Assembly: GCA_951812955.1 (NCBI GenBank)
Contig: OX638340.1
Span: forward strand, 2,816,001 to 2,880,000
Length of the DNA: 64,000 nucleotides
Source of the DNA: an uncultured Gemmatimonadota bacterium
Lineage (GTDB): Bacteria; JAAXHH01
Direction of reading: 5' to 3'
The translations under genes were made by a program, and so were the position numbers. The notes under the pieces were generated by a model. That model did not search any database, was not told where the DNA came from, and worked only from the letters and a program-made list of their open reading frames with translations. Positions 1 to 64,000 of this stretch are shown here, one piece after another; positions within the stretch are counted from its first letter, which is position 1; each line of letters begins with the position of its first letter.

Positions 1-301
1 GGCGTCCGGCGCCCGTATGCGGCTGAAGGACGCGCTCGAAATCCGTTACTGTATTTACGAATCAGGTCCGCTCGTGTCAAGCGAAAAGCTGTGCGCCGGC
101 CGGGCCTTTCTCCCCTTCTCTCAATGACTTTTCCTTGACTGAAAGGGGGTGTGGCGGCTATATTCCGGGATCGCGTTCCAGGCATTGAACAACCCCTCGG
201 AGTAGCGTCACGATACCGGTCGCAGGAACGTAGACCGGATCGGAGACGGCCGGGGTTGCGCAATGCGGAGAACGCGACGCGGCCAGTCGCTGGGGGATGT
301 C

Positions 302-919
302 ATGCTGAGTTCGAAAGTGAAGACCTGGTACGTGAACATGCTGGGACCCTTCGTCCGCACGTCCGTTCGATTCGGGATTCATCCCAACGCGTTGACGATG
401 CTAGGCTTCGGGATCACCCTGGCTTCGGCCTGTCTCTTCGGACTGGGTGCCTTCCGGTGGGCGGGGCTGGTCATGTTCATCGGCGGCAGTTGCGACGTAT
501 TGGACGGGCATCTCGCCCGGGAGACCGGGACGCGAAGCACCTTTGGCGCGCTCCTCGATTCCACCCTGGACCGCTATGCGGAGATCGCCGTATTCGTCGG
601 CATCATCGCATTCTATCTTTTTAACGCGGCCGAGGGCGGATTGAGCGCCTACTGGGTGCTGGCTTCCGTGATGGCCATCAGCGGTTCCCTGATGGTGAGC
701 TACGTACGGGCCCGCGCGGAGGGGCTCGGGCAGGAATGCACCGTCGGACTCATGCAGCGGCCGGAGAGGATCATCTGTCTCGGACTGGGCGCCTTGCTCG
801 GAGAAACGTACCTGCCCGTGGCGCTGGTCTTGATCGCCGTGGTGTCGAACATCACGGCCTTCTCGCGTCTGTTCTACATCCGCAAGAAGTCTGAGGAGCT
901 AAGGAGTACGGACCCATGA
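302..919 (+). CDS. CDP-alcohol phosphatidyltransferase (PgsA-like phospholipid synthase)
   Basis: ORF 263..919 carries the CDP-alcohol phosphatidyltransferase signature D-G-x2-A-R-x8-G-x3-D-x3-D (CDVLDGHLARETGTRSTFGALLDSTLD) and several hydrophobic helices. Start chosen at ATG 302 (MLSSKVKTWY) after a GGGGGA purine run; the upstream Arg-rich extension is probably not translated. Confidence 0.6.
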   Translation: MLSSKVKTWYVNMLGPFVRTSVRFGIHPNALTMLGFGITLASACLFGLGAFRWAGLVMFIGGSCDVLDGHLARETGTRSTFGALLDSTLDRYAEIAVFVGIIAFYLFNAAEGGLSAYWVLASVMAISGSLMVSYVRARAEGLGQECTVGLMQRPERIICLGLGALLGETYLPVALVLIAVVSNITAFSRLFYIRKKSEELRSTDP

Positions 920-2613
920 GAACCCGGACCAGAAGAATCGCCTTCATCGGACTTTCGGTTATTGTCCTGCTAGGCGCCGGATGGCTGCTCAATCAAGACC
1001 GCGTGCAGGCGGTTGGGGAGCAGCAGTACGATCTGAACTTGCTGACGCAGGTCGTGGAGCGCATACGCGCCAAGTACGTGGACGACCTGAACGAGGGCGA
1101 AGCGATTGACGCGGCCATCCGCGGCATGCTGGGCACGCTGGATCCCTATACCGAGTTTCTGGAGAAGAAGCAGAACGACGAAATGAAAATGATGCAGATC
1201 CAGGGGAAGTACGGTGGACTCGGCATCAAGATCACCAAGCCCAGGGAGGAAAACGCCCTCGTCGTCGTTGCGTTGTTCGACGACACGCCGGCCTTCGACG
1301 TCGGTCTGCAGACTGGCGACCGCATTGTATTGATCGAAGACCGGTCCACGGCCGAGATCGACGTTTCTCAGGCTGCGGATCTCCTCAGGGGCAGCCCGGG
1401 TACCGACGTGAAGATATCGGTCAGCCGGGAGGGGGAAGACGAATACATCGACTATACCCTGACGCGGGCCATCATAACCATACCGGTGGTTCCTTACGTT
1501 GGGATGCTGGATAACGATATCGGGTACATCAAGCTGAACCAGTTCACCGAAGAAGCCGCCAGGGAGATCGAAACGGCTTTGAATCGACTGAAAGACCAGG
1601 GCGCCCGGGGATACCTGCTAGATCTGCGCGGCAACCCGGGGGGACTGCTGGAGCAAGCCGTCGGCGTCGCGGGGAAGTTCCTGGAAGAGGACCGGCTCGT
1701 CGTATACACGATGGGGCGTCCCGGCACCGAACGGAGATCCTATCACGCTTCCGATAGCTATACACTCGTAGATGCGCCGCTGGTGGTCCTGGTCGACCGG
1801 TACAGCGCCAGCGCTTCCGAGATCGTCGCCGGTGCCATCCAGGACTGGGACCGGGGGATCGTGGCCGGCCGGCCGACTTTCGGCAAGGCCTCGGTGCAGC
1901 AGATTTTCCCCATGAACAAGGGCACCGCCCTGAAGATCACGACTGCGCGGTATTACACGCCAAGCGGCAGGTTGATCCAGAAGATCAAGGAAAGCCGGAT
2001 CAATCCTTTCGCTCCGCAAGCCGCTGCGGTCGAACCGGACGTATCCGAGGAGACGGAAAGGGAAACATACAGGACGGAAGGCGGGCGTACCGTGTACGGC
2101 GGAGGCGGGATCACGCCGGACGTCGAGTTCGATGTACCCACTTACCCCGCCCTGGTCCAGGCGCTGAACAATCAGAGTCTCTTCATCAAGTTCGCTTCGC
2201 ACTACGTGACGGGCAATCCCGACGTCGACCAGGCGACCTTTGACGTGACGGACGAAATGATCGGCGACTTCCGCCGGTTCGTCGAAGCACGTTCCTTCGA
2301 GTACACCTCCGTGGCGGAGCAGACGCTGAATGAACTGGAGGAAATCGTCCAGGACCGGACGGCTTCCACCGAGGTGCTTGAATCGCTCGCCGACCTGAGG
2401 CGGAAGCTGATCCGGCAGCATGAGCAGGAATACCAGAGGCACAGGGAATTGCTCGTGGCCCGGATCGGGACCGAGATCAGCGCGAGGCTCTGGGGAACGG
2501 CGGGACGGTACGCCTTCGCCACGAAACACGACCCCCAGATCATTACGTCTCTGGAGATACTGGCAGACGAAGAAAAGTACCGGGATCTGCTCGGAGCCGT
2601 CCCGGAGGAATAG
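916..2613 (+). CDS. Carboxy-terminal processing protease (S41 family, Ctp/Prc), PDZ-containing
   Basis: N-terminal membrane anchor and a PDZ segment (GLGIKITK...DDTPAFDVGLQTGDRIVLIED). S41 catalytic region: YLLDLRGNPGG, VLVDRYSASASEIVAGAIQD, GKASVQQ. The ATGA start overlaps the upstream stop. Confidence 0.8.
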   Translation: MRTRTRRIAFIGLSVIVLLGAGWLLNQDRVQAVGEQQYDLNLLTQVVERIRAKYVDDLNEGEAIDAAIRGMLGTLDPYTEFLEKKQNDEMKMMQIQGKYGGLGIKITKPREENALVVVALFDDTPAFDVGLQTGDRIVLIEDRSTAEIDVSQAADLLRGSPGTDVKISVSREGEDEYIDYTLTRAIITIPVVPYVGMLDNDIGYIKLNQFTEEAAREIETALNRLKDQGARGYLLDLRGNPGGLLEQAVGVAGKFLEEDRLVVYTMGRPGTERRSYHASDSYTLVDAPLVVLVDRYSASASEIVAGAIQDWDRGIVAGRPTFGKASVQQIFPMNKGTALKITTARYYTPSGRLIQKIKESRINPFAPQAAAVEPDVSEETERETYRTEGGRTVYGGGGITPDVEFDVPTYPALVQALNNQSLFIKFASHYVTGNPDVDQATFDVTDEMIGDFRRFVEARSFEYTSVAEQTLNELEEIVQDRTASTEVLESLADLRRKLIRQHEQEYQRHRELLVARIGTEISARLWGTAGRYAFATKHDPQIITSLEILADEEKYRDLLGAVPEE

Positions 2614-2664
2614 GGAGACCGGTTATCGGCAGGCAAACACCCCGGCAACATGCACGCAGGCTGC

Positions 2665-2746
2665 GCGAGGGTGGCGGAACTGGTATACGCGCTGGATTTA
2701 GGATCCAGTGGGGCAACCCATGGGGGTTCGAGTCCCCCCTCTCGCA
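2665..2746 (+). tRNA. tRNA-Leu (anticodon UAG)
   Basis: Hand-folded cloverleaf. Acceptor GCGAGGG pairs with CTCTCGC (one G-U), discriminator A, CCA not encoded. Anticodon stem CTGGA/TCCAG with loop TTTAGGA gives anticodon TAG. Long variable arm (GTGGGGCAACCCATG) typical of class II tRNA-Leu. T-arm GGGGG-TTCGAGT-CCCCC. Confidence 0.8.
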
Positions 2747-2924
2747 TCACGCCCGGGATCCTGGTTGCTTGGCCCCGGAGTCCCGGCGCTTTTCCGTTGA
2801 CATAAACCCCTCTCCACAGTTAATTAACTCGGCTTGTCGAACGGCGTTCGGGTTGATACGAGTCCGCGGCCCGATGCGGTAAAACCGACGGGCTTGTATG
2901 CGCGAGGCGCACGGAGGAAATGGC

Positions 2925-4172
2925 TTGAACTACACGGTATCCGAACCCAAACCCTGGAAACGCGTCCTGGAGATCGAAGTGCCCTCCGATGCGATTCAAT
3001 CCGAACTGAACGCCGCCTACGCGCGTTACAGTAGAGAGGTGCGCCTTCCCGGGTTCCGCCGGGGCAAGGTTCCACTCAGTGTGCTCAAGGCCCGTCTCGG
3101 CAATGAAATCCGGGCGGAAGTGCTCGAGAAGAAAATACCTGAATACCTGAACAGCGCCCACGAAAAGGCCGATATCAAGCCTATTAGCCAGCCCGTGATC
3201 GAAGAGATAGAATTCGACGAAGGACAGGACCTCAAACTCCGGGCCAGTGTGGAAGTCAAGCCCGCCATAGAATTGAAGCAATACAAGGACCTGCGGGTGA
3301 ACCGGCGGACCGTGAACGTGACCGACGAGGATATAGATCAGCGGCTGGAGGGGTTGCGGGAACGATACGCCAGCGTGGTGAACGTCGATGGTGCAGCGGA
3401 ACGGGACCACTTCATCCGGGCCGATATTCAGCATGCGGACAACAGCGGCGTGCCGATCATCGGGCGCAAGGAGGAGAACCAGTTTTTCCAGATCGGTTCC
3501 GGCCGCCTTGGAGAGGATTTCGACACCCAGTTGACCGGGGTCAGGGCCGACGAGGACCGTACCGTCCGGACCACGCTTCCGTCCGACTACCCCGACGAGA
3601 ACATGGCGGGCGGGGAAGCCTGTTTTATCGTGAGTGTCCGTGAGGTCATGGAAAGACAATTGCCGGACGCGGACGACGATTTCGCCGTGGACATCGGCAT
3701 GGAGAGCCTGGACGCCCTGAAACAGTCGATCAGGGAGGAAATCGAGCGGGAACCGGACCGGGAATTGCGCAACGACCTGGTCACGCAGATCGTGGAGGCC
3801 CACGATTTCGAGGTGCCCGAATCCATGATGACCGCCTATCTCGACCAGGTGGTGGCGGACGCGCGCCGTACCACGCGGGATCAGGACGAAGTCGACGAGA
3901 ACGCCCTTCGTCAGCAGTACCGGCCCGTGGCGAACAACCAGATCATGCGCCATCTCATCCTGGACGCCATCGGCGAGCAGGAAGGGCTGGCGGTGGATCA
4001 GGAGGAAGTGGATGAGCGGCTGGAGGCCGTCGCGGCGCGGGGCCAGGCCTCTGTCGACCAGGTTCGCAAACTCTTCCGTGAAAACGGGAGGCTGGAACGC
4101 ATCGAAGCGGATCTCAGGGAGGAGAAGGTCGTTGAGTTTCTCGTGCAGCACGCCGACATACAAGCGGAGTAG
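2925..4172 (+). CDS. tig: Trigger factor (ribosome-associated peptidyl-prolyl isomerase/chaperone)
   Basis: N-terminal ribosome-binding signature GFRRGKVP; overall tig-like architecture and the conserved position upstream of clpP-clpX. Likely TTG start at 2925 with GGAGG 7 nt upstream; the ORF track starts at ATG 2898. Confidence 0.8.
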   Translation: MNYTVSEPKPWKRVLEIEVPSDAIQSELNAAYARYSREVRLPGFRRGKVPLSVLKARLGNEIRAEVLEKKIPEYLNSAHEKADIKPISQPVIEEIEFDEGQDLKLRASVEVKPAIELKQYKDLRVNRRTVNVTDEDIDQRLEGLRERYASVVNVDGAAERDHFIRADIQHADNSGVPIIGRKEENQFFQIGSGRLGEDFDTQLTGVRADEDRTVRTTLPSDYPDENMAGGEACFIVSVREVMERQLPDADDDFAVDIGMESLDALKQSIREEIEREPDRELRNDLVTQIVEAHDFEVPESMMTAYLDQVVADARRTTRDQDEVDENALRQQYRPVANNQIMRHLILDAIGEQEGLAVDQEEVDERLEAVAARGQASVDQVRKLFRENGRLERIEADLREEKVVEFLVQHADIQAE

Positions 4173-4193
4173 GCCGACATACAAGCGGAGTAG
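4152..4193. repeat. Perfect 21-bp tandem duplication (gccgacatacaagcggagtag x2) spanning the tig stop codon
   Basis: Direct reading: unit at 4152-4172 contains the last 6 tig codons plus TAG; an identical copy lies at 4173-4193, immediately before the clpP RBS (AAGGAG). Confidence 0.9.
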
Positions 4194-4205
4194 AAGGAGC
4201 GTCTC

Positions 4206-4829
4206 ATGTTAGTACCGATGGTGATCGAACAGACGGGCCGCGGGGAACGGGCCTACGACATCTACTCTCTGCTGCTGAAGAACCGCATCGTCTTTATCGG
4301 TATGCCGATCGACGACACCATCGCGAACCTGGTGATCGCCCAGTTACTCTATTTGCAGTACGAAGACGCCGAGAAGGACATCAAACTGTACATCAACAGC
4401 CCCGGTGGCAGTATCACTGCGGGTCTGGCCATTTACGACACCATGCAGTTCATCCAGCCCGACGTGGAGACTTACTGCCTGGGCATGGCCGCCAGCATGG
4501 GCGCCTTTCTCCTCACGGCGGGCGGTGCCGGGAAACGGTACGCCCTGCCCTATGCGCGTATCCTGATCCACCAGCCTTCCATCCCCCACATGGCCGGAAC
4601 GGCGAAGGATATCGAGATCCAGGCCGAGGAAATGCTGCGCATGAAGCGGACCATGAATGAGATCATGGCCCATCACACCGGACAGTCCGTGGACAAGATT
4701 GAATCGGATACCGACAGGGACTTCTGGATGTCGCCGGAACAGGCCGTGGAGTACGGACTGGTGGACCACGTGGTCGAAACCGCCGCTTCAAAGGCCATCG
4801 CCGAATCGCTGAACGGCAAAACCGCCTAG
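4206..4829 (+). CDS. clpP: ATP-dependent Clp protease proteolytic subunit
   Basis: [30 protein letters not shown]... is the canonical ClpP N-terminus. Catalytic-Ser context [11 protein letters not shown] and His in ILIHQPS. AAGGAG RBS 6 nt upstream. Confidence 0.93.
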
Positions 4830-4838
4830 GACGGGATC

Positions 4839-6086
4839 ATGAAGAAGCGATCGACGCCGCGGGACCTCCGCTGCTCCTTCTGCAACAGAAACTCCGACGA
4901 GGTGGAACGCCTCATCACGGGTCCGAACGTGTACATCTGCAACGAGTGCATCCTGATGTGCAACGGGATCCTGGCCGAGGAAATGAGCCGCAGCACCCTG
5001 TCGACCGTCGAGGATCTTCCGCTGCCCACGGAAATCAACGAGGCGCTGGACGAATACGTCATCGGCCAGGAGCAGGCCAAGAAGGTCCTTTCCGTGGCCG
5101 TATATAACCACTACAAGCGCATTCAGCACAGCGCCTCCCAGGACGACGTGGAGCTCGAGAAGAGCAACATCCTGCTGGTCGGTCCCACGGGTACCGGGAA
5201 GACGCTCCTTGCCCAGACGCTGGCGAAGATGCTCCACGTGCCTTTCTGCATCGCGGACGCTACGGTGCTCACGGAAGCCGGTTACGTGGGCGAAGACGTG
5301 GAGAGCGTGCTGGTCCGGCTGCTCCAGGCCGCGGACTACGACGTGCCGAAAGCCGAAAGCGGCATCGTCTATATCGACGAGGTCGACAAGGTGGCGCGCA
5401 AGTCGGCCAACCCCTCCATCACCCGCGACGTGTCGGGAGAAGGCGTGCAGCAGTCCCTGCTCAAAATGCTGGAGGGCACCATCGCCAACGTACCCCCGAA
5501 GGGCGGACGGAAACACCCGGAACAGAACTTCGTCCAGATCAACACGCGGAACATCCTCTTCATCTGCGGCGGCGCCTTCGACGATCTCGACCAGATCATC
5601 GAGCGGCGGACCGCGGAAGGCACCATCGGATTCGGCGGCGTGTCGAGAAACCCCGCGGGACGCAACACGGGCGAACTCCTCGCCCGGGTCGAACCGGACG
5701 ACCTGCTGCAATACGGACTCATCCCCGAGATCATCGGCCGGCTGCCCGTGATCGCCACGCTGGGCGAACTGGACGCCGAGGCGCTGATGGAAATCCTGCT
5801 CAAGCCGAAGAACGCCCTCGTAAAGCAGTACCAGCGACTGCTGGAATTGGAAAACGTCAAGCTGACCTTCACGGACGAGTCGCTCACGGCAGTGGTAAAC
5901 GAGGCGATGGACAAGAAGACCGGCGCGCGGTCGCTGAGGTCCATCCTCGAGGATGTGATGCTCGACGTGATGTTCAACGCGCCGACGCAGGAAGACCTGA
6001 GGGAAGTGGTCATCACCGAAGAAACCGTCACGGAAAAATCTCCCCCCGTCTACGTACAGGACAAAGAAAGCAAGCAAAGCGCCTGA
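4839..6086 (+). CDS. clpX: ATP-dependent Clp protease ATP-binding subunit ClpX
   Basis: N-terminal C4 zinc finger (CSFCNR...CNEC), Walker [16 protein letters not shown], Walker [10 protein letters not shown], sensor region LGELD; placed directly after clpP. Confidence 0.93.
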
Positions 6087-6131
6087 CCTGACCCCTACCC
6101 CGCGGACCTTCCACTCGAACCGGCGGCGAAA

Positions 6132-8558
6132 ATGTCTCCCATGATTACCCTGAAGCGCAACGATCCCATTACATTCGACGACAAGCTGCCGCTCATTCCC
6201 CTCCGCGAGGTGGTCGTTTTTCCTTACATGGAATACCCCCTCATTATCGCGCGGGACGCTTCCATCAAGGCCCTTGAACACGGCGTCAACAACGACCGGT
6301 TGCTCTTCCTGACCGCCCAGCGCAATCCCGACATCGAAACCCCCGAAAAGGGCGATGTGCATCGAACGGGGATCGTGGCCCGTATTCTGCAGGTGGTGAA
6401 ACTTCCGAACAACTTGATCCGGGTTCTCGTCGAGGGGATCGTCCGCGCAAAGGTCGTCCGGTTTCTGTCATCGGATCCCTATATGCGAGTGAAAATCGCG
6501 CTGGTCGAGGAAACCGACGACAACCAGGCCGAGGTGCAGGCGAGACTGCGGACGGTCGTGGATCAGTTCTCGGAGTACATAAAGCTGAACCAGCAGGCGC
6601 CCGACGAGATACTGCTGTCACTTCAGAACATGGACGACGCCCAGCGCCTGGCGGACACTATGTCGGCCTTCATCCAGCAAAGCCCCCAGGTGAAGCAGCG
6701 GCTCATCGAGGCGCCGTCGATTATCGAGCAACTCGACGAGTTGGCGGCCATCCTGGCGACGGAACTGGAGATCCTGGAGATCAAGAACCATCTCGACGGC
6801 GAGGTCCGGGACCGAATCACCAAGTCTCAGCGGGAGTTCTTCCTCCAGGAACAGATGCGTGTGATCAAGCAGGAACTGGGTGAACTGGAGGAGTTGCCGG
6901 AAAACCTGGGCGGGCTGGCGCAGCAGGTAGCGGATGCGAAGATGCCCAAAGAAGCCCACGAAAAGGCCATGACTGAACTGGAAAAACTCCAACAGATGCA
7001 TCCGACCTCCCCCGAAGCGACGGTGATCCGCAACTACCTCGAATGGCTCGTCGAAGTGCCGTGGAGAAAACGTACGCGGGACCGCCGGGATATCGGCCGT
7101 GTGGAGTCCGTGCTCGACGCCGATCACTACGGGCTGGAAAAACCGAAGGAACATATCCTCGAGTACTTGTCGGTCATCCAGCTGACACGGCACCTGAAGG
7201 GACCGATCCTGTGCCTGGTCGGTCCCCCGGGCGTGGGCAAGACGTCCCTCGGTCGTTCGATCGCGCACGCCATGGGCCGGAAATTCGTCCGCATGTCCCT
7301 CGGCGGCGTGCACGACGAGGCCGAGATAAGGGGCCATCGCCGGACCTATATCGGTTCCATGCCTGGACGGATCATCCAGGCGATGCGCCGCGCAGGGACC
7401 GTCAATCCGGTGATCCTGCTCGACGAGGTGGACAAGCTGGGGCGGGACGTGCGCGGCGACCCCGCGTCGGCCCTGCTGGAAGTGCTGGATCCCGAACAGA
7501 ACAACGCCTTCAACGACCACTACCTCGAAGTGGATTACGATCTGTCCCGCGTGCTGTTTCTGACGACGGCCAATACGACGGACACCATCCCCCCCGCGCT
7601 GAACGACCGCATGGAGATCCTCGAGCTGCCCGGTTATCTCGAAACCCAGAAACTGGCCATCGCACAGGGATTCCTGGTGCCGAAACAGATCGAAGCCCAC
7701 GGACTGAAAAAAGAACGCGTCACGTTCAGGAAGGACGCCCTGCTGGGCATCATCCGGGAATATACCCGCGAAGCCGGCGTCCGGGGCCTGGAACGGCACA
7801 TCGCCGCGATCTGCCGCAAGCTGGCCCGCAAGGTGGTGGAAGGCAGTGCACGGAAACGGATGCAGGTTACGCGCAAACAGCTTTCAAACTACCTCGGCGT
7901 TCCGCGCTACCTGGACTCCGAAGTCATGAAACAGGATTCGGTGGGCCTTGCCACCGGGCTTGCATGGACGCAGTCGGGCGGGGACATTCTCTCCATCGAG
8001 GTCAGCGTCCTGAACCGCCGCGGTTCGGGACGGCTGACGCTGACCGGCCAACTGGGGGAAGTGATGCAGGAATCGGCCCACGCGGCGCTTACCTATGCCC
8101 GGTCCAGGGCCGCGTCACTGGGACTCGAGCCGGACTTCTACAAGAACGTCGAGATCCACGTGCACATGCCCGAAGGCGCGATCCCAAAGGACGGTCCGTC
8201 CGCCGGGATCACCATCGCGACGGCGCTCTGCTCGGCGCTGACCGGCGTGCCGGTTCGTTGCGATATTGCCATGACGGGCGAAATCACGCTACGGGGCAAC
8301 GTGTTACCCATCGGCGGCCTGAACGAGAAACTGATTGCCGCGCTCCGGGCCGGGATCAGGGAAGTGTTGATACCGCTCCGAAACCGGAAGGACCTGGTGG
8401 ATGTCCCGCCGGAGGTGAAGGGCGAGATCGAAATCTGTCCCGTATCGACCATGGACGAAGTTCTGAAACGAACCATGGGCATTCAGGTCGTGGAATCCCC
8501 CGTACCCGGGCTGATCCCCAGTCCGTCCGTCGCGCAGCCGGCCATTAAGCCAGTCTAG
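6132..8558 (+). CDS. lon: ATP-dependent Lon protease (LonA)
   Basis: Lon N-domain ([15 protein letters not shown]), AAA+ Walker [19 protein letters not shown]16 catalytic Ser in [15 protein letters not shown]. Conserved tig-clpP-clpX-lon order. Confidence 0.93.
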
Positions 8559-8640
8559 CCGTCCGGCCCTCGCAGGCCTAGCCGTCCGTCGCGCAGCCGG
8601 CCATTAAGCCAGTCTAGCCGTCCGGCTCTCGCAGGTCTCC
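8521..8640. repeat. Tandem duplication (period 59 bp, 2 copies, ~95% identity) covering the lon 3' end and the tsaE 3' end
   Basis: Copy A 8523-8581 and copy B 8582-8640 (ccgtccgtcgcgcagccggccattaagccagtctagccgtccggcYctcgcaggYct). The lon stop TAG sits in copy A (8556-8558). The stop and last 8 codons of the convergent tsaE are encoded on the opposite strand of copy B (8614-8640). Confidence 0.85.
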
Positions 8641-9150
8641 TCCTGGGTACCTCAGAGCTCGGGAAACATCTGCTTCCAGATCGGAAACCAGGTTTCCGGC
8701 GCCGGTGATCTCCAGCATTCTCCCCGTGCCTTCTCCGATTTCGATATGGACCGTGATCGCGCTGGAGGGCATGATCTCCGGGAATTTGTCTCCCCATTCA
8801 ATGAGGCAGACACGAGTGTCCACGTACTCGTCGAAACCGAGATCCAGCACCGAATCCGCGCTGTCCAGGCGGTAAAGGTCGAAGTGGGCCACCGGAACCC
8901 GGCCGTCGTATTCGTTCACGAGGGTGAAGGTGGGACTCGTTACAGGTTCGCCGATGCCGAGCCCAACGCAGATCCCCTGTATGAAACAGGTCTTCCCCGC
9001 GCCGAGATCGCCGGACACCCGCACCGTGTCACCCGGTTCCAGCCAATTGGCCAGGCGCCCTCCGATCCGTGCAGTCTGTCCCGGACCGTCCGACCTGAAA
9101 CTGCGCTGTTCCCGATGGACCGGCGTGTCCGAATGAATAGGATCGCTCAC
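8614..9150 (-). CDS. tsaE: tRNA threonylcarbamoyladenosine (t6A) biosynthesis ATPase TsaE (YjeE)
   Basis: P-loop GDLGAGKT and the TsaE signature TSPTFTLVNEY; ~170 aa; its start overlaps the serS stop (operon serS-tsaE on the minus strand). Confidence 0.75.
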   Translation of the reverse strand: MSDPIHSDTPVHREQRSFRSDGPGQTARIGGRLANWLEPGDTVRVSGDLGAGKTCFIQGICVGLGIGEPVTSPTFTLVNEYDGRVPVAHFDLYRLDSADSVLDLGFDEYVDTRVCLIEWGDKFPEIMPSSAITVHIEIGEGTGRMLEITGAGNLVSDLEADVSRALRYPGGDLREPDG

Positions 9151-10415
9151 CCGATTTCCTTCAATCCGCCCATGTAGGGAACCAGTACCTCAGGAATACG
9201 GATGCTTCCCCGCACGGTCTGATAGTGCTCGATCACCGCGATCAGGGTCCGCGCCATGCCCATGCCCGATCCGTTCAGGGTATGTACGAACCGGCTCTTG
9301 CCGGCCTTGTCCCGGTAACGGATCCCGCTTCTCCGCGCCTGGAAATCCTCGAAGTTGCTGCAGGAGGAGACCTCTAGCCACCGGTTCACGCCGGGCGCCC
9401 AGGCTTCCAGGTCGTAGCATTTGGCCGCCGCGAAACTCAGCTCTCCCGTGCACAGCGCCACCACGCGGTAGGGGATGTTCAGCAATTGCAGCACTTCTTC
9501 CGCGTCGTTGACCAGCGTTTCCAATTCGTCGTACGAAGTCTCGGGCCGCACGAACTTGACCATCTCCACCTTGTCAAACTGATGAACCCGGATCAGCCCC
9601 CTGGTCTCCCGCCCGTAGGATCCGGCTTCGCGGCGAAAACAGGGGCTGTAGGCCGTGTAGCGGATCGGCAGGTCGTCCTCCGGGAGTATTTCGTCGCGGT
9701 GCATGTTGGTAACCGGCACCTCCGCCGTGGGGATGAGGAACAGGTCGTCCATGTCGGTGCGGTACATGTCCTCTTCCATCTTCGGCAACTGACCGGTGCC
9801 GAACATGCTCTGGCGGTTTACGATGTAGGGCGGTATGATTTCCGTGTACCCGTGCTTCCGGATGTGGAGGTCGAGCATGAACTGGATCAACGCCCGCTGC
9901 AGCCGGGCGCCCTCACCCTTGAAGAGGACGAAGTGACTGCCCGATATCTTGCCCGCCCGTTGAAAGTCGATGATGTCGAGCGCTTCCCCGATGTCCCAGT
10001 GGGCCTTGCGTTCGAATTCCACTTCGGGCGTGTCGCCCCAGTGACGCACCTCCACGTTGGCGCTTTCGTCGGCGCCGACCGGCACCGTGGGATGGGGTAT
10101 GTTGGGCAGGCGCTCAAGTATGGCCTGCAGGCTGTCCTGGAGACCCGCCAGATCCGCGTCTATACCCTTGATCCGCGTGGACACCTCACGCATTTCCGCG
10201 ATCCGTTCGGAAGCGTCTTCGCCGTCCCGTTTCATGCGCGCGATTTCGTCGGACACGGTGTTCCGCCGCTGCTTGAGCGACTCGACCGTCTGCAGCAGTT
10301 CCCTCCGCCGCTCGTCCAGGTCGAGGAACCGGTCGACGTCGACCCGCTCGTTCTTGTTCGCGGCCGCCTGTCTTACCGCTTCTGGGTTTTGCCTGACGAA
10401 CCGCTGGTCTAACAT
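9147..10415 (-). CDS. serS: Seryl-tRNA synthetase
   Basis: N-terminal coiled-coil arm beginning MLDQRFVRQNPEAV (classic SerS start), then class II aaRS core motifs (FRREAGS.., GLIRVHQF, RETRGL). The ORF track extends 18 codons further upstream (to 10469); the internal ATG at 10415 is the likely start. Confidence 0.85.
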   Translation of the reverse strand: MLDQRFVRQNPEAVRQAAANKNERVDVDRFLDLDERRRELLQTVESLKQRRNTVSDEIARMKRDGEDASERIAEMREVSTRIKGIDADLAGLQDSLQAILERLPNIPHPTVPVGADESANVEVRHWGDTPEVEFERKAHWDIGEALDIIDFQRAGKISGSHFVLFKGEGARLQRALIQFMLDLHIRKHGYTEIIPPYIVNRQSMFGTGQLPKMEEDMYRTDMDDLFLIPTAEVPVTNMHRDEILPEDDLPIRYTAYSPCFRREAGSYGRETRGLIRVHQFDKVEMVKFVRPETSYDELETLVNDAEEVLQLLNIPYRVVALCTGELSFAAAKCYDLEAWAPGVNRWLEVSSCSNFEDFQARRSGIRYRDKAGKSRFVHTLNGSGMGMARTLIAVIEHYQTVRGSIRIPEVLVPYMGGLKEIG

Positions 10416-10547
10416 ATTCCCTCCGTGACCGGTCGCGCCGGTCGAACGGGCCGCTTTCCTTGTAACCATGGGTTGTTTTAACGCTACAAATCACGGTAAA
10501 ATAGGAGGATGTCACCGTTCCCGGCAAGCAGAAACGTCGTAAGCCTG

Positions 10548-10640
10548 CCGAAGGGCACGGCATGCGCGGAAGGACCGTCCCGGTTCGCCGCCTACCGAAG
10601 GGCGCGGCATGCGCTGGAAGGACCGTCCCGGTTCGCCGCC
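10548..10640. repeat. Imperfect 45/46-bp tandem duplication in the serS upstream / DUF2400 downstream intergenic region
   Basis: ccgaagggcacggcatgcgcggaaggaccgtcccggttcgccgcc (10548-10592), spacer 'ta', then ccgaagggcgcggcatgcgctggaaggaccgtcccggttcgccgcc (10595-10640). Read directly from the sequence. Confidence 0.85.
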
Positions 10641-10703
10641 GAACGTCGGACTTGGCAGGAGATCTCTCGTCGGCACGTGCGGAACGCCGGCCCAGCCGGA
10701 AGG

Positions 10704-11513
10704 TCAGCGGTCTCTGAACTCCAGCATGCCCCAGTGGCACATGGCGAAGTCGTACTTCACCGGGTCTTCCGGGTCGAACCTTCTCAACGCCCGCGTGACT
10801 TCCTCGGCCATTTTCCAATCCGCCTGCCGCCTGGACGTGAGGCCCAGCCGCCTGGAAATCCGAGCAACGTGGGTGTCGATCGGCATCACCAGGCGGGCGG
10901 GCGAAATACTCCGCCAGAGGCCCAGGTCCGGGGCTTCCCGCCGAACCATCCAGCGGACGTAGAGGTTCATCCGCTTGCAGGCGCTTCCCGATCTCGGGGA
11001 GGGTAACAGGTAGCGGATCCCCGTTTTCGTCCGGTGCCGATCCGTTAGAAGGTCCTCCTGGGCGAAGCCGAGGAGCGTGTCGGTGAAATGGCTCAACGCG
11101 GGACCCGTATGGGGGTCCGATGCGCGATGTCCCGCGGCGAACAGCGCGCCAAGGGAGCCATGGCGCAGCAGGGCCTTCTGCATAAGCTCGGCCAACAGCG
11201 ACAGGTCGCTTCCCCGCGTCCACCGGTATACGAACCCGTCGAATCGACCTCCGTCCCGCCTCGGGTCGAAACCCATGACGAAATCCCGGGGCGCGTCTCC
11301 CATCCTCCTCAATGCTTCGACGGCCGCATCCGTGATGGTTTCCGCCCGGCCGTAAGCCAGCGAGGCCGAGACCAGGCCGGCGATCTCCTGGTCTTCAGGA
11401 CGGTCGAAGCGTCTTACCACTTCGACCGGGTCGGTCGAAATCATCGAAAGATCGAATAAACGGTACAGTTCTTCCAACCGGTTTCCGATCTTGGTCCTGT
11501 CGATACGCGGCAT
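10704..11513 (-). CDS. DUF2400 / TIGR02757-family protein (distant HhH-GPD-like fold)
   Basis: 269-aa ORF with IDTHVARISRRLGL, resembling the VDTHVxRVxxRLGL helix-hairpin-helix segment of Nth/HhH-GPD proteins. Overall length and composition match the uncharacterised DUF2400 family. Family assignment from memory, not searched. Confidence 0.4.
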   Translation of the reverse strand: MPRIDRTKIGNRLEELYRLFDLSMISTDPVEVVRRFDRPEDQEIAGLVSASLAYGRAETITDAAVEALRRMGDAPRDFVMGFDPRRDGGRFDGFVYRWTRGSDLSLLAELMQKALLRHGSLGALFAAGHRASDPHTGPALSHFTDTLLGFAQEDLLTDRHRTKTGIRYLLPSPRSGSACKRMNLYVRWMVRREAPDLGLWRSISPARLVMPIDTHVARISRRLGLTSRRQADWKMAEEVTRALRRFDPEDPVKYDFAMCHWGMLEFRDR

Positions 11514-11686
11514 TGCGGAGCGTCCGTGTCTACTGGCCAGGTTACGATGCCTTGAGTCCGGTTAAGGGATGGCATAAGCGGCTTGACTTTAATATATTGT
11601 ATGTCGCGATTCCCGTAACCCGATTCGTGCCGTTGATGAGCCGTGCCGGACGAGTACGGCCGTGGACAGGCTGAGAGGCGTCCTAC

Positions 11687-12697
11687 ATGAACCCCGAGCA
11701 GCTGCTTCGGCAGATTGAGCAAGGCCGGATCGATGCGGTGTACTTCTTCACCGGCGACGAAGCGTACCGCAAGGAAGAAGCCGTGGACGCGCTGGTCGCC
11801 CGTGTCGTCGAACCGGGCACGGAAGCATTCTGCCTGGACGTGCTTCGCGGCGACGAGTGCGATGCCGCGGCCATATTGACCGCCGCGTCCCTCGTGCCCA
11901 TGATGGCCGAGCGCCGGGTCGTCGTCGTAAGGGACTTCCACAAGTTGCCTCAGAAGGATCGGGAAGCCGTCGCGGATTACGCGGAGCGGCCCGTGCCCAC
12001 CGCGGTCCTGGTGCTCGAGACGCCTCGGGTGAATCTGAAGACCAAACTTAACGCACGGCTGGCGTCGTCGTCGGTTTCTGTAGTGTTCTACCCCCTGTTC
12101 CCCGAAAAGGTTCCCCCCTGGCTTCAGCAGCACGCGAGACGCTACGGTAAGCGGATGACGCCCGAAGCAGCGCACCAGTTGCAGGCCATCGTGGGATCGG
12201 ACCTGGGGGAACTGGCCGGAGAGGTGGAGAAACTGGCCGTGTTCGTCGGCGGCCGGGATTCGATTGCGGCCGGAGACGTGGAAAGTTCGCTCGGACCCGT
12301 TCGCGCGGGTTCGGTTTTCGACATCGCCGAGGCCGTCGGCGAGAAGGACCTCGCCCGGGCGCTGGATGCCTACGAGCGCGCGATGGACGCAGGAGACGCG
12401 CCCCAGGCCATCGTGGCGCTCTTCGTCCGCCACCTGGTGATACTCTGGAAGATCCGGTTCCTGAAACGGGATCGCCGGACAGACGACGAAATCAAGAAGC
12501 AACTGCAGCTGGGATGGGGGTTCAACCGGTTTTACAACCGCTACTCCGCACAATCCAGGCTCCTCTCGGGACGGGATCTGCTGAGCGGGTTCGAGGCACT
12601 CTACGAAGCCGATACATCCCTTAAATCCAGCGCGTTGCCCCCCGAACTCGTCATGCGTCGGCTCTTGTATACTTTATGTACCGGCCAGGCGGCTTAG
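11687..12697 (+). CDS. holA: DNA polymerase III delta subunit
   Basis: N-terminus IDAVYFFTGDEAYRKEEAVDALVARV and later VVVVRDFHKL...REAVADYAERP...TAVLVLE match the HolA clamp-loader delta signature. ~336 aa, typical size. Confidence 0.75.
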   Translation: MNPEQLLRQIEQGRIDAVYFFTGDEAYRKEEAVDALVARVVEPGTEAFCLDVLRGDECDAAAILTAASLVPMMAERRVVVVRDFHKLPQKDREAVADYAERPVPTAVLVLETPRVNLKTKLNARLASSSVSVVFYPLFPEKVPPWLQQHARRYGKRMTPEAAHQLQAIVGSDLGELAGEVEKLAVFVGGRDSIAAGDVESSLGPVRAGSVFDIAEAVGEKDLARALDAYERAMDAGDAPQAIVALFVRHLVILWKIRFLKRDRRTDDEIKKQLQLGWGFNRFYNRYSAQSRLLSGRDLLSGFEALYEADTSLKSSALPPELVMRRLLYTLCTGQAA

Positions 12698-12856
12698 TTC
12701 CGGTCGGGCAAGCAGACAAACCAGGCATCGACGACCGGCCGGGCAGGCAAGCAAACAGGCAGGCGGACAAATCACACAGGCCAGCCCTGTAGGGTTCACC
12801 GGGCAAATCAGGCATCGACGGCCGGAGGGACGGATAGGCGCAAGCGCGCCGCGTAA

Positions 12857-13846
12857 ATGAACACGACCGAAGGTATCGTAATCAGGGAACACCGGGGCGT
12901 ATTCGACGTGGAAACCCCACACGGGATCTACGCCTGCGCGTTGCGCAGCAGGATGAAGAAAGCGCTGATCTATCCGGAGCGGGACAACCAGCATCACTCC
13001 GTGGAGCAGGTCGGCCGTATCGGTACCGTGAATCCTGTCGCCATAGGGGATCGCGTGCGCTTCGTGGAGGACCAGGGGGAGACCGGCGCCATAGAGGAAG
13101 TGCTTCCGCGCCGCACCAAACTCTCCCGACTCGCCCCCGGCAAGCGGCGCATGGAACAGATCATGATCGCCAACGCCGACTATCTCGTCGTCGTCTTCTC
13201 GGTGAGGGACCCGAACCCGAATCTGCAGTTGCTGGACCGTCTGCTCGTGGCCGCGGAAGCCGGCAACCTGGCCCCGGTCGTCTGCCTGAACAAGATCGAT
13301 CTGGCGGAAGACGGGGATCCGGATCTCGCTGGTATCTACGAACGGTGCGGTTACCGCGTCATCCGGGCCAGCGCGGTGACGGGGAAAGGGGTCGACCTGC
13401 TGAAGGCAACGCTGCGGAACAGGATTTCCGCGATCGCGGGTCCGTCCGGTGCGGGGAAGACATCCCTGCTGAACGCCATGCAATCCGGCCTGGGACTTCG
13501 GGTTCGCGAGGTGAACCGGACGACGGGCCGGGGCCGGCACACCACCACTTACCTCGCCGCGCACAAGCTCGATGCAGGAGGCCTGGTGATTGACTCACCG
13601 GGGATCCGGGAATTCAGCCTGTGGGACGTCTCGCCACGCGAGCTTCCGGAGTTGTTCCCGGAAATGCGTGGCCATCTGTCGGGCTGCAGGTTCCACGACT
13701 GCACGCACGTCCACGAACCGGACTGTACCCTTCGGGACGCCCTCTCGGCGGGCGCCGTATCCCGGGAGCGGTACGAAAGCTACGTCGCATTGCGAAACGA
13801 ACTGGCTGGCGGGCGGAAGGCGGGCAGGGACGGCCTGCCGGGTTGA
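12857..13846 (+). CDS. rsgA: Ribosome small-subunit-dependent GTPase A (RsgA/YjeQ/EngC)
   Basis: Circularly permuted GTPase motifs (VCLNKIDL = NKxD before the P-loop AGPSGAGKTSLLNAM), N-terminal OB segment, and the C-terminal zinc knuckle C-x-H-x2-H-x5-C (CRFHDCTHVHEPDC). Confidence 0.88.
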   Translation: MNTTEGIVIREHRGVFDVETPHGIYACALRSRMKKALIYPERDNQHHSVEQVGRIGTVNPVAIGDRVRFVEDQGETGAIEEVLPRRTKLSRLAPGKRRMEQIMIANADYLVVVFSVRDPNPNLQLLDRLLVAAEAGNLAPVVCLNKIDLAEDGDPDLAGIYERCGYRVIRASAVTGKGVDLLKATLRNRISAIAGPSGAGKTSLLNAMQSGLGLRVREVNRTTGRGRHTTTYLAAHKLDAGGLVIDSPGIREFSLWDVSPRELPELFPEMRGHLSGCRFHDCTHVHEPDCTLRDALSAGAVSRERYESYVALRNELAGGRKAGRDGLPG

Positions 13847-13878
13847 CCAGGTGGCAGGGACGGCCTGCCGGGTTGACC
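13823..13878. repeat. Perfect 26-bp direct repeat (ggcagggacggcctgccgggttgacc) x2 with 4-bp spacer, spanning the rsgA stop codon
   Basis: Copy 1 13823-13848 contains the last rsgA codons and TGA (13844-13846); an identical copy lies at 13853-13878. Period 30 bp. Confidence 0.9.
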
Positions 13879-13921
13879 GGGCCTATCGGACCTGTCCAGT
13901 TTGACCAGGCCTGCAGGAAAA

Positions 13922-14392
13922 TCAGAAGCCGATACCACGGTCCGCGTCCGCGCGGATCCCGGCAAAAGTGATCGGCGCGTCCAGCGACAGATCCATTTCC
14001 CGGCCCGTGATGAGCCGCTTCGACCGTATCAAGACGTTCAGGTGGTTGGGCAGGTGCGTCTCGTCGAATCCCGAGACTTTTCCGATTTCTTCCTGCTGGA
14101 CGGTGACTGCGTCCCCGCACAGAAGCAGGCCCGCCTCCGAGACCTCCACGAAGCCGATGTAGGCGGTCCGGTTCACTTCCGATCCCGGTTCGGCCCCTTC
14201 TTCGTCGGTGCAGACGAGTTCCAGGACATCTCCCCGTCTTACCGCCCGGGAAAGCTGGGGGATCAGTTTCAGTCCCCGGTCCTCCGAGGTCAGGTCCAGG
14301 ACGGCGAAGAGACGAGCCGACAGCTCCGTCTTGCTCGAATAGTGCGTCCGCTTGACCTTGCCTTCTACGTGAGGATCCCTGGACCCCGCCAT
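13922..14392 (-). CDS. Hypothetical protein (156 aa from internal ATG; ORF extends to 14467)
   Basis: Well-formed ORF convergent with rsgA and immediately downstream of dacB on the same strand. No family confidently recognised; ...GFDETHLPNHLNVLIRSK... is reminiscent of small beta-barrel regulatory domains, but this is unverified. Confidence 0.4.
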   Translation of the reverse strand: MAGSRDPHVEGKVKRTHYSSKTELSARLFAVLDLTSEDRGLKLIPQLSRAVRRGDVLELVCTDEEGAEPGSEVNRTAYIGFVEVSEAGLLLCGDAVTVQQEEIGKVSGFDETHLPNHLNVLIRSKRLITGREMDLSLDAPITFAGIRADADRGIGF

Positions 14393-14426
14393 GTTCGGCT
14401 CCTTCCGGTAAGTTGTTTCTCGCAGG

Positions 14427-15916
14427 TCATTTCCGACTGAACTCCGCCAGCAGGGCCCCGATCTCATCCTGCGTTCGCCGGGCCGTCGACGCCGAGCCTA
14501 CGAAGTTGTTCATCATGATCGAGAAGACCAGGGGTTCGCCGTCCCGGGTGTGGACGTAGCCGCTCAGGCAACTCACGCCGGTCAGAGTCCCTGTCTTTGC
14601 CCTGAGATTTCCCATGGCCGCCGTGTCCTTCATCCGGTTTCTCAGGGACCCGTCCACTCCGGCGACGGGTAACGCCTCCAGGTAGCTGCGGCCGATCTCG
14701 GGATCGTGGTACGCCGCCGTCAGCAGTTCCACGATCTGGTCGGGAGACACGTAGTTGTACCACGAAAGGCCGGAACCGTCCGCGAACCGGTAATCGGCGG
14801 GATCCAGGCCGATGTAGTCCGTCAGGACCCGCCGCAACACCGCCAGGCCGTCGGCGGACGAGCCCGGATCGCCCGTCGCGTGACGTCCCATGGTCTTCAC
14901 GAGCAGCTCCGCCGTCAGGTTGCTGCTGTGCTTGAGCAAGCGGGCCAGGGCCCCGGTAACCGGCGGTGACCGGTAGGACGCCACCGTCCGGGCGCGCGTC
15001 GGCGTGATTCCCCTGCGTACCGGTCCCGCGACGCGGATGCCGCGGGCCTGCAGCATGTCCCGGAACAGTTTCCCCGCGTAAATTCCGGGTTCTTCGACGG
15101 ACCGGTAGTATGCCCGTTCACCCTCATCCATGCCGATCCGGCCGGATATCCTGATCCTGTTGGACAGCGACGGCCAGTCCCGCTCGACCATGAGCGGCTC
15201 GGCGGACGAAGTATCCCCCGCGGCGACCGTCAGGGCCCGGATTTCGAAAGTAACGGCCGTCGTCGGCGGTTCGACCCGGACCGTTGCGGGCGCGCCGACG
15301 GCGGTGCCGGGCGATATGCCGATCTTCACGCTGTTGCCGTTCACCGAGAGCGCGTTCAGGGAGGCGGAGTAACTGTGCTGCACGTCGTCCCACATCCATC
15401 CTTCTCCGTAGGGTATGCCGTCCAGGTACGCATCGTCGACGACGATGTCGCCCGCGATGACCCGTGCCCCGCTCGATCCGGCGACGCGGCCGGCGAGGCT
15501 GTCCAGGTGCGCCGATTCCAGCATGGGATCTCCGCGCCCGAGCAGGTACAGCGAAGCGTGTAGCGTGTCGCCGCTGACATAAGCGTCACCGTCTGCGAAT
15601 ACGCTCGTCAGGTAGCGATAGCCGGGGCCCATGGTCTGCAGAACGCCCAGGGCGGTGAACAGCTTCGTATTGGACGCGGGATGGAACAGTCCGTCGGAAT
15701 GCCGGGAGAAGAGTATCCGGCCGGTGACCGGCGACGCGACCTTCACGCCTATAGTCATGGGGGCCAGGCCGGGACGGTCCAGGATCTCACGCAAGTCGTC
15801 CGCCAGGCGCCGCTCAGGTCCGGAGGGCGCCCCGCGGAACTGCAGCGGGCCGCCGCATGCGGTTACGAGCAGGGCCAGGATCAGCGACAGAATTCCGGTG
15901 GAGGCGGGTAACGTTT

Positions 15917-15920
<4 letters not shown>
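14427..15920 (-). CDS. dacB: D-alanyl-D-alanine carboxypeptidase/endopeptidase, PBP4 family (S13)
   Basis: Lipoprotein-type signal ([10 protein letters not shown]), active-site SxxK (ASNTKLFT), SxN-like (HSSNLTAE) and KTG (KTGTLTGVS) boxes in the spacing typical of PBP4. Confidence 0.82.
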
Positions 15921-17242
<1,322 letters not shown>

Positions 17243-17934
17243 GTGACCCCGTTTTTACTTTCTGCAACCGCTACTTTTTTGAAAAAAATGAAATAAAATG
17301 TTGACTAAGAATCGGGCCGAATATATACTTATAACTCGCTAAACGGAGCATAGTTAAACACATCCGAACCATAGCCAGCGCAACACCTTATGCGGGGCCG
17401 TGTACAATGTCAAGGAAGATTTGGCGGCAGACGCGGGTGTGCAATGGGTATGATAGCGCGATGGATACGGACCGTGTTATGCAATTCGTTTCAGACCATG
17501 ACGAAGGATGAAGTTATTTTCGTGTTATTCGTCGTACGCAACCATTCCACGCAGATGGCAGAATTCGGCCAATGGTCTCGTATTGCTTAGAGTCCCATAG
17601 GGTTTCGGATTCAGCCAGGTGCGCGGTGGCGGAACGCTGGAAATCTGGCACGTTGTTTGCATTTGAAGGTTACTCGGATTCCTCGAACTCAAAATCGGTT
17701 TTTCGTTGCGTGTTCATGCCCTTGCACGCGACGGTTTGTATGTCGTTTCTTATGTAAAGGTATTTACGATTATCTATATTTATACGATTGCCCCACTACC
17801 ATCGCTGGAGGGAGGTGAGTGTCACGGAGTAAGGTTGTAGAATTCAAAGTCGAGAGAGCAATACTACGATACCGTCAGCAGGCCGGGGCAAGCTGACAAT
17901 AATCAGAAGGGCTCTGTTAATGAGGAGTGAATTG
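17243..17934. promoter_or_regulatory. ~690-bp AT-rich divergent intergenic island between thrC and the TonB-dependent receptor gene; contains a sigma-70-like TTGACT-N17-TATACT element near 17310-17345 oriented toward the receptor gene
   Basis: Sharp local drop in GC against the ~63% background. No convincing protein-coding ORF: the two listed ORFs (17390-17590, 17572-17757) are short and anonymous. Long enough to hold a 5' leader or riboswitch for the downstream receptor gene. Confidence 0.4.
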
Positions 17935-20900
17935 ATGTCTATAACAATTTCACGAGCTTTGCGCTTCGCATTCGCTTTCGCGTTAGTGCTCAGCATCTCG
18001 ACGGATGCACTGGCGCAGTTGTCGCTGGGTAAAGTTTCCGGTGTCGTGGTCGACAGTGAGACGCGGGAACCGCTGCCGGCAGCCAGTGTCCAAATCGAGG
18101 GCACGGTTTTGGGTGCGATGGCGAATGACATGGGCGAGTACTTTATTCTTAACGTACCGCCCGGCAACTACACCGTGGTGGTGAACGTCATCGGTTATGT
18201 CCCGGTGCGTGCCATAGGTACCGAGGTACACGCCGACTTGACCACGACGATGCACTTCGAGCTGGATTCGACGATTCTCGACTCCGCCGAAGCGGTCGAG
18301 GTCGTGGCGACACGGGATCTGGTCGAGAAGAGTCTCACTTCCACCCGGACCATCGTGGCGGCCGAGGAAATCCAGGCGCTGCCGGTGACCAGCATCGCCG
18401 AAGTGGTTCTGACCACGGCGGGCAGTTTCGGCGGCCGGCTCCGCGGCGGCGAAGCCAATCAATCGCAGACCACGCTGGACGGTTCAACAGTGACCGGGCA
18501 GCGAACTAATGAAAGTCAGGCGTTTGCGATCAACCCCTACATGATCCAGGAACTCGAGGTCAAGACGGGAACGTTCAACGCCGAGTACGTGAACGCGTTG
18601 GCCGGGATCACTTCGGTGGTTACCCGTGAAGGCGGTGCGAGTTACAACGGTAACTTCGAATACCGCACGTTGGGCCAGAAGGGTCTGAATTGGGCCAAGC
18701 CGCCCGAACTCGACATCGTGGACGCGTACCGCGCCGGAACCTGGTCGGAAGCCGACTTGCGCAAGGTCATTCAGGACGCGATCGACAAGACGAACGAGTT
18801 CAACAGTGATCCCGCACGCGCGGAGGACGGACTCAGGATGCAGGATCCCTTCGACGTGCTGGACATGACCGGAGCCCCGGATAGCTGGTCCGCCATCTAC
18901 AAGCGGGACAACTATTATTGGGATTACGACCGCGTCATTCCCGAACCCGAAGCCATCACGTGGTCCTACCTGACCGACGGATTGCCGGAAGCCCAGGCCA
19001 ATAGTTTCGCGGTGGACCGGTCTTTCCATCCTGATAAATACAACCAGTTCGCCCAGAACAACCGGACCGAGAAACGTCCGGTACAGATTGACTTCGGTAT
19101 GGGCGGTCCACTGGGCGACAAGCTGAACTGGTTCGCGTCGGGACGTTTCGCGGAGAGTTGGGGTCGCAATCCCGACGATTACATCCGTGTGATGAACTCC
19201 TTCATCAAGATGACCTACCGGCCTACCGTCAGCACCAAGGTGACCATGTCCGGACTCATCGAAGACACGGGTTTCTTCAGCAAGAAGGGCCAGCGGGGCT
19301 CAGCCAGCGTCGGCGGAACTTTCGACCCCGGTGCCTCGAACTATGGTTGGAAGTACAATAAAGAAGGTCTCAACCAGAATTTCGGCGGCCGAGTGCATGT
19401 GAATGCGTCGTTTACCCAGACGCTCAGTCCCCGTACCTTCTACGAGATCCGGTTTAGCCACCTGCGCGAGTACAACGAGCGCTATAATCCCAAGTACGGC
19501 AAGGAACCGCTGCCGTCCCTCACCGACGCGTTCATCCACTCCGTTGGATATTCGCCGCTCGAGCAGGGTAGCGGCACGCAGGTACCTTATATCCTGTACG
19601 GCGATGAGGCTTACTCCTCGATCGATTTCGGTAACTACACGAGTCGACGCCCGTTCAAGACCGACGTCAGCTTCGCCATTACAAGCCAGGTCACCTCGAA
19701 TCACCAGTTCAAGGGCGGCTTCGGTGTTGTGATGAATGATTATGAAGAGAACACGCGCGGTCCAGCCCGTGGAAACGCCGTGACGCTCTTCAACGATCTG
19801 AATCGGGATCCAACTGCCAGCGTACTGCCCCTCGCAGGACGCCAGGCTCACGTGTATCCGTTCGAATTATTCGCGTACATGCAGGATCGGATCGAGTACG
19901 GAAGCCTTGTGGTAAACGCGGGAGTGCGGCTGGACATGTTCGACGCCAACGCCAACGCGATCAATCCTTATCGTCCGCGTCCGGGCCCCGATCCCGAACA
20001 CGACGATCCGGAATACCGCACGCTTGCTCCGTCGATGAAGACGGGTCTCGCGCCGCGCCTGGGTATCTCCCATCCGATCACGGATCGCGCCGCGCTGCAT
20101 TATTCGTACGGTATCTTCAACCAGCGTCCCTCGCTGGAGAACCTGTTCACCGGTCTGGTTCAAACCTCCTCGTTTGAGCGCAACCACGGAAACCCGGATC
20201 TGCCGTTCCAGAAGTCCACGAACTACGAAATGGGTCTGCAGGCCGAGGTCTATCCCGGATACTATCTGGACGTTACCGGTTATTTCCGGGATGTTAACAA
20301 CCTGCCGCTGGTATGGCTCTTCGCGCCGGACGTAGCCTTCATCGGCGGTTCGCAGCGCGAAATCTCCATCCTGCTTCCGACTTTCGCACAGGATACGCGG
20401 GGACTCGAGGTGTCGTTACGGCGCCAGATGGCCAATCGGTTCTCATTGCGGGCCAATTACACCCTGGCCTTCACATCCAATCTGACCACGCCCCAAACGG
20501 TCCGTGAACGCGGCGGCGAGACGGTGCTCGTGTTCTCCGACTTCGTGGACGGAACACCGACGCCCGATACCTACATCCGCGAATTCACCCAGTTCGACCG
20601 ACGACATCGGATCGTAACGAACCTCCTGGTCGAGCTGCCCTACGGCATCAGCGCTTCTGTACTGACCAAGGCGCAGAGCGGCAACCAGTACCGCACGTCC
20701 AGCGAGCAGGCAATCGATCCGCTCGGTTTGCTTGCCGCATCGCAACGCTCGCCCTGGACGTGGACGAGCGACCTGTACGCCCAGAAGAATTTCGATCTGG
20801 GTAACGTACGCCTCGGCGTGTTCGCCCAGGTCAATAACATCTTTGACCGAGTGAACATCTACAGCATCACCGGTGGCTCTAACAACGCGAGCGGCGACCG

Positions 20901-21012
20901 CTGGCAACGCCGGGGAGATCCCGTCGGTCTCACAGGCGGTCCTGTGGGCGGAATCGGCACGCAGGCCAACGGTCCTCGTGACATCTGGTTGGGTCTCAAC
21001 TTAGCATGGTAA
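17935..21012 (+). CDS. TonB-dependent outer-membrane receptor with N-terminal carboxypeptidase-regulatory-like domain
   Basis: Signal peptide (ALRFAFAFALVLSISTDALAQ). Cna-B/CarbD-reg-like beta-sandwich (VSGVVVDSETREPLPAASVQIEG...GEYFILNVPPGNYTVVV). Plug-domain region (TSIAEVVLTTAGS...QTTLDGSTVTG). ~850-aa barrel ending in aromatic W (LGLNLAW). GAGGAG RBS 7 nt before ATG 17935. Confidence 0.8.
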   Translation: MSITISRALRFAFAFALVLSISTDALAQLSLGKVSGVVVDSETREPLPAASVQIEGTVLGAMANDMGEYFILNVPPGNYTVVVNVIGYVPVRAIGTEVHADLTTTMHFELDSTILDSAEAVEVVATRDLVEKSLTSTRTIVAAEEIQALPVTSIAEVVLTTAGSFGGRLRGGEANQSQTTLDGSTVTGQRTNESQAFAINPYMIQELEVKTGTFNAEYVNALAGITSVVTREGGASYNGNFEYRTLGQKGLNWAKPPELDIVDAYRAGTWSEADLRKVIQDAIDKTNEFNSDPARAEDGLRMQDPFDVLDMTGAPDSWSAIYKRDNYYWDYDRVIPEPEAITWSYLTDGLPEAQANSFAVDRSFHPDKYNQFAQNNRTEKRPVQIDFGMGGPLGDKLNWFASGRFAESWGRNPDDYIRVMNSFIKMTYRPTVSTKVTMSGLIEDTGFFSKKGQRGSASVGGTFDPGASNYGWKYNKEGLNQNFGGRVHVNASFTQTLSPRTFYEIRFSHLREYNERYNPKYGKEPLPSLTDAFIHSVGYSPLEQGSGTQVPYILYGDEAYSSIDFGNYTSRRPFKTDVSFAITSQVTSNHQFKGGFGVVMNDYEENTRGPARGNAVTLFNDLNRDPTASVLPLAGRQAHVYPFELFAYMQDRIEYGSLVVNAGVRLDMFDANANAINPYRPRPGPDPEHDDPEYRTLAPSMKTGLAPRLGISHPITDRAALHYSYGIFNQRPSLENLFTGLVQTSSFERNHGNPDLPFQKSTNYEMGLQAEVYPGYYLDVTGYFRDVNNLPLVWLFAPDVAFIGGSQREISILLPTFAQDTRGLEVSLRRQMANRFSLRANYTLAFTSNLTTPQTVRERGGETVLVFSDFVDGTPTPDTYIREFTQFDRRHRIVTNLLVELPYGISASVLTKAQSGNQYRTSSEQAIDPLGLLAASQRSPWTWTSDLYAQKNFDLGNVRLGVFAQVNNIFDRVNIYSITGGSNNASGDRWQRRGDPVGLTGGPVGGIGTQANGPRDIWLGLNLAW

Positions 21013-21101
21013 ATCCAACGCGGGAAGACGCGCAGTTAAAAGGTGTCTTCCCGCCAGGTTGGCGACGTTCGCAGAACGTTGCCGGCATAAGGAGGTTCAT
21101 T

Positions 21102-24100
21102 TTGAAGAAATGGCGTCGATATGTAACAGCCGGAGCTGTCGTGTTTACGACGGCGATCGCCTTGGGGGTCGCACAATACCTCACGGCGTTGCCGGACGCA
21201 CCGGCAAGATCCTCGGCGACTCAGGGGTCTCCGATCCCGAACGAACTCGCCCTGGATTCAAGGCAAGATGCCTATATCGGCGGTCAGACCTACATGGCCG
21301 TCATGAATTCGGAACTTACCGACACCTACACTGGCGTGGGCTGGCGGGGTTCGGGCCGTTCCATGAGTCCCACGATGGGCTTTCCTTCGTACACCTTTCC
21401 CGCAGGTGGGTTGGACGCGCCGCTATGGGCGTCGGCTATGGGTATCACGGCTTATCAGCCCAACGCTGTGGCCGGTATGCCCATCAGTCGCGCCGAAGGT
21501 GATTTCATCGGCACCACCAACGTCTATCGCGCGCCGCCTCATCAGCGTGAACAGGCCCCGCAAGGCTTCTGGTCAGATCAGGGCGGATCGAGCAGCCCGG
21601 GTTTTGCCGGTGGAACCGTGGGACCGGGTGGTTACCGTGAGCCCTTCATAACGGAAACGACCTTCAATACGAACGCGGGTATTCGGGTCCAGCGTCAGTC
21701 GTACAGCTTCAGCTACGGCTACGGCCATACGAATGACTTCATCCTGTTGCGTCACGTGCTGAATGTTCACGGTGAGGTAGACGTAAATCAGGATGGTATG
21801 TTAGAAGAGGGTCAGAATGGCGGAGTTACGATCAGGAACTTCCTGATCATTTTCAACTATGACTTCGACATTCCCTGGACCAACAACCCCCTCCTGACCG
21901 GTGGGGCGATCGGCGGCGGTACAGGCGGTGACGACAAGCAGCCACCTGCCATGTTCAGCCGAGTGATGCCTCGCGCCGTACCGGAGGGGCTGATCAATTC
22001 GGGCCGATACAACCAGGCTCCGTACAGCGACCGGTTCTATTCCGGCCTGGTCACCATGTTCGACGAGGACGATCCGGGTCATCCGGGCATCGACTCCTAC
22101 GTATGGAACACGACCAACGGTAACTTCAATCCGTTGCACGTGGGCGAAGCTTCGTTGATTGTGCTTGAAGGCTCCGGCGATGAAGATCCGCTCGGGGACT
22201 TGAACAACGCCGCTGCGCTTGATATCTACGATGCGCCTTCAGTCGGCCTGTTCAATACCCATGAATGGTGGATCGCTGACCTGAGAACTGTTTTCGGATG
22301 GTACGAGGGTTCGCTTACCAAGTACCTGGAGAACAAGACGGTCAACGTGCCTGGCGGCAGCAGCGCACCGCATCCGGATCTTTTCACCAGTGGCAGTCCG
22401 CTTGAAAGAAATACCGATATCAGTACCTGGACCGCCAAGACGCAGGCTGGTGGATCGGCCGAGGGCATGGGCCTGAAGTGGGGCGACCCGCGCAATCTGA
22501 CCCAACCCGGCAATCCTGGTACGGCCGCCATAGGTCTGCAGCCAGGTCAGTACGATAGCATCACGCTCTTCGATCTCGATGGCGTGTTTGCCGGCATCGT
22601 GCCTGATCCGTACAACGGCAGCGACACGAAGGACGAGACCTCCGGCGCCGGTTGCATCCGGAACGCTCTTGGCTGGGGACCCTACACCAAGGCACCCGGC
22701 GAAGATCTTAGCATCTGGCATGTTGACCTGATAGGGGCCGGTAAAGACGGCGCCTACGACGTTTACCTCCGCGCGCAGGACGTCTGGATGCAGCGGAAGT
22801 ACAACATGGCCAACAACACGTACTACTGGGACGGTTCCAACGACCGCATCATCCCCGTGTATAACGCGGATGGTTCCATCGCTCGGGACGGTGCCGACGA
22901 AGCCATGACCGTTACGCACAACTTCGGTCGCGGTGCTGCCAGCGGCGCGCTGTTCCATCCGGCGCCTCCTCCTACCCTGTCGGTCTTCCCGACCGCCAAC
23001 GGTACGATCGCGCTGGCGTGGGCCAACAATGCGGAAACGGCTATCGATCCGGGCCGGGGCGTTGTGGATTTCGCGAAGTACCGCGTGTACCGCGCTTCCG
23101 GTTTCATCGATCAGTTCCCGACCGCTACGGTCGCCCATGAAGTCGGTTACAATAGTACGGTGATCCCGCCGAATCTCGGTCTGAGCGAAGGTGCGTCCGC
23201 GATTACGGACGTGACCGATCCGACGACCGCAGCGGTAAAGCAGGGCCATCCGTACGCCCGGTTCATCCATGAAGGCCTTACGCTCGGTGCCGACTACAAC
23301 ATCGGTCGGGTATACGACTTCGTGGCTGACGACCTGGTTAAGCGCTTCGCGGCGCCTAACTTCTCGGGACCGTACGTCCAGATCGCTGAATTCGGCGGTG
23401 GCGGCGGCAATCAGACCAACAGCCTGAATCCGCCAGAATCCGTATCGTATCCGAATCCGTATCCGGCGGGAAGCAGGATTCCGGGCTTCGAGGATGATTT
23501 TATCGAAACCACGCCGAGTTCGACACAGATCGTTCAAGCGAACAACGACTTGGGCGCCACGACGGCTATCGCGACCAGTTTCTCTGATCGCTATCCTGAT
23601 GCAGTCGGATCAGGCGATGCGCAGATTACCAGTGTCGGCGGTATTCTCGCGGATCCCCGCCTGGTCGGCAAAAGCGGTTATATGTTCGAAGATCGTTCGG
23701 TGCTGATTGGGTTCAGCTACTGGTACTACGTGGCCGCGGTAGATAACGAAAGCGCGCAACAGCACGATTTCGACAACTACGTAGCCGATCAGGGCTCGTC
23801 CCAGCGGGTAATCACCCGTACCATCAACGGGCTCGAGAGTTTCTACACGATGAACGCAAACGGGACGGATGGACGGTGGCACGGTCAGTATCCCTACCGG
23901 GGTCTGTCAGTGGGGCCGCAGGTACCGGGACAGGACGTCGTTCCGACGACCGTGGCTCGTAACGAGGTGGCAGGCGGTGTGGCGGAATTCGAAAATCTGA
24001 TGACCGTCGCCCCCAACCCCTTCGTTTTCCAGGCCCAGTGGGATCTGGCAACGAAGTCGCAAACCGTCAAGTTCTTCAACGCTCCGGTACCATCCCGCAT

Positions 24101-24305
24101 CACGATCTTCGACTCGGCCGGCCTTCAGGTTAAGCAGTTCTCAGTGCCTGGCGACCAGACCACGACGATCGGCGGTGTGACGGACTGGGATCTGAAGAAC
24201 GATTCCAACGTACCTGTTTCCAGCGGTCTGTACATCTGCGTGGTCGAAGCCGAAATTGGCGGCGTGAGCTACGCGAAAACGTTGAAACTCTACGTCCGGC
24301 GGTAA
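21102..24305 (+). CDS. Large secreted protein with type IX secretion system (Por) C-terminal sorting domain; function unknown
   Basis: The last ~90 aa match the T9SS CTD / Por_Secre_tail pattern: APNPF..., TVKFFNAPVPSRITIFDSAGLQVKQF, WDLKNDSNVPVSSGLYICVV, KTLKLYVRR. N-terminal signal peptide after TTG start 21102 (AGGAGG 7 nt upstream). FN3-like segment (YRVYRASG). No catalytic motifs recognised. Confidence 0.75.
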   Translation: MKKWRRYVTAGAVVFTTAIALGVAQYLTALPDAPARSSATQGSPIPNELALDSRQDAYIGGQTYMAVMNSELTDTYTGVGWRGSGRSMSPTMGFPSYTFPAGGLDAPLWASAMGITAYQPNAVAGMPISRAEGDFIGTTNVYRAPPHQREQAPQGFWSDQGGSSSPGFAGGTVGPGGYREPFITETTFNTNAGIRVQRQSYSFSYGYGHTNDFILLRHVLNVHGEVDVNQDGMLEEGQNGGVTIRNFLIIFNYDFDIPWTNNPLLTGGAIGGGTGGDDKQPPAMFSRVMPRAVPEGLINSGRYNQAPYSDRFYSGLVTMFDEDDPGHPGIDSYVWNTTNGNFNPLHVGEASLIVLEGSGDEDPLGDLNNAAALDIYDAPSVGLFNTHEWWIADLRTVFGWYEGSLTKYLENKTVNVPGGSSAPHPDLFTSGSPLERNTDISTWTAKTQAGGSAEGMGLKWGDPRNLTQPGNPGTAAIGLQPGQYDSITLFDLDGVFAGIVPDPYNGSDTKDETSGAGCIRNALGWGPYTKAPGEDLSIWHVDLIGAGKDGAYDVYLRAQDVWMQRKYNMANNTYYWDGSNDRIIPVYNADGSIARDGADEAMTVTHNFGRGAASGALFHPAPPPTLSVFPTANGTIALAWANNAETAIDPGRGVVDFAKYRVYRASGFIDQFPTATVAHEVGYNSTVIPPNLGLSEGASAITDVTDPTTAAVKQGHPYARFIHEGLTLGADYNIGRVYDFVADDLVKRFAAPNFSGPYVQIAEFGGGGGNQTNSLNPPESVSYPNPYPAGSRIPGFEDDFIETTPSSTQIVQANNDLGATTAIATSFSDRYPDAVGSGDAQITSVGGILADPRLVGKSGYMFEDRSVLIGFSYWYYVAAVDNESAQQHDFDNYVADQGSSQRVITRTINGLESFYTMNANGTDGRWHGQYPYRGLSVGPQVPGQDVVPTTVARNEVAGGVAEFENLMTVAPNPFVFQAQWDLATKSQTVKFFNAPVPSRITIFDSAGLQVKQFSVPGDQTTTIGGVTDWDLKNDSNVPVSSGLYICVVEAEIGGVSYAKTLKLYVRR

Positions 24306-24369
24306 ACTTCGGTAAAGTCCCGCGCCATGCGTCATAGCGCGGGACGGTCCGATTCAGGGAGGTTATCTA

Positions 24370-25353
24370 ATGAAAGTATTTGTACGCTGGGGCGTGGTTA
24401 CCGGATTGCTGATGGCACTGTCAGCGCCGGTACATGCTCAGGTTTCCAAGGGTGGAACCGCCGCGACGAAATTTCTGACGCTTGATTCCAGCGCTCGTGT
24501 CGCGGGTGTTGCATCCTCTGCCACATCCTACACGGATCTTGGCGCTTTCTCTGCTCTGACGAATCAAGCCACCATGGTGTTCGTCGAGGGTAGAGGAGCA
24601 GTCGGCGTTTCCTATACACCGTATTTCGCGGAAATGACGCTGTTCAGTGCCGGTCTGGTGTGGAATCTCGGCGATAACGGCGCCGTGGGTCTGAGTGTGC
24701 ATTCGCTGCTTTCGGGCGACATACCCTATACCACATCCGGTGATCCGACGGGTCAATTTGCCACAGCTGGCCAGAACTTTTCCGTGTCTGACCTGGCCAT
24801 CGGTCCGAGTTATGCGCGTCGACTGACGGATTCATTCGCCGTCGGCGGATCGTTGAAGTATATCTCGGAAGGCACGAGCGGCGCTGGAGATGACGACCGT
24901 ACCAGCACAGCGGTCGCGGTGGACGTGGGTACGATTTACACCACGGATTTCCGTAATTTCCGTATAGGCGCCTCGTTCCAGAATTTTGGTCCGGACATGC
25001 AATTCATCGATGAATCGAGTGCTCGCGACCAGTTGCCTACGACGTTCCGTATCGGTTTTGCCGCTGAGCCGGCCGAACTGCCGACGGGAAGCGTGATGCT
25101 CAGCGCAGAGCTGTGGAAACTCCGCGAGTACGATTCAGTACTCAATCTGGGTATCGAGTGGTGGGTTAACGATTATATCGCGGGACGGGTTGGCTGGAAA
25201 GCCGGATACAGCGGCGGCCAGGATGAAGGCGTATCCGCCGGCGCAGGTCTCCGGTTCAGCCAGGGTGAATTGAGTCTCAACGTTGATTACGCGTATACGC
25301 AGTTTGAACTTCTGGACGATCTGCATCGCGTGTCCGTAGGTGTGGGCTTCTAA
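24370..25353 (+). CDS. Outer-membrane beta-barrel protein, PorV/PorQ (T9SS shuttle) -like family
   Basis: Signal peptide (LLMALSAPVHAQ). N-terminus VSKGGTAATKFLTLDSSARVAGVASSAT resembles the conserved PorV/UPF0164 start (G-t-AA-FL-i--gARa-gMGgA). Alternating amphipathic strands and a C-terminal aromatic residue (GVGF). Lies directly downstream of a T9SS-CTD cargo gene. Confidence 0.5.
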   Translation: MKVFVRWGVVTGLLMALSAPVHAQVSKGGTAATKFLTLDSSARVAGVASSATSYTDLGAFSALTNQATMVFVEGRGAVGVSYTPYFAEMTLFSAGLVWNLGDNGAVGLSVHSLLSGDIPYTTSGDPTGQFATAGQNFSVSDLAIGPSYARRLTDSFAVGGSLKYISEGTSGAGDDDRTSTAVAVDVGTIYTTDFRNFRIGASFQNFGPDMQFIDESSARDQLPTTFRIGFAAEPAELPTGSVMLSAELWKLREYDSVLNLGIEWWVNDYIAGRVGWKAGYSGGQDEGVSAGAGLRFSQGELSLNVDYAYTQFELLDDLHRVSVGVGF

Positions 25354-25471
25354 ACAAAAGGCCAGAGCGTACGGATGGATGTAAGAATATCGTTAGTTTG
25401 AAGTACCAGGAGAATCCCTCAGTCCGTTTGATGAGGGATTCTCTTATGTAGTGAAAGAATTGAGGACGCTG

Positions 25472-27379
25472 ATGGGATTGAACGTGAGACGAAATATCAC
25501 ATACTGTTATGCATTAAAGTTTGTTGTAATCGTTTGTATGGCGGCTGCCTGTGTGTTGACCGGCCTGGACGCCATGGCCATACAGTTAAGCGGCACAGTG
25601 ACCGATGGGAAGGATCCCGTGCCGGGTGTCCGAGTTCGAGAACACGGTAAACCGAATTTCGTTGTGACCGATTCAGAAGGCAGATTCACCCTCAACATCA
25701 CCGAAGAACCCGTGCAGCAGTACGCCATAACGGCCGGTAAGGAAGGCTGGTTGAACGGCGGGGTCATGGTGGATCGAAAAACATCATATACGACGATTAT
25801 TATACAAAAAGTACCTGAAGAAATAGACACCTCGTACGATTTCATTACCCCCCACAAATCCCTGGTCGATCTGCGCGAGGAGCCGGAAGAGCTGGAGAGA
25901 CTCCGCGCGCAATCGCACACGGGCTTCGAGGAGGGGTGCAACCTCTGTCATTTCGAGCCGACCTGCTACCTCTGCCATAGAGATCTCTACGATCAATGGA
26001 GCACTTCGCAACACGCGAAGGGTGTCGACAACCCGTGGACGTTGAATCTTTACGATGGTACTGATGCGGACGGGAACGAAAACGTGGGACCGGGATTCAG
26101 GCTGGATTTTCCTGACGAAGCCGGAGAATGCGCCGATTGCCACGCGCCGTCAGCAGCTGTCGACGCGCCAGGGAAGACCGACTTGAAGGTAGTATACAAT
26201 CGTTCGCTGGCTTATCCGACCGTCCAGGACTACAAGACGCTCGAACGCATGGAATACGAAAGACTTGCCGGCTCGGTCGATGCCGCGGGAATTCACTGCG
26301 ATTTCTGCCACAAGATTCAAAATGTGGAAGTCAATGATCACGCGGGGGTAAATGGATCCATCACGCTGAACCTGGTGGCCATGGAAGAGGAAAAGCAGGC
26401 CCGGCTCATCAAGGGGAAGTTCCCGCCGATATTCGTGTACGGACCCTATGACGATGTTATAAATTTCACCCCATTACCGGGTTCATCCAACACCTCACCC
26501 ATGGTGGCGAGCTACAATCCGATCTACACGAGCAGCGACTACTGCTCCGCCTGCCACCAGCACAAAAACAAGCACGGCCTTCCGTTCATGGATACGTACC
26601 AGGAGTGGAAGGATAGTCCCTATTCCGCCATGGGCATAGAATGCCAGGACTGCCATATGAAGCCGGAGTCCGACGGTTTCACCTTTGGTTCTTTCGTGAA
26701 CGGCGACGCGGAGAAGTTCTGGACACCCATCGGATACCGGGACCCGACAACCGTTAAAACGCATGGGTTTCCGGGGGCCACAGAGACGCTCCTGCCGAAC
26801 GCCGCGACCCTGGCCATCAATTCCGTTGTTTCCAATGGACTGTTGACGGTGACCGTTGACGTGCGTAACGTCAATACGGGGCACCATATACCTTCGGGTA
26901 TCACCATCAGGAATATGCTGTTGCTCGTTACGCCCGTTCTGGCGAATGGAGATACCTTGCGTTACGTGGGGGACCAGCGTGTTCCGGTTTACGGCGGCGA
27001 AGGCGACCCGGCCGAAGGAAATTACGCGGGCTACCCGGGTAAGGGATTCGCCCTGGTTTTCGGTGATGACGCCGGCAACACCCATGTCATGGACTGGCAG
27101 GCGACCCGCATTGTCGAGGACACGCGAATCAAGGCGCGAGAGGCAGATCGTTCCGTATATACATTTGAAGTACCATCGGACATCGAGCGCGTGGATGTTC
27201 ATACGGATCTGATTTATAGAAGAGCATTCAAACCGTTGGCCGATCTCAAGAAGTGGACGCAGAAGGATATGAACGTGGCGTCGGACATCACCACGGTAAG
27301 GCCAGTTGGACAACTCGAAGTTTCCACTCCTTCGAAAGGACTGAGCCTCCGCGATCGTATCAGATCCTACTTCGATTGA
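25472..27379 (+). CDS. Multihaem c-type cytochrome (6 CxxCH motifs) with N-terminal carboxypeptidase-regulatory-like domain
   Basis: Six haem-binding motifs read directly: CNLCH, CYLCH, CADCH, CDFCH, CSACH, CQDCH. Signal peptide after ATG 25472 (GAGGA RBS 5 nt upstream). CarbD-reg-like beta-sandwich GTVTDGKDPVPGVRV...DSEGRFTLNI. Large non-haem C-terminal half. Confidence 0.75.
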   Translation: MGLNVRRNITYCYALKFVVIVCMAAACVLTGLDAMAIQLSGTVTDGKDPVPGVRVREHGKPNFVVTDSEGRFTLNITEEPVQQYAITAGKEGWLNGGVMVDRKTSYTTIIIQKVPEEIDTSYDFITPHKSLVDLREEPEELERLRAQSHTGFEEGCNLCHFEPTCYLCHRDLYDQWSTSQHAKGVDNPWTLNLYDGTDADGNENVGPGFRLDFPDEAGECADCHAPSAAVDAPGKTDLKVVYNRSLAYPTVQDYKTLERMEYERLAGSVDAAGIHCDFCHKIQNVEVNDHAGVNGSITLNLVAMEEEKQARLIKGKFPPIFVYGPYDDVINFTPLPGSSNTSPMVASYNPIYTSSDYCSACHQHKNKHGLPFMDTYQEWKDSPYSAMGIECQDCHMKPESDGFTFGSFVNGDAEKFWTPIGYRDPTTVKTHGFPGATETLLPNAATLAINSVVSNGLLTVTVDVRNVNTGHHIPSGITIRNMLLLVTPVLANGDTLRYVGDQRVPVYGGEGDPAEGNYAGYPGKGFALVFGDDAGNTHVMDWQATRIVEDTRIKAREADRSVYTFEVPSDIERVDVHTDLIYRRAFKPLADLKKWTQKDMNVASDITTVRPVGQLEVSTPSKGLSLRDRIRSYFD

Positions 27380-27478
27380 CGGGTTTGGCATGTGCAAGTT
27401 GTCGATACGTACATCGGCACCTGGACAACCTGTTCAGATGCCGGGATTCCCGCCCTGATTCGGTAACCTCACGAGCAT

Positions 27479-29095
27479 ATGCGCAATATCCTTCTCGCAG
27501 CCTTTCTGCTTTACACCCCTCTGCTTACGGACACCGGTCCATACCTCACGTACATTTCCACCGTCCGTCAGGATGAATCGTCCAGGCAAATTTCGCCCGA
27601 GGATGAGAGCCGTCTGCTTGAAGACGTGATGTATTTCCGGCAGCAGATTGAGCAGAACAGGAGCGAACCCGCCAACTACTTCAATCTGGGTCTCGCGGCC
27701 GTTGCCCTGGACAAGCTGGCCACGGCGGAAGCGGCATTCCAGGTTGTCACCAGTTTGCGCCCCGGAGATGTCGACGCTCATTTCAACCTGGGTATGGTTT
27801 ACGCCCGGCAGGACCGGTACGACGAGGCGATCAAGGCATTCAGCCGAGTTGTGGAAATGGATCCCGAGCGTGCAGAACCTTACTACAACCTCGGCCGGGC
27901 CTATCAGATATCTGGAATGCTGGTGGAATCCATAAAATCTTTTGTTAAGGCAACGACGCTGGACCCCGACAACAGCCTGTTTCAGTACGGTCGGGGGACA
28001 ACGGAAGAGAAGATGGGCGCCCTGGGGGAGGCCGCCGTTTCCTATTCCAATGCCATATCCATCGATCCGGAATTCGTCGACGCCCGGTATGCGTTGGGAC
28101 GCGTACTGTTGGATCAGCGGAAATTCCAGGAAGCCCGGGATGCCTTTCGCGAAGTGCTGCGCGTAGATTCCGGCAAGGCGGAGGCATACTGCCAACTCGG
28201 TGTGATCGCGCTGAGCGAAGGCCGTGTCGACGATGCGGTCCGGGCGTATGAGAACGCCAGGCAGATAGATGAAGCATCGGTGGAGGCCATCGCGGGAATT
28301 GCCCAGGCTTCGTTGCGTGCGGGACAGACTGAACGGGCGGTATCGCTGTACCAGCAGGCCTTAACGATAGATTCAGAATCGCCTACCCTGCATTACCATG
28401 CGGGCACGGCTTTCGCGGCCGCCGAGCGCTATGAAGAAGCGTTGGACGCCTTTGCGGGTGCGATAGAACGCTATCCGGAGTATCCCGAGCCCTACCTGTC
28501 GATGGGTAACACGCTCAACGCCCTGGGGAGGGGGGATGACGCCGGGCCGTTTCTCGAAGCGTTCCAACGGCTCAACGCGTTCAAGGAGGAGTTGTCGCAG
28601 GCGGAAGCCTTGGTACGCCTGAATCCGCGGGTAGCGGAGGTACATTACAACATGGCAACGGCCCTGACCCAGCTGGGCCGGTACGAGGATGCCGTGCGGG
28701 AATTTCGGATCGCCACGGAACTGGCGCCTCGTTTCGTTCACGCCTATAACAACCTCGGCGTCGCCTATGTTCAACTCGGCAAGTTTGACGAAGCCCGCGG
28801 CGCCTACCAGCAATCGATCCTGCTGGATTCGACCTACGTAGAGGCCTATACGAACCTGGCATGGCTCTTTGCCGAACACGGCGAAAACCTGGACCGTGCC
28901 CTGGAGCTGGCCGACAGGGCGGTCGAGATGGCTCCTACGGTCGTCTCCTACGAAACGCTGGCGGTCGTGCGGAACGCGGGAGGGGATTATGCCGGGGCCG
29001 ATGCGGCTATGCGGAATGCAATCCGTATCGAACCTGATAACGAGGTATTGCGGCAACGTTGGGAGCGGATCAGGCAGGAAAGGAACGGATCATGA
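27479..29095 (+). CDS. Tetratricopeptide-repeat (TPR) protein, exported
   Basis: N-terminal hydrophobic leader, then >10 consecutive 34-aa TPR units with the A/Y/F-x-N-L-G consensus (e.g. AHFNLGMVYARQDRYDEAIKAFSRVVEMDP, EPYYNLGRAYQ..). Confidence 0.7.
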   Translation: MRNILLAAFLLYTPLLTDTGPYLTYISTVRQDESSRQISPEDESRLLEDVMYFRQQIEQNRSEPANYFNLGLAAVALDKLATAEAAFQVVTSLRPGDVDAHFNLGMVYARQDRYDEAIKAFSRVVEMDPERAEPYYNLGRAYQISGMLVESIKSFVKATTLDPDNSLFQYGRGTTEEKMGALGEAAVSYSNAISIDPEFVDARYALGRVLLDQRKFQEARDAFREVLRVDSGKAEAYCQLGVIALSEGRVDDAVRAYENARQIDEASVEAIAGIAQASLRAGQTERAVSLYQQALTIDSESPTLHYHAGTAFAAAERYEEALDAFAGAIERYPEYPEPYLSMGNTLNALGRGDDAGPFLEAFQRLNAFKEELSQAEALVRLNPRVAEVHYNMATALTQLGRYEDAVREFRIATELAPRFVHAYNNLGVAYVQLGKFDEARGAYQQSILLDSTYVEAYTNLAWLFAEHGENLDRALELADRAVEMAPTVVSYETLAVVRNAGGDYAGADAAMRNAIRIEPDNEVLRQRWERIRQERNGS

Positions 29096-29120
29096 ACCAA
29101 TACAGTGGAAGGAGAAGCGG

Positions 29121-30248
29121 ATGAAGCGGGTGAAGTCCAGGGTGTTGCCGCTCCTGGCGGCGGCACTTGTGATGGGTTGCGCGGAAGCGGACGATGACGG
29201 GATGTGGCGTGGCAGAACGGAAGTGGTCGCGGGAGCCTCAAGGGTCATAAGCGATGCGCCAATCCGGCACTCACCCGATCAGACGGCAGACGTCACGCTC
29301 GAAGAGGACCTGGTGATTGATGGCGGCGAGGACCGGTCGTTCTCGTCGGTTTTCGGGATCACCACGGATCGGAACGGCAACATTTACGTGGCCGACTCGG
29401 AACAGAAGCGCATACAGAAGTTCGATGAAACCGGTTCGTTTCAGACGTCCGTAGGGTCGTCGGGCGTGGGACCGCTGCAGTTCAAATCTCCTGTGGATAT
29501 GGTGCTTGACAGCGAAGGGCGGTTGTTCGTACTGGACAGCGAACTCGACCGGGTCACGGTATTTAATCCGGACCTGAGTTTCGCCGACATCTGGCAAACG
29601 CAGGTTACGAAGCCCCGCCGCATACGTATAGACACCGAGGGTAACGTGCTTGTCTTCGTCATTACACAGCATGATCTCATCTACAAATTCAGTCCGAACG
29701 GCGATCCGATTGCGAAGTTCTACAATCCCATGGAAACCATGCGGCGTACCGGAACCCTGACAGAGTTCATTGCATATTCCGACGCGGCCATGGAGTCTAC
29801 AGAGGACGGGTACGTCGTCGTTTCCGCAAGACACCCCTACAAGATAAGTAAGTTTGACCGGGTAAACGGACTGGAATTGGAATTTTACCGGACCACTTCC
29901 TTTGATATGAAGCCGCTGGGACGGTGGACGAACACGCAGCATCCACCTCCCGTCGGCGTGTCCGGCGGCCTGGCCGTACTGCCCGACGGACGCATCATGA
30001 ACACCATACAGTACCAGGAATTCGAACAGGTGGGGTTGAACACCATGGGCATGCCCCAGTTGAAAATGACGAAAATGGATCGATGGTACGATTTTTTTAC
30101 TCCGGATGGCAAATGGGAAATGACCGCACAGTTCGCCGTGAGCGGAGTTCCCATGCACGTGGACCGGCAGGGCCGTATCTATTTCGCTGATTTGGCCGAA
30201 GACAGAGTCGTCAGGTACAACTTTGTTTTTCCTGAGGAGTACAACTAG
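29121..30248 (+). CDS. NHL-repeat beta-propeller lipoprotein
   Basis: Lipobox LAAALVMGC after ATG 29121 (GGAGAAG RBS). NHL repeats such as FGITTDRNGNIYVADSEQKRIQKFDETGSF and PVDMVLDSEGRLFVLDSELDRVTVFN. Confidence 0.65.
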   Translation: MKRVKSRVLPLLAAALVMGCAEADDDGMWRGRTEVVAGASRVISDAPIRHSPDQTADVTLEEDLVIDGGEDRSFSSVFGITTDRNGNIYVADSEQKRIQKFDETGSFQTSVGSSGVGPLQFKSPVDMVLDSEGRLFVLDSELDRVTVFNPDLSFADIWQTQVTKPRRIRIDTEGNVLVFVITQHDLIYKFSPNGDPIAKFYNPMETMRRTGTLTEFIAYSDAAMESTEDGYVVVSARHPYKISKFDRVNGLELEFYRTTSFDMKPLGRWTNTQHPPPVGVSGGLAVLPDGRIMNTIQYQEFEQVGLNTMGMPQLKMTKMDRWYDFFTPDGKWEMTAQFAVSGVPMHVDRQGRIYFADLAEDRVVRYNFVFPEEYN

Positions 30249-30775
30249 TGCGCGTCATCCTGACAGGAATCCTTCTGACGATTACGGCCCTGGCTTGCGA
30301 AATGGCTCCAGAGGAAGAGCAGGTGGCCGGGGGCACATTCGTCGGCTATACATTTTCCGAACAGGCCGTCGTCGACACCGCGCTCGATATGGAAGCTGGA
30401 TATACACTGACCTTCAAAGCCTACGATCTTGGCGGCGACGCGCGGTTCGTGGTCTATGTCCAACGGAAGATCTCGGGCGAGTATTATGCCGGGGTTGTTA
30501 GGCTGGGCATCGTCGATCCGCAGGGCAACGTATACACGTACTACCACAGCGCCGAAGCCGAAGCCATAGACCGTCCGATCATGTGGACCCGGCGCGTGCC
30601 GGGCGTACACAACGTCGAAGTCGAGTTCAACGTGCGCGGAGACCAGAAGGTGCGTACCTCCTTCGAAGTCCCACTGATAAGGGAACCGGTATCGGGCTTT
30701 CTCGTCGCCGGCGTCAGTCTGGGCGTTTTGGTCCTCGCGGGCTTGACCCTGGTACTCATAAGAAGACGCCGTTGA
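30248..30775 (+). CDS. Small lipoprotein with additional C-terminal transmembrane anchor and poly-Arg tail (possible sorting signal)
   Basis: GTG start overlapping the upstream stop (taGTG). Lipobox ITALAC at the N-terminus. C-terminus REPVSGFLVAGVSLGVLVLAGLTLVLIRRRR has the tripartite layout (short motif, hydrophobic helix, basic cluster) of exosortase/sortase-type C-terminal sorting signals. Confidence 0.5.
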   Translation: MRVILTGILLTITALACEMAPEEEQVAGGTFVGYTFSEQAVVDTALDMEAGYTLTFKAYDLGGDARFVVYVQRKISGEYYAGVVRLGIVDPQGNVYTYYHSAEAEAIDRPIMWTRRVPGVHNVEVEFNVRGDQKVRTSFEVPLIREPVSGFLVAGVSLGVLVLAGLTLVLIRRRR

Positions 30776-30794
30776 CACGACGCTGATCGGTCGC

Positions 30795-32603
30795 ATGGAC
30801 GCTGGGAGGATCGGTAGTCTCATGCATGCTTTATTCAGGGTTGCGGCGTCCCCGTGTTCCCGATTTAGGGCGTCCCCGTGTTCCCGGTTTGCGGTATTCT
30901 TCCTTTTCCCGTTTCTTTTCCTTTCCTGCGACCTTTCCAATAGCCCTCCGGATGCGACGCGCCCGGAGATGCTCTTCACGGACATCGCGCCTTCCTCCGG
31001 AATCTCGTTCCGTCATGCCAACGGGAAGACCGGCCAATACTACTTCCTTGAAACGGTGGCGTCCGGTGGTGGATTCGTCGATTACGACGGGGACGGCGAC
31101 CTCGACATCTACCTGCTCAACGGCTCGGCCATCCCGGGTTTCGTGCCGGACCTGCCCCTGTCCAACGCGCTTTATCGCAACGAAGGAGACGGATCCTTCA
31201 CGGACGTGACCGATCAGGCCGGCGTGGGAAATCCGGACGGTTACGGGATGGGCATGGCCGTCGCGGATTACGACAACGACGGCGACGACGACCTGTTCGT
31301 CACGAACTATGGGGAGAACATCCTCTATCGCAACGAGGGGAACGGGACTTTCCGCGACGTGACCGGCCGGGCGATGCCGCCGTTACCCCGCAGTCCGATG
31401 TTTTCGACCAGCGCGGCGTTCCTGGATTACGACCGGGACGGGCACCTGGACCTCTACGTGTGCGCGTACGTCGAATTCGACTTCGAAACCAACAAGCGAT
31501 GCATCCGGGACGGCATCCAGTCCTACTGCGGACCCGATATCTATGATGGGGCGGCCGATCTGCTTTACCGGAACAACGGCGACGGGACTTTTTCTGACGT
31601 ATCCTCGGAGGCGGGTATCGCCAATCCGGACGGAAAAGGACTCGGAGTCGTGGGGGGCGACTACGACGGCGATGGCTGGACGGATATATTCGTAGCCAAC
31701 GACCTGACGCCGGATTTCCTTTACCGGAACAACGGCGACGGCACGTTTACGGACATGGCGCTGCTGGCGGGCGTGGCCTATGGCGAGGATGGCGTCGCCC
31801 GGGCAGGCATGGGGGTAGATTTCGGAGACTACGACCGGAACGGGACGCCGGACATCTACGTGACCAATTTCTCCCTGGAACCCAACTCGTTGCACCGGAA
31901 CAACGGAAACGGCACGTTTACCGAAACCACCTTCGGTGCGGGCGTGGGCAATACCACGCTTCTTTCCCTGGGTTTCGGTACGGCCTTCAAAGATTTCGAC
32001 CACGATGGCTGGCTGGATATCTTCGCGGCGAACGGCCATGTGATCGACAATATCTCCCTGTTCGATCCGACGGTGACTTACGCGCAGACCAATCAACTGT
32101 TCCGGAACGAAGGAAACGGGGTTTTCACCGACGTCAGCGCCGGCGCCGGCGCTCCCTTCCACGTGGAGCGCGTGCACCGCGGCGCGGCCTTCGGAGACGT
32201 GGACAACGACGGTGACGTCGATATCCTGGTCACCACCGTGAACGACGTCCCACTGTTGTTGCGGAACGACGGGAACGAGCGGCCCGGTGGAAGCGGCGGT
32301 CCCACCAGTCTGCTCGTCGCCACCGAGGGCGTCCAAAGCAATCGCAACGGGATCGGTGCGCGCGTAACCGTGGTCACGGATGCCGTGCGCCAGTCGCGGG
32401 AAATCCGAAGCGCCTACAGCTACCTGGCGGCCAATGATCTCAGGGCGCACTTCGGGCTAGGTGCGCATGACGGGGCGGATTCGGTGATCGTGGACTGGCC
32501 GACCGGCACAAGGGATGTCGTAACGGGAGTCGATGGCGGCCAGTGGATCACGATCCGCGAAGGCGCAGGTATCGTCTCGCGAACGCCACTTCGCCCGCGT
32601 TGA
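30795..32603 (+). CDS. ASPIC/UnbV-domain FG-GAP (VCBS) repeat protein, CRTAC1 family
   Basis: Repeated FG-GAP/VCBS Ca-binding loops (VDYDGDGDLDIYLL, VADYDNDGDDDLFVTN, LDYDRDGHLDLYV, GDYDGDGWTDIFVAN...). C-terminal UnbV_ASPIC signature (NRNGIGARVTVVTD...AYSYLAANDLRAHFGLG...VIVDWPTG). True start is uncertain: the N-terminus contains a tandem-repeat-encoded ASPCSRF x2 and a lipobox-like FLSCD. Confidence 0.65.
   Translation: MDAGRIGSLMHALFRVAASPCSRFRASPCSRFAVFFLFPFLFLSCDLSNSPPDATRPEMLFTDIAPSSGISFRHANGKTGQYYFLETVASGGGFVDYDGDGDLDIYLLNGSAIPGFVPDLPLSNALYRNEGDGSFTDVTDQAGVGNPDGYGMGMAVADYDNDGDDDLFVTNYGENILYRNEGNGTFRDVTGRAMPPLPRSPMFSTSAAFLDYDRDGHLDLYVCAYVEFDFETNKRCIRDGIQSYCGPDIYDGAADLLYRNNGDGTFSDVSSEAGIANPDGKGLGVVGGDYDGDGWTDIFVANDLTPDFLYRNNGDGTFTDMALLAGVAYGEDGVARAGMGVDFGDYDRNGTPDIYVTNFSLEPNSLHRNNGNGTFTETTFGAGVGNTTLLSLGFGTAFKDFDHDGWLDIFAANGHVIDNISLFDPTVTYAQTNQLFRNEGNGVFTDVSAGAGAPFHVERVHRGAAFGDVDNDGDVDILVTTVNDVPLLLRNDGNERPGGSGGPTSLLVATEGVQSNRNGIGARVTVVTDAVRQSREIRSAYSYLAANDLRAHFGLGAHDGADSVIVDWPTGTRDVVTGVDGGQWITIREGAGIVSRTPLRPR
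30846..30893. repeat. 24-bp tandem duplication (gcgtccccgtgttcccgRtttRSg x2) in the 5' end of the CRTAC1-like ORF
   Basis: Copies at 30846-30869 and 30870-30893 with 3 mismatches; they encode the duplicated peptide ASPCSRF. Confidence 0.8.
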
Positions 32604-33996
32604 AGAACCCGGTCGCCCATAACGCCGCCGGGTAGGCCGCGATCAGGCCCACTTCCCAGGACCAGGTTCCGCCTAAAAGAACCCGCGCCGCGTACAGCAC
32701 CCCGCACACGAAGATCACCTTGAGCAGACGTATATACTCGTAGGGTATCGGGTAATACCTTCGGCCCGCCAGATACAACCCGGCCACCATCACCGCGTAG
32801 GCGGCCGCCGAGGCCGCGGCCGCCCCGTACATGCCGTAATCGGGGATAAGCCAGAGATTCGTCAGGATGCATACCAGGGCGGAAGCGGCCGTGATGAAGG
32901 GGAGCAGGATGGTCTTCTTCTCCAGGTAGACCCCCACGGTCAAGTTGACGTAGATCCCATACAGTACGTAGGCCGCGAGCAGGATCGGCACGACGCCGAT
33001 CCCATCCCAGTACGATTCCGCTATGAGGGTATAGCCACCGATCGAAAGGCGGACCAGGTCGTCGATCAGGAAAGACAGCGTCAGGAAGATGCCGCCCGCT
33101 ATGGCCAGGAAGTAGGTCAACACGCGGGCGAACAGCGGCCTGGGGTTTTCCTCCCTGGAAGTTTCCAGGAAGAATGGCTGCCAGGCCTGTCTGAACATGG
33201 TGACGAAGATGAGCATGCCGACGCCAAGCTTTCGGGCCGCATGGTAGATACCCAGGGTCTCCGTGCCGGACATTCGTTCCAGCATCAGGCGGTCGATGGT
33301 TTCGATGATGATGATGCAGGCGCCGGCGGGCACGTAGGGCAGTCCGAATTTCAAGAGCCGCCCCATGGTTTCGCGAGACCAGGTGAAGGACATGTGCCGC
33401 AACGTAACGCCCGCCAGGATGAGGAAAACGATCCCGGATCCCGCGATATTGCTGATCAGAATCCCCTGCAGCCCCATGTCGAGCACGATGACGAGGTAGC
33501 AGTTTCCGCCCAGTTCGATCATCACCTTCATCAGCTTGAGGGAGGCGAACATCGTGGCCTTGCCTTCTCCCCGCAGCCGAGCGAACGGTATGGCGTTCAG
33601 GGCATCTAGCGCCAGGACCGCGGCGGCCAGCTGGATGTAGGAGGTCAGGGAGGCGGAAACAGCGACAAGGGGCGCTATCCTGGCGGCGAACAGGACGATG
33701 ATCACGCCGAGCCCGACCGAAGTGCACAGCATGGTGAGGTAGCCAGTGCTCAGCGTATCCCGTCTGCGGCCCTCCGCGAGTACGTAGTACCTCAGAAAGG
33801 CCGAATCCATGCCATAGAGGAAGATTACGTTCGTCAGCGCGATAAAGGTATATACGAGACCATAGTAGCCGAATTCCTCCACGGGCATTACATGGGTGTA
33901 TACCGGCACCAGCAGATAGGCCATGGATCTGCCGAGTACGTCGCTGAGACCGTAGATCGCCGAATGGGTGGTGAGTCTTTTGAGGCCTTGAAACAT
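32548..33996 (-). CDS. Polysaccharide/oligosaccharide flippase (Wzx-like, MOP superfamily)
   Basis: ~480 aa with 12-14 predicted TM helices. N-terminus MFQGLKRLTTHSAIYGLSDVLGRSMAYLLVPVYTHVMPVEEFGYYGL matches the Polysacc_synt N-terminal consensus. Start set at the internal ATG (33996); the upstream extension is GC-rich junk. The 3' end overlaps the convergent CRTAC1-like gene by ~55 bp. Confidence 0.6.
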   Translation of the reverse strand: MFQGLKRLTTHSAIYGLSDVLGRSMAYLLVPVYTHVMPVEEFGYYGLVYTFIALTNVIFLYGMDSAFLRYYVLAEGRRRDTLSTGYLTMLCTSVGLGVIIVLFAARIAPLVAVSASLTSYIQLAAAVLALDALNAIPFARLRGEGKATMFASLKLMKVMIELGGNCYLVIVLDMGLQGILISNIAGSGIVFLILAGVTLRHMSFTWSRETMGRLLKFGLPYVPAGACIIIIETIDRLMLERMSGTETLGIYHAARKLGVGMLIFVTMFRQAWQPFFLETSREENPRPLFARVLTYFLAIAGGIFLTLSFLIDDLVRLSIGGYTLIAESYWDGIGVVPILLAAYVLYGIYVNLTVGVYLEKKTILLPFITAASALVCILTNLWLIPDYGMYGAAAASAAAYAVMVAGLYLAGRRYYPIPYEYIRLLKVIFVCGVLYAARVLLGGTWSWEVGLIAAYPAALWATGFFNAGEVAFARRYLRLRGS

Positions 33997-34451
33997 GGAT
34001 CGCGGTTTGAGGACGGTCAGGGTTCTCGAAGCCTCGGGAGGGGATCGACGGTTGCTCAGTCCAGGTGGCCCGCACCGTGAGTTCGCCCGCTGGCTGGCCG
34101 TGTGCACGTATGTGGAAACCAGGCGCCGAGCACCGTAATGGTACCTCCGACTGCCCGGGACGTCAAGCACTTACGGCGGCGTTGCCTCGTCGGGGAGACC
34201 CTTCGTAGCCGCACGGGCCGATTTCAGTATTGCACGCGAATGACCGAAAAAGGTTCGTTGTTACGGTGCAGGTCATTATCTTGTCGAGGTGCTGCGCGGT
34301 CGGCCGACGCGACGGTACGTGGCAGGTAGACGTGCCGGTACGTGGTTGGTAGATGCGCCAGTACGTGGCCGTAGCAGCCCGTCACCGTGTAGGTCCGTGG
34401 CCGTGCCCCGTCCACCGGGATGGTCAGTATATTCTACGAGCAGGTGTGCTG

Positions 34452-35195
34452 ATGTCGGAAGTCATCTACGGGCGGAACCCGGTCAGGGCAGCCCTCCAAG
34501 CGGGCCGCAGCCTCAACCGGATCTTCATCGCCGATGGGGTTTCGCGCCAGGACGTGGGCGATATCCTGGAACTCGCCCGGAAGCAGGGCGTCGTCTACCA
34601 GTTTACGGACCGCCGCCAGTTGGACGGTTTGACCGATGGCCGGCACCAGGGCATCGTTGCCACGGTGGCCGGACAACAGTATGCCGAACTGGCCGATATC
34701 CTGGCATCGGCACGGCGTTCCGAATCTCCCCCCTTCCTGGTCCTGCTGGACGGCATACAGGATCCCCACAATCTCGGAGCGATCATACGGACAGCGGATG
34801 CCGTACGCGTCGACGGCGTCGTGATTCCCCGGAGAAACGCGGCGGGTCTGACGGCGGCCTCTGTCAAGGCTTCGGCCGGGACCAGCGCCCATGTGCCGGT
34901 CGCGCGGGTGGCGAACCTGAACAACGCCATGCAGACGCTTCGTGAAGAAGGAGTCTGGCTCATGGGCCTGGCGTCGGACGGCCCTTCACTTTTCAATAGA
35001 GTGGACTATACCGTACCCATAGCGCTCGTCATAGGCGGCGAGGGTAAGGGGCTGAGGCCCCTGGTCCAGCGCAACTGCGACGAGGTGGTACGGCTCCCCA
35101 TTGCTGGGCACGTGGATTCGCTTAACGTATCCGTGGCGGCGGCCCTCGTGCTGTACGAAGTCTTTCGTCAGCGTATGGGTATAGGGGACGGGTAG
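34452..35195 (+). CDS. rlmB: 23S rRNA (guanosine-2'-O)-methyltransferase RlmB (SpoU/TrmH family)
   Basis: N-terminal substrate-binding start MSEVIYGRNPVRAAL. SPOUT motifs LVLLDGIQDPHNLGAIIRTADA, ALVIGGEGKGLR, VRLPIAGHVDSLNVSVAAALVLYE. Confidence 0.8.
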   Translation: MSEVIYGRNPVRAALQAGRSLNRIFIADGVSRQDVGDILELARKQGVVYQFTDRRQLDGLTDGRHQGIVATVAGQQYAELADILASARRSESPPFLVLLDGIQDPHNLGAIIRTADAVRVDGVVIPRRNAAGLTAASVKASAGTSAHVPVARVANLNNAMQTLREEGVWLMGLASDGPSLFNRVDYTVPIALVIGGEGKGLRPLVQRNCDEVVRLPIAGHVDSLNVSVAAALVLYEVFRQRMGIGDG

Positions 35196-35405
35196 AGCCG
35201 TTCGATACCCCGAAGACGGCACATGCCGTGAGACCTCACCTCTGGCGGACTCGAAGAGCGTGAACCTGAAGACTTCGCGCAGGCCGTCCTTATCCTACAA
35301 AACGGTTGACACAGCGGCCTCGCGGGGTTATGCTACCGCCTTGGTTTTTTTGGCATATTGACATGAGAGCAGGGACAAAACGAAGTAAAGGAGCGCGGTA
35401 GCTTT

Positions 35406-38108
35406 ATGGCGAAACATGTGTACTACTTTGGTGGCGGCGAGGCGGACGGAACCGCGGACTTGCGTGAGCTTCTGGGCGGCAAGGGCGCCAATCTGGCCGA
35501 AATGAGCCACCTGGGGATTCCCGTACCCGCGGGCTTTACCATCTCCACGGAAATCTGCACCTATTTCTACGATAACGATCGCCAGTATCCGGCGGACCTT
35601 GACGAGCAGATCCAGCAGGCTATGGGACAGGTCGAGGCCGTCATGGACGCCGGTTTCGGCAGTCCCGAAAACCCGCTGCTGGTGTCCGTCCGGTCCGGAT
35701 CCCGTTCATCCATGCCCGGCATGATGGACACCATTCTGAATCTCGGCCTGAACGATGTAACCGTGCAGGGACTGATCGCGCAGTCGGGCGACGAACGTTT
35801 CGCCTACGACAGCTACCGGCGTTTCGTACAGATGTACGGCGACGTGGTCATGGGCGTGCGTCCGACGGACGATGAAGATCGCGATCCCTTCGAGGCGTTG
35901 CTGGAACGCAGAAAGGTCCGTGTTGGCGTCACGCAGGACGTGGAGCTCGGGGCCGCCGACCTCAAGGCGCTGGTCGCCGAATTCAAGGACGAGATCAAGG
36001 CGCGCACGGGCGCCGACTTCCCCGACGACCCCCGCGAGCAACTCTGGGGCGCCATAGGCGCCGTGTTCGGCTCGTGGCACAACGAACGCGCCGCGGTGTA
36101 CCGTAAGCTGAACAACATCCCGGATGAATGGGGCACTGCTGTCAACGTACAGGCCATGGTCTACGGCAACATGGGCAACGACTGCGCTACGGGTGTCGCT
36201 TTCAGCCGCGATCCCGCGACCGGCGAGAAGCGGTTCTACGGAGAATATCTCATCAACGCCCAAGGCGAGGACGTCGTGGCGGGTATTCGGACGCCCAGGC
36301 CAATCGAGCAGTTGCGTGAGGAAATGCCGGACGCCTACGATCAACTGGTCCGGATCTGCGATACGCTGGAGACCCATTACAAGGACATGCAGGATATCGA
36401 ATTCACCATCCAGCGCCACAACCTGTGGATGCTGCAGTGCCGGGTCGGGAAGCGTACCGGTTTCTCCGCCATCACGATCGCGGTGGACATGGTGAAGGAA
36501 GGCCTGATCGACGAGAAGGAAGCCCTGCGGCGCGTGGAGCCCGACCAGTTGGACCAGTTGCTGCGTCCCGTATTCGACGTGGAGGAAAAGCGCCGTGCGG
36601 AGAACGAGGGGCGGGTCCTCGCCCGGGGCCTCAACGCAGGTCCGGGCGCGGCGGCGGGCAAGGTGGCTTTCAATGCGAACGACGCCGAGACCTGGGCGGA
36701 CCGCGGTGACCAGGTCATCCTGGTCCGTATCGAGACGTCGCCCGAAGACATACGCGGCATGGACGCGGCGACGGGCATCCTGACCGCCCGGGGCGGCATG
36801 ACGAGCCACGCGGCGCTGGTCGCCCGGCAGATGGGCAAGGTCTGCGTCGCCGGCTGCGGCGAGCTGGACATCGACTACGCCACCCGGACAATGCGCGTCG
36901 GAGACCAGGTGATCAACGAAGGGGATTTCATCTCCATCGACGGATCCACCGGGGAGGTCATTGCCGGGGCCATCCCGACCATTCCCTCCGAAGTGCTGCA
37001 GGTCCTGTTGCAGAAATCCATGTCGTCCGAAGAATCGGAGGTCTATCAGCGTTACGAAAGCTTGATGGCCTGGGCGGACCGGTACCGCCGGCTGAGGGTG
37101 CGGACCAACGCGGATCAGCCCGATCAGTCGGCTACCGCGCGCGTCTTCGGCGCCGAGGGCATCGGCCTGTGCCGGACGGAGCACATGTTCTTCGAGGAAG
37201 ACCGGATCGACTCGGTTCGGGAAATGATCCTGGCCGATGACGAGGCCGGTCGCCGGAAAGCGCTGGCCAGGCTGCTGCCGATTCAGAGAAGCGATTTCAC
37301 CGGGATCTTCGAGGTCATGGACGGCTATCCCGTCACGATACGAACGCTCGATCCACCCCTGCACGAGTTTCTGCCCCACGATGCAGAGGCTATTGCGCAG
37401 CTCGCCGCGCAAACGGGGGTGCCCGTGGAGCGTTACCACCGCAAGCTGGAAGACCTGCGGGAAGCCAATCCCATGCTCGGCCATCGCGGCTGCAGGCTGG
37501 GCATCGCCTTTCCCGAGATCACCGAAATGCAGGCCCGTGCGATTTTCGAAGCCGCGACCGACTGCCTGAAACGCGGCATCAAGGCCATCCCCGAGATCAT
37601 GATCCCGCTGGTCGGACACCTCAATGAACTGCGCCTGCAGGCCGATGTCGTCCGCGCCGCGGCCCGGGCTGTGCAGGAAGAGACCGGCGTCGAGGTGGAC
37701 TACCAGATCGGCACGATGATCGAACTGCCGCGCGCCGCGCTGACTGCCCACGAAATTGCGGAAGAAGCGGAGTTCTTCTCTTTCGGGACCAACGATCTGA
37801 CCCAGACGACCTTCGGGCTATCCCGCGACGACGCGAAGTTCATACCCGACTACCTGCATGCCGGAATCTGGCCGGAAGATCCCTTTGTCAGTATCGACAG
37901 CAGCGGCGTCGGCGAACTGGTGAAAATCGGCGTCGAGCGGGGCCGGGCCACGCGAGGTGGCATGAAGGTGGGTATCTGCGGCGAACACGGCGGCGATCCC
38001 GCCTCGGTCGAATTCTGCCACGGCGTGGACCTGGACTATGTGAGTTGCTCCCCGTACCGCGTCCCCATCGCCTGCCTGGCGGCCGCACGGGCGGCGCTCG
38101 CGGAATAG
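35406..38108 (+). CDS. ppdK: Pyruvate, phosphate dikinase
   Basis: 900 aa. N-terminus [15 protein letters not shown]...[28 protein letters not shown] and [26 protein letters not shown] closely parallel characterised PPDKs. Central phospho-His domain ([15 protein letters not shown]) and C-terminal PEP-utilising TIM barrel. Confidence 0.93.
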
Positions 38109-38280
38109 GGCGCCTGGTTCGCAGGTCCGCACCTTTGTTCCGCTTAGCAGCGGTGCCTGGCGTCTGCCCCCGGTATGCGCTGTCCGAATAGGGTACCTGG
38201 ACCGGTTATCATCGCCCGCCTGGCCGCGACCCGGGCGGCGCCGTTCCGGCCAGGGGCCAACGTAAGCAACTTCTTTCTCT

Positions 38281-39468
38281 TTGCGCGGAAGTAACGGCGG
38301 CTTGCCGCGGAATTCCGGTAACATGTGGGAACTCTTCTGGCGATTCCTGGCCCTGGGATGCATAAGCTTCGGCGGTCCCGCCGCCCATCTGGGGTATTTC
38401 CGAACCGCATTCGTGGAGCGGTTGAAGTGGATTGACGAAGCGGCCTACGGCCGTCTCATCGCCCTGAGCCAGTTCCTTCCCGGCCCATCTTCCAGCCAGG
38501 TCGGTTTCGCCATCGGATACCAGCGGGCGGGCGTCGCGGGCGGCGTCGCCGTGTTCCTGGGTTTCACGCTGCCGTCGTTCGTGCTTCTTTACCTCCTCGC
38601 GATGGCTGGGGGTACGCTGACGGACACGGTCTACTTCGGCGGATTCGTCAAGGGGTTGAAACTGCTGGCCGTGGTCGTGGTCGCAGACGCCGTCCTGGGC
38701 ATGTATTCCACCTTCTGCAAGGGCCGGCTGACCGGTGCGCTCTGCGTATTGACCGCCTCGGCCCTGTTGGTCGCCCCTTCGATGGCTACCCAGTTCGCGG
38801 TCCTGGCGGCCGGTGCGCTGGTCGGCTGGCGCTTGCTCCGCGCTCCGGAGACGCCGGCCGGTGGCAGACTCCGGTTCTCCTGGCTGCCGCTGACGCTCTT
38901 TTTTCTGCTCCTCATCGGTCTGCCGTTCCTGGCGGGCCTGTCGTCGAAACTCGATCTGCTTTCACGTTTTTACCAGACCGGAAGCCTGGTATTCGGCGGC
39001 GGACACGTCGTTTTGCCCTTGCTTCAGCAGACCGTAGGCGAAGCGCTTTCCATCGATCGCTTCCTGCTCGGCTACGCCGCCGCCCAGGCCATTCCCGGTC
39101 CCATGTTCACCCTGTCCGCCTTTCTGGGCGCGGAGATGACCCCGGACCAGGCGCTGGCTGGCGCGTTGATCGCGGTCCTGGGGATCTTCCTGCCGGGATT
39201 CCTGTTGATCATGGCCTTTCACGATACCTGGGAGACCCTGGCGCGGAAACCGGGCGCGGCCGGCGCCGTCGCGGGGGTCAACGCCGCGGTGGTCGGGCTG
39301 CTGCTGGCGGCACTATACCAGCCCGTGTTCGTCAACGCCGTCTTCTCGCCCCTGGATCTCTCGCTCGCAGTTGTCGGGTTTTTCATGCTGCGGGTGATTC
39401 GATTGCCGATACTTCTGCTGGTGACGTTTTTCGCCGCTGCGGGTATTCTGGTTGCGGTTCTGGGTTGA
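38281..39468 (+). CDS. chrA: Chromate transporter ChrA (two CHR domains)
   Basis: ISFGGPAAHLGYFRTAFVERLKWIDEAAYGRLIALSQFLPGPSSSQ is the ChrA N-terminal CHR-domain signature; the second half repeats it (SLVFGGGHVVLPLL...AAAQAIPGPMFTLSAFLG). ~10-12 TM helices. Likely start at ATG 38323. Confidence 0.8.
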   Translation: MRGSNGGLPRNSGNMWELFWRFLALGCISFGGPAAHLGYFRTAFVERLKWIDEAAYGRLIALSQFLPGPSSSQVGFAIGYQRAGVAGGVAVFLGFTLPSFVLLYLLAMAGGTLTDTVYFGGFVKGLKLLAVVVVADAVLGMYSTFCKGRLTGALCVLTASALLVAPSMATQFAVLAAGALVGWRLLRAPETPAGGRLRFSWLPLTLFFLLLIGLPFLAGLSSKLDLLSRFYQTGSLVFGGGHVVLPLLQQTVGEALSIDRFLLGYAAAQAIPGPMFTLSAFLGAEMTPDQALAGALIAVLGIFLPGFLLIMAFHDTWETLARKPGAAGAVAGVNAAVVGLLLAALYQPVFVNAVFSPLDLSLAVVGFFMLRVIRLPILLLVTFFAAAGILVAVLG

Positions 39469-39476
39469 ACAGTTAC

Positions 39477-40322
39477 TCACGACCAGTCCCCGCAACCGAG
39501 AAACGTCATGTGCTTCCCGGCCTCGTACGCGGGAAACTTCCGATAGGTGTTGATTCCTTCGACGGGACTGCCGCGGAACAGGAAAAGACAGGGCCACTCC
39601 CGCGTGACCTTCGTCGTCGCGGGCATGTACTGGATCGAGCCGCCCCGCCTCCACGCGTTGCTCTCGTTCGGATTGGAACCATGCAACAGCAGCGGGTGAT
39701 GGACCGAGACGTCTCCGGGCGACAGGACCAGGTCGACCGCCTGGCTTTCGTCGAACGCTTCCGGATCGGCCTGGTTGAGGATGTAGTTGTCTGTGCTCTC
39801 CGGGGAGTGGCTGTGCAGACCGGATCTGTGCGATCCGGGGATCACGCGGACACAACCATTGGAGGGCAACGAGGCGGTGATGGCGAACCAGACGGTAATG
39901 ACCTCCAAGGGCTCGAGGGGCCAGTAGTGGCCGTCCTGGTGCCAGTGGACGCCCCTGCCCCTTCGGGGCGGCTTGCAGATGTAATCCGCCGCGAAAAAGG
40001 CCACGTTCGGACCGACCAGGGCTTCCGCCACGTCCAGCAGGTTGCGGTCGCTGAGGAAACGCACCCAGAAGGGATCGCCGGCTATGAGCCAGTGTCCCAA
40101 CGATTCGGGAGGCAGATCGGGGTGGCGGTCCATCAACCAGTCGATATGCCGGTCCGCCTCTCGAATCAGTCCGGCGGGCAGGACATTACGCACGATGACG
40201 AAGCCGTCCCGTTCGTAGTCTTCTCCGATGTCCTGAATTTGTGGATAAGTAAACTCAGCCACGCAGTCTGACCTCGAGTACGGACGGTCGATCCCTGTCC
40301 GGAAGACCGTCCGCTGATCCAA
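39477..40322 (-). CDS. Phytanoyl-CoA dioxygenase (PhyH) family Fe(II)/2-oxoglutarate-dependent oxygenase
   Basis: HWHQDGHYW (HxD facial triad), VWFAITASLPSNGCVRVIPGSH (distal His). PhyH-type N-terminus DGFVIVRNVLP. Confidence 0.7.
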   Translation of the reverse strand: MDQRTVFRTGIDRPYSRSDCVAEFTYPQIQDIGEDYERDGFVIVRNVLPAGLIREADRHIDWLMDRHPDLPPESLGHWLIAGDPFWVRFLSDRNLLDVAEALVGPNVAFFAADYICKPPRRGRGVHWHQDGHYWPLEPLEVITVWFAITASLPSNGCVRVIPGSHRSGLHSHSPESTDNYILNQADPEAFDESQAVDLVLSPGDVSVHHPLLLHGSNPNESNAWRRGGSIQYMPATTKVTREWPCLFLFRGSPVEGINTYRKFPAYEAGKHMTFLGCGDWS

Positions 40323-40528
40323 AGAACTGCTTGCGGTAAACCTTATTAATGACGATTAAACTAGAACATTACATCCGGGACAAGTTTATTGTATACATAC
40401 CGTTCGTACTGCGGATTTTTAGTAGGATGTGCCGAGTGAATCCGTTGATGACCAACCGGTTCCATACCATTTAGCAATCAGGCCGCGTTTCTGATTTTAA
40501 AATCTTTGCCCTTACCAGAGTAAAACAC

Positions 40529-42244
40529 ATGCGACGAACCATCCCATATCTTTTCCTGCTCGTGTTTCTTTCGGCTCCGGACACCTTCGCCCAGCATGTC
40601 AACGCCATCGGCGTCGAGTTACCCAAAGACGCCGCGCCGCCGGAACGGCAGCGGTTGCGGTTCTTCGAGATGGACGGGACGTACATGGAATGGTTCAAGA
40701 CCATTTACAAGCGCAGTCCGGCCACGAATCTCATTGGCGAGCCGCTGGTACGCCAGGACCATAACTACGACCTGGTGCCGGCCGCCGCCAAATCCTGGGA
40801 GGCCACACCGGACGGATATACGTGGCTGTTCCACCTGCGCTCCGGAATGCAGTGGGACGACGGACGGCCCTTCAACGCCCATGACTATGTCTTTACCTTT
40901 CGCCGGGGAGCGGACCCGGACAATGCCTACGACTTCGAGTGGCATTACCGCATCATCAAGAACTGGAGCGCCGTGGTAGCCCGGCAACTGCCCGTCGATT
41001 CGCTCGGCGTCGAGGCCATAGACGATACGACACTGGCCGTGCATACCGAGCAGCCCGTACCCTACCTGCCCTTCAATCTCATTATGAGCTGGGCTTCGCC
41101 GGAACACGCGGTGGCCAAGTACGGCGATGAATGGTCGACCCGGGCGGAGACCCATGTTTCATCCGGCCCGTTCAAGGTCTCGGAATGGCGCAAGAACGAG
41201 GTCATCGTCCTGGACGCCAATCCGATGTATCGGGGTTCGATGCCGCCCTTGCTCGACCAGGTGATCATCCGGGTGTTCTCCCAGTCGGCCCAGCCGCTCA
41301 TGCTGTCGGCATATACGGCCGAAGAGGTGGACATGATCCTCCTGTCCGGCCAGGCGTCTCTGGGCCGGGTAAAGAGCGACCCGGTGCTCCGCCACGAACT
41401 GCATTCCATGGTAAACTTCGTCACTTTTTACATGACCATGGATACGTACAATCCGCCCTTCGACGACCTGCGGGTACGGAAAGCCTTCGCCCATTCCATC
41501 GATCGGACCGCCCTGATGGACTCCGCCCTGAAGGACGTGGGTGTGGCGGCCTACAGTATGCTGGCTCCCGGTTTCCCCGGTTCGAAACCAGAGGCATTCC
41601 GGAATACGTTTCCTTACGATCCCGAACGCGCCAGGCAGTTGATGGCCGAAGCCGGATACCCCGACGGCAAGGGGTTTCCCCAGGTCGATCTCTGGATCCG
41701 CGCCCACGATGTCCAGTCCACCCGCCTGCCCGCCGAGGCCATCCAGGCGATGATCGCCGACGCGCTGAACGTACGGGTCGGAGTGCGGGTGATCGAACGA
41801 AAAGTGTTCACGGACGGCTTGAACAACCACGAGGTAACACTGGCCCTGGTGGCCTACAGCCAGGACTTCCCGGATCCGGCCAATCTGCTCGGGCTATGGC
41901 GGTCGAGGGGGCGTCACGCGTGGCACGACGAGACCTTCGAACGGCTGATTCACGAGGGCAACGAGTTCATGGGATCGCCCGAAGAAAGGTACGCCATCTA
42001 CCACGCAGCAGAGCGCAGGCTCGTGGAGGACGTGGGCGGCATCTTCCTCTGGTTTCCCGTGGAGCACCGTCTGTGGAAACCCGATTTCTACAGCCCTACC
42101 CTTCTTCCCAACCGCCTCGGCATGGAAGTCTGGTCCAACCTGACCTGGATGAACGGATATTTCAGGAATACGGATCGGGCGGCAGCGGTGGATCGGCCGG
42201 GCAACCGCGGCCTCTGGGACTGGCTGAAATCCGCCCTGGACTGA
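40529..42244 (+). CDS. ABC transporter substrate-binding protein, family 5 (oligopeptide/dipeptide/nickel type)
   Basis: Signal peptide MRRTIPYLFLLVFLSAPDTFAQ. 570-aa size and cluster C SBP composition (..NAIGVELPKD.., ..WKPDFYSPTLLPN..). Confidence 0.6.
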   Translation: MRRTIPYLFLLVFLSAPDTFAQHVNAIGVELPKDAAPPERQRLRFFEMDGTYMEWFKTIYKRSPATNLIGEPLVRQDHNYDLVPAAAKSWEATPDGYTWLFHLRSGMQWDDGRPFNAHDYVFTFRRGADPDNAYDFEWHYRIIKNWSAVVARQLPVDSLGVEAIDDTTLAVHTEQPVPYLPFNLIMSWASPEHAVAKYGDEWSTRAETHVSSGPFKVSEWRKNEVIVLDANPMYRGSMPPLLDQVIIRVFSQSAQPLMLSAYTAEEVDMILLSGQASLGRVKSDPVLRHELHSMVNFVTFYMTMDTYNPPFDDLRVRKAFAHSIDRTALMDSALKDVGVAAYSMLAPGFPGSKPEAFRNTFPYDPERARQLMAEAGYPDGKGFPQVDLWIRAHDVQSTRLPAEAIQAMIADALNVRVGVRVIERKVFTDGLNNHEVTLALVAYSQDFPDPANLLGLWRSRGRHAWHDETFERLIHEGNEFMGSPEERYAIYHAAERRLVEDVGGIFLWFPVEHRLWKPDFYSPTLLPNRLGMEVWSNLTWMNGYFRNTDRAAAVDRPGNRGLWDWLKSALD

Positions 42245-42366
42245 GCCTAAAACTCCGCGGAATTAAAACGAATGGCTTGAGTTACTGTTCCGATCAAACC
42301 AATATCGTGTAGTTTGGTCCGTTGTGGTCTCTTTCGTGTCACTATGGTGATGACGCGCGCGGCATG

Positions 42367-43584
42367 CTACGCGGTGCGTGAAAAACGTTCCAGCGCCGCG
42401 TCGTCGATCCGGACGCCCAGACCGGGATCGTCGGTTACTGGAAACGCGCCGTCGACAGGTTGCGGGGCTTCCAGGGCGTAGCGGCATCTCGTGGGATAGG
42501 ACTCGTGGCCGTGTTCCATGATCAGGAAGTTGGGGATGGCCGCGGACAGCTGGATGGTCGCGGCTATGGACAGCAGGCCACCTCCTCCAATGTGGGGTGA
42601 CACGGGGATGTTGTAAGTCTCCGCGAGCACGGCGATGCGTTTCCCCTCGGTCAGCCCCGTACGGCCGATATCCGGCATCACCACGTCGCAGGTCCTTCTT
42701 TCGAAGGCTTCCCTCATCTCGAAACGGGTGCGGTACCACTCTCCGTTTGCGACGTGCATGTCCAGCGCCCGGGTAACGGCCGCGTGGCCTGCCAGATCTT
42801 CGGGCAGGATAGGCGCCTCCAGCCAGTATACGTCCAATGCTTCCAGTTCCCGGCCCAGCCTGATGGCCCCGGCCACGTCGAATTCGGTGTGGACGTCCAC
42901 CATGACGGCGATGTCCTGACCGACGCGATCGCGGACGGCCGCGGCGATGGCGACTGTTCCTTTATGGTCACTCGCCGGGGAGAGTTTCAGTCCACGGTAA
43001 CCTGCGGCCACGAGACTCTCGGCCCGGTCCGCCGCGCTCTTGGGGTCGCGTCCGGCGCATCCCGAATAAAGCTCGATCCGATCGCGAAACCGACTCCCGA
43101 GCAGTTTATGCACCGGCATGTCCAGCGCCTTGCCCTTCAGGTCCCACAGGGCGATGTCGCAAGCGGCCAGGGCATCGACATAAAAACCGGTCGGATGTCC
43201 CCTTTCCCGCATTCCGTCGAAGAGGCGTTGCCACAGGAACTCCACGTCGAAGGGGTCCGCACCGATCAGTGCGGGGCGGCACAGGTCTTCCACGATGGTC
43301 CGCGTGGTACCTGGCAATATCGGACTTTGCCCTTCGCCGTAGCCGACGAGGCCTTCGTCGGTCGTTACGCGCACCACCAGGGTCTCGTGCATATCCGACT
43401 TGAAAGCGTGTCTGGCCTCCGGTATGAAATAAGGGGAGGACGCGCCGGGCTCAGCGGAATTGTCGCCGTGCGCACCGGGATCGGCGGAGTTGCCGCCGCG
43501 CGTATCCGTATCGCGGCCGTGCATATTCGGGTCCCCTTCTTTCGAGATACGTATAGCGAAAGCTTCGACGTTCGAGATTCTCAT
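42367..43584 (-). CDS. Mandelate racemase/muconate-lactonising-enzyme family dehydratase (enolase superfamily)
   Basis: N-terminal capping domain (MRISNVEAFAIRI...VVRVTTDEGLVGYGEG). Barrel with metal ligands and the KxK/DxE pattern (AVMVDVHTEF, YWLEAPILPED, DVVMPDIGRTGL). Contains a repeat-generated low-complexity insertion (GGNSADPGAHGDNSAEPGASS). Confidence 0.7.
   Translation of the reverse strand: MRISNVEAFAIRISKEGDPNMHGRDTDTRGGNSADPGAHGDNSAEPGASSPYFIPEARHAFKSDMHETLVVRVTTDEGLVGYGEGQSPILPGTTRTIVEDLCRPALIGADPFDVEFLWQRLFDGMRERGHPTGFYVDALAACDIALWDLKGKALDMPVHKLLGSRFRDRIELYSGCAGRDPKSAADRAESLVAAGYRGLKLSPASDHKGTVAIAAAVRDRVGQDIAVMVDVHTEFDVAGAIRLGRELEALDVYWLEAPILPEDLAGHAAVTRALDMHVANGEWYRTRFEMREAFERRTCDVVMPDIGRTGLTEGKRIAVLAETYNIPVSPHIGGGGLLSIAATIQLSAAIPNFLIMEHGHESYPTRCRYALEAPQPVDGAFPVTDDPGLGVRIDDAALERFSRTA
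43447..43520. repeat. ~2.5 degenerate copies of a ~30-bp unit inside the MR/MLE gene (encodes NSADPGAHGD / NSAEPGASS)
   Basis: gggctcagcggaattgtcgccgtgcgcacc / gggatcggcggagttgccgccgcgcgtatcc / gtatcgcggccgtgcat read on the + strand. Confidence 0.6.
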
Positions 43585-43588
43585 GATT

Positions 43589-44827
43589 TCAATCCTCGGG
43601 CCGTTCACCGGCGGGCGCCATCTTCACCAGCCTGGGTTCGAAGCGGGCCACCACTTCCACCAGGTCGGTCTGCGCCGCCATCACCTCTTCGATATTCTTG
43701 TACACAAAAGGGACTTCGTCGAGACCGGCGGACATGAGCGTGACGCCTCTCTCCCGGAGGATCCGGTTGGCGTCCTGCCAGTTCAGGCTCCTGATCGCCC
43801 GTTTCCGGCTCATCACGCGGCCGGCGCCGTGGGCGGCCGAATTCATGGCGTCCCGGCTCCCCTTCCCACGGACCACGAAGGCGGGACTCGCCATCGAACC
43901 GGGTATGATGCCCAGCACGCCCCGGCCGGCCGGCGTAGCGCCCTTCCGGTGTACCACTGCTTTCCGGTCCGGACGCTGGCCGGGGACGGTGATTCTTTCC
44001 TTCCACGCGAAGTTATGGTGGTTTTCCAGGTCAAGCAACACTTCCGCGCCGAGATAACCGGCCATGTGGCGGTGTATGCAGGCGTGGTTGGCCGCCGCGT
44101 AGTGTCCCATGAGCTCCATGGCCGCCCAGTACTCCTGGCCCGGTTCGGTGTCCAGGTCCAGCCAGGCGAGATGGCGCTGCTCTTTGGACAGCCCGGGACG
44201 CAGGGACATGGCCAGCCTGCTGTAATGGGAGGCGACCATGGCGCCGGTCCCCCGGCTGCCGCTGTGAGAAAGCAGGGCGAGGTAGGCGCCGGTATCCAGC
44301 CCGTTCAACGGTTCGTTCAGGGTCAGTTCACCGAATTCGACGAAATGGTTGCCGCTCCCACTGGTGCCCAGTTGGCTCCAGGCCTTGTCCCTGGCCTTGC
44401 GCGTCACGGGAGATACGGACCAGTTCCGGTCAAGGACCGGGTGACTTCGGCGTTTCTTGAAACTGGATCCGACGCCGAAGCGTGTCTCCGCGGAGATGGC
44501 CTTTCTGAGCCGGTCCGTTCCCCGGTCCTGGCGCAGCGTGTCCAGGGGCATGTCCAGGACGGTCAGTTTCATCCGGCAGGCGATGTCGACGCCCACGGCG
44601 TAGGGAATGACCGCGTTGTCTGTGGCCAGCACGCCGCCGATGGGCAGGCCGTAACCCACGTGGGCGTCCGGCATCAGCGCGCCGGCCAGGGCCACGGGCA
44701 GGGAACAGGCCCGTTCCATCTGCTGGACCGACTGCGCGTCCAGGTCCCGCCCCCACTGCCGATAGGGTATTTTTTTTGGCACTTGCCGCGTTCCTGGATA
44801 AGGGTCCGCAGTCCATACCGCGCGCAT
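43589..44827 (-). CDS. rtcB: RNA-splicing ligase RtcB (3'-phosphate/5'-hydroxyl nucleic acid ligase)
   Basis: All RtcB landmarks are present: MPDAHVGYGLPIGGV, GSGNHFVEFG, SHSGSRGTG, ENHHNFAW, HRKGATPA, AHGAGR. No rtcA or rtcR nearby. Confidence 0.85.
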   Translation of the reverse strand: MRAVWTADPYPGTRQVPKKIPYRQWGRDLDAQSVQQMERACSLPVALAGALMPDAHVGYGLPIGGVLATDNAVIPYAVGVDIACRMKLTVLDMPLDTLRQDRGTDRLRKAISAETRFGVGSSFKKRRSHPVLDRNWSVSPVTRKARDKAWSQLGTSGSGNHFVEFGELTLNEPLNGLDTGAYLALLSHSGSRGTGAMVASHYSRLAMSLRPGLSKEQRHLAWLDLDTEPGQEYWAAMELMGHYAAANHACIHRHMAGYLGAEVLLDLENHHNFAWKERITVPGQRPDRKAVVHRKGATPAGRGVLGIIPGSMASPAFVVRGKGSRDAMNSAAHGAGRVMSRKRAIRSLNWQDANRILRERGVTLMSAGLDEVPFVYKNIEEVMAAQTDLVEVVARFEPRLVKMAPAGERPED

Positions 44828-44838
44828 TGCGCGGCGGA

Positions 44839-45729
44839 TCAGAAACCGGCGATCTGGCGGCCGCCGAAGGTCAATCGGTACATGAGCCGTTCATAGCGCG
44901 TATCGTCGAAGGGCGTCGGGGCGTGCAGCGTACACCGGTTGTCCCAGACCACCAGATCGCCCGGGCGCCATCGGTGCATGTATGTGTATTCATCCTGCGT
45001 CGCATGCTCCTGCAGGCCATACAGCAGCGCCTCGCCCTCCGACTTTTCCAGACCCTCGACGGACTCAATGTGGCAGAGGGGGAGATAGAGCGATTTCCGA
45101 TTGGTCTCCGGATGCCGGGCGACCAGGGGCCGGACAATCGGGGGAAACTGCTCGAGGAGCGCCTTGCTGAGCGGTGGCCGGTGCCGGTTTTTCTTCCTGA
45201 GCAGTTCGTTTAGATGATTGTAGGAATGGACGGTTCGGATGGAGTCGATGCGTGCCTTGACGTCGTCCGGCAGGCCCTCGTAGGCCGCGGTCATCCCCGC
45301 GAAGCCCGTCTCCCCGCCCTCGGGAGGCGTGCGTACGCAGAACAGGCAGGAACCGGCCGGCTGGGGATGGCGGAATGAATCGTCCATGTGCCACAGCAAC
45401 GGCGGTGGGTCCGCCTGGATGAAAAGAGCGGTGTGCATGCCGTCCTTCCTGGCATTGCCGATCCGCAGTATGTCGGGATAGTGCGGCACCAGGAAATCCG
45501 GATCGTATTTCTCGTTTCCCTCCGGCGTCCCGAAACGGGTCACGAATCTCAGGAGATCGGCGGGATCGATATGGCCTTGATCACGGATGAGGATCAATCC
45601 ACCCGCTTCGTGAAACGCGGCAATGGCCTGGTTGACCATGGTTTCATCGAGCCTTGCGAGATCCAGGCCGTCGAGTTCGGCTCCGAAACCGGACCGGGTA
45701 ATCGGGATGCAATTGGTTTGTGTGATCAT
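44839..45729 (-). CDS. TauD/TfdA-family alpha-ketoglutarate-dependent dioxygenase
   Basis: WHMDDSF (HxD) and GDLVVWDNRCTLH (distal His, Arg). Typical ~295-aa length from ATG 45729; the ORF track extension to 46323 is GC-rich read-through. Confidence 0.7.
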   Translation of the reverse strand: MITQTNCIPITRSGFGAELDGLDLARLDETMVNQAIAAFHEAGGLILIRDQGHIDPADLLRFVTRFGTPEGNEKYDPDFLVPHYPDILRIGNARKDGMHTALFIQADPPPLLWHMDDSFRHPQPAGSCLFCVRTPPEGGETGFAGMTAAYEGLPDDVKARIDSIRTVHSYNHLNELLRKKNRHRPPLSKALLEQFPPIVRPLVARHPETNRKSLYLPLCHIESVEGLEKSEGEALLYGLQEHATQDEYTYMHRWRPGDLVVWDNRCTLHAPTPFDDTRYERLMYRLTFGGRQIAGF

Positions 45730-45771
45730 GGTGGAGACGAACTCCGGTACGGTCAGGTGACTGGAAGGGAC

Positions 45772-45863
45772 GCTCCGCACAGCGCAATTTCCCGCGACCG
45801 TGCAGCGCGATTTTCTGCTCCGCACAGCGTAGTGTCCCGCTCCGCTCAGCGCAGTTTCCCGCG
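45772..45863. repeat. 3-4 degenerate ~23-bp direct repeats (gctccgcacagcgYaRtKtcccgcg) spanning the stop of the DSD1-like gene and the TauD upstream region
   Basis: Copies at 45772-45796, 45818-45840 and 45841-45863 plus a decayed copy between; the DSD1-like stop (45846-45848, minus strand) lies in the last copy. Confidence 0.7.
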
Positions 45864-46934
45864 GCCGAGAATAGGCCATACGGTCTCGACGACCCCGTTG
45901 CGGATTCCGTAGAGGTGGTCGTGAAGAAACAGGGTGACGTCGGTGTAGGCCACCATGAGGTCGAGTTTGTCGCCGACGGCGATTTCGTGATTTGGACTGT
46001 TGAAGGTCACGGTGCCGTGTTCCGCCGACATGCGCACGCTCTTTACGTCTTCGACGCCCACCGGCATGGGCATGCCGAACCACGCGGGCACCGTCTTGAA
46101 CCCGGCGTCCACGATTAGCCGGTCCGGTTCGGGGCGGCTGGTGACCGAAACGTGCACGTATATCGCCGGGTCGGTCCGAACCCCCCAGAGGGAATACATC
46201 ACGTCGTTGAAGATCGCGCCGCCCGCCTGGATCTCGGTGATCCCTTCCAGGTCGGGTGTAACCGACAGTGTGCCGCTTCCTCCGCCGCTCACGATGTCGC
46301 AGGGCAGTCCCGCGGCCCGGCACCGTTCCGCGGAATCCACGAGGTCTCCCACGGCCCGTCTGATCTCCCCGTGTTTCCAGTCGGAGCCTTCCTCCACGCA
46401 GGCATGTCCCTCCCAGGCCATGACGCCCCGGAATCGCAGGCCTGCAGTCTCGTGGACCTTGCGGGCGAGTGCGACGACCGCGTCACCGGGCCGGACTCCG
46501 GCCCGTTCCATGCCCGTGTTCAGTTCGATGAGCACGCCGACTTCGACGCCGGTTTCGACCGCGGTGCGACCCAGGTCCACCAGCGTGGCGTCGCTGTCGA
46601 CGGCGACTTTCACGTCCGCCTGCCTGCAGAGATGGGCCAACCGGGTGTATTTCGGCGGACCCACCACCTGGTTGGCGATCAGGAGGTCCTCGACGCCTCC
46701 CGCGACCATGACCTCGGCCTCGCCGAGCTTGGCGCAGGTGACCCCGATCGCGCCGGCCTTCAACAATCTGTGGGCAATTGCCGGGATCTTGACGCCCTTG
46801 ATGTGCGGGCGCCAGTCCACGCCGGCCTCTTTCAATCGATTCCCCACGGTTCGAATGTTGCTTTCGAGGCGATCCAGGTCTACCCACAGCACCGGGGTAT
46901 CCAGATCCTCCTTATGTATTCCGATCTCGTCCAA
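45846..46934 (-). CDS. DSD1-family PLP enzyme (alanine-racemase-like N-domain; D-serine deaminase / D-threonine aldolase type)
   Basis: N-terminus TPVLWVDLDRLESNIRTVGNRLKEAGVDWRPHIKGVKIPAIAHRLLKAGAIGVTCAKLGEAEVM matches the D-threonine aldolase / DSD1 consensus, with a PLP-Lys in RPHIKGVK. C-terminal serine-dehydratase-like domain. Confidence 0.65.
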   Translation of the reverse strand: MDEIGIHKEDLDTPVLWVDLDRLESNIRTVGNRLKEAGVDWRPHIKGVKIPAIAHRLLKAGAIGVTCAKLGEAEVMVAGGVEDLLIANQVVGPPKYTRLAHLCRQADVKVAVDSDATLVDLGRTAVETGVEVGVLIELNTGMERAGVRPGDAVVALARKVHETAGLRFRGVMAWEGHACVEEGSDWKHGEIRRAVGDLVDSAERCRAAGLPCDIVSGGGSGTLSVTPDLEGITEIQAGGAIFNDVMYSLWGVRTDPAIYVHVSVTSRPEPDRLIVDAGFKTVPAWFGMPMPVGVEDVKSVRMSAEHGTVTFNSPNHEIAVGDKLDLMVAYTDVTLFLHDHLYGIRNGVVETVWPILGRGKLR

Positions 46935-47145
46935 AGTTCGTTCCTCTCTTGTGGCCTTTACTGATCCAGTCGTCGATCAACCTTAACCTCGACAGCGGAT
47001 TCCGACAGAAACAGATATTACACAGAACTGATTATTCGTGATTTTCAAAGCTATGCAGACTGCTAATTGTGTATCATATCGGTACCGCCCGTCAAGGACG
47101 TTAAGCGTGTCTCGGCTGACGGCCGCAATCCTTCTTTCCCGCGGT

Positions 47146-48603
47146 TCAACCCCGGTACCGAACATCCTTGTAAGGTGAAACCAGGGGTTCGTCCGGACAG
47201 TGCAGCCTGCCCTTTACCACCCATCCGCAGTCCCGCGCCTCGAGTTCCGCCACGAGAAGGCCCTGCCAGGCTTCGATCTCGTCTCTGAAGGCCGGATCGT
47301 TCACCATGTTCCGGCACTCGCCGGGGTCCGCGTCCAGGTCGAAGAACTGTTTCCGGCCGATGCGCGGCAGCCAGACGAACTTCCGATGGCCGTCCGTCAC
47401 GTACTGCATTTCCTGTTCGGGCGAATAGCACCAGCAGTGCTCTCCGTGAATGTGGGTTCTCCAGCCGTCCGCGTTACCCCGGATTAATGGAAGCAGGCTG
47501 TGCCCGGTCACGGTGGGCGGCCTGTCCACGCCGGCCGCGTCCAGGATCGTCGGCATGATGTCGCGAAGTTCGGCCACGCCATCGGCGACGGGTGACGTCA
47601 CTTCCTCGCTCCACCCGGCAGGCGGGGAGATGATCAGCGGTATCCTCGCGCTGCCCTCGTAGGCGTAGGTCTTGCGCCAGAGATGGTGATCTCCGACCAT
47701 GTCGCCGTGGTCGGACGTGAAGACGACCCAGGTGTTGGACCAGGCCTCCGGCTCGTATCGATCCATCCAGTTCTTGAGACGCCCGATCTGCGTGTCGATG
47801 AACGAGATCTCTCCGTAATAACCGGACCTGCCGCGATGTATGCGCTGATCCGACTGCCTGCCCCGCCACGCGTTCACGTCCGTTGCGTCGAAGGGCACGT
47901 CGTGCATGTCCGCCCAGTCGCCGATGAACGGCGGCGGGGTCTCCCGGTCGTGGTACAGGTCGAAGTACCAGCCGGGGGGGACGTACGGCGAATGAGGCCG
48001 GGCGAAGCTGACATTGAGAAAGAAGGGTCTCGAACGGTCCCGCTGCGAAATGTAATGGATCGCCCGGCTCATGGTCCATGCGGTCGGATGAAGGTATTCC
48101 TCCGTGTGCCAGGGGCGTCCGATCCAAGCATTCCAGTTGACCCCGTGATCGTCCGGTGTGATGTCCCGTTTTTTTTCCCGGTCGAACCACTGGCGGTATT
48201 CGTCCCGCAGGCCCTGGGCGAACATCCGGCCGGATTCATCCAGCTCCGCCGACTGAAAACCCATGTCCGCCCGTTGCGGAGAGAAGTGTCCCTTGCCCAC
48301 CAGGTGGGTCGCATACCCGGCATCTGCCAGCGTGCCGGCCAGGGTATGAGGGAAGTCGTTGGGTATGGGCCCCTGTCCCCGCCCCATACCGAGGACGCCC
48401 GTGTGCCACTGGTCCATGCCGGTCATCACGGTCGACCGGGCGGGTATGCAGGAAGGTACCGCGGTGTAAGCGTGGGGAAACCGCGTGCCCCGCGCGGCCA
48501 GGTGATCCAGGTTCGGGGTTTCCACCACGGGATGCCCGTCGCAACCCAGACTGTCTCCGCGCATCTGGTCCGCCATGATGAATATGACATTGGGAAGGGA
48601 CAC
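47146..48603 (-). CDS. Sulfatase (formylglycine-dependent; no signal peptide, possibly choline-sulfatase-like cytoplasmic enzyme)
   Basis: PNVIFIMADQMRGDSLG (metal-binding DQ), formylglycine motif C-I-P-A-R in AVPSCIPARSTVMTG, downstream sulfatase core. Probable GTG start at 48603 (AGGAG 9 nt upstream). No N-terminal hydrophobic leader is visible. Confidence 0.7.
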   Translation of the reverse strand: MSLPNVIFIMADQMRGDSLGCDGHPVVETPNLDHLAARGTRFPHAYTAVPSCIPARSTVMTGMDQWHTGVLGMGRGQGPIPNDFPHTLAGTLADAGYATHLVGKGHFSPQRADMGFQSAELDESGRMFAQGLRDEYRQWFDREKKRDITPDDHGVNWNAWIGRPWHTEEYLHPTAWTMSRAIHYISQRDRSRPFFLNVSFARPHSPYVPPGWYFDLYHDRETPPPFIGDWADMHDVPFDATDVNAWRGRQSDQRIHRGRSGYYGEISFIDTQIGRLKNWMDRYEPEAWSNTWVVFTSDHGDMVGDHHLWRKTYAYEGSARIPLIISPPAGWSEEVTSPVADGVAELRDIMPTILDAAGVDRPPTVTGHSLLPLIRGNADGWRTHIHGEHCWCYSPEQEMQYVTDGHRKFVWLPRIGRKQFFDLDADPGECRNMVNDPAFRDEIEAWQGLLVAELEARDCGWVVKGRLHCPDEPLVSPYKDVRYRG

Positions 48604-48836
48604 GGAAGTTCGCTCCTGGTTCAACGTAACGTTACAATGGAGACATCGGGGCCGGGCTTCATAACTTATACTCCATCCGTCTTCTGTCAAGAATCGCCGT
48701 GCCCGTGCGATGGCCGGTGCGCCCGCGGTTAAACCCTTAAACCGCTTGACATTGGGCTTATCTCTTTCACATTTCACTGATGACCTGAAAACGGAAGTCT
48801 GGACAGGATGGCCCTGTACAAGGAGGCATACGCCCT

Positions 48837-50051
48837 ATGGCTGCGCGTGAAAAACCCATTTCCGACGAAGAGCGGGCTTTCTGGGCGGATATACGCCGTC
48901 AGTTCTACCTCGAGGACGGCGTGACTTTCCTCCAGGGCGGTTCGGTAGGTCCGTCCGCGAAGCCCGTGATCGAGCAGGTGATCGATTGGTTGCGCCAGGT
49001 GGAGGCGAATCCGCTTTACAACCAGCGTGAGCAGGTCATGGGGTCTCGGGTCGAGGCGGCCCGCGAAAAAGCAGCGCATTTCACCGGTGCTTCGGCCAAA
49101 AACGTGGCCCTGGTGCTCAACACCACGATGGGCATGAATGTACCCGCCCGCGGACTGCCCCTGCAGCCCGGCGGCGAGGTGCTGATGAGTGACCAGGAAT
49201 ACCCCTCGGTCCAGCGCATGTGGGAGCACATGGCCAGGACGCAGCACGTCCTGGTCCGGAAGGTTCCGCTGCCCACGCCGCCCGATTCGCCGCGAGAGAT
49301 CGTAGACGCCTTCGCCGCCCATATCACACCGCGGACCCAGGTCATGGTCTTCTCACACGTCTATTGCACCACCGGTCTCGTGGCGCCGGTCCGCGAACTG
49401 ACTGCCCTGGCCCATGACCGCGGCGCGGTCGCCGTGGTGGACGGCGCGCACGCGGTCGGGATGGTCCCGGTCGACATCGAAGCCTGGGGATGCGATTTCT
49501 ACGCGAGCAGCACGCACAAGTGGCTGCTCGCGCCCAAGGGCACGGGAATCGTATACGTGGCCGATCCTTACCTGAGTTCGCTACCGGCGCCGATCCTGGG
49601 ATACAATACGGCGCCGTTCAGCCACGCGAGACGATTCGACGTGACGGGGACCCACGATACGACCCATTTCGCCGGACTGGGCGCGGCCATCGATTACCAG
49701 CAGGACATCGGATGGGAAGACCGGATCCGGCCCTACTGCCTGGGCCTGGCCCGGTACCTGCGCGAACTGGTCGAGGAGGAGATCGAGGGCGCCCGCATGA
49801 CCGTGCCGCCGGGCTCCGAGATGTCGGGGTTTCTGACCTCCTTCACCATAGACGGGTGCAGCCTCCACCGCATCGTGCAAATCATGTGGGAGGAATACCG
49901 CATCCAGATCGCCGCGACCCGTGCGGGCGATCTACCCGTCTTCCGGATTTCCACCCATTTCTACGACAGTTACGAGGATATCGACCGGTTCATCGATGCG
50001 TTGAAGACCGTGCTTGCCACCCGGCGCGACGAAGTCTTCGAAGACCGGTAA
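48837..50051 (+). CDS. Class V aminotransferase-fold PLP enzyme (isopenicillin-N-epimerase / cysteine-desulfurase-like)
   Basis: PLP-Lys motif SSTHKWLLAPKGTG, size ~400 aa, N-terminal LEDGVTFLQGGSVGP. Confidence 0.6.
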   Translation: MAAREKPISDEERAFWADIRRQFYLEDGVTFLQGGSVGPSAKPVIEQVIDWLRQVEANPLYNQREQVMGSRVEAAREKAAHFTGASAKNVALVLNTTMGMNVPARGLPLQPGGEVLMSDQEYPSVQRMWEHMARTQHVLVRKVPLPTPPDSPREIVDAFAAHITPRTQVMVFSHVYCTTGLVAPVRELTALAHDRGAVAVVDGAHAVGMVPVDIEAWGCDFYASSTHKWLLAPKGTGIVYVADPYLSSLPAPILGYNTAPFSHARRFDVTGTHDTTHFAGLGAAIDYQQDIGWEDRIRPYCLGLARYLRELVEEEIEGARMTVPPGSEMSGFLTSFTIDGCSLHRIVQIMWEEYRIQIAATRAGDLPVFRISTHFYDSYEDIDRFIDALKTVLATRRDEVFEDR

Positions 50052-50161
50052 TAGCTTGGCAATTCGGCACGCGAAGCGAAACGCTCCTTGAGAGCGGTCC
50101 GAAGCGAACAAGCTGTCCTGTCCCTGCCGACCCTGCCGTACGCGCGCAAGGTCCCGATCAC

Positions 50162-51547
50162 ATGTTCAGACTCGAATTCGACCGCGGGACCATCCTGGTG
50201 CATGGCGACAGAGCCACGGTGGCCGAGTTGAAGCTTCCGGGCTGCGCCTTTGACCGGCGGGTGTCGCTTTACCGAGCTCCGGCACGGCATTACCGCGAGA
50301 TCATAACGCGGCTGGCCGACCGGGGATTGACTTACCGGGACGACGCCCGGTCCTACGGCAAACTGGACCTGTCCTTTCAGTCGGACCGGTCTCCCTTCCC
50401 CTATCAACAGGAAGCGGTAGACGCCTGGTGGCAGGCGGGCGGCCGCGGCGTGGTCGTGCTGCCGACCGGGGCGGGAAAGACCTTCGTCGCACTGATGGCG
50501 ATGGCGCGGGTCCAGCGCGGCACGCTGGTAGTCGTGCCTACCATCGACCTGATGCAACAGTGGTACGGCGTGATCTCCAGCCAGTTCGATATCGAAGTGG
50601 GACTGATCGGCGGTGGCTACTACGACGTCGAGCCGGTCACCGTGTCCACCTACGATTCCGCGTACCTGCATATGGAACGGTTCGGCCACCGGTTCGGCCT
50701 GGTGATCTTCGACGAATGCCACCACCTGCCGGGACCCTCCTATCTGATGACGGCCGACCTGTCGCTGGCGCCTTACCGGCTCGGGCTGACGGCCACGCTC
50801 GAACGGGAGGACGGCGCGGAACACCAGTTGAAGGACGCGATCGGAGAGACCGTCTACCGCCAGGAGATCCGCGCGCTAAGCGGGGAATACCTGTCCGGCT
50901 ACGAAACGATAAAAGTCAGTGTGCGCCTTTCCCCGGAAGAACGCGAGGAATACCAGGAGGAAAGGAATACCTACCGCGCGTTCCTGGACAGCCACCGGAT
51001 CTCGTTGTCCGGGCCAAATGGATGGGTCCGTTTTCTGGCGGCGACGTCCCGCAGCGAAGAAGGCCGCCGGGCATTCACGGCCTACCGTACCCAGAAGGCC
51101 ATCGCCCAGGGTTCACAGGCAAAGCTGCGCGTGCTGGAAAGATTGATCCGGCAGCACCGCCGCGACCGCATGCTCATCTTCACCAGCGACAACGAAACGG
51201 TCTACCGCATATCGCGCCGGTTTCTCATTCCAGCCATCACGCACCAGACCAAGGTGAAGGAGCGCCAGGAATTGCTGGCGGCGTTTAACGCCGGTGAATA
51301 CCCCTTCCTGGTCACCTCCCGCGTACTGAACGAAGGGGTCGATGTCCCCGAGGCCAACGTGGCCGTGGTGCTGTCCGGTTCCGGTAGCGTAAGGGAACAT
51401 GTACAGCGTCTCGGCCGCATTCTCCGGCGTGTCGAGGGGAAGCACGCGATCCTGTACGAACTCGTGGCGGAGCAGACGGGCGAGGAATACGCGAGCTCGC
51501 GGCGAAGGCAGCACAGCGCCTACCGGAAAGCCCCGGAAGGGAGGTAA
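50162..51547 (+). CDS. XPB-like SF2 DNA helicase (ERCC3/RAD25 family)
   Basis: N-terminal damage-recognition-like domain (LEFDRGTILVHGD..), helicase motif I VLPTGAGKT, motif II IFDECHH, motif VI SGSGSVREHVQRLGRILR. Confidence 0.75.
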   Translation: MFRLEFDRGTILVHGDRATVAELKLPGCAFDRRVSLYRAPARHYREIITRLADRGLTYRDDARSYGKLDLSFQSDRSPFPYQQEAVDAWWQAGGRGVVVLPTGAGKTFVALMAMARVQRGTLVVVPTIDLMQQWYGVISSQFDIEVGLIGGGYYDVEPVTVSTYDSAYLHMERFGHRFGLVIFDECHHLPGPSYLMTADLSLAPYRLGLTATLEREDGAEHQLKDAIGETVYRQEIRALSGEYLSGYETIKVSVRLSPEEREEYQEERNTYRAFLDSHRISLSGPNGWVRFLAATSRSEEGRRAFTAYRTQKAIAQGSQAKLRVLERLIRQHRRDRMLIFTSDNETVYRISRRFLIPAITHQTKVKERQELLAAFNAGEYPFLVTSRVLNEGVDVPEANVAVVLSGSGSVREHVQRLGRILRRVEGKHAILYELVAEQTGEEYASSRRRQHSAYRKAPEGR

Positions 51548-51550
51548 GGC

Positions 51551-52801
51551 ATGCTGACGGGTGACCTCCTCCGCGTCCGTTTTCGTAAGGGCCGGATCCA
51601 TCTTCCCTATATCGATGATCAGGATCCCGATCACCTCGGGATCGCCGAAACGCTGATCCGGATTTTCGAAAACCACGAGGGCGGAACCCGCCAGGAACTG
51701 GATGAAGAGCTGGCGGATACGACCGGCAGCGGGACGGAATTCCTGTTTCATCGCGGACTGGCCAAGTTGCTGCGGGACCGCTGTACGTTCGAGTCGGCGT
51801 CACCCGTCGACCCTGCGGATCTTCGAAGGCGGATCTTCGCGGCCGCTGCCGCGGCATACAGCACGGATCAGGTCCGCATCGACCGGGAGGCCATTCTGGC
51901 CGCGGCGGGTGCGCCGGACGCCCTGGATGTCACGCAGGTGGAAGGAACTTTCTACGCCGATCTGAAGGAAGCCGAACGGCTCAAGTCATTCAAGCCCTGT
52001 ACGCCCGGATGGCTCTTGAGCAGGTACAACGTCGCCCTGGCCCAGGCCGCCCTGCTGCGGGCATCCGGAATGGATATGCTCGTGGAAGGAGAAAGTCCGG
52101 CCCGTTATCGTGAACTCTTCCGCAAGATGAAGTTCTTCCGCCTGCTCCACGAAATCCGGCAGACCGGTCCGGGGAAATACCACGTTCACGTTGACGGTCC
52201 CATGTCGCTCTTCAAGTCATCCCAACGCTACGGACTGCAGATCGCCCAGTTTCTCCCTTCCGTGCTGCACTGCCAAACCTGGCAAATCACGGCTTCTATT
52301 GTCTGGGGCGCCGCGCGCCGTGAAGGTGTATTGAAATTGACGCCTGAAACGGGGTTGAAACCGGTAGGCCCTTCTACGGGACAGTGGATACCCGAAGAGG
52401 TGGCCTGGCTCGAAGACCGGTTTAACCGGCTTAAAACGGATTGGCGCATTTCGGCCGGGACGGACGTCATCGACCTGGGCGGCCAGGGTGTACTGGCTCC
52501 CGAGTATATCCTCACCCATCTACCCACCGGGATGAGCGTATACCTGGAATTCCTCGGATACTGGCGCTCCGAAGGTGTGAGGACGCGCCTGGAACTGCTG
52601 GGCAGATACGGCCCTCCGAACATGATCCTGGCGATTTCCGCGGAACTGGGCGTGGATGAAGAAGCATCGACGGATATTCCCGGCGAGGTCTATGCGTACC
52701 GACGGACACCCGTCGCCCGCGACATCCTGAAAATCCTGGAAAACATGGTTAAAACCCATCCAGGCGCATCGGCGGGAACCCTGGATTTGTTCGACCCCTA
52801 G
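51551..52801 (+). CDS. DUF790-family protein (Bax1-like nuclease partner of XPB)
   Basis: ~415 aa immediately 3' of the XPB-like gene (4-bp gap). N-terminus MLTGDLLRVRFRKGRIHLPYI... matches the DUF790 start seen next to bacterial XPB genes. Assignment by synteny and remembered consensus. Confidence 0.5.
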   Translation: MLTGDLLRVRFRKGRIHLPYIDDQDPDHLGIAETLIRIFENHEGGTRQELDEELADTTGSGTEFLFHRGLAKLLRDRCTFESASPVDPADLRRRIFAAAAAAYSTDQVRIDREAILAAAGAPDALDVTQVEGTFYADLKEAERLKSFKPCTPGWLLSRYNVALAQAALLRASGMDMLVEGESPARYRELFRKMKFFRLLHEIRQTGPGKYHVHVDGPMSLFKSSQRYGLQIAQFLPSVLHCQTWQITASIVWGAARREGVLKLTPETGLKPVGPSTGQWIPEEVAWLEDRFNRLKTDWRISAGTDVIDLGGQGVLAPEYILTHLPTGMSVYLEFLGYWRSEGVRTRLELLGRYGPPNMILAISAELGVDEEASTDIPGEVYAYRRTPVARDILKILENMVKTHPGASAGTLDLFDP

Positions 52802-52816
52802 GCGGGCATAAATGGG

Positions 52817-55576
52817 TTGATTTGTCCGTCCGGCGCGTTTAAGGTTATGGCCATGTCGTCCCATCCCTCCATTTCCGTTTCGTCACCCTGGATTACCCGT
52901 GGTTTCGAGGCGTTCCGCCAGGGAACCTTCGGCAATGGCGGCCAGAATCTCTACGTGTCCCGAGCTGGTGTCCTGCAGCGCATACACCAGTTCGACCTGG
53001 ACCGCGACGGCCACGTCGACCTCGTCTTCTGCAACAGTCAGAACCACGGTGAAAAGCCTCCGGTAACCGTGTACCATGACGTACTCGGCCAGACCGCTTC
53101 CAGGTCCCTTCCATCCGACGGCGGAAGAACCGGAGTCGTCGCCGATCTGAACGGGGACGGATACGACGACCTGGTCGTCGGCATGTTCTACAACGGGATC
53201 CGGCGGGACCTCAACGCGTATCTGTACTACGGCGGTCCGGACGGGTTCGGCGAGCGGCGCGTGCAGTACCTGCCTGTTCCTTTTTGTACTTCGGTTGCCG
53301 CCGGGGATTTCGACGGGGACGGGCTGCCGGACCTGGCCTTCGTTTCCGACGGCGGCGTGCGGCTTTTCCTCCAGACTTCGTTGGGATTCGAGCCTAAAAG
53401 ATACCGGGATCTCGACATAGCGGCCAACCAGGTCGCGTCCGACGACCTGGACGGCGATGGTTACGCGGACCTGGTCGTGCGTGCCGCGGAGGGATTGGTC
53501 AGTATATACTGGGGTGGTCCGGACGGGTTAGACCCGGACAGATCGTCTCAGATACCCATCGATGCCGACCCGTCGGAAGAACCGGATTCAGGCCATGACG
53601 GTTATCCCGAGGATGTCGATCCCGCCGTTCCGCTGGTATCCGTTGTCAGAATCCACGACATCCCCCACGTATTCGTCGCCCGAGCCGCTGCGGCATGCCT
53701 GGCGCCATTCGATAACAGCCGGGAACCCGGTCCACCGCTACGCCTGCCTTGCCGCAATGCGCTTGCCGTTGCCGCGGGCGACCTGGACGGGAACGGTCGG
53801 ACCGACCTGGTCGTGGCCTGCCGGGACCGGCACAATGGGGCGGAGTGTTCGTGGGTGTACCGCGGAACGGTGGACGGTTTCAACGACGCGCACCGTACCG
53901 CGATTCCGAGTCTATTCGCCTGTGACGCGGCCCTGGACGACCTGGACGGGGACGGTCGGGATGAAATCGTTATCTGCCAGACCCACACGCCGGAAAGCTA
54001 TACGTCGGAATCCCGCGTGTACTGCTGGACGGGGGAGGGATTGTCGGCGCCACGGGCCCTGGAGACCCACGACGCCCGGCGGGTACTGATGGCGCGAGCC
54101 CCGGACGATCCCAGGCCGCGGGCCGTCTTCATCAACCAGTTCAGCAGAAACCTCATGGGGGATATCCCCGTTTACATCTATCACGGCAGTCCGGATGGCT
54201 TTTCAGAGGGAAACCGGCAGGAAGTCGCGGGCTGGGGGTCGGTCGAAGCGCTCCGCTGCGACGTGAACGACGACGGGCTGCCGGACTTGATCCTGGCCAA
54301 CGCGTCCGAGAACTCGGTGCGGCAAGATCCCGGATCCTACGTGTACTTCAATCGTGCCTGTACTTTCGGGAGCGGACCCAACCTGCGCCTGCCCACCGTC
54401 CGCGCCCACGGGGTGTGTTGTGCGGATCTTGACCGGGACGGGTATCTCGATCTCGTCTTCTGTGGATTCGACAATCCGGACATCGTGATATTCTATGGAA
54501 GCCAAGACGGGTTCGACACCGAAAACACTGAGCGAATCCGGCTCGAATACGAGGGCGTCGTCTACAAGGACCCTCGATGGATATTCCTTGTAGACCTGAA
54601 TGGCGACGGCTGGCTCGACCTGGTCGTGCCGCAGATCGCGGACGATTACAGCTTCATCCTCTGGGGCGGACAGGAAGGGTTCAGTATGGACCGATGCCAG
54701 GCGCTTTCTGTCTGGCACGGCGCGTGCGCCCGGGCGGCGGACCTTAGCGGGAACGGGTATCCCGACCTGGTCATCGGCGGCCACGAACCTTCCCACGGGG
54801 CCCCCCACGATTCCTTCGTGCACATCTACTGGAACGGTCCGGACGGCCTGCGCGAGGACCGTCGCACCCTGTTGCCCGGCAACGCGGTAAATGCCATGTC
54901 GATCATGGATTTCAACGGGGACGGGTTGCTCGATCTCTTCATCTGCTCCTACCACGACAACCGGGTACGGGACATCGATTCCTTCATTTACTGGAACCGG
55001 CCCGATCTCGGTTTTTCTACCGACGATCGCACCCGGCTGTTCACCCATTCCGCGTCGGGTTGTATGGCCGCCGACTTCGACGGCGACGGTTATGTCGACC
55101 TCGCCATCGCCTATCACAAGGTTGAAGGCGACCACGTAGGCTTCTCCGCCGTCTGGTGGAACGGCTCGGACGGGTTCGACTCTCGACGGGTGACCCGCTT
55201 GCCCACGAACGGCCCCCACGGCATGACCGCCGTACAGCCTGGAAACATGCTGGACGCGGGTCCCGAAGAATACTACGTCTCCGCGCCGCACGAGATGCCC
55301 CATGGCCAGTCCGTCACCGCCATCGCCTGGGAAGCGGAATACGGACCCGGGACCTGGGTGCGCGTCCAGATCAGGCGGGCGGATACGGCGGAGGCGCTGA
55401 ACTGCGCCACCTGGCAGGGATCGTCCGGAGATGATTCCTGGTACAGGCGGCCTGGCCCGGTGTCGTTGCCGGGTGAAGACACCGGGGCCCGGTGGATACA
55501 GTACCGCCTCGCGCTGGGTGCGGAAAACGGAGGCAGTACGCCCAGGGTAACAGAAGTCCGGATCGAAACAGATTGA
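52817..55576 (+). CDS. FG-GAP (integrin-alpha-like) repeat protein, 919 aa, no recognisable signal peptide
   Basis: >12 FG-GAP Ca-binding loops (FDLDRDGHVDLVFCN, ADLNGDGYDDLVVGM, GDFDGDGLPDLAFVS, DDLDGDGYADLVVRA, ...). N-terminus MICPSGAFKVMAMSSHPSISVSS lacks a hydrophobic leader. Begins 16 bp after the DUF790 stop. Confidence 0.65.
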   Translation: MICPSGAFKVMAMSSHPSISVSSPWITRGFEAFRQGTFGNGGQNLYVSRAGVLQRIHQFDLDRDGHVDLVFCNSQNHGEKPPVTVYHDVLGQTASRSLPSDGGRTGVVADLNGDGYDDLVVGMFYNGIRRDLNAYLYYGGPDGFGERRVQYLPVPFCTSVAAGDFDGDGLPDLAFVSDGGVRLFLQTSLGFEPKRYRDLDIAANQVASDDLDGDGYADLVVRAAEGLVSIYWGGPDGLDPDRSSQIPIDADPSEEPDSGHDGYPEDVDPAVPLVSVVRIHDIPHVFVARAAAACLAPFDNSREPGPPLRLPCRNALAVAAGDLDGNGRTDLVVACRDRHNGAECSWVYRGTVDGFNDAHRTAIPSLFACDAALDDLDGDGRDEIVICQTHTPESYTSESRVYCWTGEGLSAPRALETHDARRVLMARAPDDPRPRAVFINQFSRNLMGDIPVYIYHGSPDGFSEGNRQEVAGWGSVEALRCDVNDDGLPDLILANASENSVRQDPGSYVYFNRACTFGSGPNLRLPTVRAHGVCCADLDRDGYLDLVFCGFDNPDIVIFYGSQDGFDTENTERIRLEYEGVVYKDPRWIFLVDLNGDGWLDLVVPQIADDYSFILWGGQEGFSMDRCQALSVWHGACARAADLSGNGYPDLVIGGHEPSHGAPHDSFVHIYWNGPDGLREDRRTLLPGNAVNAMSIMDFNGDGLLDLFICSYHDNRVRDIDSFIYWNRPDLGFSTDDRTRLFTHSASGCMAADFDGDGYVDLAIAYHKVEGDHVGFSAVWWNGSDGFDSRRVTRLPTNGPHGMTAVQPGNMLDAGPEEYYVSAPHEMPHGQSVTAIAWEAEYGPGTWVRVQIRRADTAEALNCATWQGSSGDDSWYRRPGPVSLPGEDTGARWIQYRLALGAENGGSTPRVTEVRIETD

Positions 55577-55618
55577 CGGATTGGCAGTCTGTATTGCGGC
55601 CGGAAGGGAAAGTGACAG

Positions 55619-56479
55619 ATGCGCGCAGAACAGGTCGTCCTCGACTCATTGCGCCAGTGGGCGGAAGAGCATGACAACATCCGCGGCATGGTCCTGACGA
55701 GTTCCCGGGTCAACGAAGACGCGGTCCTGGACCTGATGTCGGACTACGACGTGGAGGTCTATGTGACCGACCAGCAGTGTTTCGCGGGGGGCGATGAATG
55801 GCTGGAGGCATTCGGCCCCGTGTTAATACGTTGGCCTGCGTGCCCTGCCTGGGACGAGGAGGGCGGGTTGTATCGCCTTGTGATCTATGAAGACGGCGTA
55901 CGGATCGACTGGGGAGTAAAAAAGGTTGAGCAAATGAAAAGGTTCAATGGTCCTTCCCAACCCTACAGAGTGCTGGTGGACAAGGACCGGCGCGTCGAAA
56001 ACCCGCTCCAGACGAGTTATGCCGGTTTCAACATCACCCGGCCTTCGAAGACAGAATTCGATTCGATGATGCATGACTTCTGGTGGGACCTCACCTACGT
56101 GGCGAAAAGTCTCTGGCGCGACGAAATTTACTGGGCGAAGTACATGTATGGCAGACGGCACTTCAAGGAGCTCGAAAAGGTCATCGAATGGTACATCGGC
56201 ATGCATCACGAATGGTCTGTCAACACCAACAAGCACGGCCGGTGGTTCAAGCGGTACCTGGACGAAGATACGCTGGAAGAAATCGATTCCACCTTTGCGG
56301 GCGCGGATATCAAGGAAAACTGGACCGCGCTGTTCAACATGACCCGGCTGTTCAGGCGGCTTTCCGTCGCGGTCGCAGATGAACTGGGTTTCGATTACCC
56401 CCATGATTCCGACCGGCGCGTTACGGCGTACATGGACAAGATCAGGCGCCTGGACCGGGACGCGGAGGATTTCGTATGA
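55619..56479 (+). CDS. Aminoglycoside 6-nucleotidyltransferase (ANT(6)/AadK-like, streptomycin adenylyltransferase family)
   Basis: Collinear similarity to Bacillus AadK: MRAEQVVLD.. vs MRSEQEMMD.., SDYDVEVYVTD vs QDYDISYFVTD, LVIYEDGVRIDWGV vs IILFEDGNKLDLTL. Full-length ~286 aa. Confidence 0.65.
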   Translation: MRAEQVVLDSLRQWAEEHDNIRGMVLTSSRVNEDAVLDLMSDYDVEVYVTDQQCFAGGDEWLEAFGPVLIRWPACPAWDEEGGLYRLVIYEDGVRIDWGVKKVEQMKRFNGPSQPYRVLVDKDRRVENPLQTSYAGFNITRPSKTEFDSMMHDFWWDLTYVAKSLWRDEIYWAKYMYGRRHFKELEKVIEWYIGMHHEWSVNTNKHGRWFKRYLDEDTLEEIDSTFAGADIKENWTALFNMTRLFRRLSVAVADELGFDYPHDSDRRVTAYMDKIRRLDRDAEDFV

Positions 56480-56520
56480 AGACTGGTGTAATTTTTTATA
56501 GCGGTTATTCGAACTGACAT

Positions 56521-56538
56521 ATTGTACAATTGTACAAT
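56521..56538. promoter_or_regulatory. Perfect 18-bp palindrome ATTGTACAATTGTACAAT upstream of the ALDH7-like gene (candidate GntR/FadR-type operator)
   Basis: Two abutting copies of the self-complementary TTGTACAA in the AT-rich leader ~80 bp before ATG 56615. The core fits the GntR-family t.GT-N-AC.a half-site logic. Confidence 0.3.
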
Positions 56539-56614
56539 AGGCAAGCACGAGCAGGTAAGCTGGTTCTGTTAGACTATTCACCATTTCAGGGTACATAATA
56601 TCGGAGAACCCAAG

Positions 56615-58153
56615 ATGAGGGCACTGCTCGAGAAACTGAATATCGAGGCACTGAACGCCGGGGCCTGCACGGGGATGGACGGCTGGATTCATGGCGAGGG
56701 GCCGATTCTGACGTCATACAACCCGACGACCGACGAACCGATCGCGGGCGTGCGGCAGGCGACACCCGAGGTTTACGACCGGGTAATCGAACACGCCCGC
56801 GGGACCTTCGAGGACTGGCGGATGATACCCGCTCCCAAGCGGGGCGACATGGTACGGGACCTGGGCAATATACTGCGGGCGTACAAGGAACCGCTGGGTG
56901 AACTCGTTGCCCTGGAAATGGGAAAGATCCGCGTGGAAGGCATGGGGGAAGTCCAGGAGATGATCGACATCTGCGATTTTGCCGTCGGCCTTTCGCGCCA
57001 GTTGTATGGACTGACCATCGCGAGCGAACGGCCCAGTCACCGCATGAGCGAGCAGTGGCACCCGCTGGGGGTGGTCGGCATCATTTCCGCCTTCAACTTT
57101 CCGGTCGCGGTCTGGTCGTGGAACGCTTCCCTGGCCTCGGTGTGCGGCGACGTCACCGTGTGGAAGCCCAGCGGGCAGACGCCCCTTACGGCCGTAGCCA
57201 CGCAGCACCTGTGCAACCGGGTCATGGCGGACCACGGCGTGGACGGCGTGTTCAACCTGGCCATCGGGCGCGGCAGCGACGTGGGCAATCTCATGATCGA
57301 CGACGAACGGATCCCCATCGTTTCCTTCACGGGTTCTACCGCCACCGGCAAGACTGTGGCCTCGCGGGTCGCGTCCCGTTTCGGCAAAACGATTCTGGAG
57401 CTGGGCGGCAACAACGCGATCATCGTAACCGAGAACGCCGACCTGGAACTGGCTGTGCCCAGCATCGTGTTCGGCGCCGTGGGGACGGCCGGACAGCGGT
57501 GCACGTCCACGCGGCGTATTATCGGGCACAGGAGCCTGACGTCAACCCTGATCGATCAGCTGGCCCGCGCATACGCACAGGTTCCAATGGGAGATCCTGT
57601 CGATGACACTACCCTCATGGGACCGCTGGTCACGGCCGACGCGGTGGACGACATGATGCAGGCCATCGAGCAGGCGAAATCCGAGGGCGGCGAGGTGATA
57701 ACCGGTGGCAACCGTCGTCCGGACCTGGGCTCCAATTTCGTCGAGCCGACGATCATCCGCATGCCAGCACAGACGGATATCGTGAAGCAGGAGACTTTCG
57801 CACCGATACTCTATATCCTTGAGTATGATACCATGGACGAGGCCCTTATCCTGCATAACGACGTGCCCCAGGGCCTGTCGAGCGCAATCTTTACCGACAG
57901 CCTGCGCCAGGCGGAACGCTTTCTCTCCGCCGGGGGATCGGATTGCGGCATCGCGAACGTGAATATCGGCACTTCGGGCGCCGAGATCGGCGGGGCCTTC
58001 GGCGGCGAAAAGGAAACGGGAGGCGGGCGCGAGTCGGGTTCGGACGCGTGGAGAGCCTACATGCGCCGCCAGACCAATACCGTCAACTGGTCGACCGATC
58101 TCCCGCTGGCCCAGGGGATCGAGTTCGGCGCCGGTGAATCGGACGATGACTGA
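56615..58153 (+). CDS. Aldehyde dehydrogenase, ALDH7 (antiquitin / alpha-aminoadipic-semialdehyde / piperideine-6-carboxylate dehydrogenase) family
   Basis: Family-specific stretch GEVQEMIDICDFAVGLSRQLYG. Glu in ELGGNNAIIV and catalytic Cys in GQRCTSTRR. N-terminus KLNIE...NPTTDEPIA typical of AASADH. Confidence 0.75.
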   Translation: MRALLEKLNIEALNAGACTGMDGWIHGEGPILTSYNPTTDEPIAGVRQATPEVYDRVIEHARGTFEDWRMIPAPKRGDMVRDLGNILRAYKEPLGELVALEMGKIRVEGMGEVQEMIDICDFAVGLSRQLYGLTIASERPSHRMSEQWHPLGVVGIISAFNFPVAVWSWNASLASVCGDVTVWKPSGQTPLTAVATQHLCNRVMADHGVDGVFNLAIGRGSDVGNLMIDDERIPIVSFTGSTATGKTVASRVASRFGKTILELGGNNAIIVTENADLELAVPSIVFGAVGTAGQRCTSTRRIIGHRSLTSTLIDQLARAYAQVPMGDPVDDTTLMGPLVTADAVDDMMQAIEQAKSEGGEVITGGNRRPDLGSNFVEPTIIRMPAQTDIVKQETFAPILYILEYDTMDEALILHNDVPQGLSSAIFTDSLRQAERFLSAGGSDCGIANVNIGTSGAEIGGAFGGEKETGGGRESGSDAWRAYMRRQTNTVNWSTDLPLAQGIEFGAGESDDD

Positions 58154-58223
58154 CCGGAAAAAACCTTACAGCGTTTCACGAGTCAACAAGAGGAACGGAA
58201 ACCGACCATAGGGGGGACAACCT

Positions 58224-59093
58224 ATGTCATCCAACGGGGCGTTTATCATAGACAAGAACCTGGGCGCGCGCCTGGACGAGACCCAGGCGGATCTGCCGAA
58301 GGCCAATTCCGATGGCGAAGCGGTCGTCCCGCCGACGGATGAACAGAAATACCTGTTCGACAAGGACGGCTGGCTCCTGTTGCCCGGGGTGCTGTCCGAG
58401 GCCGAATGCGTGGAGATGCGGGCGTTCTGCCTGCAGTTGCACCATGATCCGGAGTCCATCCCCGAACCCGAGCGTTCTGTCCTCGGCGGACCATTACAGC
58501 GCCTGACGGACCACCCATTGGTGGTGGGTTTCATGAACGAATTTCTGGCCTACCCCGGCCTGTCCAGCCAGATTTGCTACGGTTTCCGTCAGGAATCTGC
58601 CAGTTTATTCTACCGGGAATCCGGTGACGGCGCCTTCGGCCCTCATAACGGCAACGGCATGCTGCGTTTCCCGGGCGACTCCCATCTCTACCGCTGTATT
58701 CCTGGCAAGGCCAACTCCGCGCTGACAAGGGTGGTCTGGGAACTGAACCCGGTCACGGAGGGGAACGGAACGCTGCTGGTATCCGGAAGCCACAAGGCCG
58801 TCTTCCCCGCGCCGCCGTCCATACAATCGCCGGACTCGCCGATCTGGAACACCTATACCTGTCCGCCAGGATCGTTGATATTCTTCACCGAGGCCCTCAC
58901 CCACAGCGGCAGGCCCTGGATCGACGAGGAGCATCCGCGGATCGCCGTCTTCAGTTGCTACAACTCTGTCAACAGCAAGTGGCACAACTGGGACCCGCAC
59001 CCCGAGCTTCTTGCTTCCATGCCGCCCCTCAGACAGACCCTCTACCGTCCGGTTCACGTGGCTGGCAACCTGGTGGGTGGCGAGGTACACTGA
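58224..59093 (+). CDS. PhyH-like Fe(II)/2OG dioxygenase family protein
   Basis: N-terminal YLFDKDGWLLLPGVLSEAE and distal-His segment VVWELNPVTEGNGTLLVSGSHKA resemble the PhyH/ectoine-hydroxylase fold; the HxD motif is not canonical. Confidence 0.45.
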   Translation: MSSNGAFIIDKNLGARLDETQADLPKANSDGEAVVPPTDEQKYLFDKDGWLLLPGVLSEAECVEMRAFCLQLHHDPESIPEPERSVLGGPLQRLTDHPLVVGFMNEFLAYPGLSSQICYGFRQESASLFYRESGDGAFGPHNGNGMLRFPGDSHLYRCIPGKANSALTRVVWELNPVTEGNGTLLVSGSHKAVFPAPPSIQSPDSPIWNTYTCPPGSLIFFTEALTHSGRPWIDEEHPRIAVFSCYNSVNSKWHNWDPHPELLASMPPLRQTLYRPVHVAGNLVGGEVH

Positions 59094-59123
59094 GCGTGGT
59101 TTCGATCAGGGTGCCGGGGAACT

Positions 59124-59159
59124 GGGATTGCCGATCAAACAGGGATTGCCGATCGAACA
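59124..59159. repeat. 18-bp tandem duplication (gggattgccgatcRaaca x2) 30 bp downstream of the PhyH-like stop
   Basis: Copies 59124-59141 and 59142-59159, one mismatch. Confidence 0.8.
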
Positions 59160-59183
59160 TGGGAGGCCCTGAAGAAAGGGAAG

Positions 59184-59203
59184 GCCGGCGTATTCAAGCC
59201 GGG
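59184..59203. terminator. Possible bidirectional hairpin between convergent genes (GCCGGC-gtattcaa-GCCGG)
   Basis: 5-6-bp GC stem read directly; no flanking U-tract, so weak. Confidence 0.2.
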
Positions 59204-62200
59204 ATTCTGAGGTAATCTTCTTCCAGTACCTTGCCCAGACAGTGCAGAAGATAATCGGCGTTCTCCCTGTCGAATACCAGGGGAGGCTTGATCTTCAGGA
59301 CATTGTGGAAGGGGCCGTCGGTACTGATCAGGACTCCGTGGTCCCGCATCCGGTTGGCCACGTAGGACGCCTGGTTCCCGGCGGGTTCCAGGGTGTCCTG
59401 GTCCAGTACGAGTTCCACGCCCACGTAGAGCCCCAAGCCGCGGACGTCGCCAATGACCGGGTGGTCCGGCGCCAGGGCGCGAAGGCCTTCCAGCAGGTAG
59501 CCGCCCACATCCAGGGCATTGGACTGCAGTCCTTCTTCCTCGATGACGTCCAGTACCGCCAGGCCGATGGCGCAGGAAACCGGGTTGCCGCCGAAGGTGT
59601 TGAAATACTCCATGCCGTTGTCGAATGCGCTGGCGATCTCCGGCGTGGTTACCACCGCGCCCAGCGGGTGGCCGTTTCCGATGGGTTTCCCCAGGGTGAC
59701 GATATCCGGCACCGCGTCCTGGGTTTCAAATCCCCAGAAATGAGTGCCCACCCGTCCGAATCCCACCTGTACCTCGTCGGCGATGCACACGCCCCCCGCT
59801 TCACGCACATGCCGGAAGGCCTCGCTGAAATATCCGTCCGGCAACACGATCTGTCCCCCGCAGCCGGGCAGGGATTCGGCGATGAACGCGCTGATCCCTT
59901 TGTCGTTTTCCGCGAGCGATTCGATGCATTTGCGTACATGATCCGCGTACCGCGCACCGGTCGCCTCGGAATAGCCCTTGTACGGACCACGGTAAGGATC
60001 GGGAAGAGGCATTTTGTGGACGTGGGACGGTGCGCCGGTGCCGCCCGGTCCGTCGAACTTGTACGGACTGATATCGATCAGGGACGTCAGGTTGCCGTGA
60101 TAGGCGCCGTCGAGGATGAGCAGGTCGTTCTGTCCGGTATAGCACCGCGACAGGCGCAGGGCGAGGTCGTTCGCCTCGCTACCGGAGTTCACGAAGTAAC
60201 ACACGCTGAGGGAGTCGGGCAGTTTCGCGCAGAGGCGTTCGGCGTAATCCACGAGATTGTCGTGCAGGTAGCGTGTATTGGTGTTCAGGACCGCCATCTG
60301 GCGGTGACTCGCGGCAACCACCCTTGGATGGCTGTGGCCCACGTGGGGGACGTTGTTCACGGCGTCCAGGAACGCGCGCCCTTCATCGTCGTAAAGGTAC
60401 TGCATGTGGCCCCGGACGATCTTGAGGGGCCGCTGGTAGGATATGCTGAGGGACCTGCCGATGTGCTCGCGGCGTGAGGACAGGATATCCCGCGAAGACC
60501 GCTGACCCGGCGGGAAAGCCTCGGAAGGCACGCCCAGGATGACGTTCGGGTCGGGTGAGAGATCCAGCCAGACATTCCGTTGCCCGGGCCCACCCACGCC
60601 GGGGAAATCGCCCCGGTTGCCCAGCATGTCCGTGACAATCTGGAAATGCAGGTGGGGCGGCCAGCCGCCGTTGACGGAAGAGTCGCCGAGTGCGGCGAAT
60701 CGTTCTCCCCGCCCGATCGGTTTGCCCTCGAGCAGACCGGTGAGCGATTCGGCGCTCAGATGCCCGTATAGCGTGTAGAACACCTGGCCGGTATCTTCCG
60801 TGGCATGCTCCAGAATGATACAGGGCCCGTAGTCCAGCGGCTGGGTGTTGTTCTGAAAGCTGTGGACCGTCCCCTCCAAGGGGGCGAAGACCGGCGACCC
60901 GGCAGGAAGGAACACGTCCATCCCCAGGTGGATGGTCCTGCGTTCCGGCATCTCGTCGAAGTCGACGATGAACTGGTCGGCGGTGTAGACCTGTCGGGCC
61001 TCGTTGTACCGCCCGATCCCCGCTTCCGCCCCCGCGGATTCCATCTGCTTGAATATGTCCCCGGCAAGGTCTTCCACGTCAACCGAACCCCCCAGCAGAG
61101 CCCGATCGGGACTTCCCACGCTGAGATCAAACACGAGCGCAGTGGATAGATCCACGTCCGGACCCATGACAGGTGCGAATGAACCGCGTCTCGACGCCAG
61201 GTACGATGCGATCCCGGCGGTCTGCGGACACGGCGGCAGTTGACAGGCGTCCCGGAACAGGTATTCCGCGAAGGATGGGGAGACGTCCTCCAGTTTTTCG
61301 ATTAGGTCCCAGGCATGCTTTTCGCTGACGGAGAGGTAGGTGTTCTCCGGTTCGGCGACCTGCTGATGAGCCGAGATGGCCACGCTCATGCACAGCCGCA
61401 TCATGGCGCAGTGGTAGAACAGTTCAAATTCCAGGTCTGACAGAGGGTGCTCCCGGTGGTAACCCGCTACCAGATGGGCGGCGGCCGACAGGGGCTCCGC
61501 CTTGCCGAGCATGACATAGGCGGCGGCGACGGCGGGTTCGAAGAGCACGCAGGAATGCGCCATGTCTCCGAAATCGATCAGGCCTGCCACTTGCGGTTTG
61601 CTCGAAGCCGGATCTTCACGTCCGTTTGATTGGACCCGGCGGACCAGGCGGACCAGGATATTCTGGTCGTTTGCGTCGTTTTGTATGAACTGGCGGGGGA
61701 GTGACGAGAGACAGGGAACAACGGTACGCTCGTACGAGTCGCAGAATCGTAAGACCAGCCTTCGTCGGTCAGCGTCCGGGATATGGCCCGCATATCGTCG
61801 AACGACATCCGGCCCGTTGTCCATGTTCCATATGAGATCCGGCTGTTTCTCTGTGTGGCAGAAGTCCGTGAAAGCACGGGTCATCCTGCCCAGAAAAGCA
61901 CCGAGATCCCGCAGCAGATCGGGACTGTGAGGCTTAATCTCACACAGCGGGCGGCCCTCGATGTACGTCAGCATCCGGACCAGGTGGCGCAGTCCGTCCC
62001 TCCCGTCGATCCGCGTAATGCCGCTGCCCTCCTTCGTCCGGCAGACCCGAGGCCACTCGGTCCCTTCGAATCTACCGGCCAGGTGATCCAGGGCGGCGTG
62101 CTGCAGTTCGAGAATGCTCCGCTGCTCGCCCGCGCCGGAAATCTTAAGGACGAAAACCTCGCCGTCGTCGGTGGTCAGACGAAAGTTCTGATCCCGCTCG

Positions 62201-62319
62201 CTCGGCAATGCGCGCAAGTCCCCGGATACTCCGTACAGGGAGCGGGCCAGTTCAGCAGCTTCTTCGGGGGAGAAGCGGGGACGATTTTCGGCGATTCCGG
62301 ACAAATCGGTCCTTCTCAT
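59194..62319 (-). CDS. Tri-domain fusion: aminoglycoside-phosphotransferase-fold kinase (hydroxylysine-kinase-like) + M23/LytM-like domain + class III aminotransferase-fold phospho-lyase (AGXT2L/ETNPPL/PHYKPL-like)
   Basis: N-terminal APH fold ([11 protein letters not shown]; catalytic loop [12 protein letters not shown]). Middle M23-like segment (LYGHLS...[10 protein letters not shown]). C-terminal class III PLP enzyme ([18 protein letters not shown]..., [33 protein letters not shown]). 1041 aa. Confidence 0.7.
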
Positions 62320-62401
62320 GGATGGTATGTCAAGGTAGTGGTTTCCGGACAGGCGCGGCAGTTACGAGACGCTGTCCCGGTGCGTTCAACCAGCCTGTCG
62401 G

Positions 62402-63313
62402 TTACCGCGCATAATCATCGTCACTGTTTCCGCGCCAGTCGGGGAGATATCCCTCTGTATGTCCGAATCCGTACGAGGGCCCGATCTGGTTGACCGACTT
62501 CCACGGCCAGGCCTGGCCGCCGATAAGGCGGAATTCGTCCCCCTTGCCGCAAAGCCAGTAGAACATATGGGCCACGTAGCGGGCCAATCCGTGTCCCCCG
62601 TAGTCGGCGTGCCTGAAGTCGAATTCCGGTTCGGTGATCCAGTCCCTCGCCGGCGGCACCGTGCGCCAGTAGCTGAACTTCAGCATGTGCCGCAGGCCAC
62701 TTGCGGTGGATTCGCCACGGCGGTGCAGGATGCTCTGCGAGTGCAGGCCGATGGTACCCGCGGGGCCCGAACACAGCACGCCCCGTTCCTCCTGCGTTCG
62801 CCGGGTGTTTCGGATATGAGATCCGGGCGTGACCTCGGTCGGCCCCATTTCATCGGGGGTGTCTTGCGGAAAATAGAACACCTCGACGAAATTGACCTCC
62901 GGCCCGAACACGTGGTCGGCGTCATGGTGCCACGGCTGTGATTCCTTTGGACATTCGATCCTGTGATTGCTTACAAGCACCGGCAGGCCCACGTGGCGGC
63001 CGAGCAGCGAGCGCAACGCACCCGCAAGCACGGGATTAAGGAGGACGTGTTCGATGAACCAGTCTTCGAGCAGAATCGAACTCGGTTCATGCGTATCCCG
63101 AATACGGATCAGTTCTTCCTCGGTCATCCCGTCGGGCAGGTAGCACGGATTGACGGGGATCTCACCGTTCAGCCATGCGCAGGTGCGCCGGTTGATCTCA
63201 TCGGGCACGACACCTTCGAAATGAAGGTAGCCCTCCCTGCAGAAGCGCAGTACCTCAGTATCGGAAAGTGAAGGAGCGCACTCGAAGGTCCGTCTGGACG
63301 CGTCGTAATGCAT
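62402..63313 (-). CDS. PhyH-family Fe(II)/2OG dioxygenase
   Basis: WHHDADH (HxD), EVTPGSH (distal His), N-terminal LRFCREGYLHFEGVVPDEI typical of PhyH. Confidence 0.55.
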   Translation of the reverse strand: MHYDASRRTFECAPSLSDTEVLRFCREGYLHFEGVVPDEINRRTCAWLNGEIPVNPCYLPDGMTEEELIRIRDTHEPSSILLEDWFIEHVLLNPVLAGALRSLLGRHVGLPVLVSNHRIECPKESQPWHHDADHVFGPEVNFVEVFYFPQDTPDEMGPTEVTPGSHIRNTRRTQEERGVLCSGPAGTIGLHSQSILHRRGESTASGLRHMLKFSYWRTVPPARDWITEPEFDFRHADYGGHGLARYVAHMFYWLCGKGDEFRLIGGQAWPWKSVNQIGPSYGFGHTEGYLPDWRGNSDDDYAR

Positions 63314-63468
63314 GTTTTATTCCTTGATTATGGCGTTGAGCGAGGTCAACTTCCCGTACGAACCTGTCGGTAGTTCAATGTTGAAATATGCAGTGCGGAT
63401 CGCCGGAGGGACAAGGAATTTCCGGTCGGTCGCATCCATTGCTCGGTTTAAAGAAGGAGTACGAAACC

Positions 63469-64000
63469 ATGGGTATTTACGAAAACATCGGCGTGCGCCC
63501 GGTAATCAACGCCATCGGCACGCCTACGCGTTACGGAGGAGCCCTCCTAGACCCGGATATCATGGAGACCATGCGCGTAGCCTCCCGGGAGTTCTGCCTC
63601 CTGGACGAGTTGCACGAGAAGGCCGGAGAGAAAGTCGCCGGTATGCTGGGCGTGGAAGCGGCCTACGTAACCGCCAGCGCCGCGTGCGGCCTGGTCATCA
63701 CTACGGCGGCCTGCATGACGGGGACTGACCCGAAGCGTATACGCCAGCTACCGGACACGACTGGGATGCGTGACGAGGTGGTCGTCCAGAAGACCCACCG
63801 GATCGCCTACGACCAGGCCATTCGGCTGACTGGCGCCAGACTGGTCGAGCTGGACGATTCGGACGGCCCCCCGGTCGAGGCCATGCGGGCGGCCATCGGG
63901 GACGGAACGCGCGCGGCGGCGGTCTTTTACCTGGGCAAGAACTTCAAGAAACCGAAGTCCGTCCCGCTGGAACAGGCCGTGGCTATGGCCCACGCCGTGG
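63469..64000 (+). CDS. SelA-like / DgaE-family PLP-dependent enzyme (5' partial, runs off window end)
   Basis: N-terminus IYENIGVRPVINAIGTPTRYGGALLDPDIMETM...AAYVTASAACGLVITTAACM resembles the L-seryl-tRNA(Sec) selenium-transferase-like superfamily (e.g. D-glucosaminate-6-phosphate ammonia-lyase). Remembered consensus only. Confidence 0.4.
   Translation, partial: MGIYENIGVRPVINAIGTPTRYGGALLDPDIMETMRVASREFCLLDELHEKAGEKVAGMLGVEAAYVTASAACGLVITTAACMTGTDPKRIRQLPDTTGMRDEVVVQKTHRIAYDQAIRLTGARLVELDDSDGPPVEAMRAAIGDGTRAAAVFYLGKNFKKPKSVPLEQAVAMAHAV

Follow-up and report, generated by a model that had tools for sequence, protein, structure and literature searches.

The 64-kb window, that is, the whole stretch of DNA analysed here, contains head-to-tail tandem duplications at a density well above chance. 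These duplications are derived with respect to outgroups, have arisen recurrently, and carry the signature of selection in both their reading frame and their position. Their concentration at stop codons and in intergenic DNA is probably due mainly to the fact that proteins stay unchanged there.

Density of the duplications in the window and its relatives

Tandem Repeats Finder (TRF) returned nine arrays with a period of at least 15 bp and a score of at least 50 in the window. The chance level was 0.46 such arrays per 64 kb, as evaluated using 100 simulated 64-kb sequences from a third-order Markov model. Each of the eight two-copy duplications listed in the initial annotation was recovered by TRF or by direct reading, and its count of "at least eight" held: an array at 34306–34369, missing from its list, and a weak repeat at 41508–41536 were found in addition. 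Unit lengths ranged from 15 to 59 bp with no favoured size, and the periods of the non-coding duplications were arbitrary.

The sample comprised the ~64-kb window and ~250 kb of partly orthologous DNA from relatives, short of whole genomes. We defined the window group as the window and those relatives with a trigger-factor (tig) identity of ~90% or higher. The controls were 80 GC-matched loci from other phyla, amounting to 1.3 Mb. These originated from a scan of genome contigs using ClpX; because ClpX is too conserved, the scan yielded only loci of ~60% identity, all in other phyla. A search for exact matches to the ClpP of the window gave no record. Arrays associated with non-coding DNA occurred at ~10 per 100 kb in the window versus 1.6 per 100 kb in the controls, and the density of non-coding duplications in the window group was ~6–13 times that of the control genomes. 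In sister genomes of equal GC content (L086, L091, L090, and L094), there were 0–2 arrays per 21 kb. Orthologous intergenic spacers were 1.5–3 times longer in the window group.

Individual duplications and their ancestry

The duplication at the end of tig (4152–4193, + strand) consists of two identical copies of a 21-bp unit (2.0 copies, 100% identity) comprising the last six codons and the TAG stop. It extends the tig–clpP spacer from 12 to 33 nt, adds a second in-frame stop codon, and has 0 nt of microhomology at its boundaries. Compared with L086, L087, and L094, which serve as outgroups, the window carries a 21-nt insertion here. It is common to six other assemblies (L081, L082, L083–L085, and L093), in which the copies differ by 1–2 nt. 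At the end of lon (8523–8640, + strand; TRF span, 8523–8635), 1.9 copies of a 59-bp unit, 98% identical, comprise the last 33 nt of the gene, the TAG stop, and the 23 nt that follow it. This end is single-copy in the same three outgroups. In L081, it has 2.3 copies and an additional 23-bp duplication, and in L082, an independent 16-bp duplication lies across the same stop; three lineages carry three different duplications. The 23-nt segment after the lon stop was at one point read as a decayed copy of lon's last 36 nt with a boundary exactly at the stop. This reading was dropped, as the outgroups and L082 show the ancestral downstream sequence.

Comparison of protein C-termini and DNA revealed that tsaE (8614–8661, − strand) has been extended by 15 residues: its ancestral TGA stop is CGA at 8659–8661, and the ORF now ends at a CTAG within the second lon repeat copy. 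A deliberate "refactoring" duplication at lon/tsaE, as in synthetic genomes in which overlapping genes are separated, was rejected: the duplications are found in many environmental assemblies and have diverged. In the rsgA 3′ region (13817–13878, + strand), two perfect 26-nt copies at 13823–13848 and 13853–13878, 30 nt apart, were missed by TRF and found by direct reading. The copies consist of ancestrally intergenic DNA, the TAG stop of rsgA having become AAG at 13817–13819, and the ORF now runs nine codons into them. In L094, a perfect 17-bp duplication lies across the rsgA stop. When a stop codon is lost, the repeats visibly contribute new peptide tails at the C-terminus.

The array at the end of the DSD1-like gene (45771–45862, − strand) contains four diverged copies of a unit of ~22–24 bp (TRF, 22 bp, 4.1 copies, 71% identity). 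It begins in the last five codons, takes in the TGA stop (45846–45848), and fills the spacer before TauD. Two copies are present in L088 and none in L089; L088 also carries a stop-spanning TauD array. Three further arrays are intergenic. The first, between the stop of the DUF2400 gene and the start of serS (10543–10640), has 2.1 copies of a 47/48-bp unit (94% identity) followed by an older, decayed copy, and is missing in L082 and L086. In L081, L083–L085, and L093, it has 2.4–3.4 copies, although the copies of arrays exceeding 141 bp may be miscounted in the k141 short-read assemblies (L083–L085). The second, upstream of the SpoU methylase gene (34306–34369), has 2.8 copies of a 23-bp unit (80% identity) in a divergent intergenic region. 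The third (59120–59164) has 2.4 copies of an 18-bp unit (88% identity) in a convergent intergenic region, starting 27 nt past the stop of the PhyH-like gene; this region is lacking from the short spacer of L089.

The remaining duplications lie in frame within genes. In the FG-GAP/ASPIC (CRTAC1-like) gene (30845–30890, + strand), 1.9 copies of a 24-bp unit (95% identity; ASPCSRFR/ASPCSRFA) occupy the n-region of a lipoprotein signal peptide. The unit is single-copy in L090 and L091, relative to which the window carries a 24-nt insertion. In the MR/MLE enolase-superfamily gene (43441–43502, − strand), 2.1 copies of a 30-bp unit (81% identity; GGNSADPGAH/GDNSAEPGAS) lie in a variable N-terminal loop that is 35 residues shorter in L089 and carries a different, 21-bp duplication in L088. 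The weak repeat in the SBP_bac_5 gene (41508–41536, + strand; 15 bp, 1.9 copies) is marginal, with a score of 51.

Comparison of orthologous loci polarised the tig, lon, signal-peptide, and DSD1-like duplications as derived: for each, a single-copy origin was demonstrated in the outgroups, whereas the sole outgroup at 59120 and 34306 is too divergent. Copy number varied among close relatives, from 2.1 to 3.4 for the 48-bp array, from 1.9 to 2.3 with sub-duplications at lon, and from ~2 to ~4 at the DSD1-like gene. These comparisons also bear on whether the duplications are assembly artefacts, one of the explanations offered in the initial annotation, which would arise from untrimmed k-mer overlaps or from strain variants laid in tandem. 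Periods of 21 and 59 are indeed common assembler k-mer sizes, and L093 has a suspicious 69-bp repeat within tig (2.1 copies, 82% identical) that is missing in the window. However, the same tig, lon, and 48-bp duplications were present in assemblies produced independently by different projects with different assemblers, one of them L082, a 3.9-Mb contig; the differences between lineages were consistent with phylogeny, and the coding duplications were all in frame. As the tig duplication recurs in independent assemblies and its copies have diverged, artefacts are an extremely improbable explanation.

Position relative to genes and stop codons

The duplications that lie within genes bear the mark of purifying selection. 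Specifically, each of the 12 duplications found inside genes, counting the window together with its relatives, had a period divisible by three (chance, (1/3)^12 or ~2 × 10−6), and they sit in tolerant regions, such as the signal peptide and a surface loop. Purifying selection would therefore have acted on a duplication process that needs no positional preference. Compared with uniform placement, coding arrays were depleted (10 observed, 24.7 expected), while intergenic arrays (9 observed, 2.2 expected) and stop-overlapping arrays (9 observed, 1.4 expected) were enriched. In the controls, 77% of the arrays were coding, matching uniform placement, and stops showed no excess.

Only the duplications of tig, lon, and the DSD1-like gene genuinely cross a stop in the window. 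The initial annotation had placed five of eight at stops. The count stands for these three; the stops of rsgA and tsaE lie within repeats because the ancestral stops were lost and the ORFs extended into intergenic repeats, and the PhyH-like array is purely intergenic.

According to the explanation we favour, the arrays are tandem duplications of an ordinary, local type (VNTR-like loci), each built from single-copy sequence already on site, that would have originated repeatedly in one shallow Gemmatimonadota group. Duplications of 15–59 bp would arise, or persist, at an unusually high rate in the window group, and some would afterwards expand, contract, or decay. Purifying selection would weed out those that damage proteins. 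The survivors would then be wholly intergenic; stop-spanning, with the first copy ending the protein normally and the second acting as extra spacer; in frame within tolerant protein segments; or read into later, upon stop-codon loss. Since a duplication across a stop codon leaves the protein intact, stop-spanning duplications would accumulate without targeting.

We evaluated the link to stops against two expectations. The stop share among non-coding arrays was 0.45 versus 0.35 expected, with array-based expectations ranging from 0.35 to 0.44. Using a unit-based protein-neutrality model, 6 of 17 non-coding events (35%) spanned a stop versus 13–16% expected (P = 0.04 and 0.015), in a post hoc test that took all intergenic DNA as neutral and in which two of the six events were at one site. 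This test is also biased in that stop-spanning duplications are detectable for longer, one copy being under coding constraint. Any excess over the filter model is weak, at most ~2-fold, and a genuine 2-fold preference for gene ends may exist. Of the earlier proposals, tolerated micro-duplications absorbed by stop-proximal sites proved the best supported: the coding events are in frame and lie in tolerant regions, the non-coding periods are arbitrary, and the 6/17 share is close to the filter prediction.

The unit-based result could also reflect a group-specific process that duplicates gene 3′ ends, such as breaks or polymerase template switches at transcription or translation termination or in convergent-gene collision zones, in which case the link to stops would be mutational and not selective. 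The array-based expectation, however, agrees with the observation. The lon end was struck independently at least three times, and the rsgA stop region was struck in the window and separately in L094, but a site that already contains a repeat is expected to be struck again. The clean cases without microhomology would fit such a process. On the other side, the coding events are all in frame, which reveals strong filtering by selection, and duplications just as young are found in divergent promoter regions, at gene 5′ ends, and in internal protein loops. Further, the stop lay at no fixed place within the unit, its relative position being 0, 0.1, 0.29, 0.41, 0.54, and 0.57 (n = 6). An apparent tendency of units to end at the stop vanished after correct phasing and the inclusion of more cases (mean 0.32, n = 6, not significant). 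Overall, we consider targeting of gene 3′ ends unlikely. The lineage-specific process proposed in the initial annotation is accordingly borne out as to rate, which is far above that of sister lineages and controls, but not as to the targeting of termination zones, given the variable position of the stop and the limited excess. Literature searches did not turn up any report of bacterial duplications specific to stop codons.

Sequence of the units, mechanism, and known systems

If the units were functional and kept by selection, they might serve as terminators, RNA elements, protein-binding sites, back-up stops, or translational-coupling spacers. The tig–clpP duplication is kept with few changes in every sampled group member, and the second in-frame stop there could be such a back-up; nevertheless, conservation of the second tig copy says little because the flanking coding DNA is equally conserved. 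Short hairpins occur in the units at 13823 and 45771, whose folding z-scores are approximately −2.2. The one at 13823 is a 6-bp hairpin (GGCAGG..CCTGCC), and the earlier description of the elements as non-palindromic does not strictly apply to that unit. No convincing secondary structure was found at the repeats, whose z-scores spanned only +0.6 to −2.2 and which lacked U-tracts. A terminator scan returned 17 sites, no commoner than in shuffled sequence (15.4), and none at the repeats. Hairpin or terminator function is not supported by these folding scores, the missing U-tracts, and the scan. Rfam gave no match at the repeats, a single tRNA being the only known RNA family detected, and a direct-repeat search of the window revealed no dispersed family common to the sites, the only dispersed families being FG-GAP protein repeats. 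No sequence is common to different loci, close relatives differ freely in copy number and sequence, and the outgroups work without the duplications. A functional role is thus quite improbable. As annotated initially, the arrays are not CRISPR-like: the copies are directly adjacent or merely 4 nt apart, without unique spacers.

Some integrating elements target gene 3′ ends. The duplications might then be footprints of mobile elements or integrases, either target-site duplications that remained once an element had inserted and been excised or attachment sites that were duplicated at gene 3′ ends; their blunt boundaries, with 0–1 nt of microhomology, speak for this. Against this, unit lengths are spread over 15–59 bp, the boundaries have no common motif, and both arrays of 3–4 copies and coding events that are in frame are at odds with a footprint. 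Moreover, no foreign sequence separates the copies, no relative has an insert there, and no transposase or integrase gene adjoins any site on the gene map of the window. We consider footprints very improbable.

The microhomology arms, evaluated in a small sample, measured 0 nt at tig, at the L082 lon end, and in L090, and 1 nt in L094; arms of 4 nt were seen at 59120 and at the TauD array of L088, and 30845 may have had arms of 6 nt that mutated later. The cleanest two-copy cases would point away from classical microhomology-mediated slippage and towards staggered-break fill-in and joining or template switching as candidate mechanisms.

Microhomology-mediated tandem duplication (MTD) is reported to be the predominant source of tandem repeats, including those of bacteria (bioRxiv 10.64898/2026.02.28.708716), following earlier work in S. 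pombe from 2020 (10.1101/2020.03.03.972455). As in MTD, the duplications here are two-copy, formed from single-copy DNA, and able to expand or revert. They differ in that the cleanest have arms of 0–1 nt, arms of 4–6 nt being limited to some arrays. The blunt duplications of tens of bp without microhomology resemble target-site duplications and the products of staggered-break fill-in and joining, a likeness in mechanism only. In plants, tandem duplications are said to arise when staggered single-strand breaks are filled in and joined. Neither a nicking enzyme nor end-joining genes nor a mobile element was identified here.

Bacterial VNTR or minisatellite loci, as used in MLVA typing, share with these arrays the head-to-tail units of 15–60 bp, the differences in copy number among close relatives, and sites that are intergenic or in frame within tolerant protein regions. 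The arrays here differ in being mostly two-copy and young, in several cases overlapping stops, and in being unusually dense for a compact genome. Mycobacterial interspersed repetitive units (MIRUs) reportedly comprise tandem units of 40–100 bp between operon genes, overlap the stop of the upstream gene, and vary in copy number. They are said to form one dispersed family with related sequence at ~40 loci. The stop overlap and copy-number variation are alike in the two systems, but the units in the window copy local unique sequence and have no shared family.

The duplications are therefore ordinary in kind, and their density is what is specific to this group. The several-fold difference in density between sister lineages of equal GC content, together with the lack of microhomology, hints at changed replication or repair in the group. 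That the group acquired a microhomology-independent process, for example, staggered-break fill-in and joining, that also favours gene 3′ ends or convergent termination zones is doubtful; if true, it would bring a steady lengthening of spacers and raw material for C-terminal extensions such as those of rsgA and tsaE. For annotation, the presence of a gene end in two copies should not be taken as evidence of a special element, and for strain typing, the loci behave as VNTR markers. Duplication followed by selection at the protein level, the reading we favour, would make this a plain case of selection shaping which sites of a compact bacterial genome retain small structural mutations.

Repeat inventory and gene context

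Repeats in the window were located using Tandem Repeats Finder (TRF) and direct reading of the sequence. Genes were mapped by codon-usage scoring and corrected using Pfam matches and start-codon checks, yielding 43 genes and 93% coding sequence. All eight duplications described in the initial annotation were recovered. Three of the units contain a stop codon: a 21-bp unit at 4152-4193 (2.0 copies, 100% identity) comprising the final six codons and TAG of the trigger-factor gene, tig; a 59-bp unit at 8523-8635 (1.9 copies, 98%) comprising the terminal 33 nt of lon, TAG, and 23 nt downstream; and a 22-bp unit at 45771-45862 (4.1 copies, 71%) comprising the final five codons of the DSD1-like gene, TGA, and 6 nt downstream. 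Two are in frame within genes. Specifically, a 24-bp unit at the 5' end of the FG-GAP gene (30845-30890; 1.9 copies, 95%) doubles an eight-residue stretch (ASPCSRFR/ASPCSRFA) within the n-region of a lipoprotein signal peptide, and a 30-bp unit at 43441-43502 (2.1 copies, 81%) doubles a ten-residue stretch (GGNSADPGAH/GDNSAEPGAS) within an N-terminal loop of the MR/MLE enzyme. The other arrays are intergenic: a 47/48-bp unit at 10543-10640 (2.1 copies, 94%), an 18-bp unit 27 nt past the PhyH-like stop (59120-59164; 2.4 copies, 88%) and, absent from the initial annotation, a 23-bp unit at 34306-34369 (2.8 copies). Also absent from that annotation was a weak repeat of 15 bp at 41508-41536, in frame inside the SBP_bac_5 gene. 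The repeat at the end of rsgA (13823-13878), two perfect 26-nt copies 30 nt apart, was missed by TRF.

The window contained 9 arrays versus 0.46 per window in 100 simulated 64-kb sequences of the same third-order composition. A window-wide repeat search revealed no sequence common to different units, and the dispersed repeats were FG-GAP protein repeats only. RNA folding of the units gave z-scores of +0.6 to -2.2, the units checked had no U-tracts, and terminator-like sites were no commoner than in shuffled sequence. There is therefore no evidence of terminator action. The sole match in an Rfam scan of the window was a tRNA-Leu gene (anticodon TAG; 2665-2746), within the 284-bp spacer upstream of tig.

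Polarity in related genomes

Trigger-factor homologues placed the window in Gemmatimonadota. Syntenic loci were compared across relatives of varying divergence: L081, L083-L085 and L093 (~97-98% identical); L082 (91% tig identity, 3.9-Mb contig); L094 and L090 (87%, same 3.7-Mb contig); L086 and L091 (84%, same 1.8-Mb contig); L087 (67%); and L088, L089 and L092, which span the second half of the window. The tig duplication also occurs in L081-L085, L082 included, and L093, its copies 1-2 nt apart in lineage-specific patterns; this recurrence in the relatives' assemblies largely rules out an assembly artefact. Relative to L086, L087 and L094, in which the tig-clpP spacer is 11-12 nt, it is an insertion of exactly 21 nt. 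Those three loci have a single copy of the lon 3' end, and the window subclade carries the 59-bp duplication; L081 has 2.3 copies and a separate 23-bp duplication, and in L082 a perfect duplication of 16 bp arose independently across that stop. L090 and L091 each have one copy of the 24-bp signal-peptide unit. The DSD1-like array has about four copies in the window, two in L088 and none in L089, and the 48-bp intergenic array has 2.1-3.4 copies in close relatives and is missing from L082 and L086. Based on these outgroup states and copy counts, the duplications are real and derived, have arisen repeatedly and vary in copy number.

Further repeats were found in the relatives. A 23-bp array (4.2 copies, 97%) crosses the TauD stop in L088 (12058-12153), and a perfect 17-bp duplication crosses the rsgA stop in L094 (20844-20878), of an otherwise repeat-poor lineage. 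GrpE (252-287 aa) and PrmA (295-306 aa) vary in length among close relatives because tandem repeats with periods of 54, 33 and 15 bp sit in frame close to their N-termini (L081 5464-5621 and 3593-3666; L082 5583-5617). L093 (GenBank MKWU01000628.1), 97% identical to the window, has a 69-bp repeat inside tig (1874-2015; 2.1 copies, 82%) that the window lacks, and the record gives its tig product as truncated, at 307 aa (P0036). The repeat may be a genuine duplication in frame, or it may be an artefact of assembly or strain merging in that MAG.

Gene content was also compared. At 50162-52801, a DUF790 gene follows a gene for an XPB-type helicase (XPB_DRD, ResIII, Helicase_C), an arrangement kept in L088 and L089; the pair resembles the XPB-Bax1 helicase-nuclease pair, a DNA-repair module. 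An RtcB RNA-ligase gene (43589-44827) lies between the TauD and MR/MLE genes, as in L090 and L091; L089 has no gene there, and L088 a 424-aa gene with no Pfam match on record. Between tsaE and serS, L087 has genes for a PglZ response regulator and a histidine kinase (16403-19351), L094 only a 109-aa PglZ fragment (16094-16423), and the window nothing. The window's longest intergenic region (17243-17919; 677 bp), in a stretch of lower GC (0.55; 16001-18000), lies upstream of genes for very large proteins (1030 and 1099 aa) and then a PorV-family gene, a cluster whose content suggests an association with type IX secretion.

Selection and the stop-codon association

The initial annotation had duplications favoring gene ends. 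Such a pattern could reflect mutational targeting of 3' ends or purifying selection removing protein-damaging duplications. In the window and relatives, all 12 intragenic arrays have periods divisible by three (15, 15, 18, 18, 21, 24, 24, 27, 30, 33, 36 and 54) and sit in tolerant segments; non-coding arrays have arbitrary periods, among them 16, 17, 20, 22, 23 and 59. Relative to uniform placement, coding arrays were depleted (10 observed, 24.7 expected), and intergenic (9 versus 2.2) and stop-overlapping (9 versus 1.4) arrays were enriched. Within non-coding arrays, the stop share was 0.45 versus an expected 0.35. Within the unit, the place of the stop codon varies (relative positions 0, 0.1, 0.29, 0.41, 0.54 and 0.57). 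The in-frame periods, coding depletion and variable stop position argue for selection. Under a stricter, unit-based model, stop-spanning events made up 6 of 17 non-coding events versus 13-16% predicted (P 0.04 and 0.015); we consider this excess a weak signal because the test was post hoc, took all intergenic DNA as neutral, counted two events from one hotspot and ignored the longer recognisability of duplications with one copy under coding constraint.

Two of the presumed gene-end cases have another origin. The rsgA gene ends ...GGR-TAG in L082, L083, L086 and L094; the window and L081 have AAG in place of this TAG, and the ORF therefore reads nine codons into intergenic DNA already holding repeats. 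Similarly, the tsaE stop is TGA in L083 and CGA in the window (8659-8661), where the ORF runs ~14-15 residues further, to CTAG inside the second lon repeat. Both are stop-loss extensions into repeats, not gene-end duplications. Duplication of the stop codon itself thus holds for the tig, lon and DSD1-like units. The tandem duplications are confirmed, and their association with stop codons is mostly a by-product of selection plus the two stop-loss extensions. The tails of rsgA (13817-13846; 9 residues) and tsaE (8614-8661; ~14-15 residues) come from repeat-rich intergenic DNA, and the tsaE C-terminus differs in every relative compared.

Density and mechanism

For comparison, arrays of period at least 15 were counted in 1.3 Mb of control sequence, comprising 80 loci of the same GC from other phyla. 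These had 7 arrays per 100 kb, 77% of them intragenic, matching uniform placement, and no stop-codon excess. Non-coding-associated arrays numbered ~10 per 100 kb in the window versus 1.6 in controls, a ~13-fold difference per non-coding base. At equal GC, the sister lineages L086/L091 and L090/L094 had 0-2 arrays per 21 kb versus 3-7 in the window's group, the shallow set with ~90% or higher tig identity; orthologous intergenic spacers were 1.5-3 times shorter in the sister lineages. Based on these densities, the shallow group has a raised rate, or raised retention, of short tandem duplications. The lineage-specific process proposed initially is thus supported as regards frequency.

In kind, the duplications are ordinary VNTR-like local duplications. 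Flanking microhomology was 0-1 nt in the cleanest two-copy cases (tig, the L082 lon end, L090 and the L094 rsgA stop) and 4-6 nt in other arrays, in a small sample. The cleanest cases differ from microhomology-mediated duplication, reported as the dominant tandem-repeat route across life (bioRxiv 10.64898/2026.02.28.708716). The group-specific density and missing microhomology are modestly interesting and testable genome-wide.

Follow-up and report, generated by a model that had tools for sequence, protein, structure and literature searches.

A small predicted lipoprotein with a C-terminal membrane anchor, encoded in a conserved envelope operon of Latescibacterota

We found that a 64,000-nucleotide stretch of DNA (the window) encodes a 175-aa protein, here called the small protein, that belongs to a new, unannotated family limited to one clade of Latescibacterota. 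The protein combines an N-terminal lipobox with a C-terminal hydrophobic helix and a basic tail, which apparently implies that it is anchored at both ends. The family is new, yet the protein is of an ordinary kind. We consider it probable that the small protein is a bitopic inner-membrane lipoprotein with a permanent, stop-transfer anchor at its C-terminus, and that it is an accessory subunit partnering the NHL protein encoded just upstream. Coordinates of the features discussed below are collected in Table 1.

Table 1. Features of the small-protein gene and of the other genes of its operon. Nucleotide positions are those of the window; residue (aa) ranges are those of the small protein.
Feature	Position	Strand	Remarks
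TonB-dependent-receptor-like outer-membrane barrel, CarboxypepD_reg and Plug domains	17920..21012	+	first operon gene; position conserved
1099-aa protein of no known family, T9SS type-A CTD-like tail	21006..24305	+	operon member
PorV/PorQ-family outer-membrane protein	24370..25353	+	NCBIfam PorV_fam 187 bits vs cut-off 90; Pfam PorV
Hexahaem c-type cytochrome, N-terminal CarboxypepD_reg-like domain	25451..27379	+	six CxxCH motifs
TPR protein, 538 aa	27479..29095	+	operon member; position conserved
NHL six-bladed beta-propeller lipoprotein, 375 aa, lipobox LVMGC	29121..30248	+	Pfam NHL 43 bits, DUF5128
GAGGAG Shine-Dalgarno-like hexamer	30234..30239	+	within 3' end of NHL gene, 8 nt 5' of GTG
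Gene for the 175-aa small protein	30248..30775	+	ORF; GTG start
Signal peptide with lipobox, aa 1-17, MRVILTGILLTIT-ALA-C	30248..30298	+	lipidation predicted at Cys17
Linker motif GGTFVGYTFSE, aa 28-38	30329..30361	+	most conserved block, majority fraction 0.93-0.98
Predicted periplasmic beta-sandwich (Ig-like) domain, aa 42-143	30371..30676	+	AlphaFold2 model
Juxtamembrane motif VPLIREP, aa 141-147	30668..30688	+	end of last strand and linker to helix
Predicted C-terminal transmembrane segment, aa 148-171, 24 residues, Gly-rich, G155xxxG159	30689..30760	+	AlphaFold2 helix
Predicted cytoplasmic basic tail RRRR, aa 172-175	30761..30772	+	R172 invariant; positive-inside rule
FG-GAP/ASPIC-UnbV (CRTAC1-like) lipoprotein, lipobox FLSC	30795..32603	+	last operon gene; position conserved; FG-GAP_3 187 bits, UnbV_ASPIC 62 bits

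The small-protein ORF is a real gene whose conservation goes well beyond chance. It has 54 homologues (166-203 aa, 44-100% identity), and when 185,579 species genomes were scanned with a pattern, 24 species were each found to carry a single locus of the family. The GC content of its three codon positions (0.65, 0.41 and 0.70) follows the pattern expected of a coding frame in a window of 61% GC. A 246-aa ORF overlaps it on the minus strand (30245-30985) and is a shadow ORF. The converse, that the small-protein ORF is the shadow, was rejected, as both codon-position GC and the 54 homologues favour the plus strand.

An earlier note on this DNA had proposed that the gene is translationally coupled to that of the NHL lipoprotein, and this was borne out. 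The stop codon of the NHL gene (TAG, 30246-30248) and the GTG start of the small-protein gene (30248-30250) overlap by 1 nt (TAGTG). Independent gene callers placed the same 1-nt overlap in other loci of the family (L001, L003, L004, L006, L032 and L035); at L037 the overlap is 4 nt rather than 1 nt. A pattern script found TAGTG with GAGGAG before it in 16 of 32 sequences (31 loci and the window), a count in which internal Met codons can mislead.

The family was not recognized by the databases searched. No Pfam or NCBIfam family scored above its cut-off (0 Pfam families at E<=0.1), a profile search against all PDB sequences gave 0 matches at E<=10, and Foldseek against the PDB gave no match at E<=0.001. 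The hosts of the family are Latescibacterota associated with sponges, corals and seawater.

The small-protein gene is the seventh of eight in an envelope operon that is conserved and entirely uncharacterised in these bacteria, and the order of the eight genes is kept across loci ranging from 45% to 100% identity. All six CxxCH motifs of the cytochrome are present in 15 of 15 loci; its similarity to ExtKL is weak and sub-cut-off (64.8 bits). The 1099-aa protein matched TIGR04183 over its last 109 aa with 19.1 bits, under the cut-off of 23, and also gave weak matches to the C-termini of PorU and PorZ. The families of NHL orthologues and of the small protein are equally broad and share their host contigs, and the adjacency of the two genes is conserved.

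AlphaFold2 modelled the small protein as a beta-sandwich with one C-terminal helix. Conservation in the alignment is highest in three blocks, GGTFVGYxxSE in the linker that follows the predicted lipid, AYDLG in a loop, and VPLxREP next to the membrane; the first and the last each adjoin one of the two membrane anchors. Residues 15-35 had pLDDT <50 in both AlphaFold2 runs, and a deeper alignment of 49 sequences gave no improvement. That the GGTFVGY block is unmodelled in the monomer suggests that it becomes ordered only on a partner.

These features lead us to the following proposal. The small protein would be exported by Sec through its N-terminal signal, and Lgt and LspA would lipidate and cleave it at Cys17, as the lipobox predicts. 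The domain of ~100 residues would, according to the model, fold as a beta-sandwich in the periplasm. The 24-residue, Gly-rich helix would remain in the inner membrane and leave RRRR on the cytoplasmic side, judging from its length and composition and from the positive-inside rule, which is established (cited also in PMC1569441). With both ends anchored, the domain would be pinned to the inner membrane on its outer side, and the protein could not be passed on to the Lol pathway. GGTFVGYxxSE, AYDLG and VPLxREP are candidate docking surfaces. The likeliest candidate partner is the NHL beta-propeller lipoprotein, on account of the 1-base gene overlap and the matching phylogenetic distribution. Through this partner, the small protein may tether to the inner membrane an envelope module made up of the hexahaem cytochrome, the TPR protein, the FG-GAP/ASPIC lipoprotein, the PorV-like and TonB-type barrels and the T9SS-tailed surface protein. 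At one locus (L036) the operon is otherwise intact and the small gene is absent, so the small protein cannot be an essential structural link.

A different suggestion concerns function and is compatible with a permanent anchor. The beta-sandwich could handle metal (Fe and/or Cu) in the periplasm, as a domain of the P19/FetP/FtrA/Tp34/CrdA type. Kept at the surface of the membrane, it would shuttle a metal ion, or the electrons released when that ion is oxidised, between the inner membrane and the hexahaem cytochrome/TonB-receptor module. We regard this as unlikely, with several observations in its favour. The modelled Ig-like sandwich was judged superposable on P19, Tp34 and FtrA. D60, D90, D108, Y52, Y70 and Y99 are invariant and H121 is nearly so, and P19 has an acidic patch for Fe/Mn (PMC9174327). 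The operon contains both a TonB-type receptor and a multihaem cytochrome. Furthermore, the gene for a distant homologue, P0070, sits between genes for a NapH/MauN-like membrane ferredoxin and an FAD oxidoreductase, with a TPR gene upstream. The adjoining ferredoxin is reminiscent of FtrD in FtrABCD, which is a NapH-like polyferredoxin.

Against a metal-handling role, the small protein has no detectable sequence similarity to P19, FetP, FtrA, Tp34, HftA or CrdA, as reflected in the empty Pfam and PDB profile searches described above. His and Met ligands of a Cu site are not recognisable: within the beta-sandwich, the alignment shows neither a conserved Met or Cys nor clustered His residues, Arg takes the place of H100 in distant relatives, and Tyr that of H121 in P0070. 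P19-type proteins have no C-terminal transmembrane helix, unlike the small protein, and there is no Ftr1/EfeU-type permease in the operon.

The lipoprotein signal that the earlier note had described was also found by our analysis. The N-terminus of the small protein (MRVILTGILLTITALAC) satisfies a PROSITE PS51257-style lipobox pattern (Lys or Arg in the n-region, an uncharged h-region, A, G or S at -1 and Cys at +1, all within the first 35 residues). Cys17 does not vary among the 49 sequences aligned. The strict pattern is satisfied in 41 of 66 relatives; the others have xPGC or FICC variants or truncated N-termini, and IINC is a further variant that fails it.

These variants leave room for the view that the N-terminus is not a lipoprotein signal and is either cleaved off as a normal signal peptide or retained as a signal-anchor, that Cys17 is kept for another reason, and that there is no dual anchoring. 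In that case the product would be a simple membrane protein of the type-I or hairpin kind. The lipobox Leu of the small protein is at -2, not -3 (ALAC), roughly one relative in three has a non-canonical lipobox, which counts against the lipoprotein part of our proposal, and P0070 has neither the Cys nor a lipobox and instead shows an AFA-H-type cleavage site. We nonetheless find this view quite unlikely. Cys17 is the sole invariant residue of an otherwise variable N-terminal segment (conservation 0.41), it always lies at the end of the hydrophobic stretch, and 51 of 63 relatives have A, G or S just before it. It is also the only Cys of the small protein, so it has no partner for an intramolecular disulfide. 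Finally, the neighbouring NHL and ASPIC proteins both begin with lipoboxes of their own.

The composition of the operon also bears on our proposal. Clusters that bring together a multihaem cytochrome, a beta-barrel, NHL and TPR proteins are known from extracellular electron transfer (bioRxiv 10.1101/2022.05.06.490989; PMC10734462), and by analogy the operon resembles such porin-cytochrome/NHL/TPR clusters, in gene content only. The Uet clusters of Tenderiales and Gallionella and the outer-membrane cytochrome clusters of D. ferrophilus likewise have a multihaem cytochrome, one or more beta-barrels, NHL and TPR proteins co-located, and PCC3 includes a conserved inner-membrane protein. The genes beside that of P0070, described above, likewise provide a redox setting. 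In contrast to these clusters, the barrels of the operon are TonB-receptor-like and PorV-like, there is a single, six-haem cytochrome, and the T9SS-tailed 1099-aa protein and the FG-GAP/ASPIC lipoprotein are additional.

The small protein could also be the inner-membrane end of an undescribed trans-envelope redox module of FCB-group bacteria, with its invariant motifs near the membrane, GGTFVGYxxSE and VPLxREP, as a specific docking or processing site, a proposal that we consider decidedly doubtful. The module would comprise a T9SS-delivered surface protein, the PorV-like and TonB-type barrels, the hexahaem cytochrome, and NHL, TPR and FG-GAP scaffolds. One possibility within this proposal is that VPLxREP, the helix and RRRR form a new sorting signal dedicated to the family, with its enzyme encoded elsewhere. 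If the small protein is the accessory lipoprotein that we favour, it draws attention to an operon that links a hexahaem cytochrome to outer-membrane components of the T9SS and TonB types. The operon is the more interesting object, and it could be an uncultured phylum's route for electrons or metals across the envelope; the small protein alone is unlikely to surprise specialists.

The C-terminus has the architecture of motif, helix and basic tail that the earlier note had pointed out; it consists of VPLIREP, 24 hydrophobic residues and RRRR. The core clade shows no variation at V141, P142, L143, R145, E146 or P147, and the majority fraction of VPLxREP is 0.96 versus 0.74 for the domain. Residues 148-171 are uncharged and mostly hydrophobic (best 18-residue Kyte-Doolittle mean, 2.5), and AlphaFold2 placed a helix at residues 150-174 with pLDDT of 83-95. 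Exactly 24 residues separate the motif from the basic tail in all but one of 63 relatives (62 of 63), G155 has a conservation of at least 90%, and the basic cluster of the relatives is RRRR or RKRR. The conservation of VPLxREP exceeds what a passive anchor needs and resembles that of a recognition site, which counts against a plain anchor.

The tail might accordingly be read as a lineage-specific sorting or processing signal, in which a membrane enzyme encoded elsewhere recognises VPLxREP and removes the helix. Candidate enzymes would be exosortase-like, rhomboid/rhombosortase-like or CPBP/myxosortase-like, and the N-terminal lipid would be left as the sole anchor, or the protein re-attached elsewhere. 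The tripartite tail, the invariance in the core clade of a motif better conserved than the domain, and the Gly-rich helix are consistent with such a signal; the helices of rhomboid substrates are often Gly-rich. Nevertheless, we judge it very improbable. The earlier note had proposed a substrate of an exosortase, rhombosortase or archaeosortase, and none of the tests that we ran (HMMs, spacer length, motif drift, confinement of the tail to one family, gene neighbourhood) supported this.

Among the HMMs, GlyGly_CTERM (TIGR03501) scored 14.1 bits on the window tail, just below the cut-off of 15.5, and 13.9 bits on another. The alignments began at model position 4 in the window tail and at position 2 in the second tail, and spanned only the helix and the basic part. 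PEP_CTERM (TIGR02595) reached at best 11.7 bits versus a cut-off of 16, aligned from model position 6-8 and again over helix and basic tail only, and no PEP_CTERM match was listed for the window's own tail. Models for LPXTG, MYXO, Heimdall and Loki tails gave equally weak matches. Since many unrelated sorting models match equally weakly, the tail match is generic. One of nine tails passed TIGR01167 (19.0 versus 15.9 bits), over model positions 13-33 only, which are helix and tail, and the small-protein tail has no LPXTG-like motif.

The details of the tail also differ from those of known signals. Like PEP-CTERM proteins, the small protein has at its C-terminus a Glu-Pro motif at the predicted outer face of the membrane, a hydrophobic helix and an Arg-rich tail; its organism is of the Gram-negative type, and a gene for an exopolysaccharide flippase lies nearby. 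However, PEP-CTERM tails are defined by a hydrophobic stretch of ~14 residues (14 in PMC1569441) followed by a basic cluster of ~5 residues, whereas the span in the small protein is fixed at 24. The idea that REP is a variant of PEP was not supported: the first Pro is missing, the motif is left unaligned by the sub-cut-off PEP_CTERM matches, and outside the core clade REP becomes RQP in P0066, P0067 and L037 (Glu146 to Gln), FEP in L030 (Arg145 to Phe) and REGP in P0070. With GlyGly-CTERM proteins the small protein shares a Gly-rich start of the helix (VSG...AG...LG), a basic C-terminus and the near-cut-off score. GlyGly-CTERM is described from Shewanella, Vibrio, Acinetobacter and Ralstonia, not from FCB-group bacteria (PMC3237569).

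Within the sequences covered, the distribution of the tail points the same way. PEP-CTERM is a modular tag on many unrelated proteins, with a median of 8 instances per genome (PMC1569441). In contrast, the tail described here was seen on a single orthologous family, with one copy per genome in the 24 species of the pattern scan, and across the 64 kb window and ~590 kb of related loci (31 loci) no real ORF other than the small-protein ORF and its orthologues ends in a tail of this kind. A search with the 40-residue tail alone against a collection of 5.8 billion proteins returned 2 candidates, of which 0 were scored, the word index being unfit for a short hydrophobic query.

A check for a sortase-class enzyme and for similar C-termini, as the earlier note had proposed, found neither in the window or in the conserved neighbourhoods. 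There was no PF04203 protein among the 35 window proteins in a Pfam scan, no exosortase (EpsH) in the window or in 10 kb flanks, and no sortase-like enzyme in the 64 kb window or any conserved neighbourhood. The sole multi-TM proteins there were a CDP-alcohol phosphatidyltransferase, a Wzx-type flippase and a chromate transporter. No rhomboid-like or polytopic gene was present inside the conserved operon in >30 loci, whereas in genomes with a single-target rhombosortase the enzyme gene lies within one gene of its target in 16 of 21 cases (PMC3237569). Two papers on Latescibacteria genomes (PMC12993501, PMC4454575) make no mention of exosortase, PEP-CTERM, T9SS or sortase. The sorting machinery that is linked to the operon is T9SS-like, namely the PorV-family protein and the CTD-like tail of the 1099-aa protein.

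We also considered and rejected two other roles. T9SS cargo carries a C-terminal beta-sandwich sorting domain of ~70-80 residues; the small protein ends in a transmembrane helix, with no CTD and no match to Por_Secre_tail. A TonB-like or anti-sigma role was rejected since the cytoplasmic part would consist of four residues only and there is no Pro-rich linker.

A permanently anchored lipoprotein has precedents. Lipoproteins that also bear transmembrane helices include CyoA and YiaM of E. coli (PMC7139219). These proteins and the small protein share a lipobox Cys together with at least one genuine transmembrane helix in the mature protein, retention in the inner membrane, and membership in a larger complex, in the case of the small protein as predicted here. 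B. subtilis CtaC and QoxA are further examples of such lipoproteins. The helices of CyoA directly follow the lipidated Cys and its soluble domain is C-terminal, whereas in the small protein the lipid and the single C-terminal helix would flank the soluble domain, and there is no homology between the two. If the small protein is indeed anchored in this way, then a motif, helix and basic tail on a single orthologous family is no evidence for a sortase-type system, and calls for caution. It would also be a clean added example of a helix-anchored lipoprotein.

The small-protein gene is real. An ORF was present at the position and of the length claimed in the earlier note (on the + strand), and its GC content by codon position (0.65/0.41/0.70) fits a coding frame in a window of 61% GC. 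A 246-aa ORF on the opposite strand was rejected as a shadow ORF, since this codon-position GC fits the plus frame. The stop codon of the upstream NHL lipoprotein gene (TAG, 30246-30248) shares its last base with the GTG start (30248-30250), giving TAGTG and a one-base overlap between the genes. The hexamer GAGGAG lies 5' of the GTG, at 30234-30239.

We found 54 homologues of the small protein (44-100% identity; 166-203 aa, except for three truncated sequences). When 1.84 billion representatives were searched exhaustively with a profile, only a handful of clusters were added. When 185,579 species genomes were scanned with a pattern, 24 had a locus, and each had just one. These 24 are MAGs whose label is Latescibacterota, 'Gemmatimonadetes/Gemmatimonadota', Zixiibacteriota or plain 'bacterium'; the isolate names of several suggest sponge or coral metagenomes. 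The small protein belongs to a family that is new and unannotated but of an ordinary type, a periplasmic beta-sandwich anchored to the membrane.

Both ends of the protein carry a conserved feature. The N-terminus is variable (segment conservation 0.41), and in relatives it always consists of a short basic n-region and a hydrophobic stretch with an invariant Cys17 at its end. The window protein (…TALAC), of which Cys17 is the sole cysteine, satisfies the PROSITE PS51257-type lipobox pattern, as do 41 of 66 relatives under the strict form; the others have xPGC or FICC variants or truncated starts. At the C-terminus, VPLIREP is followed by 24 uncharged residues (exactly 24 in 62/63 relatives) and then RRRR or RKRR. 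The motif, helix and basic tail described previously are thus present and conserved among relatives. Lipoproteins with an additional TM helix have precedents but are uncommon: among the 114 predicted in E. coli are two, CyoA and YiaM (PMC7139219).

AlphaFold2 was run twice, with 26 and 49 sequences, and gave the same model. Residues 42-143 formed an eight-strand beta-sandwich (pLDDT ~90 in both runs) and residues 150-174 a high-confidence helix. Residues 15-35 were modelled with low confidence, although this segment overlaps the most conserved block, GGTFVGYxxSE (28-38). The model had no Foldseek match at E<=0.001, and the sequence had no match among Pfam families or PDB sequences. Y52, D60, G62, Y70, R85, G93, T97, D108, P110, W113, G119 and P142 are invariant across the superfamily; H100 and E146 are outside this set. 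The invariant residues are compatible with a surface that binds metal, glycan or protein, with no ligand singled out.

The tail had been interpreted as a signal for an exosortase, rhombosortase or archaeosortase, with REP as a possible variant of PEP. In such signals a signature motif that hardly varies is combined with a short helix and a basic cluster; they are modular, occurring on many unrelated proteins per genome, and co-occur with their enzyme, whose gene is adjacent if there is a single target (Haft et al. 2006, PMC1569441; Haft & Varghese 2011, PMC3237569). The conservation of VPLxREP, which ranks among the protein's top three 7-mers in this respect (0.96 vs 0.74 for the domain), favours this interpretation. 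The full-length protein matched one NCBIfam model alone, Rumino_NPXTG, at 15.9 bits (cut-off 23.5). Nine isolated tails gave scattered weak matches to NPXTG, GlyGly, MYXO, LPXTG, Heimdall, Loki and PEP models, all covering only the helix and basic part; PEP_CTERM scored at most 11.7 bits on these tails and aligned from model position 6-8 onward. The PEP-CTERM helix has 14 residues (PMC1569441), in contrast to the 24-residue span here. REP itself varies: it is RQP in the distant relatives P0066 and P0067 and at the related locus L037, REGP in the distant relative P0070 and FEP at the related locus L030. No genuine ORF outside this family, in the window or in ~590 kb of related loci, ends in a helix and basic tail. 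Multi-TM proteins in the window were limited to a CDP-alcohol phosphatidyltransferase, a Wzx-type flippase and a chromate transporter, and no sortase-class enzyme was found in the window or in any neighbourhood of the related loci. The sorting interpretation therefore fails every test run, the enzyme search having covered the window and these neighbourhoods. What stands of the earlier note is the dual anchoring and the coupling to the NHL gene.

The operon around the small protein is a more promising lead than the protein. The small gene is seventh of eight same-strand genes, in a cluster conserved over 45% to 100% identity.

Genes of the conserved eight-gene cluster in the window
Feature	Position	Strand	Remarks
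TonB-receptor-like barrel	17920-21012	+	
1099-aa protein, sub-threshold T9SS type-A CTD-like tail	21006-24305	+	TIGR04183 19.1 bits
PorV/PorQ-family protein	24370-25353	+	187 bits
Hexahaem cytochrome	25451-27379	+	six CxxCH in 15/15 loci
TPR protein	27479-29095	+	
NHL lipoprotein	29121-30248	+	
Small protein	30248-30775	+	175 aa, GTG start
FG-GAP/ASPIC lipoprotein	30795-32603	+	

The NHL orthologue family is as broad as that of the small protein (~49 clusters, 49-98% identity), is separated by a gap from generic NHL proteins at 29%, and shares host contigs with it. The small genes of P0066, P0067 and L037 also overlap the upstream gene, by 1 or 4 nt; this gene was verified as NHL for P0067 and L037. 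A related locus, L036 (7441-10479), encodes the most divergent NHL orthologue (49% identity) in the order PorV-cytochrome-TPR-NHL-ASPIC. It has no small-protein gene and no remnant of one in any frame, and its NHL-ASPIC gap is 12 nt. The small protein is accessory, because L036 keeps the operon without it. L036 is in effect a natural 'deletion' variant.

P0070, the most distant full-length relative, lacks a lipobox. At its locus (L033, 1348-4705; also L034) the gene is downstream of a TPR gene and is flanked by genes for a 519-aa NapH/MauN-like ferredoxin-type membrane protein and a DAO-family FAD oxidoreductase. This is again a redox neighbourhood, so the module of beta-sandwich plus helix is found in a different redox context as well.

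We propose a mechanism that takes as established the gene, its overlap, its conservation, its co-distribution with NHL, the modelled fold and helix, and the absence of a sorting-model match. The small protein would be exported by Sec and processed by Lgt and LspA at Cys17. The 24-residue helix would act as a stop-transfer anchor, leaving RRRR in the cytoplasm. Both ends would then staple the domain to the inner membrane and exclude it from the Lol pathway. A partner, most likely the NHL lipoprotein co-translated with the small protein, might bind at the conserved blocks next to the membrane, and those parts of the module that are in the periplasm and outer membrane would thereby be tethered to the inner membrane. 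The operon resembles porin-cytochrome clusters by analogy only; in these, multihaem cytochromes occur together with beta-barrels, NHL propellers and TPR proteins (bioRxiv 10.1101/2022.05.06.490989; PMC10734462).

Other features of the operon were seen. The 1099-aa protein, whose family was not recognised, ends in …NPFVF…ITIFDSAGLQV…WDLKNDSNVPVSSGLYICVVE…KTLKLYVRR; the TIGR04183 score of this tail is under the cut-off of 23. Its gene overlaps the TonB-receptor-like gene by 7 nt and is directly followed by the PorV/PorQ-family gene. A TonB-type barrel, a T9SS-tailed protein, a PorV paralogue and a cytochrome in one operon are an unusual combination. The cytochrome has CxxCH at residues 163, 172, 227, 283, 365 and 398, and begins, like the TonB-type receptor, with a CarboxypepD_reg-like domain; among named families it matched only ExtKL, weakly (64.8 bits, cut-off 250). 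Just 3' of the small gene are two tandem 24-nt copies (30846-30893 (+)), gcgtccccgtgttcccgatttagg and gcgtccccgtgttcccggtttgcg; they lie in the 5' part of the FG-GAP/ASPIC ORF in its longest form, where they would encode ASPCSRFR-ASPCSRFA. The repeat may be a non-coding leader rather than protein, because gene callers disagree on the ASPIC start in near-identical contigs (593 aa vs 544 aa).

Elsewhere in the window, an XPB/Rad25-type helicase (ResIII, XPB_DRD, ERCC3_RAD25_C) is directly followed by a DUF790 protein (49490-52801 (+)). The two match the pairing of helicase and nuclease that is typical of archaeal XPB-Bax1. The region 39477-48777 encodes a PhyH dioxygenase, a family-5 solute-binding protein, an MR/MLE enolase-superfamily enzyme, a TauD/TfdA dioxygenase, a D-serine-dehydratase-like enzyme and a sulfatase. 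Such a set agrees with the scavenging of sulfated or organic compounds from the host that has been reported for sponge symbionts.

Follow-up and report, generated by a model that had tools for sequence, protein, structure and literature searches.

A kinase and phospho-lyase fusion with an embedded M23 domain, and its ALDH7 and PhyH neighbours, in an uncultured Gemmatimonadota bacterium

In animals the APH-fold kinase HYKK (AGPHD1) is followed by PHYKPL (AGXT2L2), a PLP phospho-lyase of the class III fold, and this hydroxylysine pathway meets lysine catabolism at 2-aminoadipate semialdehyde (AASA), which is handed to the dehydrogenase ALDH7A1 and oxidised (PMC5200902). AASA is also formed in plants, where an Fe/2OG oxygenase, homoarginine-6-hydroxylase (2-ODD-C23), produces it and ALDH7B4 removes it; AASA inactivates PLP and ALDH7 detoxifies it (PMC11018352). 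In the Rhodococcus/Mycobacterium microcompartment (RMM) locus, an aminopropanol kinase, an amino-alcohol-phosphate phospho-lyase and an aldehyde dehydrogenase are encoded by separate genes. Bacterial 'bi- or tri-functional' kinase-lyase fusions are said to have been the clue that led, in the 2012 work of Veiga-da-Cunha et al., to the animal enzymes. Human ETNPPL (PDB 6TOR), a paralogue of PHYKPL, and the Arthrobacter enzyme A1RDF1 (PDB 5G4I) are stand-alone proteins of ~440-500 aa that act on phosphoethanolamine.

Here we analysed a locus within 64,000 nucleotides of an uncultured Gemmatimonadota genome (contig OX638340.1; the window, in whose positions all coordinates are given). It follows the logic of the animal pathway but has kinase and lyase fused in one protein of 1041 aa (59194..62319, minus strand) with an M23 domain between them; neither ETNPPL nor A1RDF1 carries a fused kinase or M23 domain, and the RMM locus lacks an M23, ALDH7 or PhyH partner. 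An ORF check confirmed the position of every gene named in the preliminary description. A 512-aa dehydrogenase of the ALDH7 family (56615..58153, plus strand) is followed on the same strand, after a 70-bp gap, by a PhyH-like protein of 289 aa that we call PhyH_A (58224..59093), and the fusion is convergent to both. The stop codons of the ALDH7 gene and the fusion are 1040 bp apart, in accordance with the distance of 1 kb first given. Upstream of the fusion by 82 bp and on its strand lies PhyH_B (62402..63313, minus strand), an Fe/2OG dioxygenase of 303 aa that belongs to the PhyH superfamily. Divergent from PhyH_B starts the SelA-like PLP enzyme of the preliminary description, which is DgaE-related (63469..64000, plus strand). 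Six-frame reading gave its 5' part, the gene being cut by the window end, and its start codon carries a GAAGGAG Shine-Dalgarno sequence. Full-length orthologues of this gene from L001 and L081 score 197-199 bits against the DgaE family TIGR01437, below the cut-off of 385.

All three domains proposed for the fusion were found by HMM scan against Pfam: APH at aa 35-289 with 54.4 bits, Peptidase_M23 at 463-562 with 49.5 bits against a gathering score of 28.7, and Aminotran_3 at 631-1031 with 241.6 bits. On the minus strand these correspond to an N-terminal kinase domain of the small-molecule type (~aa 1-380; 61180..62319), an accessory module (~aa 385-600; 60520..61167) that holds the Peptidase_M23 core at 60634-60933, and a C-terminal class III aminotransferase-fold domain of the phospho-lyase type (~aa 605-1041; 59197..60507). 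An AlphaFold2 model of the whole protein had a mean pLDDT of 88.1 and a pTM of 0.79. The NCBIfam model NF004799/PRK06148, curated under the name "hypothetical protein", matches the fusion end to end with 1283.9 bits (cut-off 1128) and shows no difference from it, so that the architecture is already catalogued. It is common to more than 1700 homologues. The family is present in soil, sediment and freshwater as well as archaeal lineages, and the literature that we searched gave no biochemical data on any bacterial member. What is unusual about the fusion is not its known architecture but its lineage-specific conserved gene neighbours and its puzzling peptidase domain.

Structure comparison placed the kinase domain nearest to small-molecule hydroxyl kinases, among them the microcompartment aminopropanol kinase 6ef6, bearing out the proposed APH-fold kinase; its likeness to HYKK is at the level of the fold, and the RMM kinase is only 16% identical to the domain of the fusion. 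The lyase domain scored 519 bits against human ETNPPL (56% identity) and 333 bits against A1RDF1, and ~200 bits against the best transaminase or epimerase, a ranking that groups it with the phospho-lyases as suggested but does not separate ETNPPL-type from PHYKPL-type specificity, the best solved match being a phosphoethanolamine enzyme. With ETNPPL far ahead of any transaminase, the domain does not group with true transaminases such as GABA-AT. The catalytic residues of the kinase and the PLP lysine of the lyase (K878, within GKPIGNGH) are kept across 132 diverged representatives. Removal of the amine of an amino alcohol by a kinase and then a phospho-lyase, as predicted from these sequences, is well supported.

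The M23 segment had been left as either a degenerate spacer or an interaction domain. It aligns with the solved M23 peptidases Gp16, ShyA and LytM at the HxxxD, YGH and HLHF motifs and is predicted as a confident beta-rich domain, so an alignment artefact does not account for it. The predicted zinc ligands of HxxxD and HxH are intact in the fusion: among 121 homologues H464, D468, H556 and H558 do not vary, and H520 is conserved in 90% or more. Of 132 diverged representatives with three domains, 105 had all five metal or catalytic residues intact, which rules out the degenerate spacer. The PRK06149 model (NF004800) matched the segment weakly (17.7 bits), and a conserved GRYNEAR segment precedes it within the accessory module. 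The fusion thus has all the motifs of the M23/LytM zinc metallopeptidases (LytM, ShyA, lysostaphin type), but those known so far are cell-wall hydrolases, either secreted or periplasmic, whereas this domain is internal to a presumably cytoplasmic metabolic enzyme. Zinc binding is probable, as most members keep the metal-site residues, and the module may contribute amide cleavage or a step of substrate binding. In some relatives it is decayed or lost and in 10 further, two-domain representatives it is missing; it is therefore accessory, and the kinase-lyase core does not depend on it.

The neighbouring dehydrogenase is by its sequence a true ALDH7 (piperideine-6-carboxylate / 2-aminoadipate-semialdehyde dehydrogenase), as had been proposed. 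It reached 776.8 bits against the L-piperidine-6-carboxylate dehydrogenase model NF050084 (equivalog cut-off 730), and its best PDB matches were Pcd (6rtr, 622 bits) and human ALDH7A1 (~554 bits), with other ALDHs at 213 bits or less. Of the "two or three" PhyH-like oxygenases first described, two stood, PhyH_A with 27.1 and PhyH_B with 34.5 bits (Pfam PhyH gathering score 22), and no third was found inside 56615-64000. A strong PhyH gene is present elsewhere in the window, at 39477-40322. In the PhyH_A family R131, H141, N142, G143, D152, H154, H190, H227 and R239 are invariant; its profile-profile alignment to PhyH_B is weak, and no canonical HxD motif (2-His-1-carboxylate) was evident. PhyH_B has invariant H129, D131, H197 and R208, and its model (pLDDT 86) resembles FtmOx1, TlxI, PtlH and KanJ at 13-20% identity; we found no closer characterised relative among these fold matches.

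We examined 80 genome loci with the fusion and found no neighbour conserved across the family; at 77 of them the fusion has no ALDH7 or PhyH neighbour, and genes for handling aldehydes, an ALDH or aldo-keto reductases, occasionally adjoin it elsewhere. The catabolic "island" of the preliminary description is therefore not a family trait. Within one subclade, with fusions at least 63% identical, ALDH7, PhyH_A and a convergent fusion recur as a module in at least four lineages. These are the clade of the window (L001-L003, L081, L091, L096, L097), L087/L099 (GC 0.41), where the L087 ALDH7 is 78% identical and in the same position, L098/L101/L121 (GC ~0.50), in which additional genes have been inserted, and the P0036 contig, whose flank differs; a Zixibacteria MAG has a partial form. 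Linkage of PhyH_B and of the DgaE-like gene to the fusion is confined to the clade of the window and the 67%-identity lineage L087/L088. One reading is that the neighbourhood is inherited synteny of no functional meaning and that the fusion acts alone, in line with the 77 loci that lack these neighbours. Shared ancestry does contribute, for in L087 and L091 the synteny extends to Bax1/XPB and PDH-like genes, which are unrelated. We consider this reading distinctly improbable, since the module persists through the insertions of the L098 group and the altered flanks of P0036, and since PhyH_A orthologues show an all-or-none split: among those of at least 72% identity whose contigs carry sufficient flank, 6 of 6 loci have the fusion (as does L103) and 6 of 7 have ALDH7, compared with 0 of 31 and 0 of 30 for more distant homologues.

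The best explanation, to which we give about an even chance, is that the fusion acts on a 5-hydroxylysine-like substrate and ALDH7 clears the semialdehyde. The fusion would be a cytoplasmic amino-alcohol-degrading enzyme whose N-terminal kinase phosphorylates the hydroxyl adjoining a terminal amine and whose PLP domain eliminates phosphate and then ammonia, leaving an aldehyde with no need of an amino acceptor. In the lineage of the window the substrate would most likely be 5-hydroxylysine or a close lysine derivative and the product AASA, damaging to PLP, which ALDH7 from the convergent operon would oxidise to 2-aminoadipate.

The direction of the genes is open to another reading. ALDH7 is co-directional with PhyH_A rather than with the fusion, suggesting that PhyH_A may be its primary partner. 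The two could form a separate AASA-producing unit in which hydroxylation by PhyH_A, at the carbon adjoining the distal nitrogen of a lysine derivative (e.g. homoarginine), gives AASA directly. The fusion, adjacent through a shared theme or ancestry, would then degrade a small ubiquitous amino alcohol: either ethanolamine, turned into acetaldehyde via phosphoethanolamine, or 1-amino-2-propanol, turned into propionaldehyde. ETNPPL as the best structural and sequence match, and a family of many habitats without conserved context, favour this scheme. The plant pair of 2-ODD-C23 and ALDH7B4 sets a precedent on which the ALDH7-PhyH_A operon might be modelled (PMC11018352), although its oxygenase is of a different family from PhyH_A and the plant system has no kinase or lyase. 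An arginase-family ureohydrolase lies directly upstream of ALDH7 in L098/L121, and KanJ, among the PhyH_B fold matches, is an oxidatively deaminating PhyH-type enzyme. We nevertheless hold the scheme to be rather unlikely: the fusion accompanies the PhyH_A orthologues despite insertions, a linkage beyond that expected of unrelated neighbours, and PhyH_A lacks an evident HxD iron motif.

The same want of an evident motif bears on an oxygen-dependent lysine catabolism, in which PhyH_A (or PhyH_B) would hydroxylate free L-lysine at C5, the fusion would phosphorylate the product and eliminate phosphate and ammonia to AASA, and ALDH7 would again yield 2-aminoadipate, all without external hydroxylysine. 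This would fit the conserved module, the occurrence of Fe/2OG lysine 5-hydroxylases in bacteria (PMC11973848) and the result that no lysine aminotransferase was seen among the 28 annotated ORFs in ~43 kb of the window (916-27379 and 35406-63728). It seems improbable to us, as no characterised protein is close to PhyH_B, which is unlinked to the fusion elsewhere, as these genomes abound in PhyH genes, and as similarity to known lysine hydroxylases gives it no evidence.

Returning to the fusion with ALDH7 as its partner, 5-hydroxylysine is a plausible substrate in the lineage of the window, and we may speculate that collagen is its source. Hydroxylysine is no obvious nutrient in the soil, sediment, freshwater and archaeal settings of the family, and for the family at large ethanolamine or another amino alcohol of ubiquitous occurrence would fit better.

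Five genes between positions 56615 and 64000 of the window, which a preliminary description had read as an island for the catabolism of amino alcohols of the hydroxylysine type, were all located as described. The gene of an aldehyde dehydrogenase (ALDH7; 56615-58153, forward strand, 512 aa) is followed after 70 bp by that of a PhyH-like protein (PhyH_A; 58224-59093, forward, 289 aa). A gene encoding a 1041-aa protein, hereafter the fusion (59194-62319, reverse), is convergent with PhyH_A, the two stop codons being 100 bp apart. A second PhyH-like gene (PhyH_B; 62402-63313, reverse, 303 aa) lies 82 bp upstream of the fusion gene, and divergent from PhyH_B runs the gene of a PLP enzyme (63469-64000, forward) that is cut by the window end. 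Scans for promoters and terminators gave counts no higher than those for shuffled sequence.

The fusion matches the NCBIfam profile PRK06148 with 1283.9 bits (cut-off 1128), its residues 10-1034 corresponding to profile positions 5-1010 of 1015, and contains in order the Pfam domains APH (35-289), Peptidase_M23 (463-562) and Aminotran_3 (631-1031). Since the score lies above the cut-off, the three-domain architecture is that of an existing curated family, named only 'hypothetical protein' in NCBIfam, and the protein of the window adds one member to this catalogued but functionally uncharacterised group. A look-up of its exact sequence returned no record, and the analysis turned to close relatives. 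The homologues number more than 1700, the best 120 all with these three Pfam domains; a search at the level of 50%-identity representatives listed at least 150 further clusters, each above 668 bits, and the 150 best-scoring representatives included at least 132 full-length three-domain clusters. The family is represented in Latescibacterota, Gemmatimonadota, Chloroflexota, Acidobacteriota, Rhodothermales, Desulfobacterales, Nitrospirota and Thorarchaeota, and despite this spread over many bacterial phyla and Thorarchaeota its members are still annotated as 'hypothetical protein' or 'aminotransferase'. Judged by the fusion, the closest genomes are Candidatus Latescibacterota MAGs (80-83% identity), and a metagenome contig carries a relative at 97% identity. 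One nearest relative is labelled 'Plut', which we take to mean that it is possibly coral-derived. Searches of the accessible literature for a bacterial fusion of known function, for remarks on the M23 domain and for an assay of any bacterial family member found none.

The C-terminal domain of the fusion had been assigned to the phospho-lyases as opposed to the true transaminases, and this assignment held. Human ethanolamine-phosphate phospho-lyase (6TOR) scores 519 bits against it, being 56% identical over 424 residues, and the Arthrobacter phospholyase A1RDF1 scores 333 bits (42% identical), whereas the best epimerase, decarboxylase or transaminase reaches about 200 bits; with the phospho-lyases nearest, clustering with true transaminases was therefore not seen. 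The domain has the class-III aminotransferase fold, and its PLP lysine K878 (in GKPIGNGH) is conserved in the family. The N-terminal domain carries the catalytic DxxxxN and the metal-binding IDFGD motifs of a kinase, with D215, N220, D249 and D252 invariant or nearly so. A PDB sequence search with this domain gave no match, and it was placed by fold comparison alone, which returned an APH/protein-kinase-like fold and matches to small-molecule kinases; NCBIfam gave just a weak homoserine-kinase match (27.8 bits). The tie between such kinase domains and the hydroxylysine-kinase type reportedly stems from Veiga-da-Cunha et al. 2012, a work that is cited elsewhere as a comparative-genomics discovery. 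From homology and the conservation of catalytic residues, the fusion most likely catalyses a kinase and then a phospho-lyase reaction: a vicinal amino alcohol would be phosphorylated at its hydroxyl by the kinase domain and would then lose phosphate and ammonia through the PLP domain, yielding an aldehyde.

The segment between these two domains had been described as unexplained, perhaps a degenerate spacer or an interaction domain. It is no alignment artefact, as it aligns with the solved M23 enzymes phage Gp16, ShyA and LytM motif for motif at HxxxD, YGH and HLHF. The fusion retains the zinc ligands, namely those of HxxxD plus the second HxH histidine, and also has the catalytic histidines (YGH and the first His of HxH). 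Degeneration was not borne out either: across 121 homologues of 55-97% identity no exchange occurs at H464, D468, H556 or H558, and H520 is found in at least 90%. Of 132 three-domain representatives of 36-55% identity, 105 have all five residues and 114 the three zinc ligands. In 18 of the three-domain representatives the M23 site has decayed, with kinase and PLP residues intact in every one, and 10 representatives of about 785-906 aa (P0315, P0327, P0333, P0347, P0349, P0352, P0367, P0373, P0380 and P0383) are missing the module entirely (residues 385-600), a linker of 37-147 residues taking its place. Mostly kept, yet lost or decayed where the kinase and PLP sites are intact, the M23 module is an accessory: purifying selection acts on it in most lineages, and the kinase-lyase core can do without it. 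The two-domain proteins, together with the representatives with a decayed site (P0279, P0290, P0302 and others), provide a ready comparison set for the role of M23. The defining members of the M23 peptidase family are secreted cell-wall hydrolases, whereas the M23 domain of the fusion is internal to a cytoplasmic protein (residues 463-562) and flanked by cytoplasmic enzyme domains; inspection of the N-terminus revealed no hydrophobic leader as a signal for secretion. The puzzle is thereby sharpened to a complete M23 active site that sits inside a cytoplasmic metabolic enzyme in most members and was lost by a minority.

The dehydrogenase had been taken to be of the ALDH7/antiquitin type. It scores 776.8 bits against the NCBIfam equivalog for L-piperidine-6-carboxylate dehydrogenase (cut-off 730), 622 bits against mycobacterial Pcd and about 554 bits against human ALDH7A1, far ahead of the other ALDH families (at most 213 bits), and contains the catalytic motifs ELGGNNA and GQRCT. 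These scores mark it as a true ALDH7.

The two PhyH-like proteins differ in how much of an Fe/2OG site can be recognised. In PhyH_B, H129, D131, H197 and the 2OG-binding R208 (HxD...H...R) are invariant in 59 homologues. Structure prediction and a fold search gave a jelly-roll with generic matches to the PhyH superfamily and no clue to the substrate; the nearest solved relatives (FtmOx1, TlxI, PtlH and KanJ) are only 13-20% identical, so that the substrate cannot be read from them. PhyH_A belongs to a well-conserved family of 289 aa and matches Pfam PhyH with just 27.1 bits. Its distal H227 and R239 align with the Fe/2OG set; a canonical HxD was not evident in two alignments, the position of WHxD being taken by FPGD or, at an alignment probability of 42%, by Y-R131-E-S. 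Invariant in the family are H141-N-G143 and D152-S-H154, and H141-N-G143, D152, H154 and H227 could form an alternative metal site. The HxG pattern is reminiscent of Fe/2OG halogenases. Full-length orthologues of the gene at 63469-64000 reach 197-199 bits against TIGR01437 (DgaE; cut-off 385) and 183-186 bits against NF047797 (cut-off 600), and by these values the gene encodes a relative of the DgaE-type PLP ammonia-lyases and not a member of the DgaE family.

To see how far these genes belong together, 80 genome loci (1165 kb of flanking DNA) were compared, starting from the fusion. Every neighbour family is present in at most 7 of the 80 loci, so that no conserved neighbour of the fusion was detected, and its adjacent same-strand genes (n=48) are heterogeneous. 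ALDH7, PhyH_A and PhyH_B are found in only three loci, all from Latescibacterota; these three have the window's unrelated ANT(6) and FG-GAP genes too. Seen from PhyH_A the picture is different. Among its homologues of at least 72% identity the fusion is present in 6/6 loci with at least 3 kb downstream and ALDH7 in 6/7 loci with at least 3 kb upstream, against 0/31 and 0/30, respectively, for homologues of 55-70% identity. In the more distant loci L087/L099 (fusion 67% identical, GC 0.41 vs 0.61 in the window) the order DgaE-like gene, PhyH_B, fusion, PhyH_A, ALDH7 is kept. On the contig of the homologue P0036 (fusion 63% identical) the fusion is convergent with ALDH, PhyH and aldo-keto reductase genes, and the other flank differs. 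In L098, L101 and L121 (GC about 0.50) arginase-family, ALDH7, DUF6785/6784 and PhyH_A genes are followed on the opposite strand by a sulfatase and the fusion; within this group an unannotated ORF of 585 or 530 aa after PhyH_A occurs only in L098 and L101. L139 has the same upstream part, its contig stopping inside PhyH_A. A Zixibacteria MAG has PhyH_A and an aldo-keto reductase facing a truncated lyase domain of the fusion type (77% identical). The module of ALDH7, PhyH_A and the convergent fusion is thus real and limited to one subclade. Orthologues of PhyH_B in other genomes are not beside a fusion, and PhyH_B and the DgaE-like gene are members of the module only in the window's clade and L087/L088. 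Of the preliminary interpretation the phospho-lyase and the true ALDH7 stand, whereas the degenerate M23 does not, and the island survives as a three-gene module recurring in one subclade but not as a family-wide feature (3/80 fusion loci).

Several features of these surroundings are recorded for themselves. Upstream of ALDH7 the window holds unrelated genes for an XPB-type DNA repair helicase (49490-51547, forward, 685 aa; ResIII, XPB_DRD, Helicase_C), a Bax1-like nuclease (DUF790/Bax1-like; 51551-52801, forward, 416 aa), an FG-GAP repeat protein (52817-55576) and an ANT(6)-like aminoglycoside nucleotidyltransferase (55619-56479, forward). The helicase-nuclease pair (49490-52801, forward) adjoins the module also in L087 and L091. 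The ANT(6)-like gene (Pfam Adenyl_transf, 253 bits; under all NCBIfam resistance cut-offs, 229.8 vs 450) is confined to the clade of the window, where it has been inserted between the FG-GAP gene and ALDH7; the L098 group has at this place, directly upstream of ALDH7, the arginase-family ureohydrolase, which hints at the metabolism of guanidino compounds, for example homoarginine. In the lineage of L098 (region 3492-7931), L121 (region 3305-7926), L101 and L139 a 656-aa DUF6785/DUF6784 protein sits between ALDH7 and PhyH_A, and a sulfatase follows the fusion. Beyond the 3' end of the window, next to the DgaE-like gene, close relatives (regions L081 24-6197; L087 72-5649) have a PDH-like E1alpha/E1beta/E2 set. 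We considered this set as a 2-oxoadipate dehydrogenase finishing a lysine pathway and rejected the idea because the genes look like ordinary pyruvate dehydrogenase. The same stretch of L081 and L087 holds a PhyH gene with weak ectoine-hydroxylase similarity, a PduO-type cobalamin adenosyltransferase and, about 8 kb away from PhyH_A, a WelO5-family gene; L001 and L091 have a permease there instead, joined in L001 by a PKS and in L091 by a large autotransporter-like gene. An Aminotran_3 gene beside a PhyH_A homologue in L094 was dismissed as a stand-alone phospho-lyase, since it resembles glutamate-1-semialdehyde aminomutase.

Elsewhere in the window a catabolic-looking set (39477-48777) comprises a strong PhyH dioxygenase match (39477-40322, 118.8 bits), a TauD-family dioxygenase (44839-46323), a sulfatase (47146-48777), an SBP_bac_5 binding protein and an MR/MLE enolase-superfamily gene; related genomes (L082, L084, L089) have several PhyH and sulfatase genes per 17 kb. 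Four large ORFs gave no Pfam match at E<=1e-5: 2820-4184 (454 aa), 4788-6362 (524 aa), 25451-27379 (642 aa) and 21006-24305 (1099 aa), the last coming after a TonB-dependent-receptor-like gene (17920-21012). GC is 0.55 at 16001-18000 and 24001-28000, compared to 0.59-0.65 in the rest of the window.

What could the substrate be? Several rearrangements have left ALDH7 and a specific PhyH-like gene linked to the fusion, which suggests 2-aminoadipate semialdehyde (AASA) as the product. The constant company of ALDH7 in the subclade points to AASA there, and thus to 5-hydroxylysine or a close lysine derivative as the substrate. The proposed path would mirror the animal route HYKK, PHYKPL, ALDH7 (PMC5200902). 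AASA inactivates PLP and is detoxified by ALDH7 (PMC11018352), which would be why ALDH7 is kept beside a PLP lyase. The main rival is that the family acts on a common amino alcohol such as ethanolamine and that ALDH7 would serve PhyH_A, a pairing drawn by analogy from homoarginine-6-hydroxylase and ALDH7B4 (PMC11018352). Going further than the hydroxylysine reading is a scheme that we regard as improbable: ALDH7, PhyH_A and the fusion would form an undescribed oxygen-dependent route by which lysine, or a conjugate of it, loses its epsilon-amine in three steps and with no amino acceptor, the atypical PhyH-like oxygenase installing the C5 hydroxyl, the kinase phosphorylating it and the PLP domain eliminating phosphate and ammonia. 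In the same scheme the intact zinc M23 domain would be a third catalytic site, releasing the amino alcohol from peptide or amide conjugates, and one polypeptide would then carry out three steps.

That the hydroxylysine derives from collagen is speculation. Among distant lineages there are a few in which the fusion directly follows catabolic genes (L026 7706-13078; L005, L013, L032, L049, L077; L028, L042, L043; L073), either OCD/mu-crystallin with proline-racemase-family genes, or a DHDPS-family gene, or a prolidase-like amidohydrolase; the proline-racemase-family gene is nearest to trans-3-hydroxy-L-proline dehydratase, below the cut-off. A collagen theme from these neighbours reminiscent of hydroxyproline and peptide catabolism was rejected, as only a small number of the 80 loci have them. 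Latescibacterota typically occur as symbionts of sponges, yet no genes for collagenase turned up in a large survey of sponge MAGs.

The conserved M23 active site and the lineage-restricted module are the two points that deserve experiment, and the subclade provides the first usable genomic handle on the substrate of the family. If this substrate is hydroxylysine, these bacteria could regain the carbon and nitrogen of a modified amino acid that is typical of the animal matrix, which would bear on the nutrition of symbionts, the nearest relatives including Latescibacterota, a phylum known from sponge microbiomes.
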